The notes: generated from the sequence alone by a model not told the origin. A stretch of 64,000 bases of DNA from Lepidodermella squamata (GCA_047495785.1 JBLDXI010000016.1:248001-312000); one strand, 5' to 3'; shown: positions 1 through 64,000, counted from the first letter of the stretch. A program made the numbers and translations.

Positions 1-1063
1 GGGGCATTCATTGCGCTTTACTACGATCTTTCGGTTGGAAATCTCCACCGGCGTAGAGTGGATGTAACATGGTAACCGAGGCGTAGTCGAACGGTATTCC
101 AAAGTCATCGAAGTTAGTTTGGAGGTAGTTCGAAAAGCTAATTTTCGCAGAGTTTAAATAATGAAGCATCCATTCCTATGAGCTTGGCAGACTCACTAAG
201 AACCGGGATTCATTACGCTGATGAACGTATCTCGATCTGGTCGCGTATGCTCTAGAGGCTGCAAGAATTTGAAAAAATTCACCCAACGGATTGAAAACTG
301 ACGCAGGCCAACTTACAACGCCTATTCTGGTAGCAAAGGAGCGCTGAAAAGCCTGAATTGTAGGAAAGATTTAACCAAGATTTGTCGCATCGCAAGTTTT
401 TCTATCTTGAGTTGATTTTACAACCTGATACTGCGATACTCATGACTAACATGAACTCGGAACTTGAGATTACAGAATGATAGGAAGGCCCAATAAAAAG
501 CAGCTACCTCGGAGTTTTTTCTCGTAACAGACCTTTATCCCCGCATAAATGCTGCCACTTGTCTTTCCAGGCTCGAGGTACTGCTCTGTTCCACTGCATG
601 AAAATTGCAAATTCATCATAGACGTAGTAGTCATTATTTATAAGAAGCTCACACTTCCGGGACAGCTTCGGTAACTTCTAGATAATTCGCGTTCGAGCTG
701 TTCATAATCTGGAAATCGAAGCAAGTATGTTGCTTGTAGAAGTTGAGAGCGGCCTCGAATTCGACAATAAAGGCAGGTGCTATGAAGTAAAGGGGGAGAG
801 TGACACGTTTTGATGCAAAATAGCTGTTACTCATAAACTGTTTTATAAACTATCCCGAGAGGCAGCGGCCAGCAAATTGGTGCAGCAGCCTGCAGACTTG
901 GGCTTTCACCATCTCGACTGTTCTGAGATCCTCCACGCTGTGGCCGGCAATTGAATTAAGCTGTTTTCTTTTGTTTTCATCCAGTTATTCAGCAACTTAC
1001 ACTCATAACGATTGCCATGTTAATGCAAGCTATCGTCAGTGAGAGATCCCGCGAATAAAACAT
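1..1063 (-). pseudogene. Astacin-like pseudoprotease paralogue 1 (5' part, runs off the window); frameshifted
   Basis: Spliced reading: 21-aa first exon MFYSRDLSLTIACINMAIVMS|gtaag, then ...SLQAAAPICWPLPLGI..., zinc-motif region AFQRSFATRIGV|PLEHTRPDRD, then FGIPFDYASVTMLHPLY..PKD. After PKD it is 4 nt shorter than copy 2, giving TGA at 8-10. Confidence 0.75.
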
Positions 1064-2103
1064 TTCCAGAAGTGAAAATATATTCTAAGCTAGGGCAAAA
1101 ATCAACTCGTGACAAGGTTCGATCTTGGATCCTGGAGGAATTTTGAAGATTTTCCACTAAAACGAATGTCCACGAACGAAAATTTACAGGCGAAGTAACA
1201 TTAAAATTAGAAAATAGAGAACATGTAAAGGTCCTGGTAAGACGAGCCTGTTCTCGTTCGAAATAGGGCACAATTTGGCGATGCTGCTTTTACATAGATG
1301 TGTCGGTAGATTAATTTTCGGTTAATTTTAATTTTGAAAAGTTCTAATTGTGGTGATCGTTATCCCGAACGGTCTTTACCTTGAATGACAGGTAAAGTCG
1401 CTTCAGGAAGGAGAGTGGAATAAGCTCAGGTAACAAATCCGATACAATAGTGTCAAATGTTATCCTATTTCACGCTACGTTATTTATCGAGCTGGAAAAA
1501 ATTGGAAATATAAATTTCGGTGTAAATGTATTTGCGAATTTCATGTTTTTTGTTTAGCACTTGTTTTTATGCTTTTATGAAAATCGGCGCGCGTTCAGTC
1601 AGCTGAGCCCACGCGATCAGAATAACTGTGCGTATTGCGCGTCATTCATTTGGTGATTTCGAACAACTGGGCAAGAGCTTTTTTGATCGATGTTCTTCAA
1701 CATTGATAAGCACATCACATTGGCAGCATCAAATTTAAGATCAGACACACATTGCAAACGCAATAATAATTCGATCAAAGAAATATCAATATCAGCAACA
1801 TTTTTTCTCAAGCATTTCCTTGAAAACATTTTTTATTTTACAATACAATTTAGAGATACTCGAATCATTTTTCCAGTCTGATGAAGTTACAACCGAAGTG
1901 TACTGGTTACTGTTCAGGAGATTTTAAAAGCTCGAGGTGCAAATCTACGAATAGCTCATTTACCAACAGATGATACATCTCGCGGAAGTCCCCGAAGCCC
2001 AAGGTCCCTCGTTCAGAAAATTCAACTCGAGATCTTTATTTGGCAACATATATAACTTCTGAACGGCTGTTTATTTTCGATTTTAGCCATAGCATGTATC
2101 TAT

Positions 2104-2427
2104 TCAGGGTCTTGGAAACTGCGTGATTGTTTTCAGTTCCTCAGATTTCAAGACATTGTACCATTTACCAGACGTTCCGGTAAGAATTTTAGCCGCCCCA
2201 GCTCGGTTTTTCGGCGCTGACCAGCCCTTGGACGCCAATAATGATGGCGGCATGATAACGACTCGCCGTCGAAGGTTGTTGAGGTGCTGGTTGGAGGTGG
2301 CGCGAGTCACAAAAGCCTCATCACGCCGAAGGCCTGTTTTAGCAGCTGATGGTCCACCTTGAACGTGATGAAACAGCAATAAGCTGTAGAATAGCGGGAA
2401 CGACGCGAAAAGTTTGAAATTTTTCAT
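2104..2427 (-). CDS. Secreted cationic prepropeptide, family member 1 (107 aa, intronless)
   Basis: Hydrophobic signal ending VQG/GP, RR and RRR basic sites, no Cys. Similar to ORFs at 12472 and 13627. Confidence 0.7.
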   Translation of the reverse strand: MKNFKLFASFPLFYSLLLFHHVQGGPSAAKTGLRRDEAFVTRATSNQHLNNLRRRVVIMPPSLLASKGWSAPKNRAGAAKILTGTSGKWYNVLKSEELKTITQFPRP

Positions 2428-5000
2428 CTACTTCATGTACAAAATGTTCGATTTTAAGCGTGCACTGAAATCTGACATTTAAAGTTAGAGCTTGAATGCG
2501 AAGGTGGCAATCGCCCACCGGCTTTTCAGAATTTCAGGATAGAATTTCAGGATGCTATGTTTACATGAGCTTAGTCAATTGATTTCTCAGACGTGATGAA
2601 TTGCAATAATCACAGTAAAATGAGACATGCAAGGTCGCGCAAATTCCTAAGTGTGTGAATGCTACGCTTAAGGGCAGATCCTGATGACTAGACTTCGATG
2701 GTGAAGGAAATTAGACTCTTTTTGAATTACTCTCGACTCAATAGGTGACGAACCATCGAATAAAGTCTCGCACTGAGATCTTATCAGCTTCATGGATTCA
2801 TGATTGTGAGAGTTGAGAAGTTTCCTCGTGGTATTATAAATGTTAATATGCTGAGTACGGGAGGGAAAGGGGGAAATGACCCAGCCCTCCCTTTTCGAAT
2901 TTCGAATTCGTTCGAATTTTGTGAACAAATTATGGCTCTTCTCGAGCATATATTCGGCTCAAAATTGTCGATTTTCCCCCTGACTATTGTATGTACCTGT
3001 TGAGAGTCATTCGCAGAACCTTACGTTCCGGGAATGAGTGCCGGGACATTGCAATAAGGAACAAAACGCCGAGACTCAACCTTCGGTTTTTTAACCATGA
3101 GGCCTCGGATCTTTTAGCAGAATAGTGCAAGGTCAAATCATTCTGACGCGAAACGAATATTTTAATGAGCAAATTGTCAACGCAAGAAATAACATAGATA
3201 TGTGTCGAACTCTGATATCTAATGAAAAGGAGAGAAAATCATAACCAATAAAGAAGATATAGTATTATTTTATATACACCGTTCTCATCATTAAGCAGAA
3301 GAAATGGTGTTTTCGTTGGCGCAGTATTTCCGGCTCATTTAATCAATCCCAAGCATAGATCAATGTTTTTGGCAAACGGGGTATACTTGTTGTACCGATT
3401 GACCTGGAAATTCATTGATGACATTGAGGAATTCGTGCGAAATCTTAATTATCCACTCACTTCAAGCTCGCCAGAATCGCACTTGCCGTCACATCTGATT
3501 CCCTTGCTGGCTGAATAGCACTTCCTGGCTGTCTGAAAAATATTGGACATTGAAAAGTTATAATTTATACTGTCTCTCATGAACAAACACCCACCGCTGT
3601 CCGACACTTGTCTTCGTAAACCCTGCCTTGACTCAGGAATGCAAATTCAGTGGCGTTGTTGCATTGGCGACGGCAATCTACGAATCGCTTGGTGGCTTTC
3701 GAGCCGCATCGAACGCGAATCTTATCGTCAGGTGTTGGATTAGTTACTGTCGAATACATACAATTAAATAATGATGGCTTTCTAAATCAAATCCCACCAT
3801 TGGAAACAGCAATCGGGATGTCACACGTTTCGGTTTGATTGCTGGCATAGTCTACGATGCAATAAGGACCGGTCAGCCTTGACTCGGGATTTCGGCAGAA
3901 ATTCAGCGATTCGTTGACCAATCCACGCGGAAATTTGACGTATTCGTTCAGATTATATCTAAATTCACCCGGATCAGGCCACGGCTTACATATCAGCCCA
4001 GACTTGGTCGTCGAAACCTTGCCCTCGTAGTCGTAACCGGTCGCCGTAAGTCGCAGCTCGGCCTTGTTATCAGTCGGGCAGGATCGAGCAACGAGTCTGA
4101 ATCCTTTGCCGGGGCTCTTTGAATTGGCTTTGAAGTGAATAACGGCTGTATTCCCACTAGTCTCGTAAATTCTGCCAGAGCTAACGCCGTAAGAGCAGAT
4201 TCGCAAGTAAGGCTTAGTGCCATCGGTCGGATCGCGAAATTCGACGTAGTCGAAGCACGATTCGGTCGTCGCTGACGAACCAGTATCCACTGTGTCAATT
4301 GAAATGCTAAATTAATATTCTCATCGTGCACATTAAAAAGTTCAAACAATAATATGAAATAATGAAATTATTAATCCTTATTTTTTTTGGGAGTGACAAT
4401 CGTCAATTGCAAAGAGCCTAATTTGTATCAATATTTTAAAATAAAAGCCCCTCACCTATTCCGACAGTAAGATTCGGTCTGCCATCAAAACCAAACGCAA
4501 TGCCAGGCTGAAAAAAATATTTCATTTTCGTTTTATTCAGCGTATAAATTGCACCTGGCCACTGATGATCCGCCACGAACATGAACTGCCAACAGGATAG
4601 TTGTTAGGATAGTTGGGCGATTCGATGATTTGCGAGACACAAGGCTGAAGATTGATGACGCCACCGCAAATTTCACCCGGGAATGGAGGCAAAGCTTCGC
4701 AAGTGGGACCGCCAAAGCCGGGTGGGCACTTGCAAATGCTGCAATTCTTAGGATCTCGATAGCCGCCGTATTTGCAGCTTGGAGCAGGGCCGTTGCATTG
4801 GGCTATGATATTACGAGTCGTTTCAAAGAGATTTCTCGTCTTTCTATCGTGTAAATCACTCACCCAAGCAGTCGTAGATCATGTTGAAGTATTTGATGTT
4901 ATTGAATGATGGCAGCGGGGCATTCGTGGCACCAATGTAGCGCAGGTCCTTCGGTAGGTATTCGTAACCATCTTCAAGTGGATGCAACATGGTTGCTGAG

Positions 5001-8000
5001 ACCTAACGGAACCTAGCAGCGGGTTTTCATCAGCACTGACTTCCACTCATCCTGGAAGTCTCATCATTTGTTATGGATTGTTATGGACCAATACTAGTTG
5101 GTAGAAACAAAAATTACATTTGCATCACCTTCCGTTGGCGTGCTGCCAACTTTTGCTGCCAAGTTCAACTTTTACACTGTAAAAAGGGTGCATCGATTTG
5201 GGACCCCATTTGTTATATCCGACAGCAGCACATAACAAACGTGAGAATTTGTTATATAACGTAACAAATGACGCTGATTGCGATGGTGCTTTTTATTTTA
5301 CCACCAGCATCACCTGGACAGGTGTGGATCGAAAAAACCAGGTATGGTGGCTTACCTGAGCAGGTAGGGTGCGTCCCATGACCTCGAGATAATTTTTTTC
5401 GGATTCTCCGTCGAAAATTACAGGTATTCCCCAAGTTTTTTGAATTTCTGATATACATAACTCACGAAATGAGAAATATAATGATCTTACACAGAGTTGC
5501 AATTTCCGTGGTCATTTGTTGATGTCAGTCAATAATGAGAGTTACTCGCTTGGAAGCGAAACTTGGATTCTTCAACATTGCCCCGTATGTCTAACAATGA
5601 GTGCACCAGGGTAAAAAATGATGCAGAATTCAACCGTGCTATTGTCAAACCAACAAAATTGATTGCTACGTGGTTAATTGATCACGTGACCTATTCGCTT
5701 TATCAAGTTTCTGATGGGTACGAATTGAATTATATTACCTTATCTGTTATAACTGTCAGCACATCATAAAAAACGTGGTATTTTGTCCTATATGGTAATA
5801 ATTGGCGCTGAGAACGCTGGTGATGTTTATTTTACTATCAGCACCTTCTGGACAGGTGAGGATTGCTAAGAACAGGTAAGATGTCTTCCAGCGAGCATCA
5901 TAGTGAGACTCTATTCTGAATTCATTTCAAGGCAATTTTATTGAATTTTATGAAATTGATGAAAGTTATAAGTTCTACTGTTGTTCTACATGTTGATCCG
6001 ATGTCCTGAAAGAAGCCGAGTGGACCTACATGTTTGTTTTGTTTCCATAACCGTCGTAGCCGAATTTCCGAATTTCCGAAATTGATGAGCAAGAAAAGTA
6101 AGAAACTCGAGGTGAATAATGTGAGTATAGGCATACATCTTTGAAATAGATATTTATTTATTTATTTATTTATGAGCATTAATATCCAAGGGATGTAGGA
6201 CAGCTCAGCTGAAAAAGAAGCATGATTAGTACAATTAGATTCGACGTGAAGAGGTCATTATGTAGATATCAACAAAGAAAGTTAGGAAATTAGGAAAAAG
6301 ACAATGACATGCATACCAGTATAAAAATATCGTATTTAGACTCAACAAGGAATTAGAAATTAATCATCAGTAACGGTATTTACAATTTCACCGCTTGCCT
6401 CGATGACGTCACAACCTTCCTCAGTGTTTGCAGTAGGTTCAGACAGTAAATAATGATAAGTTAGGTTCCGGCATTGATCCGCGCTGGTAGCTAAGCGAAT
6501 TTCGTTCGGCAAGCCATTCCAGAACGTGGCGCCACGGTATCGAAGGCATCGCATCGAAGTATCGGTCTTCGCGCGAGGGACAACCAGCAGGTTGTTCGAT
6601 GCATTTATGTTGACTTGCCTCCTTGTGACCCCAGCGGTTTTCTCTTGCAGTTTGAAGAACTCGGCTAAGGCAGCCGGTGCTTCGCCATTGATGCAGCGCC
6701 ATATCATGGTTGCCAGATGAACTTTCCTTTTACCATCAAGGTCTAGCCATTTTAGCTTTTTCCTCAGAGATTCGATGTCATCGTTTTCATTCGCATGACA
6801 AATTATGCGAATGGCTTTGTCCTGTCGTCGTTGAAGGCGCTCTAAGTTAGTTTTTGCCGCTTGGGCTAGGACGCTGTCACAGTACATTAGGTGACAGAAG
6901 ATGACACCATTAGCCATCAATTTGAGGGTTTTTCGATCAAGGAATTTAGCCGCAAATTTTAGAGCAAAGAGACCACCCCTGGTTTTGTTACCCACATGTT
7001 TGAGCTGTTCAGTGTCATAATCAGATATTAATTTTCGTATCAGAAATCAGAATAAACCATAGCACTTGCTGATCTTAAGTATTCCAAAATTTAAGAGTAT
7101 CAATAAACAAATTAAACAATGATTCCTCAAAGAAGGTAACGAATATTATTGACTTTCTCGCACGAAAAGGTCATATTAACAGAATAAAATATTATAGGTA
7201 ACAATAAAATCAACATCACCAACGTTTTCAGGGCTACTTTTTATCTTCTAGAATTAAAATTCCACATTTGTTACGTAGCGCTGTCAGTTAAAAAAATATC
7301 GTTCTCTAATTCAATTCAGACCCATTTTAAATTTGAATAGCCGGCTACGTATCACGTGGTCAATTATAACCGCCAAGCCGTCAATTATATTCGTTAGACA
7401 ATAGAGATGTTAATTTCTGCATCTTTTTTTACCCTAGTGCACTCATTAAAATGTGAAGTTGATGTAAAATAATCCAAGCTTTCGCTGCCAAGCAAGTAAT
7501 TTTCATTGCAAACTGCCACAACCGACATTGAAATTGCAACTTTAGTTAAACTCGCTTTTATTTCTCGAGTTATATGAATCGAAAGTTCGCAATACTTTGT
7601 GAAACATGGTAATTTTCGACGGAGAATCCGAAAAAAATTATCTCGAGGTCATGGGACGCACCCTACCTGCTCAGGTAAGCCACCATACCTGGTTTTTTCG
7701 ATCCACACCTGTCCAGGTGATGCTGGTGGTAAAATAAAAAGCACCATCGCAATCAGCGTCATTTGTTACGTTATATAACAAATTCTCACGTTTGTTATGT
7801 GCTGCTGTCGGATATAACAAATGGGGTCCCAAATCGATGCACCCTTTTTACAGTGTAAAAGTTGAACTTGGCAGCAAAAGTTGGCAGCACGCCAACGGAA
7901 GGTGATGCAAATGTAATTTTTGTTTCTATCAACTAGTATTGGTCTATAACAATCCATAACAAATGATGAGACTTCCAGGATGAGTGGAAGTCAGTGCTGA

Positions 8001-8029
8001 TGAAAACCCGCTGCCAAGTTCAAAGCGGT
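5001..8029. mobile_element. Non-autonomous long-TIR (foldback/MULE-like) DNA element with 8-bp TSD
   Basis: TTGCTGAG duplicated at 4993-5000 and 8030-8037. About 5015-5420 is a near-identical inverted copy of about 7610-8015, with diverged inverted similarity extending to about 5700/7340. It splits the astacin exon between codons ..ASA and TML.. Confidence 0.9.
6155..7022 (-). mobile_element. 5'-truncated non-LTR retrotransposon (CR1/L2-like RT C-terminus) nested in the TIR element
   Basis: ORF 6360-6995 has YCDSV..LQRRQDKAIRII..LKWLDL..RKVH..YRGATFWNGLP. (TAAA)n tail at about 6153-6172. AGATATT on both flanks (6148, 7023) is a probable TSD. Confidence 0.85.
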
Positions 8030-8461
8030 TTGCTGAGGCGAAGTCGAACGGTATCCCGAAGTCATTGAAGTTAACTTGCGTGTAGTTGGCGAAGCTTGAA
8101 AAACGCGAACAATAAGCCTAACTTATTGCGAGGGCTTTGAAGACTTACTGGGAGTAGATGTTCTTGATTTCAATGTAATTATCCCGATCAGGTCGGGTGT
8201 GCTCCAACGGCTGAAAATTTGGCAATTTCAAAAAAAAAACATACCAATCTGATTTCAACGACTTACAATGCCTAGAACGGTTGCTAACGACCGGTGAATG
8301 GCCTGTTGAATAAAACCGCAAGAAAAACTTTGTAGAAATTTTCTCAAATCAAGCTTGTGTTTCTAGAGAACAGTAAACGAGTAGATTGTTGTCGGTTTCA
8401 TTTAGATGTGACTTGGAATCCTGCAAGGTCCCCACCAAGTTTTGATTCTAGAGTTTATTAA

Positions 8462-8934
8462 CACTTTAACTGCCAAAAAATACTGCAAGGTCCGATATTA
8501 GGGTCCAAATCCTGGGTCTGTCAAAAAGTCTCTTTTCTCGGGCCAACGATACGTCGTAGAGCAAATGCCCGATGGCAAAGTCGGCGGTTCTTTTGTCACC
8601 GAATTCGGGGCGACAAGGTCTCAACAGGTCTTTGGAAATGACAGAGAAACAACGTCGAAGTTTTGGATTATAGCCAAGAATTGGACCAAATTATCAGACC
8701 CAGATTATGGCGCAACAATCGAAATTTCACTGTTTATACAAGTTGTTTTCTGTGCGTTCCTTGAAATCTTTTGCCCCAAATTTGGCGTCAAAAGAACCGA
8801 GTCATGACCTACACTTTTCCATCAGGAATTCTGCTCTACGACGCATCGTTGGCCCGAGAAAAAAAGACTTTTTGACAAACCCAGGATTTGGACCCTAATA
8901 TCGGACCTCGCAGTCTTTTTTGGCAGCTGAAGTG
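8462..8934. mobile_element. TTAA-flanked MITE (piggyBac-like target site), intronic
   Basis: TTAA|CACTTTAACTGCCAAAAAA ... TTTTTTGGCAGCTGAAGTG|TTAA, with inverted arms of about 150 bp. Confidence 0.85.
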
Positions 8935-11616
8935 TTAAAGTGTTAATTATACTAGCCTCTATTTTCACTCCCGCCATGTGAGCACCATTTCCAGGTGTCA
9001 AGAATTGATATGTTGACCTGTAAAATAATAGTTATATACGAGTGATTATGAGTGATTAGTTATTTTGCTCACTGATCAGCGTTTCTTTCTTTTACACTCA
9101 GGCTATCATTGGCTGTGCTGTTAACAAAATCGAAGCAAGTATTTTGCTTGTAGAAGTTGAGAGCGGCTTCAAATTCCACAGTGAAGGCAGGCGCTGGCGA
9201 GAAAGAGTGCAAAATCAAGTGAAATACGTTAAATCAGATATTGAAACTTACAAACTTCCTCGATGTAATTTATTCCGAGAGGTAGAGGCCAGCAAAAGGA
9301 GGCCGCAGCCTGGAGATTTGGGTTGTCATCATCGCCGTGATACTTGGACATGTATCTGTCATACATTGACTGTGCCTCATCGCGAGTCATACGTAACATT
9401 TCATTCGGAAGCATGTATTCTTCAAAAGGGATCTGTGATTACGAAAAGATTGTGAGACATTACACATGAAATATTATTAATGTCTGAAACAGTGAGGGCA
9501 GGGAGAATTCATCTTAGAATTCCATTCCCGTTTAGAATCCAATACCCCATCGGAGCCAAGACCCCTGAGTGTCGAATTCAAAGTTCGGGAAATTTATTTG
9601 AATTTACAGAAATTTAATTGAAAAAATCGGAAATTTTCGATGACTTTAGAAGTTTGGTTAGGTGTGGTTCATAACTTGGCTAACCTTGGTTTCACCAGCA
9701 TCTAATTTCTTCTGGTATTCCAGATTGTACATGATTTGACGAACTTCTTCCATTTCAGTTCTGTCGGGCTACACGGCAAATTACAGGCATGATTGAACCA
9801 CGGATTTATAAAGTGATGAAATCTTACATTCATGGCGATTTGCGGCACAAGGCAAGCCATTGCAAGCAAGAGAAGACGTAAATGTAACATTATGACCTAA
9901 TTCTATGAAAAGAGGATCATAAAGCGTCTCAAAATTTGAGATTCACACATAACTGAGGTTCAGAAGCTTATTCTGTTATCTGTATCTAGAATAAAGGCCA
10001 GCTGGCCAATATTTAGAACGGAAAGAAGAGAGAAACTAATAAAACCTGAGATGAGCAGCTGCAAAAACTGATACAGCCGAATCAACTTGTTTTTTTCAAG
10101 TTTGTCATGCCGGCAACAAAGCGATCCTATAAAAATTGCCAGGTTTTTGATGAACTAGTTAACGAAATAAGCTGTTAATAACATTTAACAGCACATTTAT
10201 GATATTTTGTTTTGTTGTTTTGCTGGCTAATAAAAAATCACGTGTATGGTTGTCCGTGATTTGGCACGCGACCACCTATACGTTTTCACTATTCTCATTC
10301 ATTTTTATTGAATGTTGAAAACATCGTTATTTCAAAAATCCTGATGGCCATTTGATCAACGTAAAATTTATGATTCGTTTGGAGAACATTCTTGTGAACA
10401 TCGGCTCGGGCTTACTATAAAATAATGCGTTGAATGATTCAATTTTACAAATATTTTAAATTCCAATTTTGAATTCAACACATGAAACTTTGATGAATGA
10501 TTTCTCAGCAACTAAGAATCGAATGGATGCCGTTTTTTGACGTACCCATCCACTATACCAAATTCAGAATTAAATGATTTTCAGATGCACCGATGCGCCT
10601 CGGCAATGGCCAGTGGCAATGGCGGAGCTAATTGAAACCTTTGCAGATTTGTTATTCAAAAATATAAATTTATTGAATCTATCAATGCAAGCTGCAATTA
10701 GAAACCAGGAATAAGCATCAAGGCTGCTCATTTGAAAGCCTATCACTAGTCGGCCTTTCGAAGTACTCTTCGCGACCAATCGATCCCACGGTAGTGCTCA
10801 GAATCCTGGAGTAATTACCGCGATAGTTAACTATCCTCTCGAAGTTTTCTTCTGGCGAATGATGGACGTTGCTATTTTGTTGATTTTCTTGTGCTGCCTC
10901 AGCTTTTACCGTAGAACTCTATAAATGTGTCAAGCGTAAAAAATCATCATATCACCATCATATCATTCTAAACTAACCAATACAGCGATGAAGATGAGAG
11001 ATAGATATTTCATGTTTTGACAACTTTATTATGCATTATGCGATTATAGTCAAACGAATAGACCGCAGCCATATATTAATTGATAGACATCAACACCTGC
11101 TCATACAAGTTCGAGCAGAGCGGGTTTATGCACTCTTGACGTCATTATATGCGGAGTGTGGACCTTTTATTCCTAATAGCAATGACGGAATGCCAAGACT
11201 ATGACCTCATCGACATTGTAGTTGCCTATTACGCCTGATATAATATTACTAAAGAAAAATTATTCATAATTTTATACTGATGCGATTTCGTTAGCAATTT
11301 GGTACAGACTGCGGCAACTAAGGCTTGACGTACGTAACGAGCTTCATGTTGGAAACAGAAGCTATAATGATGTCATCAGATCGGACCAGATCAGATCAGA
11401 TAAAAGTAGGTCAACTTGACCATCCGCAAGTGTCATTGTATGAAATGGACAGTGCAGTTTTGCATAAATGTCATACGTCATACCAGCGATTGTCGAGCAT
11501 TCATTATTCATCATTACATTGATATACATGCTGAATAATTGGACTGGGATGCACACACATATAGTACATATTTTTACGATAGCTGCATTTTACAAAATAT
11601 AGGCGATCATCACGAA

Positions 11617-11919
11617 ATGAAAAACTTAATCCCCGTCATTATTTTGGTTAGTTCAAGAGTTAATTCTTGGATATTGCCAGTTTTAAACATAATTTCTATA
11701 TTTTATTTACAGATTTCAATCGTAGCATCAGAGGCAGCATGGATAGTGCGACCGTTTAGTAACATCCGCAGTAATTACCGGGAGGAAGATTTCGAGAGGT
11801 TACCTGATTATCGCACGGAGTCGCCAACGATTCTGAGGACAACAACCTTGATCAGTCGCGAAGAGAACTTTGAAAGACCATCAGCATGGGAGAAACTGTT
11901 AGATCGCCAAAATGTTTAA
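11617..11919 (+). CDS. Small secreted protein with REE(D/N)FER repeat; two exons
   Basis: MKNLIPVIIL|gttagt..tttacag|ISIVASEAAWIVRPF...REEDFER...REENFER...QNV*. Splicing creates a clean signal peptide. AATAAA at about 11991. Confidence 0.65.
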   Translation: MKNLIPVIILVSSRVNSWILPVLNIISIFYLQISIVASEAAWIVRPFSNIRSNYREEDFERLPDYRTESPTILRTTTLISREENFERPSAWEKLLDRQNV

Positions 11920-12199
11920 AGATGGATAGCCGATATACAATTCGCATAGCTCTGATTTAGATTACTTCAACAAATTTACCTTTTCTACCGAATAAAAGCG
12001 ATATGGGCACGTTCGCCGCTTTTCTGATTGCTGTGGTCTCCATTAATATGTCGGCTGTAGCAGAGATTGCCGATATCTTAACTGTTTTCCAGATAGGGTA
12101 GACTCACGGCTCCAAACTGAACCAGGAAAGTTTTTCGAATTACGAAGACACGTTGAGTTCTGCTTTATTTTGAGGGTGATGACTGAAGGCTAATATTAT

Positions 12200-12342
12200 A
12201 CAATTTCCGATATTATCCGGGTGGATAGCAAGATGAATATCGGCCTGAAGGCTATAGCTAGGTTAGCCGAAGGCTGGAATAGATGCCTAAAGGACGAATA
12301 TCCATCGCTGTCCACCGATAACCGGATATGGTTTTTATTGTT
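12200..12342. repeat. Degenerate palindromic element with internal GCC(T)GAAGGC hairpin motifs
   Basis: ATCCGGGTGGATAGCAAGATGAATAT.. is an imperfect inverse of ..ATATCCATCGCTGTCCACCGATAACCGGAT. Confidence 0.45.
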
Positions 12343-12471
12343 ATCCCGCGTCAATAATCATCAATAAGCATATATTCATTGGTTTAAGAAACAATGATTC
12401 GAGACATCATGAAAACTGATCAATAAGTCAACGCTTTCATCGCCATTCGTTACTTCTCACTCGTTTGCCAA

Positions 12472-12819
12472 TCATTGTTGATTGCGGATAGTCTTGAGAT
12501 TGAACAGTAGCGCAGGCATGTTTAGAGCTCTCGCAGTATTCAAATTGTAACGAGCTGATGCTGCTCCTGTAAGGCCGATGCCCTTTGGGGCCAAGCGGCT
12601 CTTCGCTGGAAGATCCCTTGCCGCTCGTGGTGCTGTAGAATAGTAGGCTGCCGGGGCTCTTCTACGGCGGGAATCATCTTTCAAGCTCACGCTAAATCGA
12701 GTGTCGAACTGCTGCCTGCTGACTTTCGCAGGTGATGCATCATTAGCTATTGCCATGGCGACAACCAATAAAAAAGCGAGTGAAGTTATAACCGTCATGA
12801 AACGCGTGGTTGTCATCAT
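12472..12819 (-). CDS. Secreted cationic prepropeptide, family member 2
   Basis: Signal MMTTTRFMTVITSLAFLLVVAMAIA, furin-like RRRR, shares LTG....YN...LKTI with member 1. Confidence 0.7.
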   Translation of the reverse strand: MMTTTRFMTVITSLAFLLVVAMAIANDASPAKVSRQQFDTRFSVSLKDDSRRRRAPAAYYSTAPRAARDLPAKSRLAPKGIGLTGAASARYNLNTARALNMPALLFNLKTIRNQQ

Positions 12820-13626
12820 TTTAGAAGTTATGTGGGATTTCGTATACTTAGTCTTTCCATTTTCGCACTTAGATTTCAATGAATGGGCGGATGTGGGAAA
12901 AAACGAGGATGTTGAACGCGTCATCGCATTATTGTTCTGTTATTTTTGCTACTTCCTGCCGAGGGCGCCTCGCCGGAACATGACATCACTTTCTAAAAAT
13001 TGCCATTGTAAACATAAAATAGCGCAGTGAAATTAAATTGCCGATTCCTGACTTACGATGACCAAAGCATTCACCACTGTAAAGTCATGGAACTGTTGGA
13101 GCATAAGTATCCTATTTTTTAATGTCACATTGAAGCTAGAATTTATTAGCGAGCGAAAATCGTAACTTTCACCACACGAACATTCGAGTAATTCTTTCTT
13201 CTGTCAGACATATCATATGTCTTATTCCATCCGAGAACTTCAATTTTACTTACAATAAATGATATGAAATTAGCTAAAATTCAAACTTTAACTCTGCCCT
13301 CTGCTCAATCGCAAAGGCCAGGGACATGAAAATGCAGTTCATTTGATTAGATCCACAGCTCTAAACGATTCCTAGATATTTTCCGAGGAGCCCATGAGTT
13401 GTCAAATTCGGGACTTCAAAAGGATGTCCTTAGACGTAAAAGTGAACTGCAAACAGAATCACTGCTGTCAAATTATGTATCAATGAAAGCTCAATGTAAC
13501 GAACACAACCATTGAAATGTAGTGTATTTAATGGGACAACATGCATTTTTAAAGCATTAATCATATTTATTTCCGTGGTAGTATACTTTTAGTCGAACAA
13601 TAGGCCTTTCGCCAAAATTAGTTTCG

Positions 13627-13863
13627 TCACTGCTTCCCTGTTCCGAACGAATTTGGTCCGAACTTTAAACGAAGACGGTCGATGTTACCCGACGACCGAT
13701 ATGATGGTGGAGCAACGCGCCGGTGTTGGCTTTCTAGAACAACGCGAGGTTCGAAGATTTCGCTCCGCCTGTTGCCTAGTTTCGGTAGAGGAAGACCAGC
13801 GCCAACATTGCCTATTGGCATTGCGACTAGGATGATAAAAGCGAGAAAAGCAGCCGGCAACAT
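13627..13863 (-). CDS. Secreted cationic prepropeptide, family member 3 (78 aa)
   Basis: Signal MLPAAFLAFIILVAMPIGNVGA. KLGNRRSEIFEPR...RRVAPPS matches member 1 KTGLRRDEAFVTR...RRVVIMPPS. Confidence 0.7.
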   Translation of the reverse strand: MLPAAFLAFIILVAMPIGNVGAGLPLPKLGNRRSEIFEPRVVLESQHRRVAPPSYRSSGNIDRLRLKFGPNSFGTGKQ

Positions 13864-14159
13864 AAGAACAGTGTCGAATTAGGAAATAATAAAACAAAGA
13901 ACCGAAGTGCAGCTGTCACAAATTTGGTGATCTAGGTTCTAGGTTAATCTCATTTGCATGAATAAATTGCGTGTCAAACAGGATGTACGGGAAAATGACG
14001 CAATTCCTGATGTTTTGCTGTTTGAGGTTATATTTACTTATCTCCAGAAACCTAATTTCGGACTTCAAAATACTAAGAATCACGTAACTTGCCGAGAATC
14101 TCTTGCGATATTCTATTAACAAGCTTCATCAATCCATTCACCTGATTTATTGCCAAATT

Positions 14160-14714
14160 TCACGCCGGAATAATATGATTGAGCAAAATTACGGAGGCTG
14201 CGAAAATTGTCACATAAGCCATCCAATGCTGATTGAGTTTGCTCGCAGAAGAAGCCACGCAGCAATTGTTCTTACAATACAACAACCTCGGGCAATTACT
14301 CGAATAGATGCACGTGTAGCACAGTGTTGTAGTCGATGTCGTGCTGGGCAGTGACGTCACACACAAATTTCCACCAACGTAGTAGGGTGCTGAAGTAGGG
14401 CAGGCACACGTTCCACTCGAGCACGTTGTATTGCCAGCACAATCGCCCTTAACAACGCATTGCGAGCCGTATTGAGCGCAGCCAGCACATCCGATGGGGC
14501 TGACACCACTTGGATAGCTTCCGGTGCAGGTTGATGAGTAGTAGTAGGGTAGATAAGTCGGGCATTGGCAATAGCCGAGCGTGCAGACCAGAACGCTGTC
14601 ACATTGACTGGTGGCTGAACAGTAGCCACCGTAGGCCACAGCTTCGACTGAATTTGCCAAGAATAAAACGATCAGGCAGCCGAGGAAGCATTTTAGAGTA
14701 GGCTGAGATTTCAT
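14160..14714 (-). CDS. Cys-rich EB-module-like surface protein, probably GPI-anchored
   Basis: Signal peptide, two YG..C.....C....C..G.C.CP...PYY modules, S/T linker, small CC module, hydrophobic C-tail after SSAS. Confidence 0.85.
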   Translation of the reverse strand: MKSQPTLKCFLGCLIVLFLANSVEAVAYGGYCSATSQCDSVLVCTLGYCQCPTYLPYYYSSTCTGSYPSGVSPIGCAGCAQYGSQCVVKGDCAGNTTCSSGTCACPTSAPYYVGGNLCVTSLPSTTSTTTLCYTCIYSSNCPRLLYCKNNCCVASSASKLNQHWMAYVTIFAASVILLNHIIPA

Positions 14715-16309
14715 TTCCTAAAGCCTGTAGTAGAAAAATTAAATAATTGAGATGGTGTGTGGTTTTTGCGGGTGCACTTCAATGATGTGTTGTTTATTTG
14801 TTTACAATGAAGCGACGAGTTTTAATGACGCTCGACAAAGTGAAAACATGAGATAATCTTTTGCGCATTACTTATAATTTACGGTGGTTTCGAGTAAACA
14901 AGCTATCCAAAGCAAGTTATCCAAAAATTAACACGACAAAAAATCCTTTTATTTGTCCACTCGATAATTTCGCCGAATTATGAACGAGCAAGAGGCCAAG
15001 CAAGGGTCACAAAAAAATCTAAATTTCATCTTCAAAAACGAATTTATCTACGAACACAGATACGAGCGCTTACAAGTTTTGAGGCCCTGATTTGTCAGCT
15101 GGTATAACAATTCCTTGTATCCACTGCCACTGTTTAACATCTCCCGTAAATGTATAAACACGTGCAGCTAATTACTCAGGTCACGTTTCACTTCAATAGC
15201 CCGGTAGACACCGTGCTTGTGACCTTACCTAGACCTTTCCCGAATGCCGTAAACACATCTGAATGCTATCGTATTAACGCCTTTCGCCGAAAAATATTCA
15301 GAGGGCTGTTCCTTTGTTGGCTCCTTGTTTTTGCCCAATTCTACAACGTTTCTACAACTAGAGCAATTGTGATCGCAAGAAGGTATAAGAAACAGATCGT
15401 AACTTCGATAACAGAACACCTTGAAAACTATTGCTCAAATAGCTATGAAATTGATAAATGAAATAGAAAAGTTCAATATCCTAGCTCTAAACACCTTTAG
15501 AACGGACATATTGGAAATACCTTTTGCTATAATTCATGGACTTATTCCTGCCGAGTTTTCGAAGGAGCCCTCTCTGGAACCCCTCGATTCGTTTGGCTGC
15601 GCCAAACTCACTCGGGGTTCCAGATCGGGGGGGAATTTTATTTCTCCATGGCTAGCCATAGAGTATTCCCTTATTTCTCAATACTCTTTACTTTTAACTA
15701 TACTCTCGCCAGTCCTGCGTTTCATTCAGATAGCGCACCGCGTGCTTGTAATACTAGTGGCTTTCATCTGAGAGATTAGCCTTTGAAATACTGCAAAATG
15801 ACCGGTCTCGTACGGCTTTCTTTATTGACGAGCTAGATAGAAAAAACACATGCTCGATTCATCATATTTGGGGTATTTTTGGTATTTTTCATTTTTTCAG
15901 CAACGCACCATACTTGAATAAAACCAGATCGATCTCACACCGCTGGACTTTTATGTGTGCCGAAATTATTCATCAAGAATTTTTGCTTTATTCTTGTTTC
16001 TTGGTCGCGTGACCATTTTTCACCTGTCAAGAACTCCGGGGATTCGGGGTGGCTACTTCAACCCAATCCATCGAAACAAGAACCTTCAACGAGAACCCAA
16101 ACAATGTTTCGGACTAAAAACTGACAAAATGAACGAATGACAAAATGAATATTTGAAGATTGTTGGAACATTAAGTTGAAGCTAGAATATTTGATTATAC
16201 ACCTGCTGCTGTGTATGGGTTACTTCGAGGTGTAGCAGTTCGTCTCTGTTGCCTTATCTTATAATGAACGATATAATTGTATACAAAAATATTTCAGAAC
16301 CACTGTTGC

Positions 16310-16810
16310 TCATATGCGCGCGCGTACTGGCAGCGCAACACGGCTCTCATACTTTCTTGCAAACGAGCAAATAGGAATGCGAGCGTGGACGGAACATGGG
16401 CAGGTTTAAGGTTCTGCAGTCTGCAGGTCAACCAAAAAAGTTAAGTTGAATCACGTCTTAGTGCACTTCTTCTGCTCTTCCCGAAGCAGCGGCGTTTTAT
16501 TAATAATGTGTAGCAATGCGGTCGCGATCAGTAGATGAAAAACGCATTATCAATATGAATCATATATTCATTCTAAATCGCTTAGGCTCGAAATCGCTTG
16601 ACACGTCTCAAATGCGCGGACGGTACATGGACAGAAGATATGCGGGTTCTGCCGGTCATCCAAAAATGTTAACTTGAATCACTTCTCGCTCTGCTTCTGC
16701 TGTCCCTCAATCAGCGGCGTATCATACATGGTATTTCTCCAGTGAATAGCAATGCGGTCGCGATCAATGGACGAATAACGCATTATCAATATGAATCATA
16801 TATTCATATT
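16310..16810. repeat. Diverged tandem duplication (about 240-bp unit) upstream of the vWA gene; also copied at about 20745-20975
   Basis: TAGCAATGCGGTCGCGATCA...CGCATTATCAATATGAATCATATATTCAT at about 16510 and 16748, with a near copy at about 20910. Confidence 0.75.
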
Positions 16811-16925
16811 AAAATTAATCATTAAAATGGCTATAAAAACCGCGGTTATGAAGGAGCAGTTAACACTAGCGAAAATTTACTACCCATACGGTTTCTTCTG
16901 AGACTACCTGAAAATCACGGCTATC

Positions 16926-18128
16926 ATGGCATCTTCTGCTACCGAAAGTCCTCTGCTATTCACATTCGTTTGCGATGTTTCTGGGAGCATGGCTGGTGAA
17001 AAAATTTCATCCGTTGTGGAAGCTTTGCTCAATCTGCGAAAAGAAGTCTTAGAGTAAGATTTTATTCCATGTAAATCTTGGATATGTCGTCTCAAATGTT
17101 GAATATTTCACTTTCAGGCCGACTGATCGAATGGAAGTGATCACGTTCGATGACAAGGTGACCAAACTATTCGGGCTTAAAATGTCCAAATTCATCGATG
17201 AAGACAAGCTGAGGAAGCAACTCGCTGAAGCCAACGGAGGTGGCACCACGCTATACGATGCTATCGGATTTGCGATGGACACCATGGACAGGTATTAGGA
17301 TGATAACTTCATTCCGAATGTCATGGGAGTTGAACCTTATTTTTCAGGGATAAGCAATATCAAGGATGCCAGCGAGAAATGATTGTTCTCACGGATGGGG
17401 AGGACAACGCTTCGAAGAATTACACCTTGGCCGACGTTAGAGCGCGCCTGGAACATCCCGGAATTCCGAATTTTCATTTGATCATGATCGGTAAGCTGAA
17501 CTAGAATCCTGTTAATTCACTTCACTGTTAATGTTCTAAATTTCGCAAGAGTGCTCCAGTTATTTCGTTTTTCTTATGTTGCAAGAATGCTTTCGAATAT
17601 TTACTTGTAATATTTTCACTAGGGGTTGGAATTACGGACAGCTATCGGAAAACGTTGCAGTCGCTGTGCACCAAGGGGCACATCAAGTACTTCGATTGCG
17701 GGGTCTCCGTAGCAGCCATCAAAGACGTGTTTAAAAAAGCGGCTAGCCAAATACAACAAGACAAACAAATCAACCTTCAGATATCAATCAGCACTTCCGA
17801 CCTGGCGAAAACTACTATTTCAATTGGCAAGCCGTTTGCTGATGGCTCTCAAGTTGGAGGCATTCGTGACAGCGCTCGGCCTCGCCACAGTGCAAACCCA
17901 GCAAACCGAAGTGCGAACCCGGTGAACGGAAATGTGGCAAGGCGTAAATGCCGACAGTGGCCAAACTGCCCTCTCGGAAAGAACTGCAACTTTGTCCACC
18001 CTACAGAAGAATGCAAAAATTTCCCGCAATGCAAATACGGGCCGAATTGCTTCAAAATACATCCACCCTGTCCAGCGCGCCCTTGTCCGAACAGGTCCAA
18101 CGGCTGCGCGTTCACACACTTTGATTAA
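16926..18128 (+). CDS. vWA domain fused to three Nab2/ZC3H14-type CCCH zinc fingers; four exons
   Basis: MASSATESPLLFTFVCDVSGSM (MIDAS DxSxS), GGGTTLYDAI, IVLTDGEDNAS. C-terminal CRQWPNCPLGKNCNFVHP, CKNFPQCKYGPNCFKIHP, CPARPCPNRSNGCAFTH. The GT-AG introns keep frame. Confidence 0.88.
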
Positions 18129-18587
18129 AACAATATTCTCATGCGACATCAATACTCTTGATATATTTACACTGCTTTTGCTGTAACAACAGATCTGTGT
18201 GAAATCTTCGTTATTCAAGAAAATCAAATAATTATTTAGCCGCAATAAATCGTATATCGTCAGTTGTCCGAGCTTTTTAGCAGGGAGTGTCGTTAATTCG
18301 GTAAGCTATATTCGGTCAGCTATATTCAATAATTTTGATTTTAAGCTACATTCATAATGACTGAAAATTGTCGTCCCAAATTAAAGCTATAATAGGGCTA
18401 AATCATGGTTAGTGTGGCGCTCGATTGTTATCAACACAAGCCTCGGGCTCTTCTATGTTCTACGCGGCCATTTTTTCTGTCAAGCTTTCGTACCACTACC
18501 ATAGGTTCGCACCCGCCCTTTGGTGGTAGTTTTTTCTTCGAAGAATTTTGGCAACAAAACCCGCTTTTCTGGTTGGCTTTGGGGCTG

Positions 18588-19010
18588 TTTTTTTTATTTT
18601 TTTTATTTACAAAACAATGTTCAGCCTTGATATAAGAGATCTTGTGGCAGGCCTAGAGTGTTAATTTCACGCTTAAATAGATGAAAGATACGCTGCGGGA
18701 ATACGTTACAAGGGAGTTCATTCCAGTCTTCAATGAGCTGTAGGAGGCGAGCGAATTGGGGCTTTTGAGTGTTCGCCGCCGAATCTTGATGGATTCGGAG
18801 TTGAAAGTGGTGAAGAGTTGCCGATCTTCTTGATGTTGTCAGTGGCGGTTCGTAGATCTCAAACCTCGATCGAATTTGTTCGCTACCTTTGCCGGCTACC
18901 ACGACTGTAAAGGTATGTCATGAACCCAACATAGCGTCGGTGTTTGAGGGCTAGGAGTTGGACCCCGGTAATTTTACAAAAACGATCTTGGACTGAGATG
19001 GACTGAGCTC
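18588..19010 (-). mobile_element. Degenerate CR1/L2-like LINE 3' fragment
   Basis: LKHRR..; TSRRSATLH..; F.R...IEDWNELP...HLFKREI resembles an RT C-terminus. A-rich tail at about 18588-18608. Confidence 0.65.
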
Positions 19011-19049
19011 TACAATGATTACGATCATGCTTCACTATTATGGCGTTCA

Positions 19050-19932
19050 ATTATTTTCAATGCGTGCTGCGCCAAAATAAAAGTAGCTGTGTTATCACGT
19101 CTGACGGCAGGTGTAAGGCTGATGTAAGGACTCGTTTAGAAAAAGGCAACAAAGCGTTTGGCGCTATGCGGAAATATATTTTTGGTAATCGATCTGTCCC
19201 GACTAAAGAAAAAAAGAAATGTTTAAAGGGCGTTGTGGATGCGACTATCATGCATGGCAGCGAAAGTTGGACGTTAACTTCTGAGGATGCGAGGCGACTC
19301 GACGTAGGCTATATGCGTTATTTGCGTAAAATATGCGGCGTAACACTCAGGGACAGGATTTGCAATGAGGTCATTAGAAATATGTGTGGTTCAGAACAAT
19401 TTACGTTCAAAATTACTAGGCGGCAACTTCGCTGGTACGGGCACGTCGCTCGCATGGACCCCGTAAGGCTGGCCAGCTAGATGCGGTACTGGCAGCCGCC
19501 GGATGATACTTGCAGTAGACCTCGAGGGCGACCAAAACTAAGGTGGATTGATTGCATCAAAAAACATCCGAACAAAATAGGGATTTCAAATTTTGAGGAG
19601 GCCGACGCCCTGGCCCAGGATAGAACTACTTAGAGACAAACAATTCATAGTTATTTTGGGGAAATCGAAATATCGGATTAGAACACGTATTTGAGGTGGG
19701 TGATCAGGATAGGTAGCTTGCTACCGGTCCTCCTCCGACACTCGGTTCTCTTGGCGTGAACAAAATTTACATCACGCCAGGCGGATTGGGTACACCGGAG
19801 TGAATTTTATTTTACCATTTTTCCTTCTCATTTTTTCTTCATTTCTGTACACCAATAATATTGTTATGTTATTGTTGATTAATGAAGGAAAAGGTAAAAT
19901 AAAGAAAATGCTATGCTATGCTATGCTATGCT
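19050..19932 (+). mobile_element. RTE-like LINE 3' fragment
   Basis: HGSESWTLT..RYLRKICGV..DRICNE.IR..RQLRWYGHVARM*, then RPRGRPKLRWIDCI. In-frame stops. (CTATG)n tail at about 19908-19932. Confidence 0.85.
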
Positions 19933-20185
19933 GTGTGTCAATTTCGAGGCCTGGGTGAATTATGAACTAAAGATTTTTTCGTCGGGTTGTATTAGGGGCG
20001 GGGATATATACAGGTGTGTCGTATATTTTCGAGAAATACGGTATTTGGAAGGTTTCACTTGAAAGAGAATACTTGACGGCCGATTTCCGCGCAAAAATGT
20101 TGAAAACACAAAATATGTAAAACATGCATTTTTTCAAAAAAAGGGTGAGTGCGCATTCTGATCACTACGTTCTCTATGCTTTTCA

Positions 20186-20734
20186 GCAGCCGCAGATCCT
20201 CTCCGGAAGCAACTCGGCTGGCTAGACCTGAACGGTAAACGAAATATTCACCTGGCTACGCTAATGTTCAGGTCATCGATGAAGCACCCGATGCCATAAC
20301 CTCACTATTCGTCAAAGACGAGCCCGGCCGACTTTGAAGTGCCAGGTTGACCTTCAAAGTTCCCAAATTCCGCATCGACTACGGCAAAACCAGTCTCTTC
20401 AACACCGCGGGCCAGTGTTCTTCAACACCCTGCTAATCCACTTCCATTGCTCACAACATCAGCCAGTTGATATCAGCACCTACGACGGCAGTCTTTCAAC
20501 CTGCAAATTGGAATCAAGGCCTGCGCCACCGCCAATGACTGCAGACAGCTTGTTTACAGACGTCTACTTTGTTGTTGATTATTGTTATACTAACTCATCT
20601 CACTTGTTGTTGAATTATAACGAAACGGAACAGACCAACGGCTCTCGTCACACTTTTTTGATACTTGCACCTAATTTTCCAATTCGAGCGATCAACAATG
20701 GGATCAATGCTCTTTAAATAAAATAAATAAATAA
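20186..20734 (+). mobile_element. CR1/L2-like LINE 3' fragment related to the 6155-7022 element
   Basis: ADPLRKQLGWLDLNGKRNIHLATLMFR aligns with ESLRKKLKWLDLDGKRKVHLATMIWR. SLQHRGPVFFN.L. (TAAA)n tail at about 20715-20733. Confidence 0.75.
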
Positions 20735-21065
20735 GAAAGAGACACTGGGCTCGGAATCGTTTGTCACGTCTCATATGCGCGAACGGAACATCAGCTGAAA
20801 ATGGGCGAGTTCCGCCGGTGATCTAAAAAATGTTAAGTTGAATCACTTCTCGCTCTTCTTCTGCTGTCCCCCATTCAGCAGCGTTTCATACATGGTATTT
20901 CTCCAGTGAATAGCAATGCGGTCGCGATCAATGGACGAATAACGCAGCATCAATATGAATCATATTCATTTTAAAATTAATCATAAAAATAGCTATAAAA
21001 ACCGCGGTTATGAAGGAGCAGTTAACACTAGCGAAAATTTACTTCCCAGACGGTTTTTCTGTGTT

Positions 21066-21874
21066 ATGGCATATTCTGCTACCGATAATCCTCTGCTATT
21101 CACATTCGCCTGCAACGTATCTAGGAGCATGGCTGGTGAAAAGATTTCTTCCGTTTTGGAAGCTTTATTCAGTCTGCGTGAAGAAGTCTTAGAGTAAGAT
21201 TTTATCCCATATAAATGTCAGAAATGTCGATATTAAATATTTTACTTTAGGGCGAATGATCGAATTGAAGTGATCACATTCCATCGCAAGGTGACCAAAC
21301 TATTCGGGCTAAAAAAGTCCAAGTTCATCGATGAAGACAAGCTGAGGAAGCAACTCGCTGAAGCCAACGGAGGTGGCACCACGCTATACGATGCTATCGG
21401 ATTTGCGATGGACACCATGGACAGGTATTAGGATGATAACTTCATTCCGAATGTCATGGGAGTTGAACCTTATTTTTCAGGGATAAGCAATATCAAGGAT
21501 GCCAGCGAGAAATGATTGTTCTCACGGATGGGGAGGACAACGCTTCGAAGAATTACACCTTGGCCGACGTTAGAGCGCGCCTGGAACATCCCGGAATTCC
21601 GAATTTTCATTTGATCATGATCGGTAAGCTGAACTAGAATCCTGTTAATTCACTTCACTGTTAATGTTCTAAATTTCGCAAGAGTGCTCCAGTTATTTCG
21701 TTTTTCTTATGTTGCAAGAATGCTTTCGAATATTTACTTGTAATATTTTCACTAGGGGTTGGAATTACGGACAGCTATCGGAAAACGTTGCAGTCGCTGT
21801 GCACCAAGGGGCACATCAAGTACTTCGATTGCGGGGTCTCCGTCTCCGGCTGCGCGTTCACACACTTTGATTAA
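21066..21874 (+). CDS. Duplicate vWA gene with altered MIDAS and in-frame loss of the zinc fingers (possible pseudogene)
   Basis: MAYSATDNPLLFTFACNVSRSM; same intron positions; ends YFDCGVSVSGCAFTHFD*. Confidence 0.7.
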
Positions 21875-22573
21875 AAGAGTATTCTCATGCGACATCAATA
21901 CTCTTGATATTTTTACTCTGCTTTTGCTGTAATAACAGATGTGTTTTGTGCGGAATTTACTGGTTCTCTTCTTCATTCAAGAAATAATTCTTTACCTGTC
22001 ATAATAAATGCAATACCATCAATTGTTCGCGGGCTTTTGAACAGGGAGAGTGTCATAAATTAATATACAGCTTAAATCAAGAAGCGCTTAATTACTCAAA
22101 ATCAAGTCTCTCTTTACAATCTTTTTGCCTTTTCAAGCGGCTGAGTTGTTTTCGATGAACACCGACAACTTTGACCAGCCGATTTACAGTCAGAAGAACA
22201 TTTACTGTAATTTTACTTTACTGAAAAGTGCCCTGGCGCCCTCGAAAGCTTAAAACGGCCCTGGTCAGCCTGTACCATTATTCTTTAATCATCCTATTGC
22301 ATACACAACTGAATAGCCAATGGATAGTCAATAGTCATATATTTTATATTTTTCAATTAGGTAACCATTGTGACAGCCTTTGAGGTCGGAAAAAAGCATA
22401 GGATGGTAACCGCGCACGCATTAAAACTAGCCATTATGAAAGATTCTCCTAGGTAGAGCCGGTAGAGCAATAGGTAGTGCTTAATTAGCACTGCTCATCC
22501 TCCACTGCTCAAAGGCAAGAGCAGTTATGCCACTGAGGACGCTAAATGCACCTTCAAACCCGAAGGGAGCTTG

Positions 22574-22730
22574 GCGGCGACTCGTCGGATCATATCCTGG
22601 GGGTTTCGCCGCGTAGAAAACTCTGGTAGCAAAAGTTTTTTTCGTCAAGCGAAAGCGAAGCACATGATAACCACAGTTTTACGATTTTCCGAGCTGCTCA
22701 ACCCTCAGGATATGATCGGATGATTCGCCG
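22574..22730. repeat. Imperfect hairpin/MITE-like palindrome upstream of the dioxygenase
   Basis: GGCGACTCGTCGGATCATATCCTGGGGGTT..AAAACTCTGGT versus ACCACAGTTTT..AACCCTCAGGATATGATCGGATGATTCGCC. Confidence 0.6.
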
Positions 22731-23119
22731 GCAAGGCCCTATCGCGCGGTATTTACAAAAAAAATCCGACATTCAGAACGGTTAGCACTGAATAATGCAG
22801 TGGGACATAAAGATTTTGGCATTGCCTGCTCTTGAACGGGGAATCTGGTTATCCAGAGAAACAACGCCCCAACTCAAAATGCAATCCGTCGAGGTTGAGT
22901 GCGTCTTCAGGGATCATAGATTAATGTAACCTATCCCGTTTTGAGTTATTATGCCATCAGTCAACAACTCGGGGCTGGAGGTTCAAAGTCGAACTTTCCC
23001 GCATGATAACGAGTTATCACATAGCGAAAACACACAGCTGATATGACTGGAACAATTATCATATTCAGTGAGCTGGAACATTTAGATAAACTTGAAACAA
23101 CTCTCTTCAAAACCATCAA

Positions 23120-24102
23120 ATGTTTAGCGAAATACACGTTGTTGATTTGTCAAAGGAACCGCAAATAGCGGCTAAGGAACTCTACCAATCTTTCACAACC
23201 AGCGGATTTGCCTATGTCGTTAACCATGGCGTACCGCAAGAACTTACCGACAAACTGGAGAAATTTGCCCACGAATATTTCGCCCTGCCAGAGGAGATTA
23301 AAATGCGATCGGCGAAGAAGCATTTCAACCATGAGAGCAACAACGTCTACCGCGGGTATTTCCCCCTCCAACTGAATGCCGACTCTTGGAAAGAAGGCTT
23401 TGAAATCGGCGACCAGGAGACAAACGAAACCTACAAGCCTATCTATCGCCGAGATTTGGTTTACTACGAAAAAAACACATGGCCAAATACTGGTAACCCT
23501 GATTGGGACGCTGAGTTCAAACAGGTGATGATTGAGAACTACAACGCGAGGTCTCAGCTCGGAATTCGGCTCATGCGGCTCGTCGCGATCGCCTTCAATC
23601 TACCCGAGGACTATTTCGACCGCTACTACAACCAACACATCGCAACTTTTCGAATCAGCACTACCCTTACAATGATAATGTCAACAAATCCACCTTAAGT
23701 TGTCTGGAGCATGTGGATTCAGTGCCGTTGACTATGCTATACCAGGACTCGTTCGGCGGTCTTCAGGTTCAGAATCCTAAGGGCGAATGGATTGACGCTC
23801 CTTTCATCCCTGGGTCATTTGTTATCAATGTTGGGAAAACTCTGGAGAAATGGTCTGGTATGAAGCTGAAGGCGACTTTGCACCGAGTTTTGGGTGTTAA
23901 GGGCGACCGCTATTCGATTGCGATGTTTTTCACGCCGAATCCTAATATATTGATCGAGCCCTTTCAAGGTAACGATGATGGAGTTCCGTTCGAGCCGTTC
24001 ACCTATGGGGAGTTTGGCTACAAGGTTTTCATGCAGTATGCTGAGTACCAAGGCCAACTTGGGTTATTGGCTGATAATGAAAAAATCGATGGAAACGTTT
24101 GA
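23120..24102 (+). CDS. 2-oxoglutarate/Fe(II) dioxygenase (DIOX_N + 2OG-FeII_Oxy, IPNS-like family); intronless; one frameshift near 23657
   Basis: IHVVDLS..GFAYVVNHGV..YRGY..KEGF..NTWP. After the shift: HYP..EHVDS..LTMLYQD..GGLQV..W..VINVG..LHRV..RYS (HxD..H triad and RxS motif intact). Confidence 0.85.
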
Positions 24103-24637
24103 GATTGTAATAATGTTGATTCTAATTCTTTGATAAATTTGTTATCACGAGGAATTTTCAAGATTTTTTTGTTGAAAAGACAAATGAAAGAGACTGCACG
24201 TAAAAAAAGAACATGGCAACATATGGCATGACTGGTGAAAATATTTGTTTCTAGACCCTTTCTAGACCCTTTCTAGAGTTACGAAGGCATATTATAAGAT
24301 ACGGTCTGGAGGGAATTGAATATTTCCGAGTCCATGTGGTTCTTTGTAATAGGGTTAGTAATCGCACGCCGTGTCTCTTTAAACAAACTGCATAAGTAGT
24401 TTTGGCTCGCTCAAAATGTGAAATATTTAACGAAGAATAAATTTATTTGCACCTATTTTGGCAGATAAACATACAAACAGTGAATAGGTAACATAAGTCA
24501 CCACAAAGAAAAAGATCCGAAAATAACTCAGCCTATTCAGAAAATCATTCAGTAAAGCAAAAGCAGATCGAAAAAAGTTGTGTTAGTTATTTTGAAGTTC
24601 GCAATAGATTCTTGCGTGATCGCAGTTGATGTTACAG

Positions 24638-27600
24638 CTACATGCCTGCGTAGCATTTGAAAGGATCCGAGAACGGCGGGGTCGCATCCGACACCTGATA
24701 AGGAGCACAGTAAACACAAGTATCGAATAAACACATACTCAAAATTCAAAGCCGAAAGTATAAGTACCTCATTCGGCTTACATCCGAAATCTGCGCGTCG
24801 GCAGTCAGCGAAAGGCTTGCCTGGTACGTTGCGGTAGCAGCGGATGTATTTCTGTTCATAAGATTTCATTCATTATATTACATATCGTTAGCGGCGCGCC
24901 AAAACAACCACTTAGATGATTCATTCGATCGTACTTGAAGTCGCCGAACGTAATGATAAAGTACGATAGGCCATTTGAGCACTGATTTTTTTCTACTCTC
25001 GATCGTACTATCCATTTTGGCGCGCCGCTAACGATATTGGCCTTATCGTGACGTACCCAATTAAGATCAGCTCGATGATTACATGCCAGCAGATTGCGAC
25101 CAAAGGCAGCAAAAGTGTTGAACATCTGAAGCAACCTGCGCTTAACCGTATAAATATTCATATTTGTTGAGAACTCACGATTTTCTCCTCGCCGGCAGCA
25201 CAGCCTTGATCACCGGCAATGCAACGGAAACTCGAGCCTTTGATGCATTTCTTGGCGTTCTGCGGAAGAAAAAGCGTTAATTTGCCAAAAATTTGTATAA
25301 AAACTCACCCCCTTGTTGCAGTTGTCCGTGAAACGAGCTGGCCACTCCTTGAACGGGGTTTCGCCTTCCAGACAGTACGGCCTGCACGCTTCGAACTGAC
25401 CAGTTACCGAATTGATGCAACGCGACGCCAATTGAGCTATCGATAGATCATAGATATTGGAATAATTAAATCGCATTGAGCAGTGAAAGCGCTTTTGCTG
25501 TTGACTTACTGCAGTTTTTAATTCTGTCGAAGTTCTCACAGTCCCGAAGTCCACCATCACTCCAGCATTTCAAGTCAGAAAAATATACATTGCGGCACGC
25601 TTTTCCGGAGGCGTTGTAGTCGCCCCTTGGAAGGAGACTGTACTGAATGCTATACTCTTCGCGCCAGGGCTCGCAAGTCCCACCGGTTGCGGTCTTCGAA
25701 ATGAGCGAGCCTTCATAGTCACTTGCGATTGGAGTGATTCGGCATTCCCTGCTCAACTCGGTAGCTTTCACGCCTGGGCACGTTGCGAAGACCGTCACTG
25801 TAGCTTGCTGGCGCCACTCATATTTCTTTTTGGCAATGCTCGAGTAAACTAAAGCTTGATTTTGATTAGTTACAAAAGCACGGCCTTTTGCAGGTCCAGT
25901 TTCGCAAAACCTAAATGCGAGGAACAAATCAGCTATATAAACCTTGGGACTGATACTGTATTGACGACTCAGCACTGGTTTAGCTCCATCAAATTCTTCA
26001 CAACGCATGACCCGTCCAAAGAATCGTTATCATGAAGTCGTTCAGAAATCGTGAAAAAAGCAGAACGAGAGGCTTTTTCAGGCATGTGCTGTTAACCTAT
26101 CTTAATCTGTTCTCACTTAACAAAATCAATTTACTTACTTAACAGCCTTGATGAACATTTCTAAAAATAGTACCCCAAAATGTACGATGATATGTGAAGA
26201 AAAAACGAAAGACTATTCGTAAGCCGTCTCATTGAGAGAAAAGCGGATTTCTCGCCTCAGTAATATTCACTCTGGATTATATTATATTTGTGCTCGATTG
26301 GCTAGAATTCAGAATATATTTTGAATCAGTACGAGCGAAGCGAGGGAATTTTCCGGATTTACCACTAAATTTTGCTCCAAAATCTCATAAAAATGACGAT
26401 ACAATTCCCAGACGTAACAATCTTAAAATCATTTCTGAAGTCTACCTCTTCTCATCTTGAGCCTTTGCCGAACTCTTGTTCGCCATCAACGAAATCGACC
26501 GAGCTTGAAGTACCAGTTAAAATAACGCTAATTGCATTCTCTTCGCAGAACTCAAAAGATAAGTAGCCTAGGCGAGCGTGGCGAGCGAAAAATTGTGATA
26601 ATGCAAGAGAGGGAAGCAATTTTCTGGATTAGGGAATGCATGGCTGCAGCCCTTTTACTGGCTACATTATGACTTATGACTGATACTTAGGCTAAAGATT
26701 GACAATTACTGAGTGCAGTAAACGTTCCCTTTACGACTAAGTGTGAAGCAGGGGGAGGGTTTAATTTTTTGGGGGGCGCATCTTTTCGCGAAGAGGGGGT
26801 AAGCTCATTAGCATATTTCATCTTACGGAATACGGACTATTGCTGATACGGGATACGGCTCCTCAGTTTTCTACCTTTTGAAATGAGCGAATGCGTGAAA
26901 ATGGTAGGTATTTCTAATGAGCTACAAACCGCATTTTCTACAAACAACATTATTGATTTTTTTCCCATCCCTGGATGATCCCCCATCCCCCTGAAGGTCG
27001 ACACTGGATAAGTGGCTATTGTCGAGTCCATACAGTTTTAGTCCCAAGATATCAAAACTAGTTTCCGCACTCTTACATGAATCCGGGAACTCTGCCTTCT
27101 GATCCCAAGCCTCTTATCATGATAAAGTTCATTCAATTGACGTTCACTGAAAGCAAAAATGTGAGAAAAAGATTCTCAAATAGACAGTTCTACCCACTGT
27201 AAGATTCTAGAGAGACCCATGTTGGGAAAGCGAACACCAATCCACTCGTATTTCCCTGGGAGAATTACAAGATGTAATCAAGGTAACAGGGATGAATATA
27301 TTTCGTACCGTGTTCACACGCCAAGAGCAATCAGTTGAATTTGTTGCGTTAATCGCGGGGGTCGTTATGCTTACGGTCGTACAGGGTGGAACGTAGACTT
27401 CGCCGCCGCAGCCATTCGCTACATCGGTCGGGAATGGAATTTCGCAAAAATCGCCGGCAAGGCCGATCGGGCAGAAACATTTCGTACAGTTCACGCTCGG
27501 ATTCGGGTAGCCGCCATTTTGGCATGTGATTTTCGGGTTCTTGCATGGAGCGGAATCTAAAAGCATACTCAATATGTTATTTGCAGAGGAGCGAACATCA

Positions 27601-28647
27601 AACTCACCGAAACAGTTGTATAATGAGTTCAGCTTCACCATGTCGAACAATGACAAAAAATTGGCTTGCCCCAAGCTCTTTATGTATCGCCGATCAGCCG
27701 GGTTCCATTCTGCCACACTGATATACGGATTACCTTTATTCAACTCCATCATAACGTTGAAGAGTGACTCGTAGTCAAACGGAGTCGCGTTGTAGTACGA
27801 TTGCGACGGGTTTATGGGGTAGCTGTTTAGAAAAATTCTAAGTCGATTTCTTAGCAGCAGAAGGACAACTAACGTATTCTCAGATCCAGAGTAGGGTGTG
27901 ACATATTGACCGCGATCTGGTCGCCTGAGCTCATACGTTAGCCCAAGGACGTAGCCGATTTTCCTTATCGCAAATGGAACCTGATTGAAATGTGATGAAA
28001 TTATTTTTGCCGTTGAGGCTATTGAGACTAACCGCGAGAGGCCTCCGCGAGTCGTCGTCGTAATTCGCTACGGCAAGTAACTTTTGAGGATATTGAACGC
28101 TATGGAAACCAAACGCGCCCCTTAGAAGCAGTGCAGAATAGACGTTTAATTACAATGCTGGGATAAGGTAACACACCCTTCCTTAAAGAATAGAATCGAG
28201 TTGGATGTATTCAGATCGATAGACGCTTCAGGTCTTTCCTCGAACCGGAGGCAGGTGACCGATTCGAGTTGTGCTATGGCTCGCCTAATAACGCTCCTAT
28301 CAAGCTCAGCTGTCAGGTGGATATTAGGTGAAAAATAGAGCGAAATAAGTTTCCAGTCAGATTAACCCACAATTAATTAAATCGAGGCAACTGCTTTCAT
28401 CTTTGCAAGTCCCGCTTTTCACGGTTTTGTTATTGAATGCGTAAGGTATCGGCAATGGCCATGGTTTAGCCGGCGGTTGGCCGGGAGTGTAGCCGTCATT
28501 AAAGTCCGCGTACATTGTCGCCACTCGAACTGTTGGGCTACCGCCGTAAAAGAAGCTTAGAGTTAAATTCTGGGTCCACTCCCTTCCAGAGGAGAAGCGG
28601 TGAAAGAGCGAGCAAGCCAACACAAGTAAAATGAGGCGCGCTGTCAT
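24638..28647 (-). CDS. Astacin-like(dead)-EGF-CUB-kringle-3x Cys-repeat paralogue 3 (apparently intact)
   Basis: Signal MTARLILLVLACSLF, KPWPLPIPY, VTCLRF, RKIGYVLGLTYELRRPDRG, PFDYESLFNV, LNSLYNC, CQNGGYPNPSVNCTKCFCP, CUB, kringle CRITP..DYEG..SKT.TG.TCEPW..ACR. Ends DPFKCYAGM*. Confidence 0.82.
24886..25033. mobile_element. 148-bp MITE in an intron of paralogue 3
   Basis: ATAT|CGTTAGCGGCGCGCCAAAA...TTTTGGCGCGCCGCTAACG|ATAT. The empty site TTACATATTGGCC is present in paralogue 4 (about 32657-32669). Confidence 0.92.
25943..27048. mobile_element. 1.1-kb non-autonomous TIR element in an intron of paralogue 3 (about 8-bp TSD, hAT/P-like)
   Basis: CTTGGGACTGATACTGTAT.. and ..ATACAGTTTTAGTCCCAAG termini, flanked by ATATAAAC / ATATCAAAAC. 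Absent from the 50-nt orthologous intron of paralogue 4 (about 33540-33590). Confidence 0.8.
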
Positions 28648-29229
28648 CACTGATCAATGAGCGAATTTGCTAGATTTAGCTGAAAGAAATTACTAGTGAA
28701 TGTTTTCAAATAAATTAAATGAAATGGCATTTTTAAGTTTCAAATCAACGGGAGCGCGAATAGCACGTGCCCAACATGTTGTTTATCAAATATCGAGCAC
28801 CACACGCGACACACACACACACACACACACTTAACCTTGCATTTGTCAATGAATGACCGCTGACGAAAAACGTTGAATGTTTGAACATGTTAAAAACGAG
28901 AAAAATAACAAAAGGCACAGGGCGTTAAGAGGGGAAAATCGCATCATATATATTAAAAAAATCAAATAATAAAACAAAATACAAAATACAAAATTCAAAA
29001 TACCGCGAAATTCCAACCGATCAATGCCGTATTCCATCCGACAACCAAAATGTGACTGAAACCTGATGCCGACTTGCTTTTTGACATTTTCAAAAAATAG
29101 CAGTAAAAAAGTCGCCATAAATCTTTCACCGTATTCCTGGAATTCCTTCGGTGGGGAGGGAACACCGAACAGGTGTTTGAGGGTATGGCGAGGGTACCTT
29201 TTCGTAAGCAAAAGAACAGCCATCGCTTC

Positions 29230-31180
29230 TCAAAACCGGCCTAGGAGTTTTTCGTCGGGTTAAATCCCGCATCTGGGCGTCATCTAGCTAATTATTTTCG
29301 CCCCGGCATGCAATCTGAGCGGTCAATCCGCAACTGGCTCGCCAAAGTTTCCTTTAAACCCGACTTGAATTACAATGTGCTGAGGTTACTGGAAAAAATA
29401 CGAGAGAGATCTCCAAAGTTAGGAAGGTATTACGCAATCGATATCGATGCTATGTCGGTGGAAAAAGCGGAATATTTCCACTGTGGTAGTAAAACTATTC
29501 ACGGGCTGATCGATGCAGGTAAATTCAATTCCTTACCCGAAATTTCCTCGCGAAGTCATCTCGCCCCTCGCGAAGCCCTCGTAATCGAGGCTGTGGCTCT
29601 AAGTGGATTGGTTACCTATCCGATTGGCGTCCTTTTCCTCGAGCATACCAATGAATCCATTCAAACGGCGGTATTGCAAAAGGTTCGTGCTGAATTTCGA
29701 TCACGTGGCCTGGTACCACTCGTTTGTACCGCTGATGGCCATAGGGCCAACTTGGCAACGTCGGCCAACCTTAGCGCTGTTCCACTAAATATTCCGACAG
29801 ACATTCATCGGAATTTCAGTCAGCGACTGATGAGTCGATGTTTTGGTCCCAGGACGCTTCTCATTGCATGAAGCTCCTCCGCGGTCTTTTCGCGAATTGG
29901 CGAGCTATTACTTTCAGGTTTTCAGCGAGAGCGTCGCTAATGCGCTGAAAACATTGCGCGAGTTGAGATATTCCAAGTTCCGGGATTCGGAAGAAACTGA
30001 GATTTACTGTCGTATAATAAATAACGTATGGGACTGTCTGAACCAGCGGTCATTTAATGACCGAAATCCGAATCGTCACACCGTGACTAAAAAAGCATTT
30101 GATTACTGGAAATCGAAGGTAAATGAAGCAATTGACGTTTTGCTTAGCCTCAGAGATTTGCGTGATAACATGGCAGTGGTTAGCAGTTTGAAATGTGGTG
30201 TTGTTGGCATGGTTACTGCTTGCCGAACAGCAATTCGTGTCGTGGAACATTTGCTGTTCAACTGCAATTTCGAAAATGTTCCCACTTTCTTTCTTCTACA
30301 AGATACCCTCGAAATGACATTCGCATTTGTGAGGCAGTTCAACGGGTTTGCTGCTAATCCAAGCCCTGAAAGGCTATTGGCGGCTTTGAGAGGCTATGTG
30401 TTGCAAAGATTCGTCTTCGCCAAAGGTGTGCAGAAAATGATCCGCCTTAATGAGCTGAACATATTCGATTTCGCTGAATATAACGGAGCGGACAAAAATG
30501 GAGTGAATTCAGACGGTGAAATGGACTTCAAAAGCTGGGAAGAAATAGAAGAGCTAGACGCAAAAGGCGATTTTAGAGTCAAGATTGTTTCTCATCTATC
30601 ACGGATGAAGTACAGTCGTATATTGCCGGCTTCGTTATCAAAAAGCTTCAACTCCACAAATTGAGTTGTAAAAGTTGTTTGGACTGCCTTGAAAACGATA
30701 TCCTCGCAACGCCACATCGATTGATATCGAACAATCAGCGATCAAACCACAAAAACAGGTAATTTTTCCAATTTATAATATATTTTAAAACAATATTTTG
30801 GCTTTCAGGTTGGTCAGGCCATCTCTCCCAGTTTGTCGAATAGTTCGCTTAGTTCATCATTTCGTGCACATGAACAAGGAGGACATTTTGAAATCGAAAA
30901 CCCTAGTCAATAAGATTACAACTTGGTTGTTTTATGCTACGCTGTCAAGGCCAAATCTACTAGGTGGGCTTTGCTCGGCGGTAGAGCAGGCTGAAGGAAG
31001 GTCGCCTCATTCCCAACAATAATTATTTAAATCTATAGTTTCAATCGCCTCAATCATTTTTCTAAAGAAAATCGTGCCTGAGCCACGTCTGGGAAACAAA
31101 ACTGCAACTAGAAAGCGCAAAGCAGCCCAGTTTGCAAGCGAGTAATGTTAACCAAATAGCGATTATTTGCGAATACATTT
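29230..31180 (+). mobile_element. P-element/THAP9-family transposase relic (internally deleted, frameshifted)
   Basis: SERSIRNW..IDAMSV..HGLIDAG..EALV..YPIG..TADGHRAN, then VFSESVANAL..NNVWDCLN..QDTLEMTFAFVRQFNG..NP. These match the P-transposase RNase H D/D/E motifs. Most of the GTP-binding insertion appears missing. No THAP domain or TIRs seen; ends approximate. Confidence 0.85.
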
Positions 31181-31785
31181 TGGAAACTGACTTTTTCCCA
31201 ATTCTGTAGAAAATCGACAAAAAATTGGTGCCAGGAATTTTCTTACTGATTCTGATAGTCAGCAAAATTCTCTGATAGCGGAACTATTTTACGAAAATTT
31301 CGAAAACTAACCACTTGGTTAAATCAGCCTTCGAAATCGATACTTTTTTCAATGCAAGTATGCGAGAGCTTACTCGCTGCAAGAGCGAGAAAAGTAAACA
31401 ACCACGCTCACTAATCCCTTACACATGATGCAATTTTACATTTTACACTATGTGAGAACTGTTTCCGATCTTGTAGTATTGTCTACATATTGACTGCGCC
31501 AACATCCGTCTAGCTGCCCTGAAAGCGGTCCGCCAACGCCGCTTTGGCCCCAAGGCAAAACATTAGTTGACTGTCTATAAAACCTACGTCAGGACTCTGC
31601 TAGTATTTGGCAGCCCGGCGTGGCCTCAGGAAAAATCTTTGGCAAAAACTAGAAGTGCTACAAAATAACGCACTTCGGCAGGCCTTCAGGCTGCCACCTT
31701 GGTCAAACATAGCAGGAAACCTTGTAGGTTCGGAATCAAAGGTCAAGTTCAATGAGGCCAGCATTACTGATCAATAGGATACTGA

Positions 31786-31808
31786 TCAATAGGATACTGA
31801 TCAATAGG
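31786..31808. repeat. 15-bp tandem repeat ACTGATCAATAGGAT x3 (array starts at about 31766)
   Basis: Direct reading. Confidence 0.8.
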
Positions 31809-32423
31809 AGAGGAAAAACGCCACCCCTGGTGGCAATGAAGCGCCACCTGACTGCCTTGGTGCATCTTGTGAGCCTGCGGTTGCCAGCAAAGCTTTCGCA
31901 ACACATAATGTAGTAGAATGTAAAAGAAACCCTTATGTTGAGTATAAATCGCAGCAAATTTTGAAATATTAGCCCAGATCAGTGGACTGAAAATGTGAAT
32001 GTTGAAGCATTATCATAGTCTTCTCTGAATAAATTTCGACGAAACACGAGTTCGCTTCGGATGATTCGGCCACGAAAAATTAGTAACCGAGAGCTAGGTT
32101 TTTTTCGTCTCTGCAAATTTTCTGGTTTTTTCGATTATTTACAGCTTCTACAGTTTCTAGGACAATTATTACTAAAACTTTGTGCAGAATCCAAAACCCG
32201 TTTTGTCGTATCATGGCATTTAAATCATTATTTTTGCATCAATTATGGCAGATAAGCATAACCAGCGAATAAGCCACATAAGTCACCACAAAGACAACAT
32301 TGTGAAAGTTTTCGACCATTTGTAAACATAGTTATATTTCAGTAATGCATAAGCAGATCAAGACAAGTTATGATATATTACAGTTCGTAAAAGACCCTAG
32401 CGTCGTTGCAGTTGATGAAACAG

Positions 32424-35158
32424 TTACATGCCCGAGTAGCATTTGAAAGGATCCGAGAACGGCTGGGTCGCATCCGACACCTGATAAGGAGCACAGAATT
32501 ATCGATTGAACATATACTCAAAATTCAGAGCCGAAAGGATAAGCACCTCAGTCGGCTTACATCCGAAATCGGCGCGTCGGCAGTCAGCGAAAGGCTTGCC
32601 TGGTACGTTGCGGTAGCAGCGGATGTATTTCTGTTCATGAGAATTTATTCATTATATTACATATTGGCCTTATCGTGACATACCCAATTAAGATCAGCTC
32701 GATGATTACATGCCAGCAGATTGCGACCAAAGGCAGCAAAAGTGTTGAACATCTGAAGCAACTTGCGTTTAACCGTATAAATATTCATATTTGTTGAGAA
32801 CTCACGATTTTCTCCTCGCCGGCAGCACAGCCTTGGTCACCGGCAATGCAACGGAAACTCGAGCCTTTGACGCATTTCTTAGCGTTCTGCGGAACAAACA
32901 GCGCTAATTTGCCAAACATTTGTGTCAAAACTCACCCCCTTGTTGCAGGTATCCGTGAAACGAGCTGGCCACTCCTTGAACGGGGTTTCGCCTTCCAGAC
33001 AGTACGGCCTGCACGCTTCGAACTGAACAGTTACCGAATTGATGCAACGCGACGCCAATTGAGCTATCGATAGAGCGTAAAAATAATTCAATTACAATAG
33101 TCAGTACAAGCGAGACAAGCGCTTTTTCCCCACTTACTGCAGCTCTTAATTCTGTCGAGATTCTCGCAGTCCCGAAGTCCACCATCACTCCAGCATTTCA
33201 TACTAGAATAGAAGTCATAGCGGCATGCTTTTCCAGAGGCGTTGTAGTCCCCCCTTGGAAGAAGACTGTAATTAATGCCATATTCTTCGCGCCAGGGCTC
33301 GCAAGTTGCACCGGTTGTGGTCTTCGAAATGAGCGATCCCTCATAGTCACTTGCGGTTGGCGTGATTCGGCATTCCCTGCTCAACTCGGTCGCTTTCACG
33401 CCAGGGCACGTTGCGAAAACCGTTACAGTAGCGCGCTGTTGCCAACGGCTTTTTTTATAGACCAAGCTCGAATAAACCAAGGCTTGATTTTGATTAGTCA
33501 CAAAAACACGGCCGTTTGCTGGACCAGTTACACAAAACCTAATTTGAGGAGCAAAATAGCAATATAAACGCAAATTTCCGCAGTCTTACATGAATCCGGG
33601 AACTCTGCCTTCTGATCCCAAGCCTCTTATCATGACATAGTTCATGCAATTGACATTAGCTAAAAGCGAACTTGTGAGAGAAAGATTCTCAAATATACAG
33701 AATAGCCAACCGTAATTATCTAGATCGACTAGTTCTGGGAAAGCGAACACCAATCCACTGGTATTTCCCTGGGAGAGGCAAAAGATAACATCTTGATCAG
33801 GGGAATCAGTTTTTTCGCACCGTTTTGACACGCCAAGAACAATCAGTCAAATTCGTTGCGGTAACTCCAGGGACGGATATGGTGGCGGTCGTACAGGGTG
33901 GAACGTAGACTTCGCCGCCGCAGCCATTCGCTACATCGGTCGGGAATGGAATTTCGCAAAAATCACCGGCAAGGCCGATCGGGCAGAAACATTTCGTACA
34001 GTTCACGCTCGGATTCGGGTAGCCGCCATTTTGGCATGTGATTTTCGGGTTCTTGCATGGGGCGGAATCTAAAAGTATACGTTAACTTAATAAGTCCTTT
34101 GCAGAATATCGAACTCACCGAAGCAGTTGTATAATGAGTTCAGCTTCACCATGTCGAACAGTGACAGGAAATTGGCTTGACCCAAGCTCTTTATGTATCG
34201 CCGATCAGCCGGGTTCCATTCCGCCAGTCTGATGTAAGGATTACCTTTATTCCACTCCATCATAACGTTGAAGAGTGACTCGTAGTCAAACGGAGTCGCG
34301 TTGTAGTATGATTGCGACGGGTTTTTCGGGTAGCTATTGAGAACAATTTAAAGTCGATTTCTTATTTCTTAGCAGCAGAAGAACAACTAACGTATTCTCA
34401 GAGCCAGGGTAGGGTGTCAGATATTGATCGCGATCTGGTCGCCTGAGCTCATACGTTAGCCCAAGGACGTAGCCGATTTTCCTTATCGCAAATGGAACCT
34501 GATTGAAATTATTCTCCTGTTGAACTCATTCAGCTGAGACTCACCGCGAGAGAACTCCGCGAGTCGTCGTCATAATTGGAAATCGCTATTAGCTTTTGAG
34601 GATATTGAACGCTATGGAAACCAAATGCGCCCCTTGGAAGCAGTGCAGGATAGACGATTAATTATAATGCTGGGATAAGGCAACACACCCTTCCTTAAAG
34701 AATAGAATCGAGTTGGACGTATTCAGATCGATAGACGCTTCAGGTCTTTCCTCGAACCGTAGGCAGGTGACCGATTCAAGTTGTGCTATGGCTCGCCTGA
34801 TAACGCTCCTATCAAGCTCAGCTGTCAGGTGGATATTAGGTGAAAAATAGAGCGAAATAAGTTTCTGTCAGATGAACTCACAATTGGTTGAATCGAGGCA
34901 ACTACTTTCATCTTCGCAAGACCCGCGTTTCACGGTCTTGTTATTAAATGCGAAAGGTATCGGCAATGGCCACGGTTTCGCTGGCGGTTGGCCGGGAGTG
35001 TAGCCGTCATTAAAGTCTGCGTACATGGTCGTCACTCGAACTGTTGGGCTATCGCCGTAAAAGAAGCTTAGAGTTACATTGTAGGTGAACTCATAACTTG
35101 AGGAGAAACGGTGGAAGAGCGAGCAAGCCAACACAAGTAAAATGAGGCGCACCGTCAT
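32424..35158 (-). CDS. Astacin-like(dead)-EGF-CUB-kringle-3x Cys-repeat paralogue 4 (apparently intact; tandem duplicate of paralogue 3)
   Basis: Same exon structure as paralogue 3; RKIGYVLGLTYELRRPDRDQY; ends DPFKCYSGM*. The upstream about 200 bp (35230-35350) is also duplicated (28735-28862). Confidence 0.85.
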
Positions 35159-37173
35159 GAAGGAGAGATCAGCGAAACGGTTTGATTTAGCTCAGAAAAT
35201 GGTATCAAATAAATGAAATGAAATAAAAATTTTACAGTTTCAAATCAACGGGAGCACGAATAGCACGTGCCAAACATGTTGTTTATCAAATATCGAGCAC
35301 CACACGCGACACACACGCTTAACCTTGAATTTTTCAATGAATGACTGCTAATGTTTAAACACTGTTAAAAGCAGAAAAATTACGAAGGCATCAAGGGCGT
35401 TATAAGCAGGCGGAATATCGGCCTTATAAAAATGAAATTAAGCAAAATACCACCGTATCGAAACGTGATGATTTTCGTCTTGATATCGAAAACAACGAAA
35501 ATTACTAAGAAAATTACCGCGCAACACGCAGCGCTTTCGCATCAATTTTGTTAAATGTTAAAGTATTATCTTGTACCTAATAAAAATGTTTCATTGTAAT
35601 ATGAATTGGTTTATCTTTTTCAACTACAAACGTTTAATGGAGAACGGTAAACTCATCTACAACCGTGAAATCTATCGAAGAGGTACTTTGGGACAGACTA
35701 GAAGAATATGGAAAGCGCTGCCTCCAGACCAGCGAAGTCATGGCCAGCTATCTGCGCTACATCTGGCACCTCAAGTTCGACGCTTTCGGGAGAAAAATCA
35801 TGAGCAATCACTCACCAGCCTGGAGGATCCGCCACCTAGCAAGCACCTCAGTGGAACCGTTGCAGGAAAATACACCCGTATGGCTCCTATACGTCGACTC
35901 GACTCACCCAGATCTCTCACGATCGTAGGACCGCATTAGTCGAAACTCACTTGCTGGTTCAGTCCAGTTCACCCATTTTACATTTTGAGCTTGCCTTTCA
36001 GAGCCGGAGCCTTGAATCCCTGACCTGAGCCAACCGGTAAGCCTTGGCCCTATTTAATCCTTCCCTTTTGATTCATACAGAGCCTCGAGCCTTCACCTGA
36101 GCCCTCACCTTGAGCCTTCACCCGAGTCTTCAACAACGTGGGGTGAATGGTCATTAACAAATAAATCTGAAAATTTGCCAACCGTCTCTCATCTCCGATT
36201 TGTAATTCTCGGCCGGTGCAGGTCAGACATGAACTTTTTACTCATTAAATAATATTAAATTCTACAAGGATCAAATAGCTCTGTCTTCGCGTAATTTTTC
36301 GCGTAATTTCCGAGACAATTCTTTCTGAGAAGACAAAGCAAAACGGAACATTTTAACAGATTAGGAAACCAACGATTTTTCTATAGTGATTTTTTCGAAC
36401 TGTTTCGACCTTTTTCCACTTTTATTTGATCACCCAACGCCAATTTATTTGTAAAAATCGACAGACTAAATATTCATTATTTATAATTTCAAGTTTTGCG
36501 AGACAAATACTAGAATTTGCCGTCCATCGAATATTCACATTCACAGGTACATCCTGCAGACTCGCGTGATTTATTTGATAACATGTTAATAAAACACGAA
36601 TTCGCTTTCAATGTTTATGGCCGGTGCAATCTACAGCGGAAATAACGTAAAATCCAGGTAGAATCATGGTGTTTAGTGAAAGTCCGGTCTTAACGACTTA
36701 ATTGGCTACATGAGCCTCTACAAAAGATTTCAAAAGAGCCACCAAAATCCGTCCGCGGTTTATAAAAATTCAGCTTTAGACGACTCCCGTTTACACACAA
36801 CTCACACTCTAGGTATATATGATCTACAAATTGTTCACAATATCCCGAACGAAGGTAACATTTAATGACGCTAGTAAGCTTTAATGGGTTAAGTCTACGC
36901 GGGTCTTTTTGCACAGCCGTGTATCACGCTGTTGATTGTCTTCTAACAAGTCACGTTTTTACCGCGCAATAAACGCCTCTGCAAACTCGCCATGAGAAAA
37001 AATGATTTGCCCGCCTCCAGTGTCGGCGGCGGCAGATGCCACAAGTCTCGAGACTCGAGTGTTTGCGCACGGCTAAAAACTCATCGCCAAACAAACCACG
37101 CGCACAGGCCAACAAGTTCGCGCGTAACGTAAATTTAAGTTCGCTCATTTCTCAAAAAAACGGATCAGGAAAA

Positions 37174-38668
37174 ATGCAGTATTTAGCCACCCTAGTAGTT
37201 GTAGTAGCAACTTTCACAGCTCACATCGCTGCGCAAAGCACAGCACGCAATGCTACATCGAAACTCTTAGGATCGCCGTGCAAAGTCGCGCAGGGTAGCA
37301 ATGCTGGTTGTGGCAATAACGCGAATTGCACCTCTATTTCAATCGGGACGAACCGAACTGGTCTAGGCGAGTGTTGGTGCAAATCGAACGTCTACCGCCA
37401 ACCAGCCGCGCTACCTCAGTGGGCTCAACCGGCCGCGCAGCGAACCTTGGGAAATCGATTTTGGTCCGATTGTCTCTCGATTCTTCGAGTTGGCGATGCT
37501 TGCCCGATTGAGACTCCGCCAGATGGTGACGATCATGGGGCTAACGTTTTGCTGGCTGATGGTGCTCAATGTGGCTATGACGGCTATGTCGAATGCAAAC
37601 CAGGCCGCGTTCGGAAAAGCGAGCTGGAATGCGTCCCTGAGGGTCAACTAGACGCAGCTTCGTTCGGCGAAGCTTGTTCCGATAGATCTTGCGATTCCTC
37701 AAAAGGGCTCCAGTGCAAGAATGATCCCAACGGCGGAGATCCGTCCTGTCAATGTTCGTCTGGGACTTGGCGAGATGGCAGTTGCTCCGGAACGCGTGAG
37801 TTACACCAATTTCCTACTCAACATTTGTCCTAAATTGTTTCTTAAACTCAGCTTCTGACGGAGACACTTGCTACTACGATTCGGACTGTAACTCTCAGGC
37901 TAGAGACTCAAGCGGCCTGACTGTTCCACTTGTGTGCGCGGCTAGTGCCTCAGACTACAACTCAGGTTCAGGGACTTGCCGTTGCCCGACTGAATCTTCC
38001 GGGCTGGGTTATGCTATTCTGGCCCCGTACGTTGTCCCCAACGCCAAAGTTGCGAAGCCGAAGAATGGTAAAGCCGGCGGAGAATTGGTCATTGTTCCCG
38101 TTAGATTCAACACAACAAAGGAGAGAGTCCCACAAGTCGCTTCATGGTGCCTTGGTAAGTAGGAATTTCTGAAACTCGATCAGCTAAATGATAGAAAATT
38201 AATAAATTTGCAGATGGAGCTGTCTATAAATTCATCCCTCAAAATTATTTGGCCGCCTGCGATTTGGACCCTTACACCGTTGATAACGGCCAATTCCGCT
38301 ACTGCATCAACGAACTGGTCTGCCTTCACTTCCCGGTAGCTGATGACGATATCTCAACCGCCGGTCGTTGCGTGCCTCTCGATCCTAAGGACGGACGCTG
38401 GGTTGGCCAGGACAAATACGCCCGAACAAGCAGTGGCAGCAGCAGCAGCAGCGGTAGAAGCGCTGATACTGTTCGAGGAATTAGCAGTGACTACAGCAGT
38501 GGAAGCAGCGGCAGCGGCTCGTCGAGACGTTCATCAAATTCATCCAACTACACGACTTCCTACGACTACTCCACCACTCAATACTCGATTAGAGCATCAG
38601 CTGGAATGCTGAATCAAAACACCCTCTTCACCTTTTTCTCGTTCTTCTTTGTTTCGATGAAGTTGTAA
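37174..38668 (+). CDS. Cys-rich EB-like secreted protein with Ser-rich stalk and GPI-like tail; three exons
   Basis: Signal MQYLATLVVVVATFTAHIAA, G.CWC, FW.DC..IL..G..C, SFGEAC...CD...L.C, Ser/Gly stalk, hydrophobic end LFTFFSFFFVSMKL*. Confidence 0.82.
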
Positions 38669-38900
38669 AAATGTGCCTTTAATTTGCCGTATTGTAGTTT
38701 ACATACATATAATTGTAATAAATGATTCATCTCGAACTGAGCGACTGAGCAAACTTATGTGTGTGAGTATGCTACTAATGTTTACTTTTCTGAAAAAAGT
38801 AAGAAAGTTAATAAATTGAAAATTCAAATAAGCAAACATCGGTGCATTTCATAACGTGGGAGTATAAATATGGGTGAATTTTCGGTAATTTTTCGACAAA

Positions 38901-40136
38901 ATGTTCAGATTTCTAGCGATCCTCTCGCTTTTCGTATGCTACTGTGCCGCCCAAAACCGGGGGCCTAAAATGATAGGCCAGGGCTGTCGGCTTACGAACT
39001 CAACGCAATGTGGCCGCAATACGAAATGCATCGCGATTCCTAACTGCAGCAAATCGACAGGCTTCGGCGTTTGCTGGTGCAACCCAGGCTACGTCCAACC
39101 TACCAGCCTTTACCCGTATCAACGGCTGTCATTGATGGACGAAATGGGCGATGCGTTTTGGACGGATTGCGTACCCATTCTCAAATTGGGCGCTTCTTGC
39201 ACTCCGAATAACCAAAGCCAAGTCTACCCTGAATTCGCATCTTGCACGGTAAATGGGACGGTTGAGTGTAACTACGGTTACAAAGTTGACGCTGGTGGCT
39301 GCATTCGGGAGAACGCGGCAAGGCGGTCGTTTGGTGAAGAGTGCACCTTGGATGTTCAGTGCGATCAGGCGCGTGATCTGAAGTGCCTACCTGGAATCAA
39401 GGATATCAAGCCAACAAAATGTGGGTGCGTCACTGGGCAATGGAAGGATGGAAAATGCTCACAGGGTAAATTTTAGGAAATCCTCCTTAAACTCTAAAAA
39501 CTTTCGATTCTTCAGCGAAATTATTCGAAAACTGCACCAGGGACTCGGACTGTAACCTTCAGAGCTACCAACACGGCAAATCAATGCCTAGATGCATGAA
39601 AGAAATTAGGAGGAACAATACAGTTTGCACATGTGGCTCGCCCTTGAGTTTCACCTCGGTTCCATACATCTACCCTACTACGAAAATCTACCTGAATGTC
39701 ACTTCGAATTCGGACGACCACATTTGGACGCGAACTGTGCCTGTGAGTATGCGGCTTAACCTGGACAATTCTGAGAATTTGCGAGTTCGGAATTGGTGCA
39801 TAGATATAGGTAATTTTTCATCTTTGACCTTGATCACTCTTTTGACCTAGTTTACGGGACAGGTTACGATGATTTCGATACTATGTCACGGCAGCAGGGT
39901 CAGGCGTGTACTTTGGATCTTCCAAGAGCAGCTCCTGAGTTACCAATCGATAGGACAGTGAAGGTTTGTGGTCAGAACTTGATTTGCCACTATTGCCCTA
40001 CAAGCGAGGATTACGCCGAGGAGATGGGTCGATGTGTTAGCTACTCATGGACTATGCCAGCTAAAGATTCTTATACGTAAGATTTTTTACCCTTTTTACT
40101 CTGCTAATCTCATTGTCGCCATATTTCAGGTTTTAA
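38901..40136 (+). CDS. Tandem paralogue of the 37174 gene lacking stalk and anchor; four exons
   Basis: Signal MFRFLAILSLFVCYCAA, same Cys scaffold and intron positions. Last exon inferred as ..KDSYT|F*. TATAAA at about 38863. Confidence 0.78.
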
Positions 40137-40247
40137 GTCAAACTCATCAGAAAAGGATTGCTGTTTCGGAAGAATGAACTTTAACGCAATAATGATGAAT
40201 CAGCGTATTCTTAATAAAAACTGAGGAGTTCTAGATATATGTTGTTC

Positions 40248-42730
40248 TCACAGCAGAAGAATTCGTCCAAGGGCTTCGACGAACCCATTCAGAACAGTTT
40301 CGCTGAGCCTTGAATTGCCTTTGATCAGAAAATCAATCGCTTTTTGGGCCACAAATTCCCAGGCGATCTCGCGATCAGGGAATTGAAGGCGGAATGCTGA
40401 GATAGCTGCAATTGTCGCAAGTTCTTGATCACTTGTTTTCAGCAGCTCTGAAATTCCAGCCTCAGTTGATGCCTTCGAGGCCAAGATATTTCGGAAGTTT
40501 TCCAAGGCAGGTAAAGCCGGTGAATTTATTGCTTGAACCAGGGCCGAATCCAGCTTCCAGGAGCCTTCAAAGTTCTGGAGGCGAACCAACTCATCAAACT
40601 TGCTTTGAGCTCGGATGCCGATACTTGCCCTATCAGTACCGAAATTCGGATCTTGGCCGTCGTTCCTAGCATAGCATACTCCATTTCCTACAGGTCTACC
40701 GCTTGAAGTATCAACCGCAACTAAAGCAGTGAACTCGCATAGCACCCCAGAATCGAGTGATAAGGCGATTGCAGTTTGTTTTGCCTGTTCGTTTTTAAGA
40801 ATGTTATACTCGTCAACAAGTTCCAAAAGGCGAGCTTTTGCTGCTAAGCGGTGAAGAGGCATAGGGTCTAACGGGGCTGAAACAACCTCTCCAGGGCAGT
40901 TGAAGCTCATACTTGAGTCCAGAGTTTTATCCTCAACTGTTCCAGATAGTCGGACATTACCAGCTATAGTCATGTCATCACCTTGTCGGTAGATCATAGC
41001 AAATTGGTTCATTCTACGGCCTGACAGTGAGGATAAGGGGATGTTTGTTGGCGTCACAGGTCCAGTCCACGCTGGAGCGTCCACATTCCATCTCACGTTG
41101 ACATTATCGATACTTGGCCCCATAGCAAAGCTCAGAAGACCCATGACCTTATCCTGCAGCCTGTAGAGGCTCGAACTCGTAACTCGGTCTGTTGCCCCGT
41201 TCGAGGCTCTGGCTACTCCTTCGAGCAGAGCGCTATCCGCTCCATTGCCGATGCCGAGAGAGAATACTTTGGTGTTCGCAGCGTTTTTCCCAACTAGGGC
41301 GATGACTTCATCGGTATTACTGACTTCGCCATCGGTTAGCAAGAAGATGTATCGGCGATTTGGCGGGCTGATTGGTTTGCTGTAGATGTATTCAAGTGGT
41401 GGTATCATTTCGGTTCCGCCCCAAATGTCGGCTCTCATGCGAGGGATTTCGTCCATGGCTGTTTGGTAGCTTGCTTGGTTCAATGGCACAGCCCTAAAGA
41501 CAAATTTTGATTAAAGGAAAGGAAGTGAACCAAATTACTTACCCTCCCTCAAACAAAGGCACAAAGCCCCTTGTGATATTCGCGAATCCTCCAAATCCTA
41601 CCACGTTGAACCGGCTATTCGCTGGGAGACTTTTGATGAAAAGCACCAAAGCTTGTTTAGCAGCCTCAATCCTCTGCCCATTGTCTTCATCCGTCATAGA
41701 CCGAGATCTATCTAGGACAAACCAGTATTCATCCGAATAGGACGTATTCGATAGGACTTTCGCCATAAAGGAATCAAACCAAAGAGCTGCCACTGAATAC
41801 TGATTCCAGTTTAAACCAGAACTTGAAGCAGGACCTGGTACCCCTGGCTCGATATAAACAGCCGGCTGTAAACATGAGGCGATATCAACTAAGAGGGAAA
41901 AGTCATGGTCTTGGACGTAAGGATTGATCAAGTTGAAGGTAGCCTTCTGTCGGCCTCTGTTGATTTGAACGTCCAGGCGATCTCTAGTAGATTCAGCCCC
42001 AATCGACGTGATTTGCCCAACACCGCCCAGATCGACCTTCCCCTTGAAGGTTAGCTGGTAGTTCTGCTCCGAGTAACCAACCCAAGATGACCTCAGGTGG
42101 AATTGCTGTTTCATGAGGTAAGGATCGCGAAGTCCTGCGCCGGTCACGTGACGAGGGCAAAGAACTATAGGAATTGTGAATGACAATACTCCCGTCCTTC
42201 TATCGCGTTCAACTGGCTGGGCGTAGCCGATGGTTACTTTCACAACCTGGTTGGACGGTAGATTGCCAATCAAAAGCCGATACACTGCTGCATCGTCCAT
42301 TTGGTTCTCGAGTAGGAAAGATCTCATTCCTGAGTCTCGGGCGTTCCTAAGATACGTTCGTAGAACAAATGGGGTGATAAGGACGAAAAGCTTACTGATA
42401 CAGTTGTTCGGCCTGATTTCTCTCCATAACTCGTCCAGCAATGATTCTTCCCGATACATTAGCCTCTAGTTTGTAAACGGCCGCCGTAGCATCGATTGGG
42501 AAAACAAACTCACTCTCGACAGATTGGGGCTGCTTGTTGATGTACGTCAACTCAGCCATAACCCCAACAGCCCAACCTTTCACATCTAGATTGATGGTAA
42601 CGGATTGAAGAGGCAGGGGAAGGACATTGCCATTTGAAAGCCGGCGTAGCAAACCAGCATACCAAGCATTGGGCCCACCTTCAGCCTGAACAAGTGGCAA
42701 GATCGCAATTAAGATTGCTGCAACTCTCAT
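40248..42730 (-). CDS. VIT-vWA protein (VWA5A/BCSC-1-like) with an N-terminal signal peptide; three exons
   Basis: VIT: LTYIN..VESEFVFPID..AVY..IGNLP. vWA: FVLDRSRSM, FNVVGFG, GGTE, FLLTDGEV, FSLGIG. C-terminal LHRLAAK, FTALVAV, LQNFEGSW, WEFVAQKA. Confidence 0.9.
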
Positions 42731-42991
42731 TTTCTTGTAATGAGCTAGTTCACTTCAAATTTCGTGTTTGGCTCCTGTTCAGTTCCTCATTAATGAATCA
42801 GCATGAGTGTCGAGGGTCTGCTGTTTGTTTTTCCCCCACACACGTTGAAAAAACTCAGTCACGATTCCAATTAAATAGTTTACTTAAGGCTGAAGTGTAT
42901 AGCATTTTTCAGACTTTGAGTCTGCAATGAATCAAAAGGCGTAGTACAAAATATGGCAGTGTGTCAATCAGGAATTTCCATGAACAGTCAT

Positions 42992-44556
42992 TCAATTGGT
43001 ATAGTCAGGCGAACGAGCTTGTTCCAAGAAGGCAGCAACCTCTGTGTAACCCCTCTGCTGGGCAATTTTCGTTGCAGTGAGGCCAGTCGACTGTGGCTGA
43101 TCGACACTAGCTCCACCTTGCACCAACAACTTGGCCATATTGAGATTTCCGTTATAAGCTGCGAAAATCAGGGCTGTATCGCGACTTCTCGTTGTAGCCG
43201 CGTTCGGGTTAGCGCCGTAGTACAGCAGAAGTTGGACAATTCGACCTTGGCCGGCCCTGGAAGCCCAGATTAAGGCAGTTCCGCCGTCGGAATCGCGGTC
43301 TTCCAATGGAGCGCCGTTTTCAGCTAGAACTTGAACGGCTTGACGGTTTCCGCCGCATGAGGCACAGATCAAGGGGGTAGCGTCGCGGTAAGAGCAGCAT
43401 AAGGGTGTTCTTGCGTAAACCAGATTTCCGTCACCCTGGATCAGCTCCAGGACCCTGGCATTATCCGATTGATTGATAGCGAGGAATAACTGAGCATCGC
43501 TTGGCAGATCGTACGAAGCGGCAGTGGCTTTGAAGATAAGAAAATTGATATTATAATTAAGAAAAATATATTTAACTGGTCTGTAAGGTGATAGATTTAT
43601 CTCAATTCCAAATGGCCAAAATGGACGGTTAGCGAAATTTTCAGGGAAGGGAGAACAAACGTTCAAATACCTAAATCTTAAAGCTTGAGGCTTGAGGATA
43701 GAAGTTAGAAACAAAATATCAAACGCCTCGTTAAGAATTCGGAGTTCAAGCTCTGTGGCCCCTGTGGTTCCAAAGAAGTGAAATTCCTATTGAAAGTTCC
43801 GTATCCAAAAAATTCCCCAAGAGGAAAATTGAACTTGTAACAATTTTAAGAGAAAATTAAGTTAACGAAATACCAACGTTCTCACTCAATTTAAAGTTGA
43901 AGTGGAGTAACCGCTAGGAGACTCAGATTTCTTTTCAAGTTACGTCTTGTATTGTTCAACTTACTTGTCCCCAACAGGTTCTCGAAGTACATGATAACTG
44001 CAACGTATCCGCGAGCTTTGGCAATGTCGTAGGCCGTCAATCCAGCACCCTGCCGAAAGTTGACATCAGCCCCAGCTTCGACCAGCCTCCGAACAACATA
44101 CACATACCCACCATTAGCTGCAAATGTCAAAGCTGTGTCGTTGAAGTTCGTAGTCGCAGCATTGACATTGGCGCCATTCTTCAACAACGTATCAACTGCG
44201 CCGAATTTACCAACCCTAGCAGCTCGAATCAAGGCGGTAGCTCCATCGCCATCTCTAGCCTCAAGGTTCGCCCCGTAGTCGACTAGGAGCTTGATTGAAG
44301 TCGGGTTCCCGATACAGGACGCGCAGACAATGGCAGGGGTGTCCCTTAGATCGCAGCAGAACCGAGTTACAGCATTTGCCAAGGTTGGATTCGTTGATAG
44401 GAATATCTTCATTTGATCGGTGTTGTTGGCCTTGACAGCGGCGAAGAACGATTCGGCAGTTGTGCTAGCAGATGGCCTGGCAGGTGCTATTATCTGTAGT
44501 TGGGCTGATGTATAGCCGACAATCACAGCCAGGGTGAAAGCTGTGAGCTTTAACAT
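42992..44556 (-). CDS. Secreted ankyrin-repeat protein with two duplicated ANK modules (exon 44556-43965; exon 43527-42992; possible 28-nt middle exon)
   Basis: Signal MLKLTAFTLAVIVGYTSA. Repeats GATALIRAA, DTALTFAA, GLTA in both ORFs. Phase-1 donor (A|gtaagt) is compatible with the phase-1 acceptor (aag|CC). Confidence 0.78.
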
Positions 44557-45199
44557 GATTGTAATTTGATGTGTTCACGCCAAGTTGGGGATTAGCAAAA
44601 TGACACTGCTTGTAGGGTTGTGATATAATTGAGTTGAGAATGAACTCGCCGCGTGCTAATGTCGACGCATCGTCGACTGCCGGACCGCAAAAAAACTTGT
44701 TTTTTTTCTGATTATACAACAACTCATACTACAGCTAGACATTTCTTTGTATTTTTTCCAGCCAGCCGTTTTTTTGTTAGCGTTGGTGAAGTTGAGGCGT
44801 TCAAATGATGAAGTGAGAGTATATTTACGTACGCTTTTTGCCACATGTTTACATTATAGCATGGCAATGACCAACCAATTTACACACTGTGGCACTGAGA
44901 GCGAAGTACCGCTAGGGATGGTAGGGATCATCCCAGCCAATTCAATCGGTCCGCAAGGTGGAAGGCTAAAGGGTCGATTTTCCTTATCCTAACCAGTTCT
45001 GCTGTCAAACTTCGCTCTCTGGCGTTTCCCTTTGGCTTGATGATTCATAAGAATGCAGCTCTCTGATCTTCGACAATACCTATATTAATCGGAACGTTAA
45101 AGTGAGCTTGGAGAGTTTGGTCAAGGTTCGGGTACAGCCTTGAGTAAAATCACGAAATTCCACGTGGCTACGTCTTGAACGATACTGTACTCTGATAAA

Positions 45200-45852
45200 A
45201 CGGTGGGGCAAAATGGGGCTTAAGCGCGCCGCATGCGCGCGACGGGTGGGTGTGCAAACAAAGAGGCGCAAGGCGCGCACCTTGAACGGTAAAACGCTCC
45301 CCAAATACTAATGGCATTTTTCGATGCTTAAAACGAAATAATCGAGAATCAACCGGGTGGTTAGGGAGCACCCAGGCGCCAAAAAATCACCCTTTTAGGG
45401 TGCCTCATCCTATAAGTACAGGGAATAGCGTCACAAATGAAGCCGATTTTCTCGCTGGGTGATTTTTTCTGGACCGGCGCTTGTTACCTGCCATCTAAGT
45501 TAGGCCTTCAGCTATCTAACGACATAAAATAATCGAGAATCAACCGGGTGGTTAGGGAGCACCCAGGCGCCAAAAAATCACCATTTTAGGGTGCCTCATT
45601 CTACCTTGTAGTCACCTTGTTTTTTGGCGGTTCAAGTATTGCCTTTAAAAATATTTATATAGTTATAGTTATATAGTTATTTATTTTTATAGTTATAGTT
45701 AAATATATATGCTCTGAAATGTTGCTAACTCTTTGGGCAGTGTGTAGTGCTTGTTCCTAATCCGCACTACAGCGCGCTTGAGTGTCACCCGCCGCGCACC
45801 CGCCGCGCATTGCGTAACCTGGGGCGCTTTGGAGCAAAATGGGGCTCCTGTA
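45200..45852. repeat. Repeat-derived segment with a 73-bp direct repeat
   Basis: AAATAATCGAGAATCAACCGGGTGGTTAGGGAGCACCCAGGCGCC...GTGCCTCAT at about 45336 and 45527. GCAAAATGGGGCT at both about 45208 and 45834. Confidence 0.65.
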
Positions 45853-46397
45853 TCATAATATGATAAGTCATAAATTCTTGTTCAATTGTGTGGCTGGAAA
45901 CATATGTTCCAGTTCTATCATAGTGCCTTAAATGCTGTTACAAGAAGTCATCGTAAGAATTTGACCAAGATTTGCGAAAGTTCTCCACTCGGCGTTACTC
46001 TTAAGGATTATTCCGGGATTCGGATCGCGCACAGGTGACTTTAGATTCTCGCAATAGATTTCGAAGTCCGAGATGCCGTTTGAAAGTTGTTATTAAGACG
46101 AATCCTCAGGTGAAAACACCAGAATTTGAAAGGTCACAGAATTCAGAGGAGTTTTTAAAATCCATTCAATGTGAAAGAATTGCAAGAGCGTTTTTCTAAT
46201 TCGGGAGAGATGCGGTTGTAGCATATCAGTTGACAAGGAATGATCCTCTTGTGAAAGAATCTCGGCGAAAATTTTAACGAGGTGGCCTTTCAGGTCGAGA
46301 TACCCCGGCCAAGTTACCCAAATTTAGTCACATTATTTTTACAAATTTCAGAGTCGAGAAGGAACATCCTTAAATAACGCTATTATAATCCTAACTA

Positions 46398-47633
46398 CAG
46401 TGCTCCCTCGATATAAGCAAGGGGGCGGGATCCACGCGATTGCTCTTATCGAGGGTTGCTCTTATAGAGGGCTGTTAAAGAGCTAGCGATGAATCATAAG
46501 TGCGTCGCCAGGTTTTTTTCTCAGTTGCTAGGGCGACGTTGATTTTACTGGTTAGCCATATCCAAGATAATCCGGTGTTCATGTAATGATTTTCGAAGTG
46601 GTAGATAGTATTTGATATGCAAAGTTTGATCATTTGAATTCCAATTGTATTTTAAGCTGGCTGACATTTTTTAACATTTTTCTAACAATTTCTGAAAAAT
46701 ATTTCATCGAATAATTTCTTCATTTATGATCAGGACACTTCGGTTACGCGAATTTACCCAGCGATATTTGAGAGCCATTTAATTGGAATGCGATATTTTA
46801 ATTAAATTGATCCAAATTTGGAAATTTGAAGGTTAACAAAGCTTGAAAGCCTTCATTGGAATTAAATGTAGCAATTCCATTTGGTTCAAAGACAAACCAT
46901 GAATACACTAGCGGATAAGCGAACAATGTTAGGTAAAATTCGGCTAGGAGCCTGTGATGCCTAAAACCTATCCAAGGTTGAAACGCATCTTTTCTCATAA
47001 ATCCGTGACCAAAACTGAATGACTCTTGTTGGAAGTTTGCTTGAATCTTGAGTCGAAGCTGCATCCTAACTTTATTTTTTCAGAATTCTATTGAATTAAA
47101 ACAGATTCACGGCAATTCCTCGTAATGTGCTTTGATGGAATACAACAAGCTTGAATGCCACCTTTATCTGTTCTCAACACTTCGGCCAAACAGTAGATAA
47201 TCAGCGGTTTGCTTTTTATCGCTTTTTAAATCATTTTTCCTGACCCGTAGCGTAATCACTATCATTCTTTAAAAAATCTCATCAATGGCTAGTAGTAGTG
47301 TTTGTGAATGAAAAAATACGAGAGAGCAAACGCGCGCACACGATCTCAAAATTGAAGCCAGTGCTGAGATAAAAAACATCGATCTGTAAAGATGGAGATC
47401 AAGAGATCACGACGCGCCGCCGTCCAACTGAAAAATCCAAAAACGCCAGGAGCAGCGTTACAATTCCGTTGCTAACGTAAACAAATTCTTCATGTAAATT
47501 AAAAATTATCATGTAAAAAATGTTAATTTGTCGAAAAATAATTTTTTAACAAATAAAATCAACGGGATCCAAAAAAAGTTGCTAGTAGCGAGGGATTGCT
47601 CTTATCGGGGTTGCTTATATCGAGGGAGCACTG
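46398..47633. mobile_element. Tc1/mariner-pogo-type non-autonomous element
   Basis: TA|CAGTGCTCCCTCGATATAAGCAA ... TTGCTTATATCGAGGGAGCACTG|TA with subterminal TTGCTCTTATCG repeats. No intact transposase. Confidence 0.9.
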
Positions 47634-48209
47634 TATCAATTAAAAAACTAGAAAAATGTGGGAAAATCATCGATTATTTTATAATATAATTTCAGACTTT
47701 CAAATAAAGCATCTTTAATATCCGAGATCATGAATAATTTTTTCAACACATGGTCTTTTCTCGCCTTCGAATTTCCCAGTCCCAAGCATTTGCCGCCTTA
47801 AGTCTTAAGTGCTGTGATTGAAAAATCCTGAAGCTATTGAGCCGCAAGTCATCGCTGATGAGTGATGATAGCAGAGTGAAATTTGAGAGCTGCACTGAGC
47901 ATCAAATCAATGCGAGACGGTCATCATATCCGCAAACGCTATATACAACGCCGTCAATAAACATTATCATCACCGTGTGATGCTGTCAATTTTATGATAG
48001 TATCTTCACGCCGCCTTCGATATTTCAGCAGGAAATCAGCGGGCGAACAGCATTATAATATGAAGCACATGACTGTAATAATAATCTTCAACTCTACAGC
48101 TAATTAAAGTTCACGGATTTTTCACCACCCGATATATTTTTAACCCCGTGATTCTATAAATTCGAAGACTTATTTATTTTAAATTTTGACCCTCTTTTAG
48201 TATTAAAAA

Positions 48210-50010
48210 ATGGCCGCTGAGATCTACAAGATAACCGGCGAGGAGATTATAAGAAATGACCCAGATAAGGACAAATCGCTGATTCCCGTCGATTTGGCTG
48301 ATTTTTGCGCCGGCGGCGAGGGTAAAGTCATCGGCTTGTACTTCTCCGCGCATTGGTGTGGTCCGTGCCGCGAATTTACGCCCAAGTTGGCCAAGTTCTA
48401 TAAGAAAGTCAACGAGGATGCTGGTTCGCAGATTTTTGAAATTATCTACGTCAGCTGCGATCGCGATGATAAGACGTTTTACAACTACTACTCGACCATG
48501 CCTTGGCTGGCTATGCCTTTTGGAATCGAAGAAGCTTCAGAGGTGAGTCTTTATTCTTTAAAATTCGAAAAAGAAACCTTCAAATTTTTGTTTAAATGTT
48601 TAGAAAAATTAGCAGAAATGGGAAATTCTGCTAGACAAATCGGGCACGAAAAATTATCGATTGATGTTTATAACTTTTCAGGGGAATTTTTGGGTAAAAT
48701 TTTAAATTGGGAATCTCCCCACTTCCAGTGGCTCTCGGATTTTATTTGGCTTGGAACCTTTCTCTAACGAGATATAATTAAAATGATTGATTCTGATTTA
48801 ACCTTGGAAACATTCCCGTGAAACTAAACGGCTTGGATACCACGAAAACTGACATTTTCTGAAGAAAAGCAGCTTCGAGGATAGTTTCCTGTACCTTGAG
48901 CCTCTTAAGAAATAAAAAATCCGAATTGATTATGGGCCTTTGGTTAATTTTGTCCCTGCAAAGTTGGACGATAATTATATTTTGATATTTAAAGAAGGTC
49001 CATGATTAATCCTATTGTTATCCTGCTCGATAAAATAATGTGTAGTTCCTTCTTTCATTGATTCTTTCATTGGCGAATTCCGGACTTTTCATCGTTTGCG
49101 ACTGAAGCCTGATTTTGAACTTCGGCGAATTCCGAATCCTATCAACCGATAAATCAAAGTCGATGAGTAATATCTTACCCCTCATCAGAGTTCATCAACT
49201 AATAATTGTCGTAGCAGTATGCTCCTTTTTGCGTGGGAGAGGGCGGAGGGCGGATATGTCGGTGCAATTTGAGACTCGCCAAGCATTAAATCCGATTTCT
49301 TTAGGAAAAACCATCAACCCACTTGTATTATTTATTGCGTATTATAGCCCATTTTGTAGACGGCTTGGAAAAATTTTGAGATTTTCGCGTGTTGCGTCTC
49401 ATTTTCAGGTTTCAAGGCTACCTGGCCGGAATATTTCGAGATCTCAAGCCAAATGAAAGAATCGATTTGGAGCGAAAATTCTCGAATTTATGAATATAAT
49501 AGCTGGTTTCCTATTAAGTTGGATTTAATTAAACTGATGTCAATAGGCTTAAGATTCATGACCTCGCATTTTCTTTGCCGCCATTAATTCTCCCAAAATA
49601 TTGCCCCATATTTTCGTCGTGCAGCCATGATGACCTAAATACTGTCGAGTATTAGGCCAATTATGGAAAAGGGGTCAAGCAGCTCAAGGGTCATAGCACT
49701 TGTAAATTGTAATTCGAAAATTTCTTAATTTTCTTCCATTTTCCTGAATTTTGAGTTTTTATTCGAGCATTTTGTGGCACGAACTTTTAGGATCCAGCTG
49801 GAAAATAATTTTTTGATTTGTGTTTTATTATAGGCGACTGCCAAATTCGCTATCCGGTCTATTCCGGCCCTGGTTTTACTCGACGCTGCCACCGGCAAAG
49901 AAATCACCCGCCACGGCCGGGCTGAGGTTGAATGCGACCCGGATGGCACGAAATTTCCCTACCACAACAGCACACCGCCAAAAGTGTCCAGCTTCTCCTG
50001 CGCTATGTAG
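48210..50010 (+). CDS. Nucleoredoxin/tryparedoxin-like thioredoxin 1 (WCGPC); two exons
   Basis: [38 protein letters not shown]|1.3-kb intron|..IRSIPALVLLD..ITRHGR..FPY...FSCAM*. Confidence 0.9.
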
Positions 50011-50247
50011 ATACAATCCAGCTTAACAATCTGAAAATTCATTATTTTATTCGATATTCTAGCAGCTTTTTCTCGCGATAGAAAAATTGTTGAAAACACT
50101 TGTTGTATTGCATAATAAATCAGTGTTTATTGTGGCGCAATCTTGTTCTAATTGGGTTTGTCATTTCGACACGAAGAATTTCTGTCATTTTTCAGTTTTT
50201 TGTGTCAAAAACTTTTAGATCGATTCTGTTCACTCGTTGCTCTCAAA

Positions 50248-50931
50248 ATGGCAGCTAATTTTCACGATAGCGGGATAAAATCAGGTGCAATTCGTGACAT
50301 GTTAGGCAGTCACGTACTCAGCCGTGAACCCATCACAGATTTGACGGGGCCTGGTAAAATCATTGGCCTGTACGTTGCGGCTGGTTGGTGTGAAGAATGC
50401 CGCGATTTTACGCCGATTTTGGCGAATTTCTACTCGAAACTACGCCGTCATGGTGCTGAGGAAAAGGCTGGCCGGCCTCAAATGGAAATTGTCTACGTGA
50501 GCTGCGATAACGACAAGAAAAGGCATAATTTCTAGAAAAATCTAAAAAATGTTTTAAAATTGAATTTAAAATTAATATAAAATTTAAAAAAATTTAAAAA
50601 TTTAAATCGAGCATTTTCAGATATGAAACCAATCTAAAAAGCTTTGAAATTTTCAAATTTTAGAATAATTCTCAGAATTTAAAATTTAAAATGTACTCTA
50701 AATTACGCGTTTTTTCTCAGCTTTGAAGAAAGCATCAAATCCATGCCGTTCCCCGCTTTGCCGTTCAGCGAACGCCGCCACGAAAACGTAATGGCCAAGT
50801 ATCGAATTGAAGGCCTGCCGGCGTTGATTTTCATCGATGGCGAAAGTGGGGAGGAAATTTTTCGCAACGGCTGCGAGAGAGTCCTCGAAGACCCGGAGGC
50901 TGAAAAATTCCCAATGCGTTGGCAAGCTTGA
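50248..50931 (+). CDS. Nucleoredoxin-like 2 (WCEEC); needs a GC-AG intron at 50523-50720
   Basis: GLYVAAGWCEECRDFTPIL..EIVYVSCD; second exon [27 protein letters not shown]. Confidence 0.78.
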
Positions 50932-51374
50932 ATTTCGATTTAACAAATCGACTCCTTTTCTCACTCAGTTTCTCGCCATCTGCAATCAAAACAAAAATAA
51001 CCACGCGTTAATTTATCACCATGACCTTGATTGAATTTCTGGTCCAATTAATTGATTCCGAATTTTTTCGCTGGAATCGTGCATAACCAATAAATCGTGC
51101 ATGCATTCGGAGGACATTTTTGTCTCAATTGAGGTCAAGTTTATGTTCAGTTTTATTTTCGCGTAAAATATTTCAAGTTTTGAATTCACTTCAAATTTCT
51201 CCTTCAATAACTATTTAAGAAAATTTTAATGTTTTGAATTATTATCCATTAAAATTCAATCAAATTTCGAAAAAGCCTAATTTTTAGACAAATTCCAATT
51301 TTGTATTTTCTCATGATCTTTGAGATTTTTTTAAATTTGTTTAGAATTTTTCTGAATTTAATCGAATTTCAAAA

Positions 51375-52237
51375 ATGTCAAGCCGAGTTCACGTAGCTGG
51401 TCACGCCGACGCGCGAGGCCCACAGCGCAAGCCGCATCAGGACTCAACGGGCCATTCCAGCGCGTTGAAAGGCGTTTTCCACGACCAAGTCTGGGCTAAT
51501 ATCCCGCTGGACGATTTGAGCGGCGAGGGCAGCGTTGTCGCGCTGTATTTTGCCGATGGCTTGAAAGACGAGTGCAAAGAGTTCACGCAACTGCTGACTC
51601 GCTTCTACAACCGCGTCATCGCCGATTCGAAACGCCTCGAGGTCGTCTACATCAGCTGCGATCCGACAACGCGCGATTTCGAACGGACTTACAAAGAAAT
51701 GCCATGGCTCGCCTTACCCCTGAACGAGCCGGAGAGAGTGAGAAAACTTTTTAGGAAAAATTGAAAAATTCGAAAAATTATTCCATACATTTTGGAAATT
51801 TAGAAAATAAAAGACAATTTTTAGAACCTTCATCGGATTCGAAATTAAGAAATTGGAGACAAAGGAGGAATTTTCAATACTAATCGGTTGCCCCAACATC
51901 ATTCTATTTAACAATTTAATTATTTTAATTAAAATTACTGAGAAATTTCCATCTTGAGAGATGTCCCATTTAAAAATCTTGAAAAATATTATCCGTATTT
52001 AATTTTTAATTCCTATGTTTTTTACAGCTTCGCCTAATGAAGCATTATCGAATCAAGGATATTCCGGCAGTTGTTTTTCTTGATGGCTCAACCGGCGAGG
52101 TAAAATGCCTTAATTTTTCTAATTTTCCCTGATTTTTTTTCTGAATTTCCCAGGAAATTTTTCCGCATGGCATGGACAAGATTCGTAAAGATCCAACTGG
52201 CGACGGTTTTCCCCGTAAATGGCATCGATTGGAGTGA
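51375..52237 (+). CDS. Nucleoredoxin-like 3 (lacks the N-terminal active-site Cys: LKDEC); three exons
   Basis: ALYFADGLKDECKEFT..EVVYISCD..MPWLALP|..IKDIPAVVFLDG|..GFPRKWHRLE*. Confidence 0.82.
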
Positions 52238-52831
52238 AATTAGCCAAACTTTTCACTCGAATTAAGATGACCTACTTTCAATGAATGACCGATGATTCAT
52301 CTTAAATGATGATTTTTCCACGTTTTTTATTATTATTTCTACTATGATGCCACCTCATTACTATACAACAATGTGCTGTCTTTTTCAACATTATAGCAGT
52401 TGTATTATTCCAGTCTCTTCCATATAGTGAATAATTTGACCTACTTGCGGGACATGCTAATAAAACCAGATGTTTTTGCGTATGGCTGATAACGTTATGC
52501 GCATAATATAAGCTTCAATGATAATACTTATACATTAAAGCCACTGTAAAGCTATATTATTATAAGCCGGCAAATAAAAGCAATAATAATTCCATGTTAG
52601 CAGAAATTTTATAATTCAGAGTTAAAAATATTACGCAAGAGCTGCTTTAAATTTATTCATTCATTTTTCGGAATAAGACTCGCGATTTATCTTCAAAATT
52701 GAAGCACGCTTTCAGAACTATTTTTTGTCATAATTTTTCCTTGTAATTTAGCCGGCTATTGCTAATTCGTTTCGTTCGATTTTAGAGGCGTTTTATTCTG
52801 CATTTTTTTCAACACATTTTTCGAGAAAACA

Positions 52832-53613
52832 ATGGCTGAAGCTATCAAGAATTTGATTGGCGAGAAGGTTCAGGGCAAGAATGGCCTCGTCGACGTGGCT
52901 TCATTTTGCGGCGAGGGCAAAATCGTCGGCCTGTACTTTTCGGCGCACTGGTGTGGCCCGTGCCGCATGTTCACGCCGAAACTCGGCAAATTCTACGAGG
53001 CTGTTCACGGAAACAAAAATGTTGAAATCGTCTTCGTTAGCTGCGATCGCGACGATAAAGGGTAAAAATAAAATAAAATAATAATTTCAAAAATACTTGA
53101 ATTAAAAATTTGAAGCTTTTATTAAAAATTGGGTGAAGTAAAAAATAATTAAATCAATTAAAATAAATAAAAAATGAGCGAATTTTTCGAATTTGTATCG
53201 AAACTAATAAATCGAATTTTATAAATTAAATTATATCAATTAGATGCTTAATTTCTTTATTTTTGAATTTTTGATTAATTTTTTTTCAGTTTCGAGGAAT
53301 ACTGGGCCACCATGCCGTTCCTCGCCATGCCCTTTGACGATGCCTTCAAGAACAGGGTTTGTGATTCATTTTCCGGTATTTTTCCTGTATTTTCAATCAA
53401 TTTGTTTCCAGGAAGACGTGATGGCCCATTTTGGCGTTCGTGGAATTCCCGCTCTTATTTTCATCGATGGCGCTACCGGAAAGGTATTTTCCCCTATTTT
53501 TGATTGTGCGATAAAAAATTTGAAAATTTTGTTTGCAGACAATCACCGATCAAGGCCGCGCTGAGGTTGAGAAGGACGTTTCTGGCGCTGGTTTCCCGTC
53601 TTGGAAGCAGTGA
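52832..53613 (+). CDS. Nucleoredoxin/tryparedoxin-like thioredoxin 4 (WCGPC); four exons
   Basis: [33 protein letters not shown]|[15 protein letters not shown]|..[13 protein letters not shown]|TITDQGR..FPSWKQ*. Confidence 0.92.
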
Positions 53614-54432
53614 CCTGATTGTTTTCCGCCGCGAGGGCTACGATGAATAAATTGGCCTAGAACTAATATTTCTTAATGTGCTGTTCCACATATATTAAGT
53701 CTCGTTCTTCCGTAAAACTGCTTGTCAAATTTGACTTCGAGTTGAAAAATTCAAATAAATTTGTGGCGTGCAGAAATGTTTGCGACGATTCTACCTTGAT
53801 TTATGGCTAATTTTGAATTCACTTAGACTCCAAAGAAACGCTTACGGGTCAAGCAACTAAGGCGATTTCCTCTCTCATATTGTCGAGACGAATTTAACGG
53901 TACCAAACTTACACTCTAATAAATGTCTCTGTTCTCTCACTATATTTATTAGAGTATAGGTACGCGATGAGGTGGTCGAAATTAGGGCACCCAGATCCCT
54001 AATTCCTGCCTGGAGTCTATTGGTGACTAACCAATTAGCCATGAATCAAGGTAAAATCGTCTTGACTGCAGAAACCGGTATTCGATAGCCCGAGAAATCT
54101 TCTATCATTATGTTTTGCCAATTTTTTTAAATATTCACCTGGGTGGCAGTAGGAAAAGGCCAAATGCATAGTGGCCGAACCAAGTGCGCAATGCTCTGTG
54201 GTGATTTTTTTCGAATACAAAATTGTTTCATTCAAATATATTTTATATACTTACGAATTGTTCCCTCAATCCTTGATCAACGTCACTCAAAATATAACAC
54301 TTTTTTTATTCGGAAACAAATTCAAAATATTAAGTATACCATGTGAAATCAGGATATTAAAAAAAGCGCACAGTTCAGAATAATAATATAGTGGTCGTTT
54401 AGGTAACTTTTCAGCAATTACATTATAGCATA

Positions 54433-54924
54433 CAGTGAAAGTTGTCTAAACCGGACTAAGGTCGCGCCAGGCAAAATCGTCCGGTTTAGAGAAAGTCCGA
54501 ATTATTTTAAACCGGACTGAGTCCGGTATAGGAAATACCACGTGAAATTCGTGAAATTGTGAAGTTTTACAAGCTAAGTAACAGTTTTTAAGTACGGAAT
54601 CGACAATTTTAATATAAATAATCAACATATTAAGCTATATTCGCAATAATTGGGAAGTTAATTTTTTTCAAAATTTTGAGGCTACTCTCGTCAGGCAGGT
54701 GCTGGCACTTTCTTCAAAATTATATAGAAAATTGGCCTTTTTATTGCATAAACCGGACTTCGAGCCCCAAATCCGTCCGGTTTATACCACAGTCCGGTTT
54801 AGAGAGTCCGGTTTAGACAATAAAATTATAATGTAAAGTCCACACTTTCGGATCGAGCCACCCGAAATCGTCCGGTTTAGAGAAAGTCCGGTTTGGACCG
54901 GTCCGGTTTAAACAACTTTCACTG
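54433..54924. mobile_element. Tc1/mariner-pogo-type MITE
   Basis: TA|CAGTGAAAGTTGTCTAAACCGGAC ... GTCCGGTTTAAACAACTTTCACTG|TA, with many internal GTCCGGTTTA motifs. Confidence 0.92.
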
Positions 54925-55127
54925 TATGTGTATTTCAGCAAAGACACTTTGTCAGATAAAGGGAGTCCCAACGGCTAAGACAAAGAAGACGTGGAAACTA
55001 AACAATGAACCGAGTCACGCTTCCCAGAATGAGACACGCTAAATCTGCTGCGCACTTCGCATTGGCAGAAAAATTCCAAAAAATTCGTCCCAAGTCGTTT
55101 TACTATAAATTCAAGAATTGGGACAAC

Positions 55128-55575
55128 ATTTTGCTGAACTGTCGTCTGCTTAACTCAGTTTTTGCTTTTTTAAGTTCATAAAATTGCTCAAGTTCTACTT
55201 GCTGAAAAGTCGTTATGCTTAACTGTCGCTGCTCATATGACTGATATTTTAATCTTAACTGAATCTGCTGATACAGCGTCTGCTGATTTGACGTATGCTG
55301 AAATGACGTTTGCTCAACTATATCATTGCTCATAAGTCGTCTGCTGAAGAGTCATTTGCTGAATAGTACATAATATGCTAAAGTGGGAGTTGCTGAACTG
55401 TCGATTGCTTAAGTGCTGTTTGCTGAAGTAGCGAATGCTGAACTGTCGCCTGCTAAAGTGACGTCTGCTGAAATAGCGTCTGCTGAAGTAGCGGTTGCTA
55501 AAGTATCTCCTGCTCAAATATCACTGTTGAACTGACGTTGCTGACCTAAGTTCTGCTGAACTGTCTTACATTCGG
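55128..55575. repeat. Degenerate 15-bp minisatellite (TGCTGAA-N8), probably part of a non-autonomous DNA element
   Basis: Period-15 recurrence of TGCT(G/T)AA. The S(R/N)R(Y/Q/H)F pentapeptide ORFs here are by-products. Confidence 0.75.
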
Positions 55576-56048
55576 TCTGGCTCCTGACCCAGTGCCTTTA
55601 TCGAGTAAGTACTGTAATTTGTTTTTGTCCGAGCACAATGGTTTTATTGAATTCGATGAAATAAACAGGTCCAATTTCACACGCGCTTTTGAGTTGTTTT
55701 TCAAAACAAATTTCAGCAAACATCAATGCATTTTTATCATTTTCCAGCTTTGGAAAATAATTCTCCAGCATTTCTTGATCCAGCCATTTTTTGATATGTT
55801 TCTCGATTTTCTATCTTATTAAATTTGGTTACCGAAATGAAATCACAGGAGAAATTCAGGAGAAATCACCATGACGCATAGATCACTCCGTTCTCTGTGG
55901 GGTGACTTTATGTTATTGATTTTACTGCATTTATTTTATCCGTGGCCTTGACCGCGTTGAATAGGCCTGTCTTCGAATTTCAGCATAGCAATAAGATTGG
56001 AATAGGTTGGTCTCATCCCGACATTGTTTTTAGAAATCTCTAATAATA

Positions 56049-59000
56049 ATGATGTCATCTTATTATCCTTTATTGATCATTCTCGGCGTGATCGCTCAAA
56101 ATGCATCGAGCGTAAGATATCTCATTGATCAAACTTTTAATATTTGCTATGAAACCAACAAATTCCCCTTGTTTGAATGGAGCCTTGTTCGGAACAGCCA
56201 GAGAAAAAAAGGTAAGAGTTTCCTGTTCTGTGCCGTACAAACTTTGGCCACTGCCTGTGCCAGTTTATTTCGACCCGAACTGCAGTGACTTACCTTGTTC
56301 ACCTCTTCACGCGTGTGATCGCAAATTTCATTCCCTTCAAAAGGTGATGAATTGAGAGCGGCAATATTGGCTGAGCTTGATGTGTACAAGCAGCAAACTT
56401 GCCTCGATTACGTACTTATTACAAACGACACGCATCCGACTGGCTCTCTGTAGATTGTTGGGGACATATTGTTAGTTATATTTTCGAAGAATCAAGTTTC
56501 TGATTTTGACCACCTTTACAGCGGCTCGTCAACGTCCGCACTACCGGGCCCGGACGCGGGTTTTGGAACTTATGGTCATTATATGGGGGTGAGTTGAACT
56601 CGGTCTTAACTGCTTCTTAACTTATGCTTTCAGTGTGCGAGTTTTAGGAGGGGATGGGGGATCATCCCTCCCAGACAATAAGATGAGAATTTATCCTACT
56701 GTTTCGTTCATTTTGATAGGTTTCGGAGCGCGTTTTAGTGGAAAATCTTCAAAATTCTCGTTTCGCTCGCTTTTTAGTTAAAATAGCATCCAAGATCCAA
56801 GATCGCACCCTGTATGCTTTGATCAATCGAAATTTTATTCCCTTCACAGAATTTTAGACGAAATTTGGCTGTGACTCTGGGCGTGGTAAGTGCGGATGTG
56901 CTCACTTTCTCAAAGATAAAAACTTGGATCTATTTCGCAGCCAATGGATATGCTCCGTCCTGATCGGGACAACTATCTTTATGGGATAAAGATGGTAGGG
57001 TAAGTGATTTGCTTGCCTCGCTGATATAATGAAATGCTTGGTTATTCCGCATTAGAGTCTTCTGGTACAAAATCCCTGGGCTCACCAGTGACAATGGCGT
57101 GCCATTTGATTTTTCCTCGGTTACACTGACGCACCCGCTTGAAGATAATGGCAATTTCTTCCCGAAAGACTGGCGGGGATGTCTGTACTTGCACAAACGA
57201 TTCTGCACAAAAGCAGTTGCACAAATGCAGTTGCACAAAATATTTTGCACAAACTCCATTTTTCAAGCGGAATCAAGTTTAATAAGAAAATTGAAAATTG
57301 AATATGCAGTTGCAAATGCCCACCCGGCTTCGGTGGTCCAACTTGCGAGGCATCTCCTCCATTTCCAGGCGAAACTTGCGGGGGTGTCATCGATCTCCAG
57401 CCATGTGTCTCGCAAGTCATCGAATCACCAAACTATCCGAACGGTTATCCCATGAACAGCACGTGTTCTTGGCAGATAATCAGTAGCCAGGTGAGTTCAC
57501 AATAATATTGCCTTATAATGCGAAAACCACACGCAATTTTTACTGTTAAATGTGGGTTTCGCCAGATAAATTTCACTGTTTCCCACCCAATCTAGGATTT
57601 TCATATAATGAATCCTTACTGTCGAAAATTGAGTGGTCAGTTAATACTTTAGCATTTCCCCTAATCGTTACCATGAAATCTTTTCCTTACCTGGTAACCG
57701 TGGGTTTTTCACCGCTAGGCGACCCGAAAGCGATCTGAAAGCGCAAAAACCTTGGAAAAATGCGCCCACTGGCGTCTTTAGCGGCGTTTCTGCGAGGAAC
57801 AAAATTGGTTCACCCAAAGTTTTTTCACATTCCCTAGCCGAGCACATGGAGAGCTTATTAGGGAAGTAAGAAATAGCCAGTTAATATGGAGGTCATCCAC
57901 GGCTTTTCAATCTTTTCCCTCCCGGCTTGAAAATTGAGAAAAAAGCGAAAATTGTGTGTTTTTAGTCGCTCTTATCTCGAAAACACCCATGGTTGCACCA
58001 TAGCTTTTTGTAGTCAAATAGGAGAAGGCACTAGGAGGAAGGTTTTAACAGGGAAAACAGCAAGAATCTCCCCAACTTATCCACGACTTTTTCGTCCTGA
58101 TTAGCACTCACTACGTCACACCCAACACCTCGAAAATGCATGGCCTCGCGTATTTTGGGGCAAGAAAGAACATGGATTCAACCACAGTTTTTTCGCGTCC
58201 TTTAGTAGAGCACGACAAGATCTTACTCAGGAAGTAAGATTTTACGTGAATCCCCTCTCTGGATTTTCAGATCAGGAGCCAATTTCATTTCTCTAAAGCT
58301 AACTATGGAATAATCGCTTATTCCTCATTGTATTATGTAATGATATTTCAATTTCAGCCCGGAATAGTGTTTGGCTTCGACGGTAGGCCTGATCTAACCG
58401 TTGGCACGAGTGAGTGACACTTTTACATTCTTAAAATAATCATAATTTCCATTAAACTTATACAGTCGAAAGTGGCTATTCGATATATAACGACTCCTGC
58501 TTCGATTACGTCGAATTTCGGGACCCAACAGATGGCACCAAACCTTACCTTCGCTTTTGTTCCTACGGCGTTAGCTCAGGACGGATCTACGAGACCGCTG
58601 GCAATGCTGTTGTCCTGCACTTTAAAGCTACTTCGAACAAACCCGGAAAAGGCTTCCCACTTGTCGCTCGATCTTGCGCGACTGATAACAAGACTGAACT
58701 GAGACTGACAGCGACTGGCTACGACTACGAAGGCACGGTTTCAGTAACAACATCTGGCGAGGCGTGCCAAACGTGGCCCGTTGTTAAGGAAACTTCTGAA
58801 TATGATGTGTACAGCCAAGGTCCGTTCATTTCGACCTGGTATCACAACTTCCTATACCCTCGCGGATTGCGAAACGAATCGATGAATTACTGCCGAAATC
58901 CTGAATCTCGCGCAACTGGCCCGTATTGCTTCACGGACCTTGCAACAAATGAAACCGAGCCTTGTGACATTCCTATAGCTGTTTCTTTCGGTAAGACGAT

Positions 59001-59478
59001 ATCAGTGAAATTCGTCAGTTACAATTCTATTTGTCAATTTTCCAGTCAACAACACGAATTCGACTGCTGGCAGTACGACAACACCGAACAATGCAACGAC
59101 AATCAATCCAAATATCCGCGTCCGGTGTGGATCGATCGCCACGAAGCGTTTCACAGCTTGCCGCCGTCAGTGCAACAGCGCCACTGAATTCACATTCCTG
59201 AGTCATGGCACAGTATTCGATGACAAGTGTCCCACTGCGGTTAATTTGAGTACCGAAATGTTTCGAGCGTCGATATTGTTTTGTTTGATTTTGGTTTTCA
59301 GACTGCGAGAAAGTGTTCTACGCCCAGCAAGGTTACCAGATGTGATAGCAAGTGCGCTGATGGTGAGACCGCTGATGGTGAGACATTTCTATTTCGTCTG
59401 TATTACCAGGTCGAACGATACAACAAGTACTTTCCGTTCGCCAAAAACATTGACCTGTGCTTGGGATTGATCAAGTGA
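56049..59478 (+). pseudogene. Astacin-like(dead)-EGF-CUB-kringle-Cys-repeat paralogue 5, inverted relative to the others; internally deleted
   Basis: Signal exon MMSSYYPLLIILGVIAQNASS|, KLWPLPVPV, QTCLDY, NFRRNLAVTLGV|PMDMLRPDRD, GVPFDFSSVTLTHPLE..PKDWR, then a TGCACAAA repeat (about 57177-57305) replacing sequence up to CKCPPGFGG. CUB, kringle NYCRNPE. Same end IDLCLGLIK* as paralogue 2. Confidence 0.82.
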
Positions 59479-59818
59479 GCTGTAATCTTCGAAATGAAGA
59501 ATCGAGTTCCGCCAACTCGTAGATGACTACAGCAAGGACAATATCTTTCCTCTCTCCTTTCTTTTGCCTGATTATTTGATACATAGAGAACGGAGTGATC
59601 CGTTCTCTATGATTTGATATATTGGGATTATTTTTCCTCGCTTCATATTCCATAAAATGAGCGAAGCTATTGGCGAACTCATTTGTTATGAAAGAGATAG
59701 CATCTCTGGACAATAAAAATCCGCTGTTAATAATGTTCGAAAATTCATTAGCTGATGTCAGTAAAGACAGTGATATGTTGGTATTATAGCAATTCATTCC
59801 AAGTTTCGAGGCCACAAT

Positions 59819-60817
59819 CTATTGCATCGACATAAAAACTGCCGAGATTGCAAACATGAGCGAGGCTGAGATTGCTGGCAGCAACTGGTAGCTTGCGTTC
59901 GAACAGCAGCCCTTTGAACACAGCCGAATCGGGCTTCTGCCCGAACACATCGTGTCGTTGGTACATCGAAGCGTGCCAGTGTTAGGACAGGCGGTGGATA
60001 GGCTTCCGCAAACTCCATTGCCATTGTAGTACGGCAGGCCGTTTGGGCACACACAAGAGAAAGATGATTCACTGCATCGAAGAGAGCCCTAAAATTTTTG
60101 AAATTCAGAAAATATAGAAAAAAAACATCTGAATTATGTGGCGAAATTCAAAAAATTGAGAATTTTGTCGCGGAGGTTTTATTGCTAAAAATGTATTTAT
60201 TTCAATGATAAGCTATAAAACTGGAAGACTATTTTGGACCTTGTTAGACTAAATTTTCCTATTAATATTTTTGCCTCAAAAAAATTAGCAAAATTTCAAA
60301 TTAAATTTTTCCAATTTTGATTAAGTTCGACATTTTCATTTTAATTTGTTTAATTAATTGCATCGACATTTGCAATAATATCGATCGATTAGGAAGAGTA
60401 ATCGAATTTTACTCAATCAAATTCAGTTACTTAAATTTAAATTTCTCTCATCCAATAATTTCCGAAAAACACCGAAATTTCAAGATTCCCACGGAGATAA
60501 AAATAAAAAGCTCGAATTTTGCTATGATTTCTAAGTACCTGGCAATCGGTTTCTTTCGAACACCTTGCGCCGTAAACTCCACAACGGCCGCAACTTGTGT
60601 CGTAAGACTCGGAGCATCTGTTATCGGGAGATCGATAGTAAGGCCGGCTAGGCGAGCACTGGCAGTAGCCGTAGAAGCACACGAAATCACCGCCGCCACA
60701 TTCGCTGTCCAAACTACATGTATTTCCGTACGTAGCTTGTGCCGAAATAGGAACGAGCAAATTCTGGCTATTGCAGAAGAAATAAATTGAAAAAATTACT
60801 ACAACCGAAAGTTTCAT
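59819..60817 (-). CDS. Cys-rich EB-like probable GPI protein, paralogue of 14160-14714; two exons
   Basis: YGNTC..EC..C.YGYCQC...PYY, CGRCGVYGARC..DCQ|intron|..CVCPNGLPYY.G..VC, RLCSKGCC, hydrophobic tail. Confidence 0.82.
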
Positions 60818-63798
60818 TATTTTGAACTTCAATTGTATTCAAGGAGCTATAGGCTATACTAGGTAATACTGATGTATGCAAGCGTATCCATTCAACATTG
60901 AACAGCCAACAGAAAAAATTAATCCGATAATCGTGAGTTAATCGCGAAAAGCGTAGCAAAAAACGTTCACAAGTTTGAATTGAAATTGAGTTTCGGATAA
61001 AAAAAAGGTATGATTCTTTTTAAAGCATTAACTGCACTGAGTTGGGGTAACCAAAACGGGGGAATTTAAGTTTTGGCAGCATTTTCGCTTCGATAAGATG
61101 CTTCGAAATCCGTAAGATTCTGTTAACATGAGAAATTTCGGCATTGATTAAGACTGTTCGACACTGTGAACTGCAAGACTTCAAATAATCAAAGAAATGC
61201 ACAATATAACGTTTCCTGATCGATACTGATCCACTCCATGGTATCTTATTTTATCGATAGTTAGCCCTCAGCTTTAAAGGGAACGTATCGATGTTGTGTT
61301 CCAAGGTGGTTGATATCGAAAAAATCTCTGATTTTCAAAATCGATAATTGAAATTGATATTCGGCGCTGTAAGCAGAGCAAAGCAGAGCAAGCAGAGCAA
61401 AATTTTAGTTCTTCTCATATTTTCTCAAAATTGCTCAAAAATTGCAGGCGAAAAGTCTAGACTGAAATCAGCGGGAATCTCGTATCACAAGGATAGAGTT
61501 AACATAACGTTTAATTGAATTCCGCTTAGTCCGCATGTTCAGTCAGCCGGATTAGACACCTGTGACCTACATGTAAGACACCCATAGAGAGACAAACCAC
61601 CGGAGAAAACTCAACAAACCGCTGTTTTGCGGAAATTAAATTATAGACATTTCACTTTTCGCGTGATTTCAATTATCAGAAATCTTCGGCATGTAAAATT
61701 GTCAATAGAAAACGAGAAAATTCATGCAATTTGCTTATTTACAAAATAACCAGTTTTCTTTTATATTTTCGCCTCATTATGATGAATTATCTGAAATTCA
61801 ATAAATCAATTCATAAATCAATTTTGAAATAACCGACTTCAAAATTGACCCAGATTTTTTTTCGCCATTTTCGCCAAACAACATTTTTTCAATTTCATTT
61901 TTCGATTAGAAAATTCAAAAAATATCAGAAAATTATTCCTTCAATAGCGATTTTTCGTGATTTTTATCCTCATTCCAGGCGGCAAAATTTTGCGTAGCGC
62001 ATGGTTTGAAAAATAGCCGTTTTTTTCTTCCATTACCCTCGCGGATAAAAATCCGCAACAATTTTTCCGTCGCACACTCAAATGAAATCAAGCGAAATAT
62101 TGATTATATTACACATCATTTTATGCGCGCTGCCGAAAGCGGCTGAATTTTATCAAAATTCGCATCTCAACACATCAGGATGTGGCCGGGTAATAATAAC
62201 GAAAACGCCGCAGCAGCTATACATCATGCGCGCTGCTGTATATGCGCGTTTTATAATAAATTACAGCGCGCGTCTGCTTTTATCTGAATTCGATGGCTGC
62301 TTTCCGCGAAAATAACACGCGCAGCGGCAAATTCAATGTTCAATAATATAAAATATACGCAAGTACTCGTGCATTCATGTTAGCCCTGCAGGCGAAAATT
62401 CGGCCTCTAATAATAATAATAATAACGAAAATATAGTAATGAAACACACGCACACACACGGAGATCTAGGTCAGTGTTGTAATACTATTATTATTATTAT
62501 TAGTGCTATTTATAATAAGCGCCGTCGCCGCCGCATTCGCATTCACATTCGCATTTCGCCCGCATTTCGTGGCAATAATAATAATGCTCGCTTGAATACA
62601 GCACGCTGCACATATTACGTATACGCATTTTATTTGTATGATGCGTGTATATGTGCTGCGAAAACGAATTATAAGCCTAGCTATTTCGCTCTGCTTTGTG
62701 CTCCATATATACATATTGCCGTACTTACATATATAGCATAATATCCATGTGAATATGTTTAGGCTTTCTATAGAACGTTTTCGGTTGTACGCGCCAGCAG
62801 ACTTCAGGGCCCCTACTCGCATTTCGCCTATTTTCGTTTCACAGATTTTGTACTCAAGCCATGTATTTCTTAGCAAATTCAGCTACTATTTTTCAGACGA
62901 ATGCATTCCACTTGAAAATCGTGTCCCAAAATAGTTTTTCATATCCATTCGTTGTCGAGAATTAGCTCATTTTTATTCGTTTTATATTCGTTTTTACGAT
63001 TCGTATTTTTCGTTTTCGTATTTTTCCTAATTTCCAAATCATCAAAACATTTTTTATTGCGAAAATTGAAAAACTACTATTTCCTGTTCGAAGTCTCAAT
63101 TCCTAATAAGAATATTCGTGAATTTTTCCAATTTTAATTGGGCGCGATAACTTCGTGAATTGTATTCAAATGGTGAAATGACTTTTTCCAGTATTTAAAG
63201 AAAATATTCACATTTCTGGGAAATTGCAGAAAAAATGAAAAATTAACTTTAAGGCAAAACTATATTATTTAACTATTTTATATTCCAATTTTATTTCAAT
63301 TTTATCCCAATGGTAATTTGAAGGAAATACTTTTTCCAGTCAGTAAAGAATATATTCCTATTTCCTTTGAGGCCATATAATAATAGGCAAAGCTATTTTA
63401 TTTGACGGCCAAATTTTAATTGATTAAATTGGCAAAAATTCATTTTCGAAATTGCGAAAATGTTATGGCTAATTGGAAAAATTGAAAAATGACCTCGAAA
63501 TTTCACGTATTAAAGGTCGAAATTAGAAAAAATTCTGAAGTTTTTCCAGATAATTTTCTTAAATTTGAAAATATTGAAAATATGTAAAAACATATTTAAA
63601 GGCTAAATTTTTTAAAATTATAGAATCGCTAATTTTACTATCAGTGGGATAGTATTAGTTTAAAATTCGCAACAAAAATCGATAAATATTCATTTTGTTT
63701 TATAATTTTTATTTTTATTTTTTTATATTTCCCAATTTTTATTCTAGTTCAGAGTTTCAACAATTGATATTTTTGGAGACTCAGTTAATTGCGGCATA

Positions 63799-64000
63799 AT
63801 GTCCACCTCGACGAATACTCGCAAATATTCGCGCCGGTTGACATCTGAGGAAAAAATCCTCTTCGCCGCCGAAGTCGAGAAGCAACACGCGCTGTGGGAC
63901 CCATCGCACCCGGGCAGCGCATCGCTCAGCGCCGATATTTGGCAGGCGATAGGCGAAAAATTCAACCTGACAGCGGAAGATTGCCGCAGCAAGTGGATGT
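63799..64000 (+). CDS. MADF (Myb/SANT-like, Adf-1-type) DNA-binding protein, 5' end; runs off the window
   Basis: MSTSTNTRKYSRRLTSEEKILFAAEVEKQHALWDPSHPGSASLSADIWQAIGEKFNLTAEDCRSKWM shows the V...P/ALWD..HP....W..I........C..KW signature. Missing from the ORF track because it has no stop in the window. Confidence 0.85.
   Translation, partial: MSTSTNTRKYSRRLTSEEKILFAAEVEKQHALWDPSHPGSASLSADIWQAIGEKFNLTAEDCRSKWM

Follow-up and report, generated by a model that had tools for sequence, protein, structure and literature searches.

Five loci in one stretch of the Lepidodermella squamata genome read as astacins whose zinc site has been erased, and the question they raise is whether they are the debris of former protease genes or encode secreted proteins with a use other than cutting. 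A six-frame motif search of the window (the whole 64,000-nucleotide stretch analysed here) locates five astacin-like loci, all but one of them on the minus strand, at the places given in an initial annotation of this DNA, and recovers every peptide quoted there; a tblastn search with the gene models found no sixth member in the window. The loci split into subfamilies A (copies 1, 2 and 5) and B (copies 3 and 4), which are very divergent: over 107 residues their astacin domains share ~31% identity, and neither is the other's best match. We conclude that the five loci probably form a tandem cluster of genes and relics of genes whose products are secreted astacin homologues without catalytic activity: two old subfamilies of a birth-and-death family with a likely binding or scaffold role. 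The loci and their motif peptides are as follows.

1-960, minus strand: copy 1, subfamily A, N-terminal and astacin-like part (motif search, weak Pfam)
317-352, minus strand: copy 1 motif exon AFQRSFATRIGV, with RSFATRIGV at 317-343
229-258, minus strand: copy 1 PLEHTRPDRD (six-frame motif search)
~50-85, minus strand: copy 1 FDYASVTMLHP
3580-9432, minus strand: copy 2, subfamily A, astacin-like, EGF, CUB, kringle and Cys-rich tail (Pfam kringle, PDB search)
~8270-8296 and 8181-8210, minus strand: copy 2 RSLATVLGI and PLEHTRPDRD (six-frame motif search)
24638-28647, minus strand: copy 3, subfamily B, 14 exons, all splice sites GT-AG
27912-27968, minus strand: copy 3 motif peptide RKIGYVLGLTYELRRPDRG (six-frame motif search)
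32424-35158, minus strand: copy 4, subfamily B, intact, 14 exons, 671 aa (gene model and cDNA)
34430-34486, minus strand: copy 4 motif peptide, as in copy 3 but with D at the end (six-frame search)
56049-59250, plus strand: copy 5, subfamily A, degenerate (Pfam kringle, motif search)
56850-56885 and 56944-56973, plus strand: copy 5 motif exons (RNLAVTLGV at 56859-56885; PMDMLRPDRD)

Genes near the cluster carry EB modules, a hint of nematode-like content. A nucleoredoxin-like ORF has broad matches, none above 60%, among protists, plants, a spider and rotifers, and a search against Rfam returned no match.

Competent astacins (MEROPS M12A, PF01400) carry HExxHxxGxxHE; in all five copies every ligand His and the catalytic Glu are missing, and HExxHxxGxxH has become R....G within a common pattern R-x-x-x-x-x-x-G-x-x-x-(E/D). 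The first His position (-7 from the conserved Gly) is Arg throughout, as the initial annotation had it. From copy 1 to copy 5, the catalytic Glu position reads S, S, K, K, N, the second His position T, T, Y, Y, V and the third L, L, Y, Y, M; the family-specific Glu at +4 persists in four copies and is Asp in the fifth. RPDR is retained in all, as RPDRD except for RPDRG in copy 3. The Met-turn SxMHY, with its Tyr zinc ligand, is replaced by SVTML, SATML, SLFNV (twice) and SVTLT, each found by the six-frame search just as had been claimed. Astacin catalysis needs HExxHxxGxxH plus Tyr (PMC9848320); with the zinc ligands, the catalytic Glu and the Met-turn Tyr all gone, the proteins cannot act as zinc endopeptidases. 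The proposal that this loss predates divergence of the family is shown within each subfamily only, A and B being of low identity and not mutual best matches; Arg at the first His position also recurs in unrelated pseudo-astacins.

The fold of the domain appears to have been retained, judging from Pfam matches and from sequence conservation, which takes in the structural residues RPDR(D), the Glu at +4 and a Cys pair. PF01400 scores 27.8 bits in copy 3 and 22.6 bits in copy 4 (exon pieces; cut-off 22.5), a weak match lies at 652-849 in copy 1, and copy 4 aligns to a profile of eight astacin domains at 67 bits (positions 12-189). The subdomain-linking Cys pair (equivalent to astacin C42/C198) is present in copy 4 as TCLRF ... 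LYNCF; copy 2 has a second pair, which subfamily B lacks. An intron splits the motif after LG[VI] in copies 1, 2 and 5.

Beyond the astacin-like domain, A and B would share one order: signal peptide, pro-region, astacin-like, EGF, CUB, kringle or kringle-like, and Cys-rich tail. The CUB domain is spread across three or four exons, whose separate pieces score 22-25 bits against PF00431 (cut-off 21.4); once spliced, that of copy 4 is a continuous ~115 aa carrying four CUB cysteines. The kringle-containing architecture announced for the whole family is borne out by copies 2 and 5, where a Pfam kringle (PF00051; 51 and 44 bits on exon pieces, cut-off 34.3) follows EGF-CUB; that of copy 2 matches plasminogen at E 2.4e-34 in a PDB sequence search, and both lack the outer C1-C80 disulfide, as read from sequence. 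Copies 3 and 4 fall short of it, with no Pfam kringle match at E 0.1. Their corresponding domain finds kringles at the top of a PDB sequence search (HGF, E 5e-4; ROR1, E 0.045) and is 33-36% identical to the copy 2 and copy 5 kringles, with DYEG, G..C..W, PRG and CR columns invariant; AlphaFold2 with a 4-row alignment returned a pLDDT of 51 for the copy 4 piece, too low to support a comparison of folds. It is probably a shortened, divergent domain that should be called only kringle-like.

Of the five, copy 4 alone can be shown to be a working gene. Its exons and kringle-like domain lie at:

34882-35158, 34689-34821, 34545-34632, 34392-34498 (motif), 34119-34333, 33821-34068 and 33711-33768, minus strand: exons 1-7
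33590-33659, 33138-33538, 32936-33063, 32806-32886, 32684-32752, 32547-32630 and 32424-32480, minus strand: exons 8-14
33139-33420, minus strand: kringle-like domain

These encode, in order, a signal peptide, pro-region, zinc-less astacin-like domain, EGF, CUB, kringle-like domain and Cys-rich tail in an uninterrupted 2,016-nt frame with 13 introns, all GT-AG. Expression was looked at for copy 4, in one public run (X1), taken to be RNA on the strength of its splicing and a cDNA adaptor. The RNA check that the initial annotation had called for shows the gene to be transcribed and spliced: 9 of the 13 introns are skipped exactly in cDNA contigs (100% match), a tenth junction appears as a loose end, the SMART cDNA oligo forms a loose end at 35145, and cDNA depth is zero outside 32351-35158. 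The cDNA joints also set the model of the C-terminal exons (one exon, one donor). A GG..GT joint from 33759 to 33907, with 24-nt sides and seen in both DNA and cDNA runs, was set aside as probable paralogue cross-mapping. An open frame, canonical splicing, a transcript and purifying selection come together in copy 4 only.

That selection is measured against copy 3, which is 89% identical to copy 4 in amino acids. All 14 exons are equal in length in the two copies, whereas the introns carry many indels; the differences fall 39/38/96 by codon position, and dS is 0.22 and dN 0.06. The resulting dN/dS of 0.27 (Fisher p = 5e-16), the comparison proposed at the outset for this pair, is well under 1, and for the astacin-like domain alone it is 0.16. 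Between copies 2 and 5, pS is 0.64 (near-saturated) and dN 0.16, with dN/dS ~0.11 over the EGF, CUB, kringle and tail. Values well below 1 in both subfamilies imply that these loci are not plain pseudogenes by origin; the dead fold has been kept by selection and the lesions described below are recent. Copies 2, 3 and 5 would thus have been constrained through most of their history.

None of copies 2, 3 and 5 has an open frame; of the five loci, three or more are disabled as assembled here. The parts and lesions of these copies are:

9252-9432, 9096-9193, 8957-9017, 8267-8362 (motif), 8149-8210 and 8030-8094 joined to 4864-4992, minus strand: copy 2 astacin-like exons
5001-8029, no strand assigned: 3,029-bp insertion inside a copy 2 coding exon (self-blastn, junction reading)
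4540-4878, minus strand: copy 2 EGF and N-terminal part of CUB
3790-4311, minus strand: copy 2 C-terminal part of CUB and kringle (kringle 3802-4095; tail 3580-3786)
28371-28647, 28177-28309, 28033-28120, 27874-27980 (motif), 27608-27822, 27309-27556 and 27198-27255, minus strand: copy 3 exons 1-7
27077-27146, 25510-25910, 25309-25436, 25179-25259, 25057-25125, 24768-24851 and 24638-24694, minus strand: copy 3 exons 8-14
27133-27135, minus strand: copy 3 in-frame TGA, against a conserved CUB cysteine codon TGC in copy 4
from 56049, plus strand: copy 5 candidate signal-peptide exon
57171-57305, plus strand: copy 5 lesion, with deletion, frame change and degenerate repeats (comparison with copy 2)
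57306-57493, plus strand: copy 5 C-terminal half of EGF and N-terminal part of CUB
58456-59184, plus strand: copy 5 C-terminal part of CUB and kringle (kringle 58660-58986; tail ~59099-59250)

The copy 2 insertion separates FDFAS from ATMLHP, a peptide that copies 1 and 5 carry unbroken. The insertion ends in inverted arms of ~830 bp (5009-5834 and 7205-8021, 84% identical), and an 8-bp direct duplication, CTCAGCAA, borders it on both sides (8030-8037 and 4993-5000); across this duplication the flanks stay in frame. In copy 3 the damage is a single stop, NVN*MNF against NVNCMNY in copy 4, and dN/dS is equal on both sides of it (0.27 before, 0.28 after), which marks the lesion as recent. In copy 5, degenerate TGCACAAA-type repeats stand in place of the missing astacin-domain end and EGF cysteines one to three, a segment that in copy 2 takes up ~50 codons plus an intron; besides frameshifts, copy 5 has an in-frame TGA at 57299-57301 and a further phase mismatch at a donor near 56445. 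The full architecture of copy 1 is not visible because the gene extends past the window start. Its part within the window yields no intact gene model; the first intron shows a mismatch of phase, and an in-frame TAA lies just before the motif exon. For all three subfamily A copies, no in-frame junction could be made between the phase-1 donor after the 'GC.S.G' exon and the motif exon. That donor is GC in copy 2 and GT in the other two, and we do not call the misfit a lesion. One intact, constrained copy beside at least three broken loci among the other four indicates a real family that is turning over, and with at least three of five broken the cluster may be losing function in this lineage.

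What such proteins do is most likely extracellular binding or scaffolding, an inferred step in which partners would be held, not cut, by the former substrate cleft together with the CUB and kringle modules. The initial annotation had cast all five as non-enzymatic secreted binding or scaffold proteins; the loss of zinc ligands and catalytic Glu and the intact, transcribed copy 4 favour this, and the disabled state of most loci detracts from it. The best-placed alternative, itself unlikely, is that the dead paralogues regulate active astacins as decoys or antagonists, competing for substrates, propeptide-processing enzymes or inhibitors. Pseudoenzymes often do regulate active relatives (PMC11266112), and it is in the astacin-like domain itself that copies 3 and 4 are most constrained, suggesting that its cleft side is still used. 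Against this, a branch of ~2.9 substitutions per site separates the domain from all active astacins, so long that cleft specificity is unlikely to be conserved, and the FxGD pro-motif differs, FYGG in copy 3 versus FYGD in copy 4. Much less credible is a set of five decaying pseudogenes with the copy 4 transcript as noise: the lesions, and expression drawn from one run of assembled contigs, lend this some colour, but it has to contend with the long open frame and spliced introns of copy 4, the third-position excess and indel-free exons of copies 3 and 4, and a ratio between copies 2 and 5 that stays low despite near-saturated synonymous sites. That the proteins are metalloproteases with displaced ligands (for example His at -8, Glu at +4 and His at +5 in subfamily A, where the IHRS...PLEH of copies 1 and 2 places His residues on either side of the old motif) is very improbable, since FAIRKIGYVLGLTYELRRPDRD in copies 3 and 4, the sole pair that includes an intact member, is free of His, a general-base Glu beside a ligand is found in no copy, and both the HExxHxxGxxH motif and the Met-turn Tyr that catalysis requires are lost in all.

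An intact transcribed member with purifying selection on its dead domain offers a starting point for the role of an astacin fold that does not cut, and the cluster indicates that pseudo-astacin families can grow and decay fast. Pseudo-peptidases among the ADAMs and carboxypeptidases have proved important in binding and scaffolding. Among astacins, no pseudoenzyme is known to have been characterised: a 2024 review of inactive metallopeptidases lists none (PMC11266112), and the main survey of astacins (Gomis-Ruth and Stocker 2023) took solely sequences with an intact zinc motif, leaving out those without one. As a long shot, the proteins with the dead-astacin-EGF-CUB-kringle order could belong to a large family with rapid turnover whose members are secreted and serve in recognition or as ligands; if so, a disabled cleft and a kringle would have been reused for binding, in the manner of HGF with its kringles and dead serine-protease domain, and diversified by birth and death, for example in innate immunity or in prey, host or microbe interactions.

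The nearest known systems are the astacin-EGF-CUB proteins of the NAS type (for example NAS-33 to NAS-38 and nas-36-like; nematodes and spiralians), which share the order signal peptide, pro-region, astacin, EGF, CUB and, with the copies, a single EGF of the type CxxGGYxxPxxCxxCxCPxGxxGxxC. They supply the best database matches (Halicephalobus, Acrobeloides, Trichinella, Cylicocyclus, Mytilus and Liolophura), at just 31-44% identity, and retain the HExxHxxGxxHE and SxMHY that all five copies have lost. A HMMER whole-library search with 260 aa of copy 3 gave at most 44% identity save for 35-85-residue stretches of up to 59% (best E 5.5e-13), and hence no close relatives in a library that does not include the source genome's proteins. 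A kringle occurs in none of 171 fetched relatives, and a homology search with the copy 5 CUB-kringle exon (243 aa) returned no match within its length range. An astacin domain and a kringle in one secreted protein do have a precedent in the active S-PRO-CD-CLEC-KRING astacins of Dimorphilus gyrociliatus (A0A7I8VBN4) and Mytilus coruscus (A0A6J8CIB2) (Gomis-Ruth and Stocker 2023). Compared by description only, their order is CD-CLEC-KRING as against CD-EGF-CUB-KRING here. The EGF-CUB-kringle order on a dead astacin, which the initial annotation did not recognise, is undescribed in the searchable literature. Other pseudo-astacins, in Owenia fusiformis (CAH1788069.1, CAH1774698.1), Parastrongyloides trichosuri (A0A0N4ZJQ7) and ENA/Logan (P0160, P0047), have a degenerate zinc motif with RPDR kept, several with Arg at the first His and an EGF-CUB tail; they are not close relatives and none has a kringle. 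A quick tree has the dead state arising at least four separate times, with copies 3 and 4 alone on a very long branch. HGF, which joins kringles to a dead protease domain, works as a receptor ligand. The pseudo-peptidases ADAM11, 22 and 23 (M12B) are likewise secreted or surface proteins that keep the protease fold without its catalytic residues and act by binding (PMC11266112). These ADAMs and HGF/MSP (kringles plus a dead serine-protease domain) belong to other protease families and have other architectures, and the likeness to the copies is one of mechanism, by analogy only.

The family of five zinc-less pseudo-astacins (astacin homologues without the zinc ligands and catalytic Glu of HExxHxxGxxH) proposed in the initial annotation is real and was correctly seen. 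A six-frame search recovers all of its quoted peptides in place, within five astacin-like loci that we number by position:

1-960, minus strand: copy 1, astacin-like locus, cut by the window edge
3580-9432, minus strand: copy 2, astacin-like locus
24638-28647, minus strand: copy 3, astacin-like locus
32424-35158, minus strand: copy 4, astacin-like locus
about 56049-59250, plus strand: copy 5, astacin-like locus

Counting from the invariant Gly of the motif, the first His position is Arg in every copy, and the positions of the catalytic Glu, second His and third His hold non-ligand residues in all five. RPDR(D/G) is likewise retained throughout, and the family-specific Glu at +4 in four of the five; catalytic residues are all lost, structural residues are retained and the domain order is established. 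Pfam recognizes CUB fragments on exon pieces, together with astacin in copy 3 (27.8 bits) and copy 4 (22.6 bits; cut-off 22.5). Searching with the finished models (tblastn) reveals no sixth member in the window.

Self-comparison of the window and reading frames divide the loci into two subfamilies. Subfamily A (copies 1, 2 and 5) has an intron that splits the motif after LG[VI] and a true kringle, whereas subfamily B (copies 3 and 4) carries the motif within one exon and a short, divergent kringle. Copies 3 and 4 share 85-88% DNA identity, and the exons of copies 2 and 5 share 65-80%. Across 107 residues, the astacin-like domains of the two subfamilies are no more than about 31% identical, and copy 2 is closer to several active astacins than to copy 4.

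Copy 4 is a working gene, with transcription and splicing demonstrated. Our initial model (13 exons) was read from frames and canonical splice sites, and contigs of two public sequencing runs, X1 and X2, were mapped on 32000-35500. X2 covers exons, introns and flanks continuously with no joints, and is therefore DNA. X1 has zero depth beyond 32351-35158, shows a loose end at 35145 made up of the SMART cDNA oligo and skips exactly 9 of the 13 introns of the final model (7 of these already in the first), all CT..AC on the plus strand and hence GT..AG on the gene's strand. For a tenth junction the evidence is a loose end at 34392, whose 13 letters agree with the beginning of the following exon. 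X1 further defined an additional exon (32684-32752) and placed one donor at 32547, giving a corrected model of 14 exons and 671 codons with GT-AG throughout its introns. The expression check proposed in the initial annotation is thereby answered for copy 4, from the X1 contigs of one run. Both runs, DNA and cDNA, contain a non-canonical GG..GT joint at 33759-33907 (147 bases skipped, 24-letter sides), which is probably due to a paralogous or allelic contig and not to splicing. The copy 4 product comprises, in order:

part 1: hydrophobic signal peptide
part 2: short pro-region
part 3: zinc-less astacin-like domain
part 4: one EGF domain
part 5: complete CUB domain, about 115 residues
part 6: kringle-like domain, 33139-33420
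part 7: cysteine-rich tail, about 150 residues

Its TCLRF...LYNCF cysteine pair is the counterpart of C42-C198 in the crayfish astacin reference structure. The N-terminal hydrophobic segment and extracellular domain types predict secretion; the astacin fold has presumably been retained, and a binding or scaffold function, as originally proposed, would fit these proteins.

Pfam recognizes the kringle in copy 2 (51 bits) and copy 5 (44 bits; cut-off 34.3), and a PDB sequence search with the former gives strong matches to plasminogen, HGF, prothrombin and ROR kringles. The outer disulfide is absent from the copy 2 kringle. The copy 4 domain has no Pfam kringle match. Its best PDB sequence matches are nonetheless kringles (HGF, E = 5e-4; ROR1, E = 0.045), and it shares 33-36% identity with the copy 2 and copy 5 kringles, the hallmark columns being invariant; we term it kringle-like. 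An AlphaFold model of this domain (pLDDT 51) is too poor for use.

The five paralogues are not equivalent: one gene (copy 4) is demonstrably live, and copies 2, 3 and 5 are disabled by recent lesions. Copy 3 has the same 14 exons as copy 4, with identical lengths and canonical splice sites, but a TGA (27133-27135) stands where copy 4 encodes a conserved CUB cysteine, and the next intron after it holds a 1.1-kb insertion. Over 2,016 aligned coding bases the pair gives dS 0.22, dN 0.06 and dN/dS 0.27 (Fisher p = 5e-16), well below the ~1 named initially, in combination with absent expression, as contrary to the pseudo-astacin reading. A 1,876-base comparison gives 39/38/96 differences by codon position and, for the astacin-like domain alone, dN/dS 0.16. 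Introns are 82% identical with many indels, whereas exons have none; hence, given the low dN/dS, both copies evolved under purifying selection. The ratio is unchanged across the stop, at 0.27 on its 5' side and 0.28 on its 3' side; this nonsense mutation is therefore either recent or unfixed.

In copy 2 a 3,029-bp element (5001-8029) breaks the FDFAS-ATMLHP exon; its inverted arms, each about 830 bp long, are 84% identical, and 8 bp are directly repeated at its ends as a target duplication. The reading frame continues from one flank to the other, copies 1 and 5 have the peptide unbroken, and neither boundary is a splice site. The element may be an uncharacterized foldback or TIR-type transposon, and an ORF of 228 residues inside it (6363-7046, minus strand) has no Pfam match. 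Copy 2 further has a GC donor, not GT, following the 'WCSHGG' exon. Copy 5 has degenerate TGCACAAA-type repeats from FFPKD to CKCPPGF (57171-57305), where copy 2 has the end of its astacin domain, then an intron, then EGF cysteines one to three; in copy 5 this stretch contains a frame change and an in-frame TGA (57299-57301), and further upstream a donor is out of phase. Copies 2 and 5, compared across 256 codons (EGF, CUB, kringle and tail), differ with a near-saturated pS of 0.64, dN 0.16 and dN/dS about 0.11, which implies that both were functional for most of their separate history; purifying selection thus acted in both subfamilies. No open model was obtained for the portion of copy 1 inside the window, where the edge cuts the gene. 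Overall, the window shows a gene cluster turning over by birth and death, in which copy 4 alone is demonstrably live.

Repeats and other genes accompany the cluster. An intron of copy 2 (8490-8935, minus strand) holds a MITE-like palindrome of about 440 bp; short repeats common to introns and flanks of several copies occur there and at 1100-1200 and 26990-27030 (both minus), 56640-56700 and 56720-56800 (both plus). The GGGGATGGGGGATCATCC unit recurs in introns of copies 3 and 5, and GTTTTAGTGGAAAATCTTCAAAATTC upstream of copy 1 and directly before the copy 5 motif exon. The remaining features are:

14163-14714, minus strand: secreted cysteine-rich protein, intron-poor ORF; EB module (PF01683), 32.9 bits
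23120-23695, plus strand: 2-oxoglutarate/Fe(II) dioxygenase N-terminal domain (DIOX_N, 70 bits)
29308-30664, plus strand, separating copy 3 from copy 4: pair of neighbouring ORFs, each in its own frame, matching P-element/THAP9-type transposase domains (TNP-like RNase H N and C, GTP-binding insertion domain)
37036-37830, plus strand: secreted cysteine-rich protein, intron-poor ORF
38901-39473, plus strand: secreted cysteine-rich protein, intron-poor ORF; weak EB module (19.9 bits)
40251-42459, minus strand: VWA-domain protein, two long exons, VWA_2/VWA_3 matches; looks like an inter-alpha-trypsin-inhibitor or VWA5A-type gene
48210-48764, plus strand: nucleoredoxin-like thioredoxin-fold ORF; best public matches only 40-60% identical (protists, plants, a spider, rotifers)

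Searching 260 residues of copy 3 against 1.84 billion representative proteins revealed nothing above 33% identity across most of the query; identity reaches 59% only on stretches of 35-120 residues (best E-value 5.5e-13). Named matches are NAS-type astacins from nematodes and 'nas-like' ones from molluscs and annelids, with astacin-(EGF)-CUB architectures. The zinc motif is degenerate in 16 of 89 matches with a full astacin domain; one further match, P0145, has lost the second His alone. Five of the 16 share Arg at the first His position, a change that takes a single transition: Owenia CAH1788069.1, Parastrongyloides A0A0N4ZJQ7 and three unnamed proteins (P0117 and P0160 being identical in the domain). 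In a quick tree the dead state must have arisen at least four times, and copies 3 and 4 stand apart on their own branch, with a length of about 2.9 substitutions per site. None of 171 fetched relatives contains a kringle, and in the literature searched no dead astacin with EGF-CUB-kringle is described. A 2023 astacin review lists the kringle as an accessory domain, and its supplementary table gives CD-CLEC-KRING for Dimorphilus and Mytilus astacins; the same survey required an intact zinc motif for inclusion. Astacin pseudoenzymes are not mentioned in a 2024 review on inactive metallopeptidases. Dead astacins and astacin-kringle combinations therefore each have precedent.
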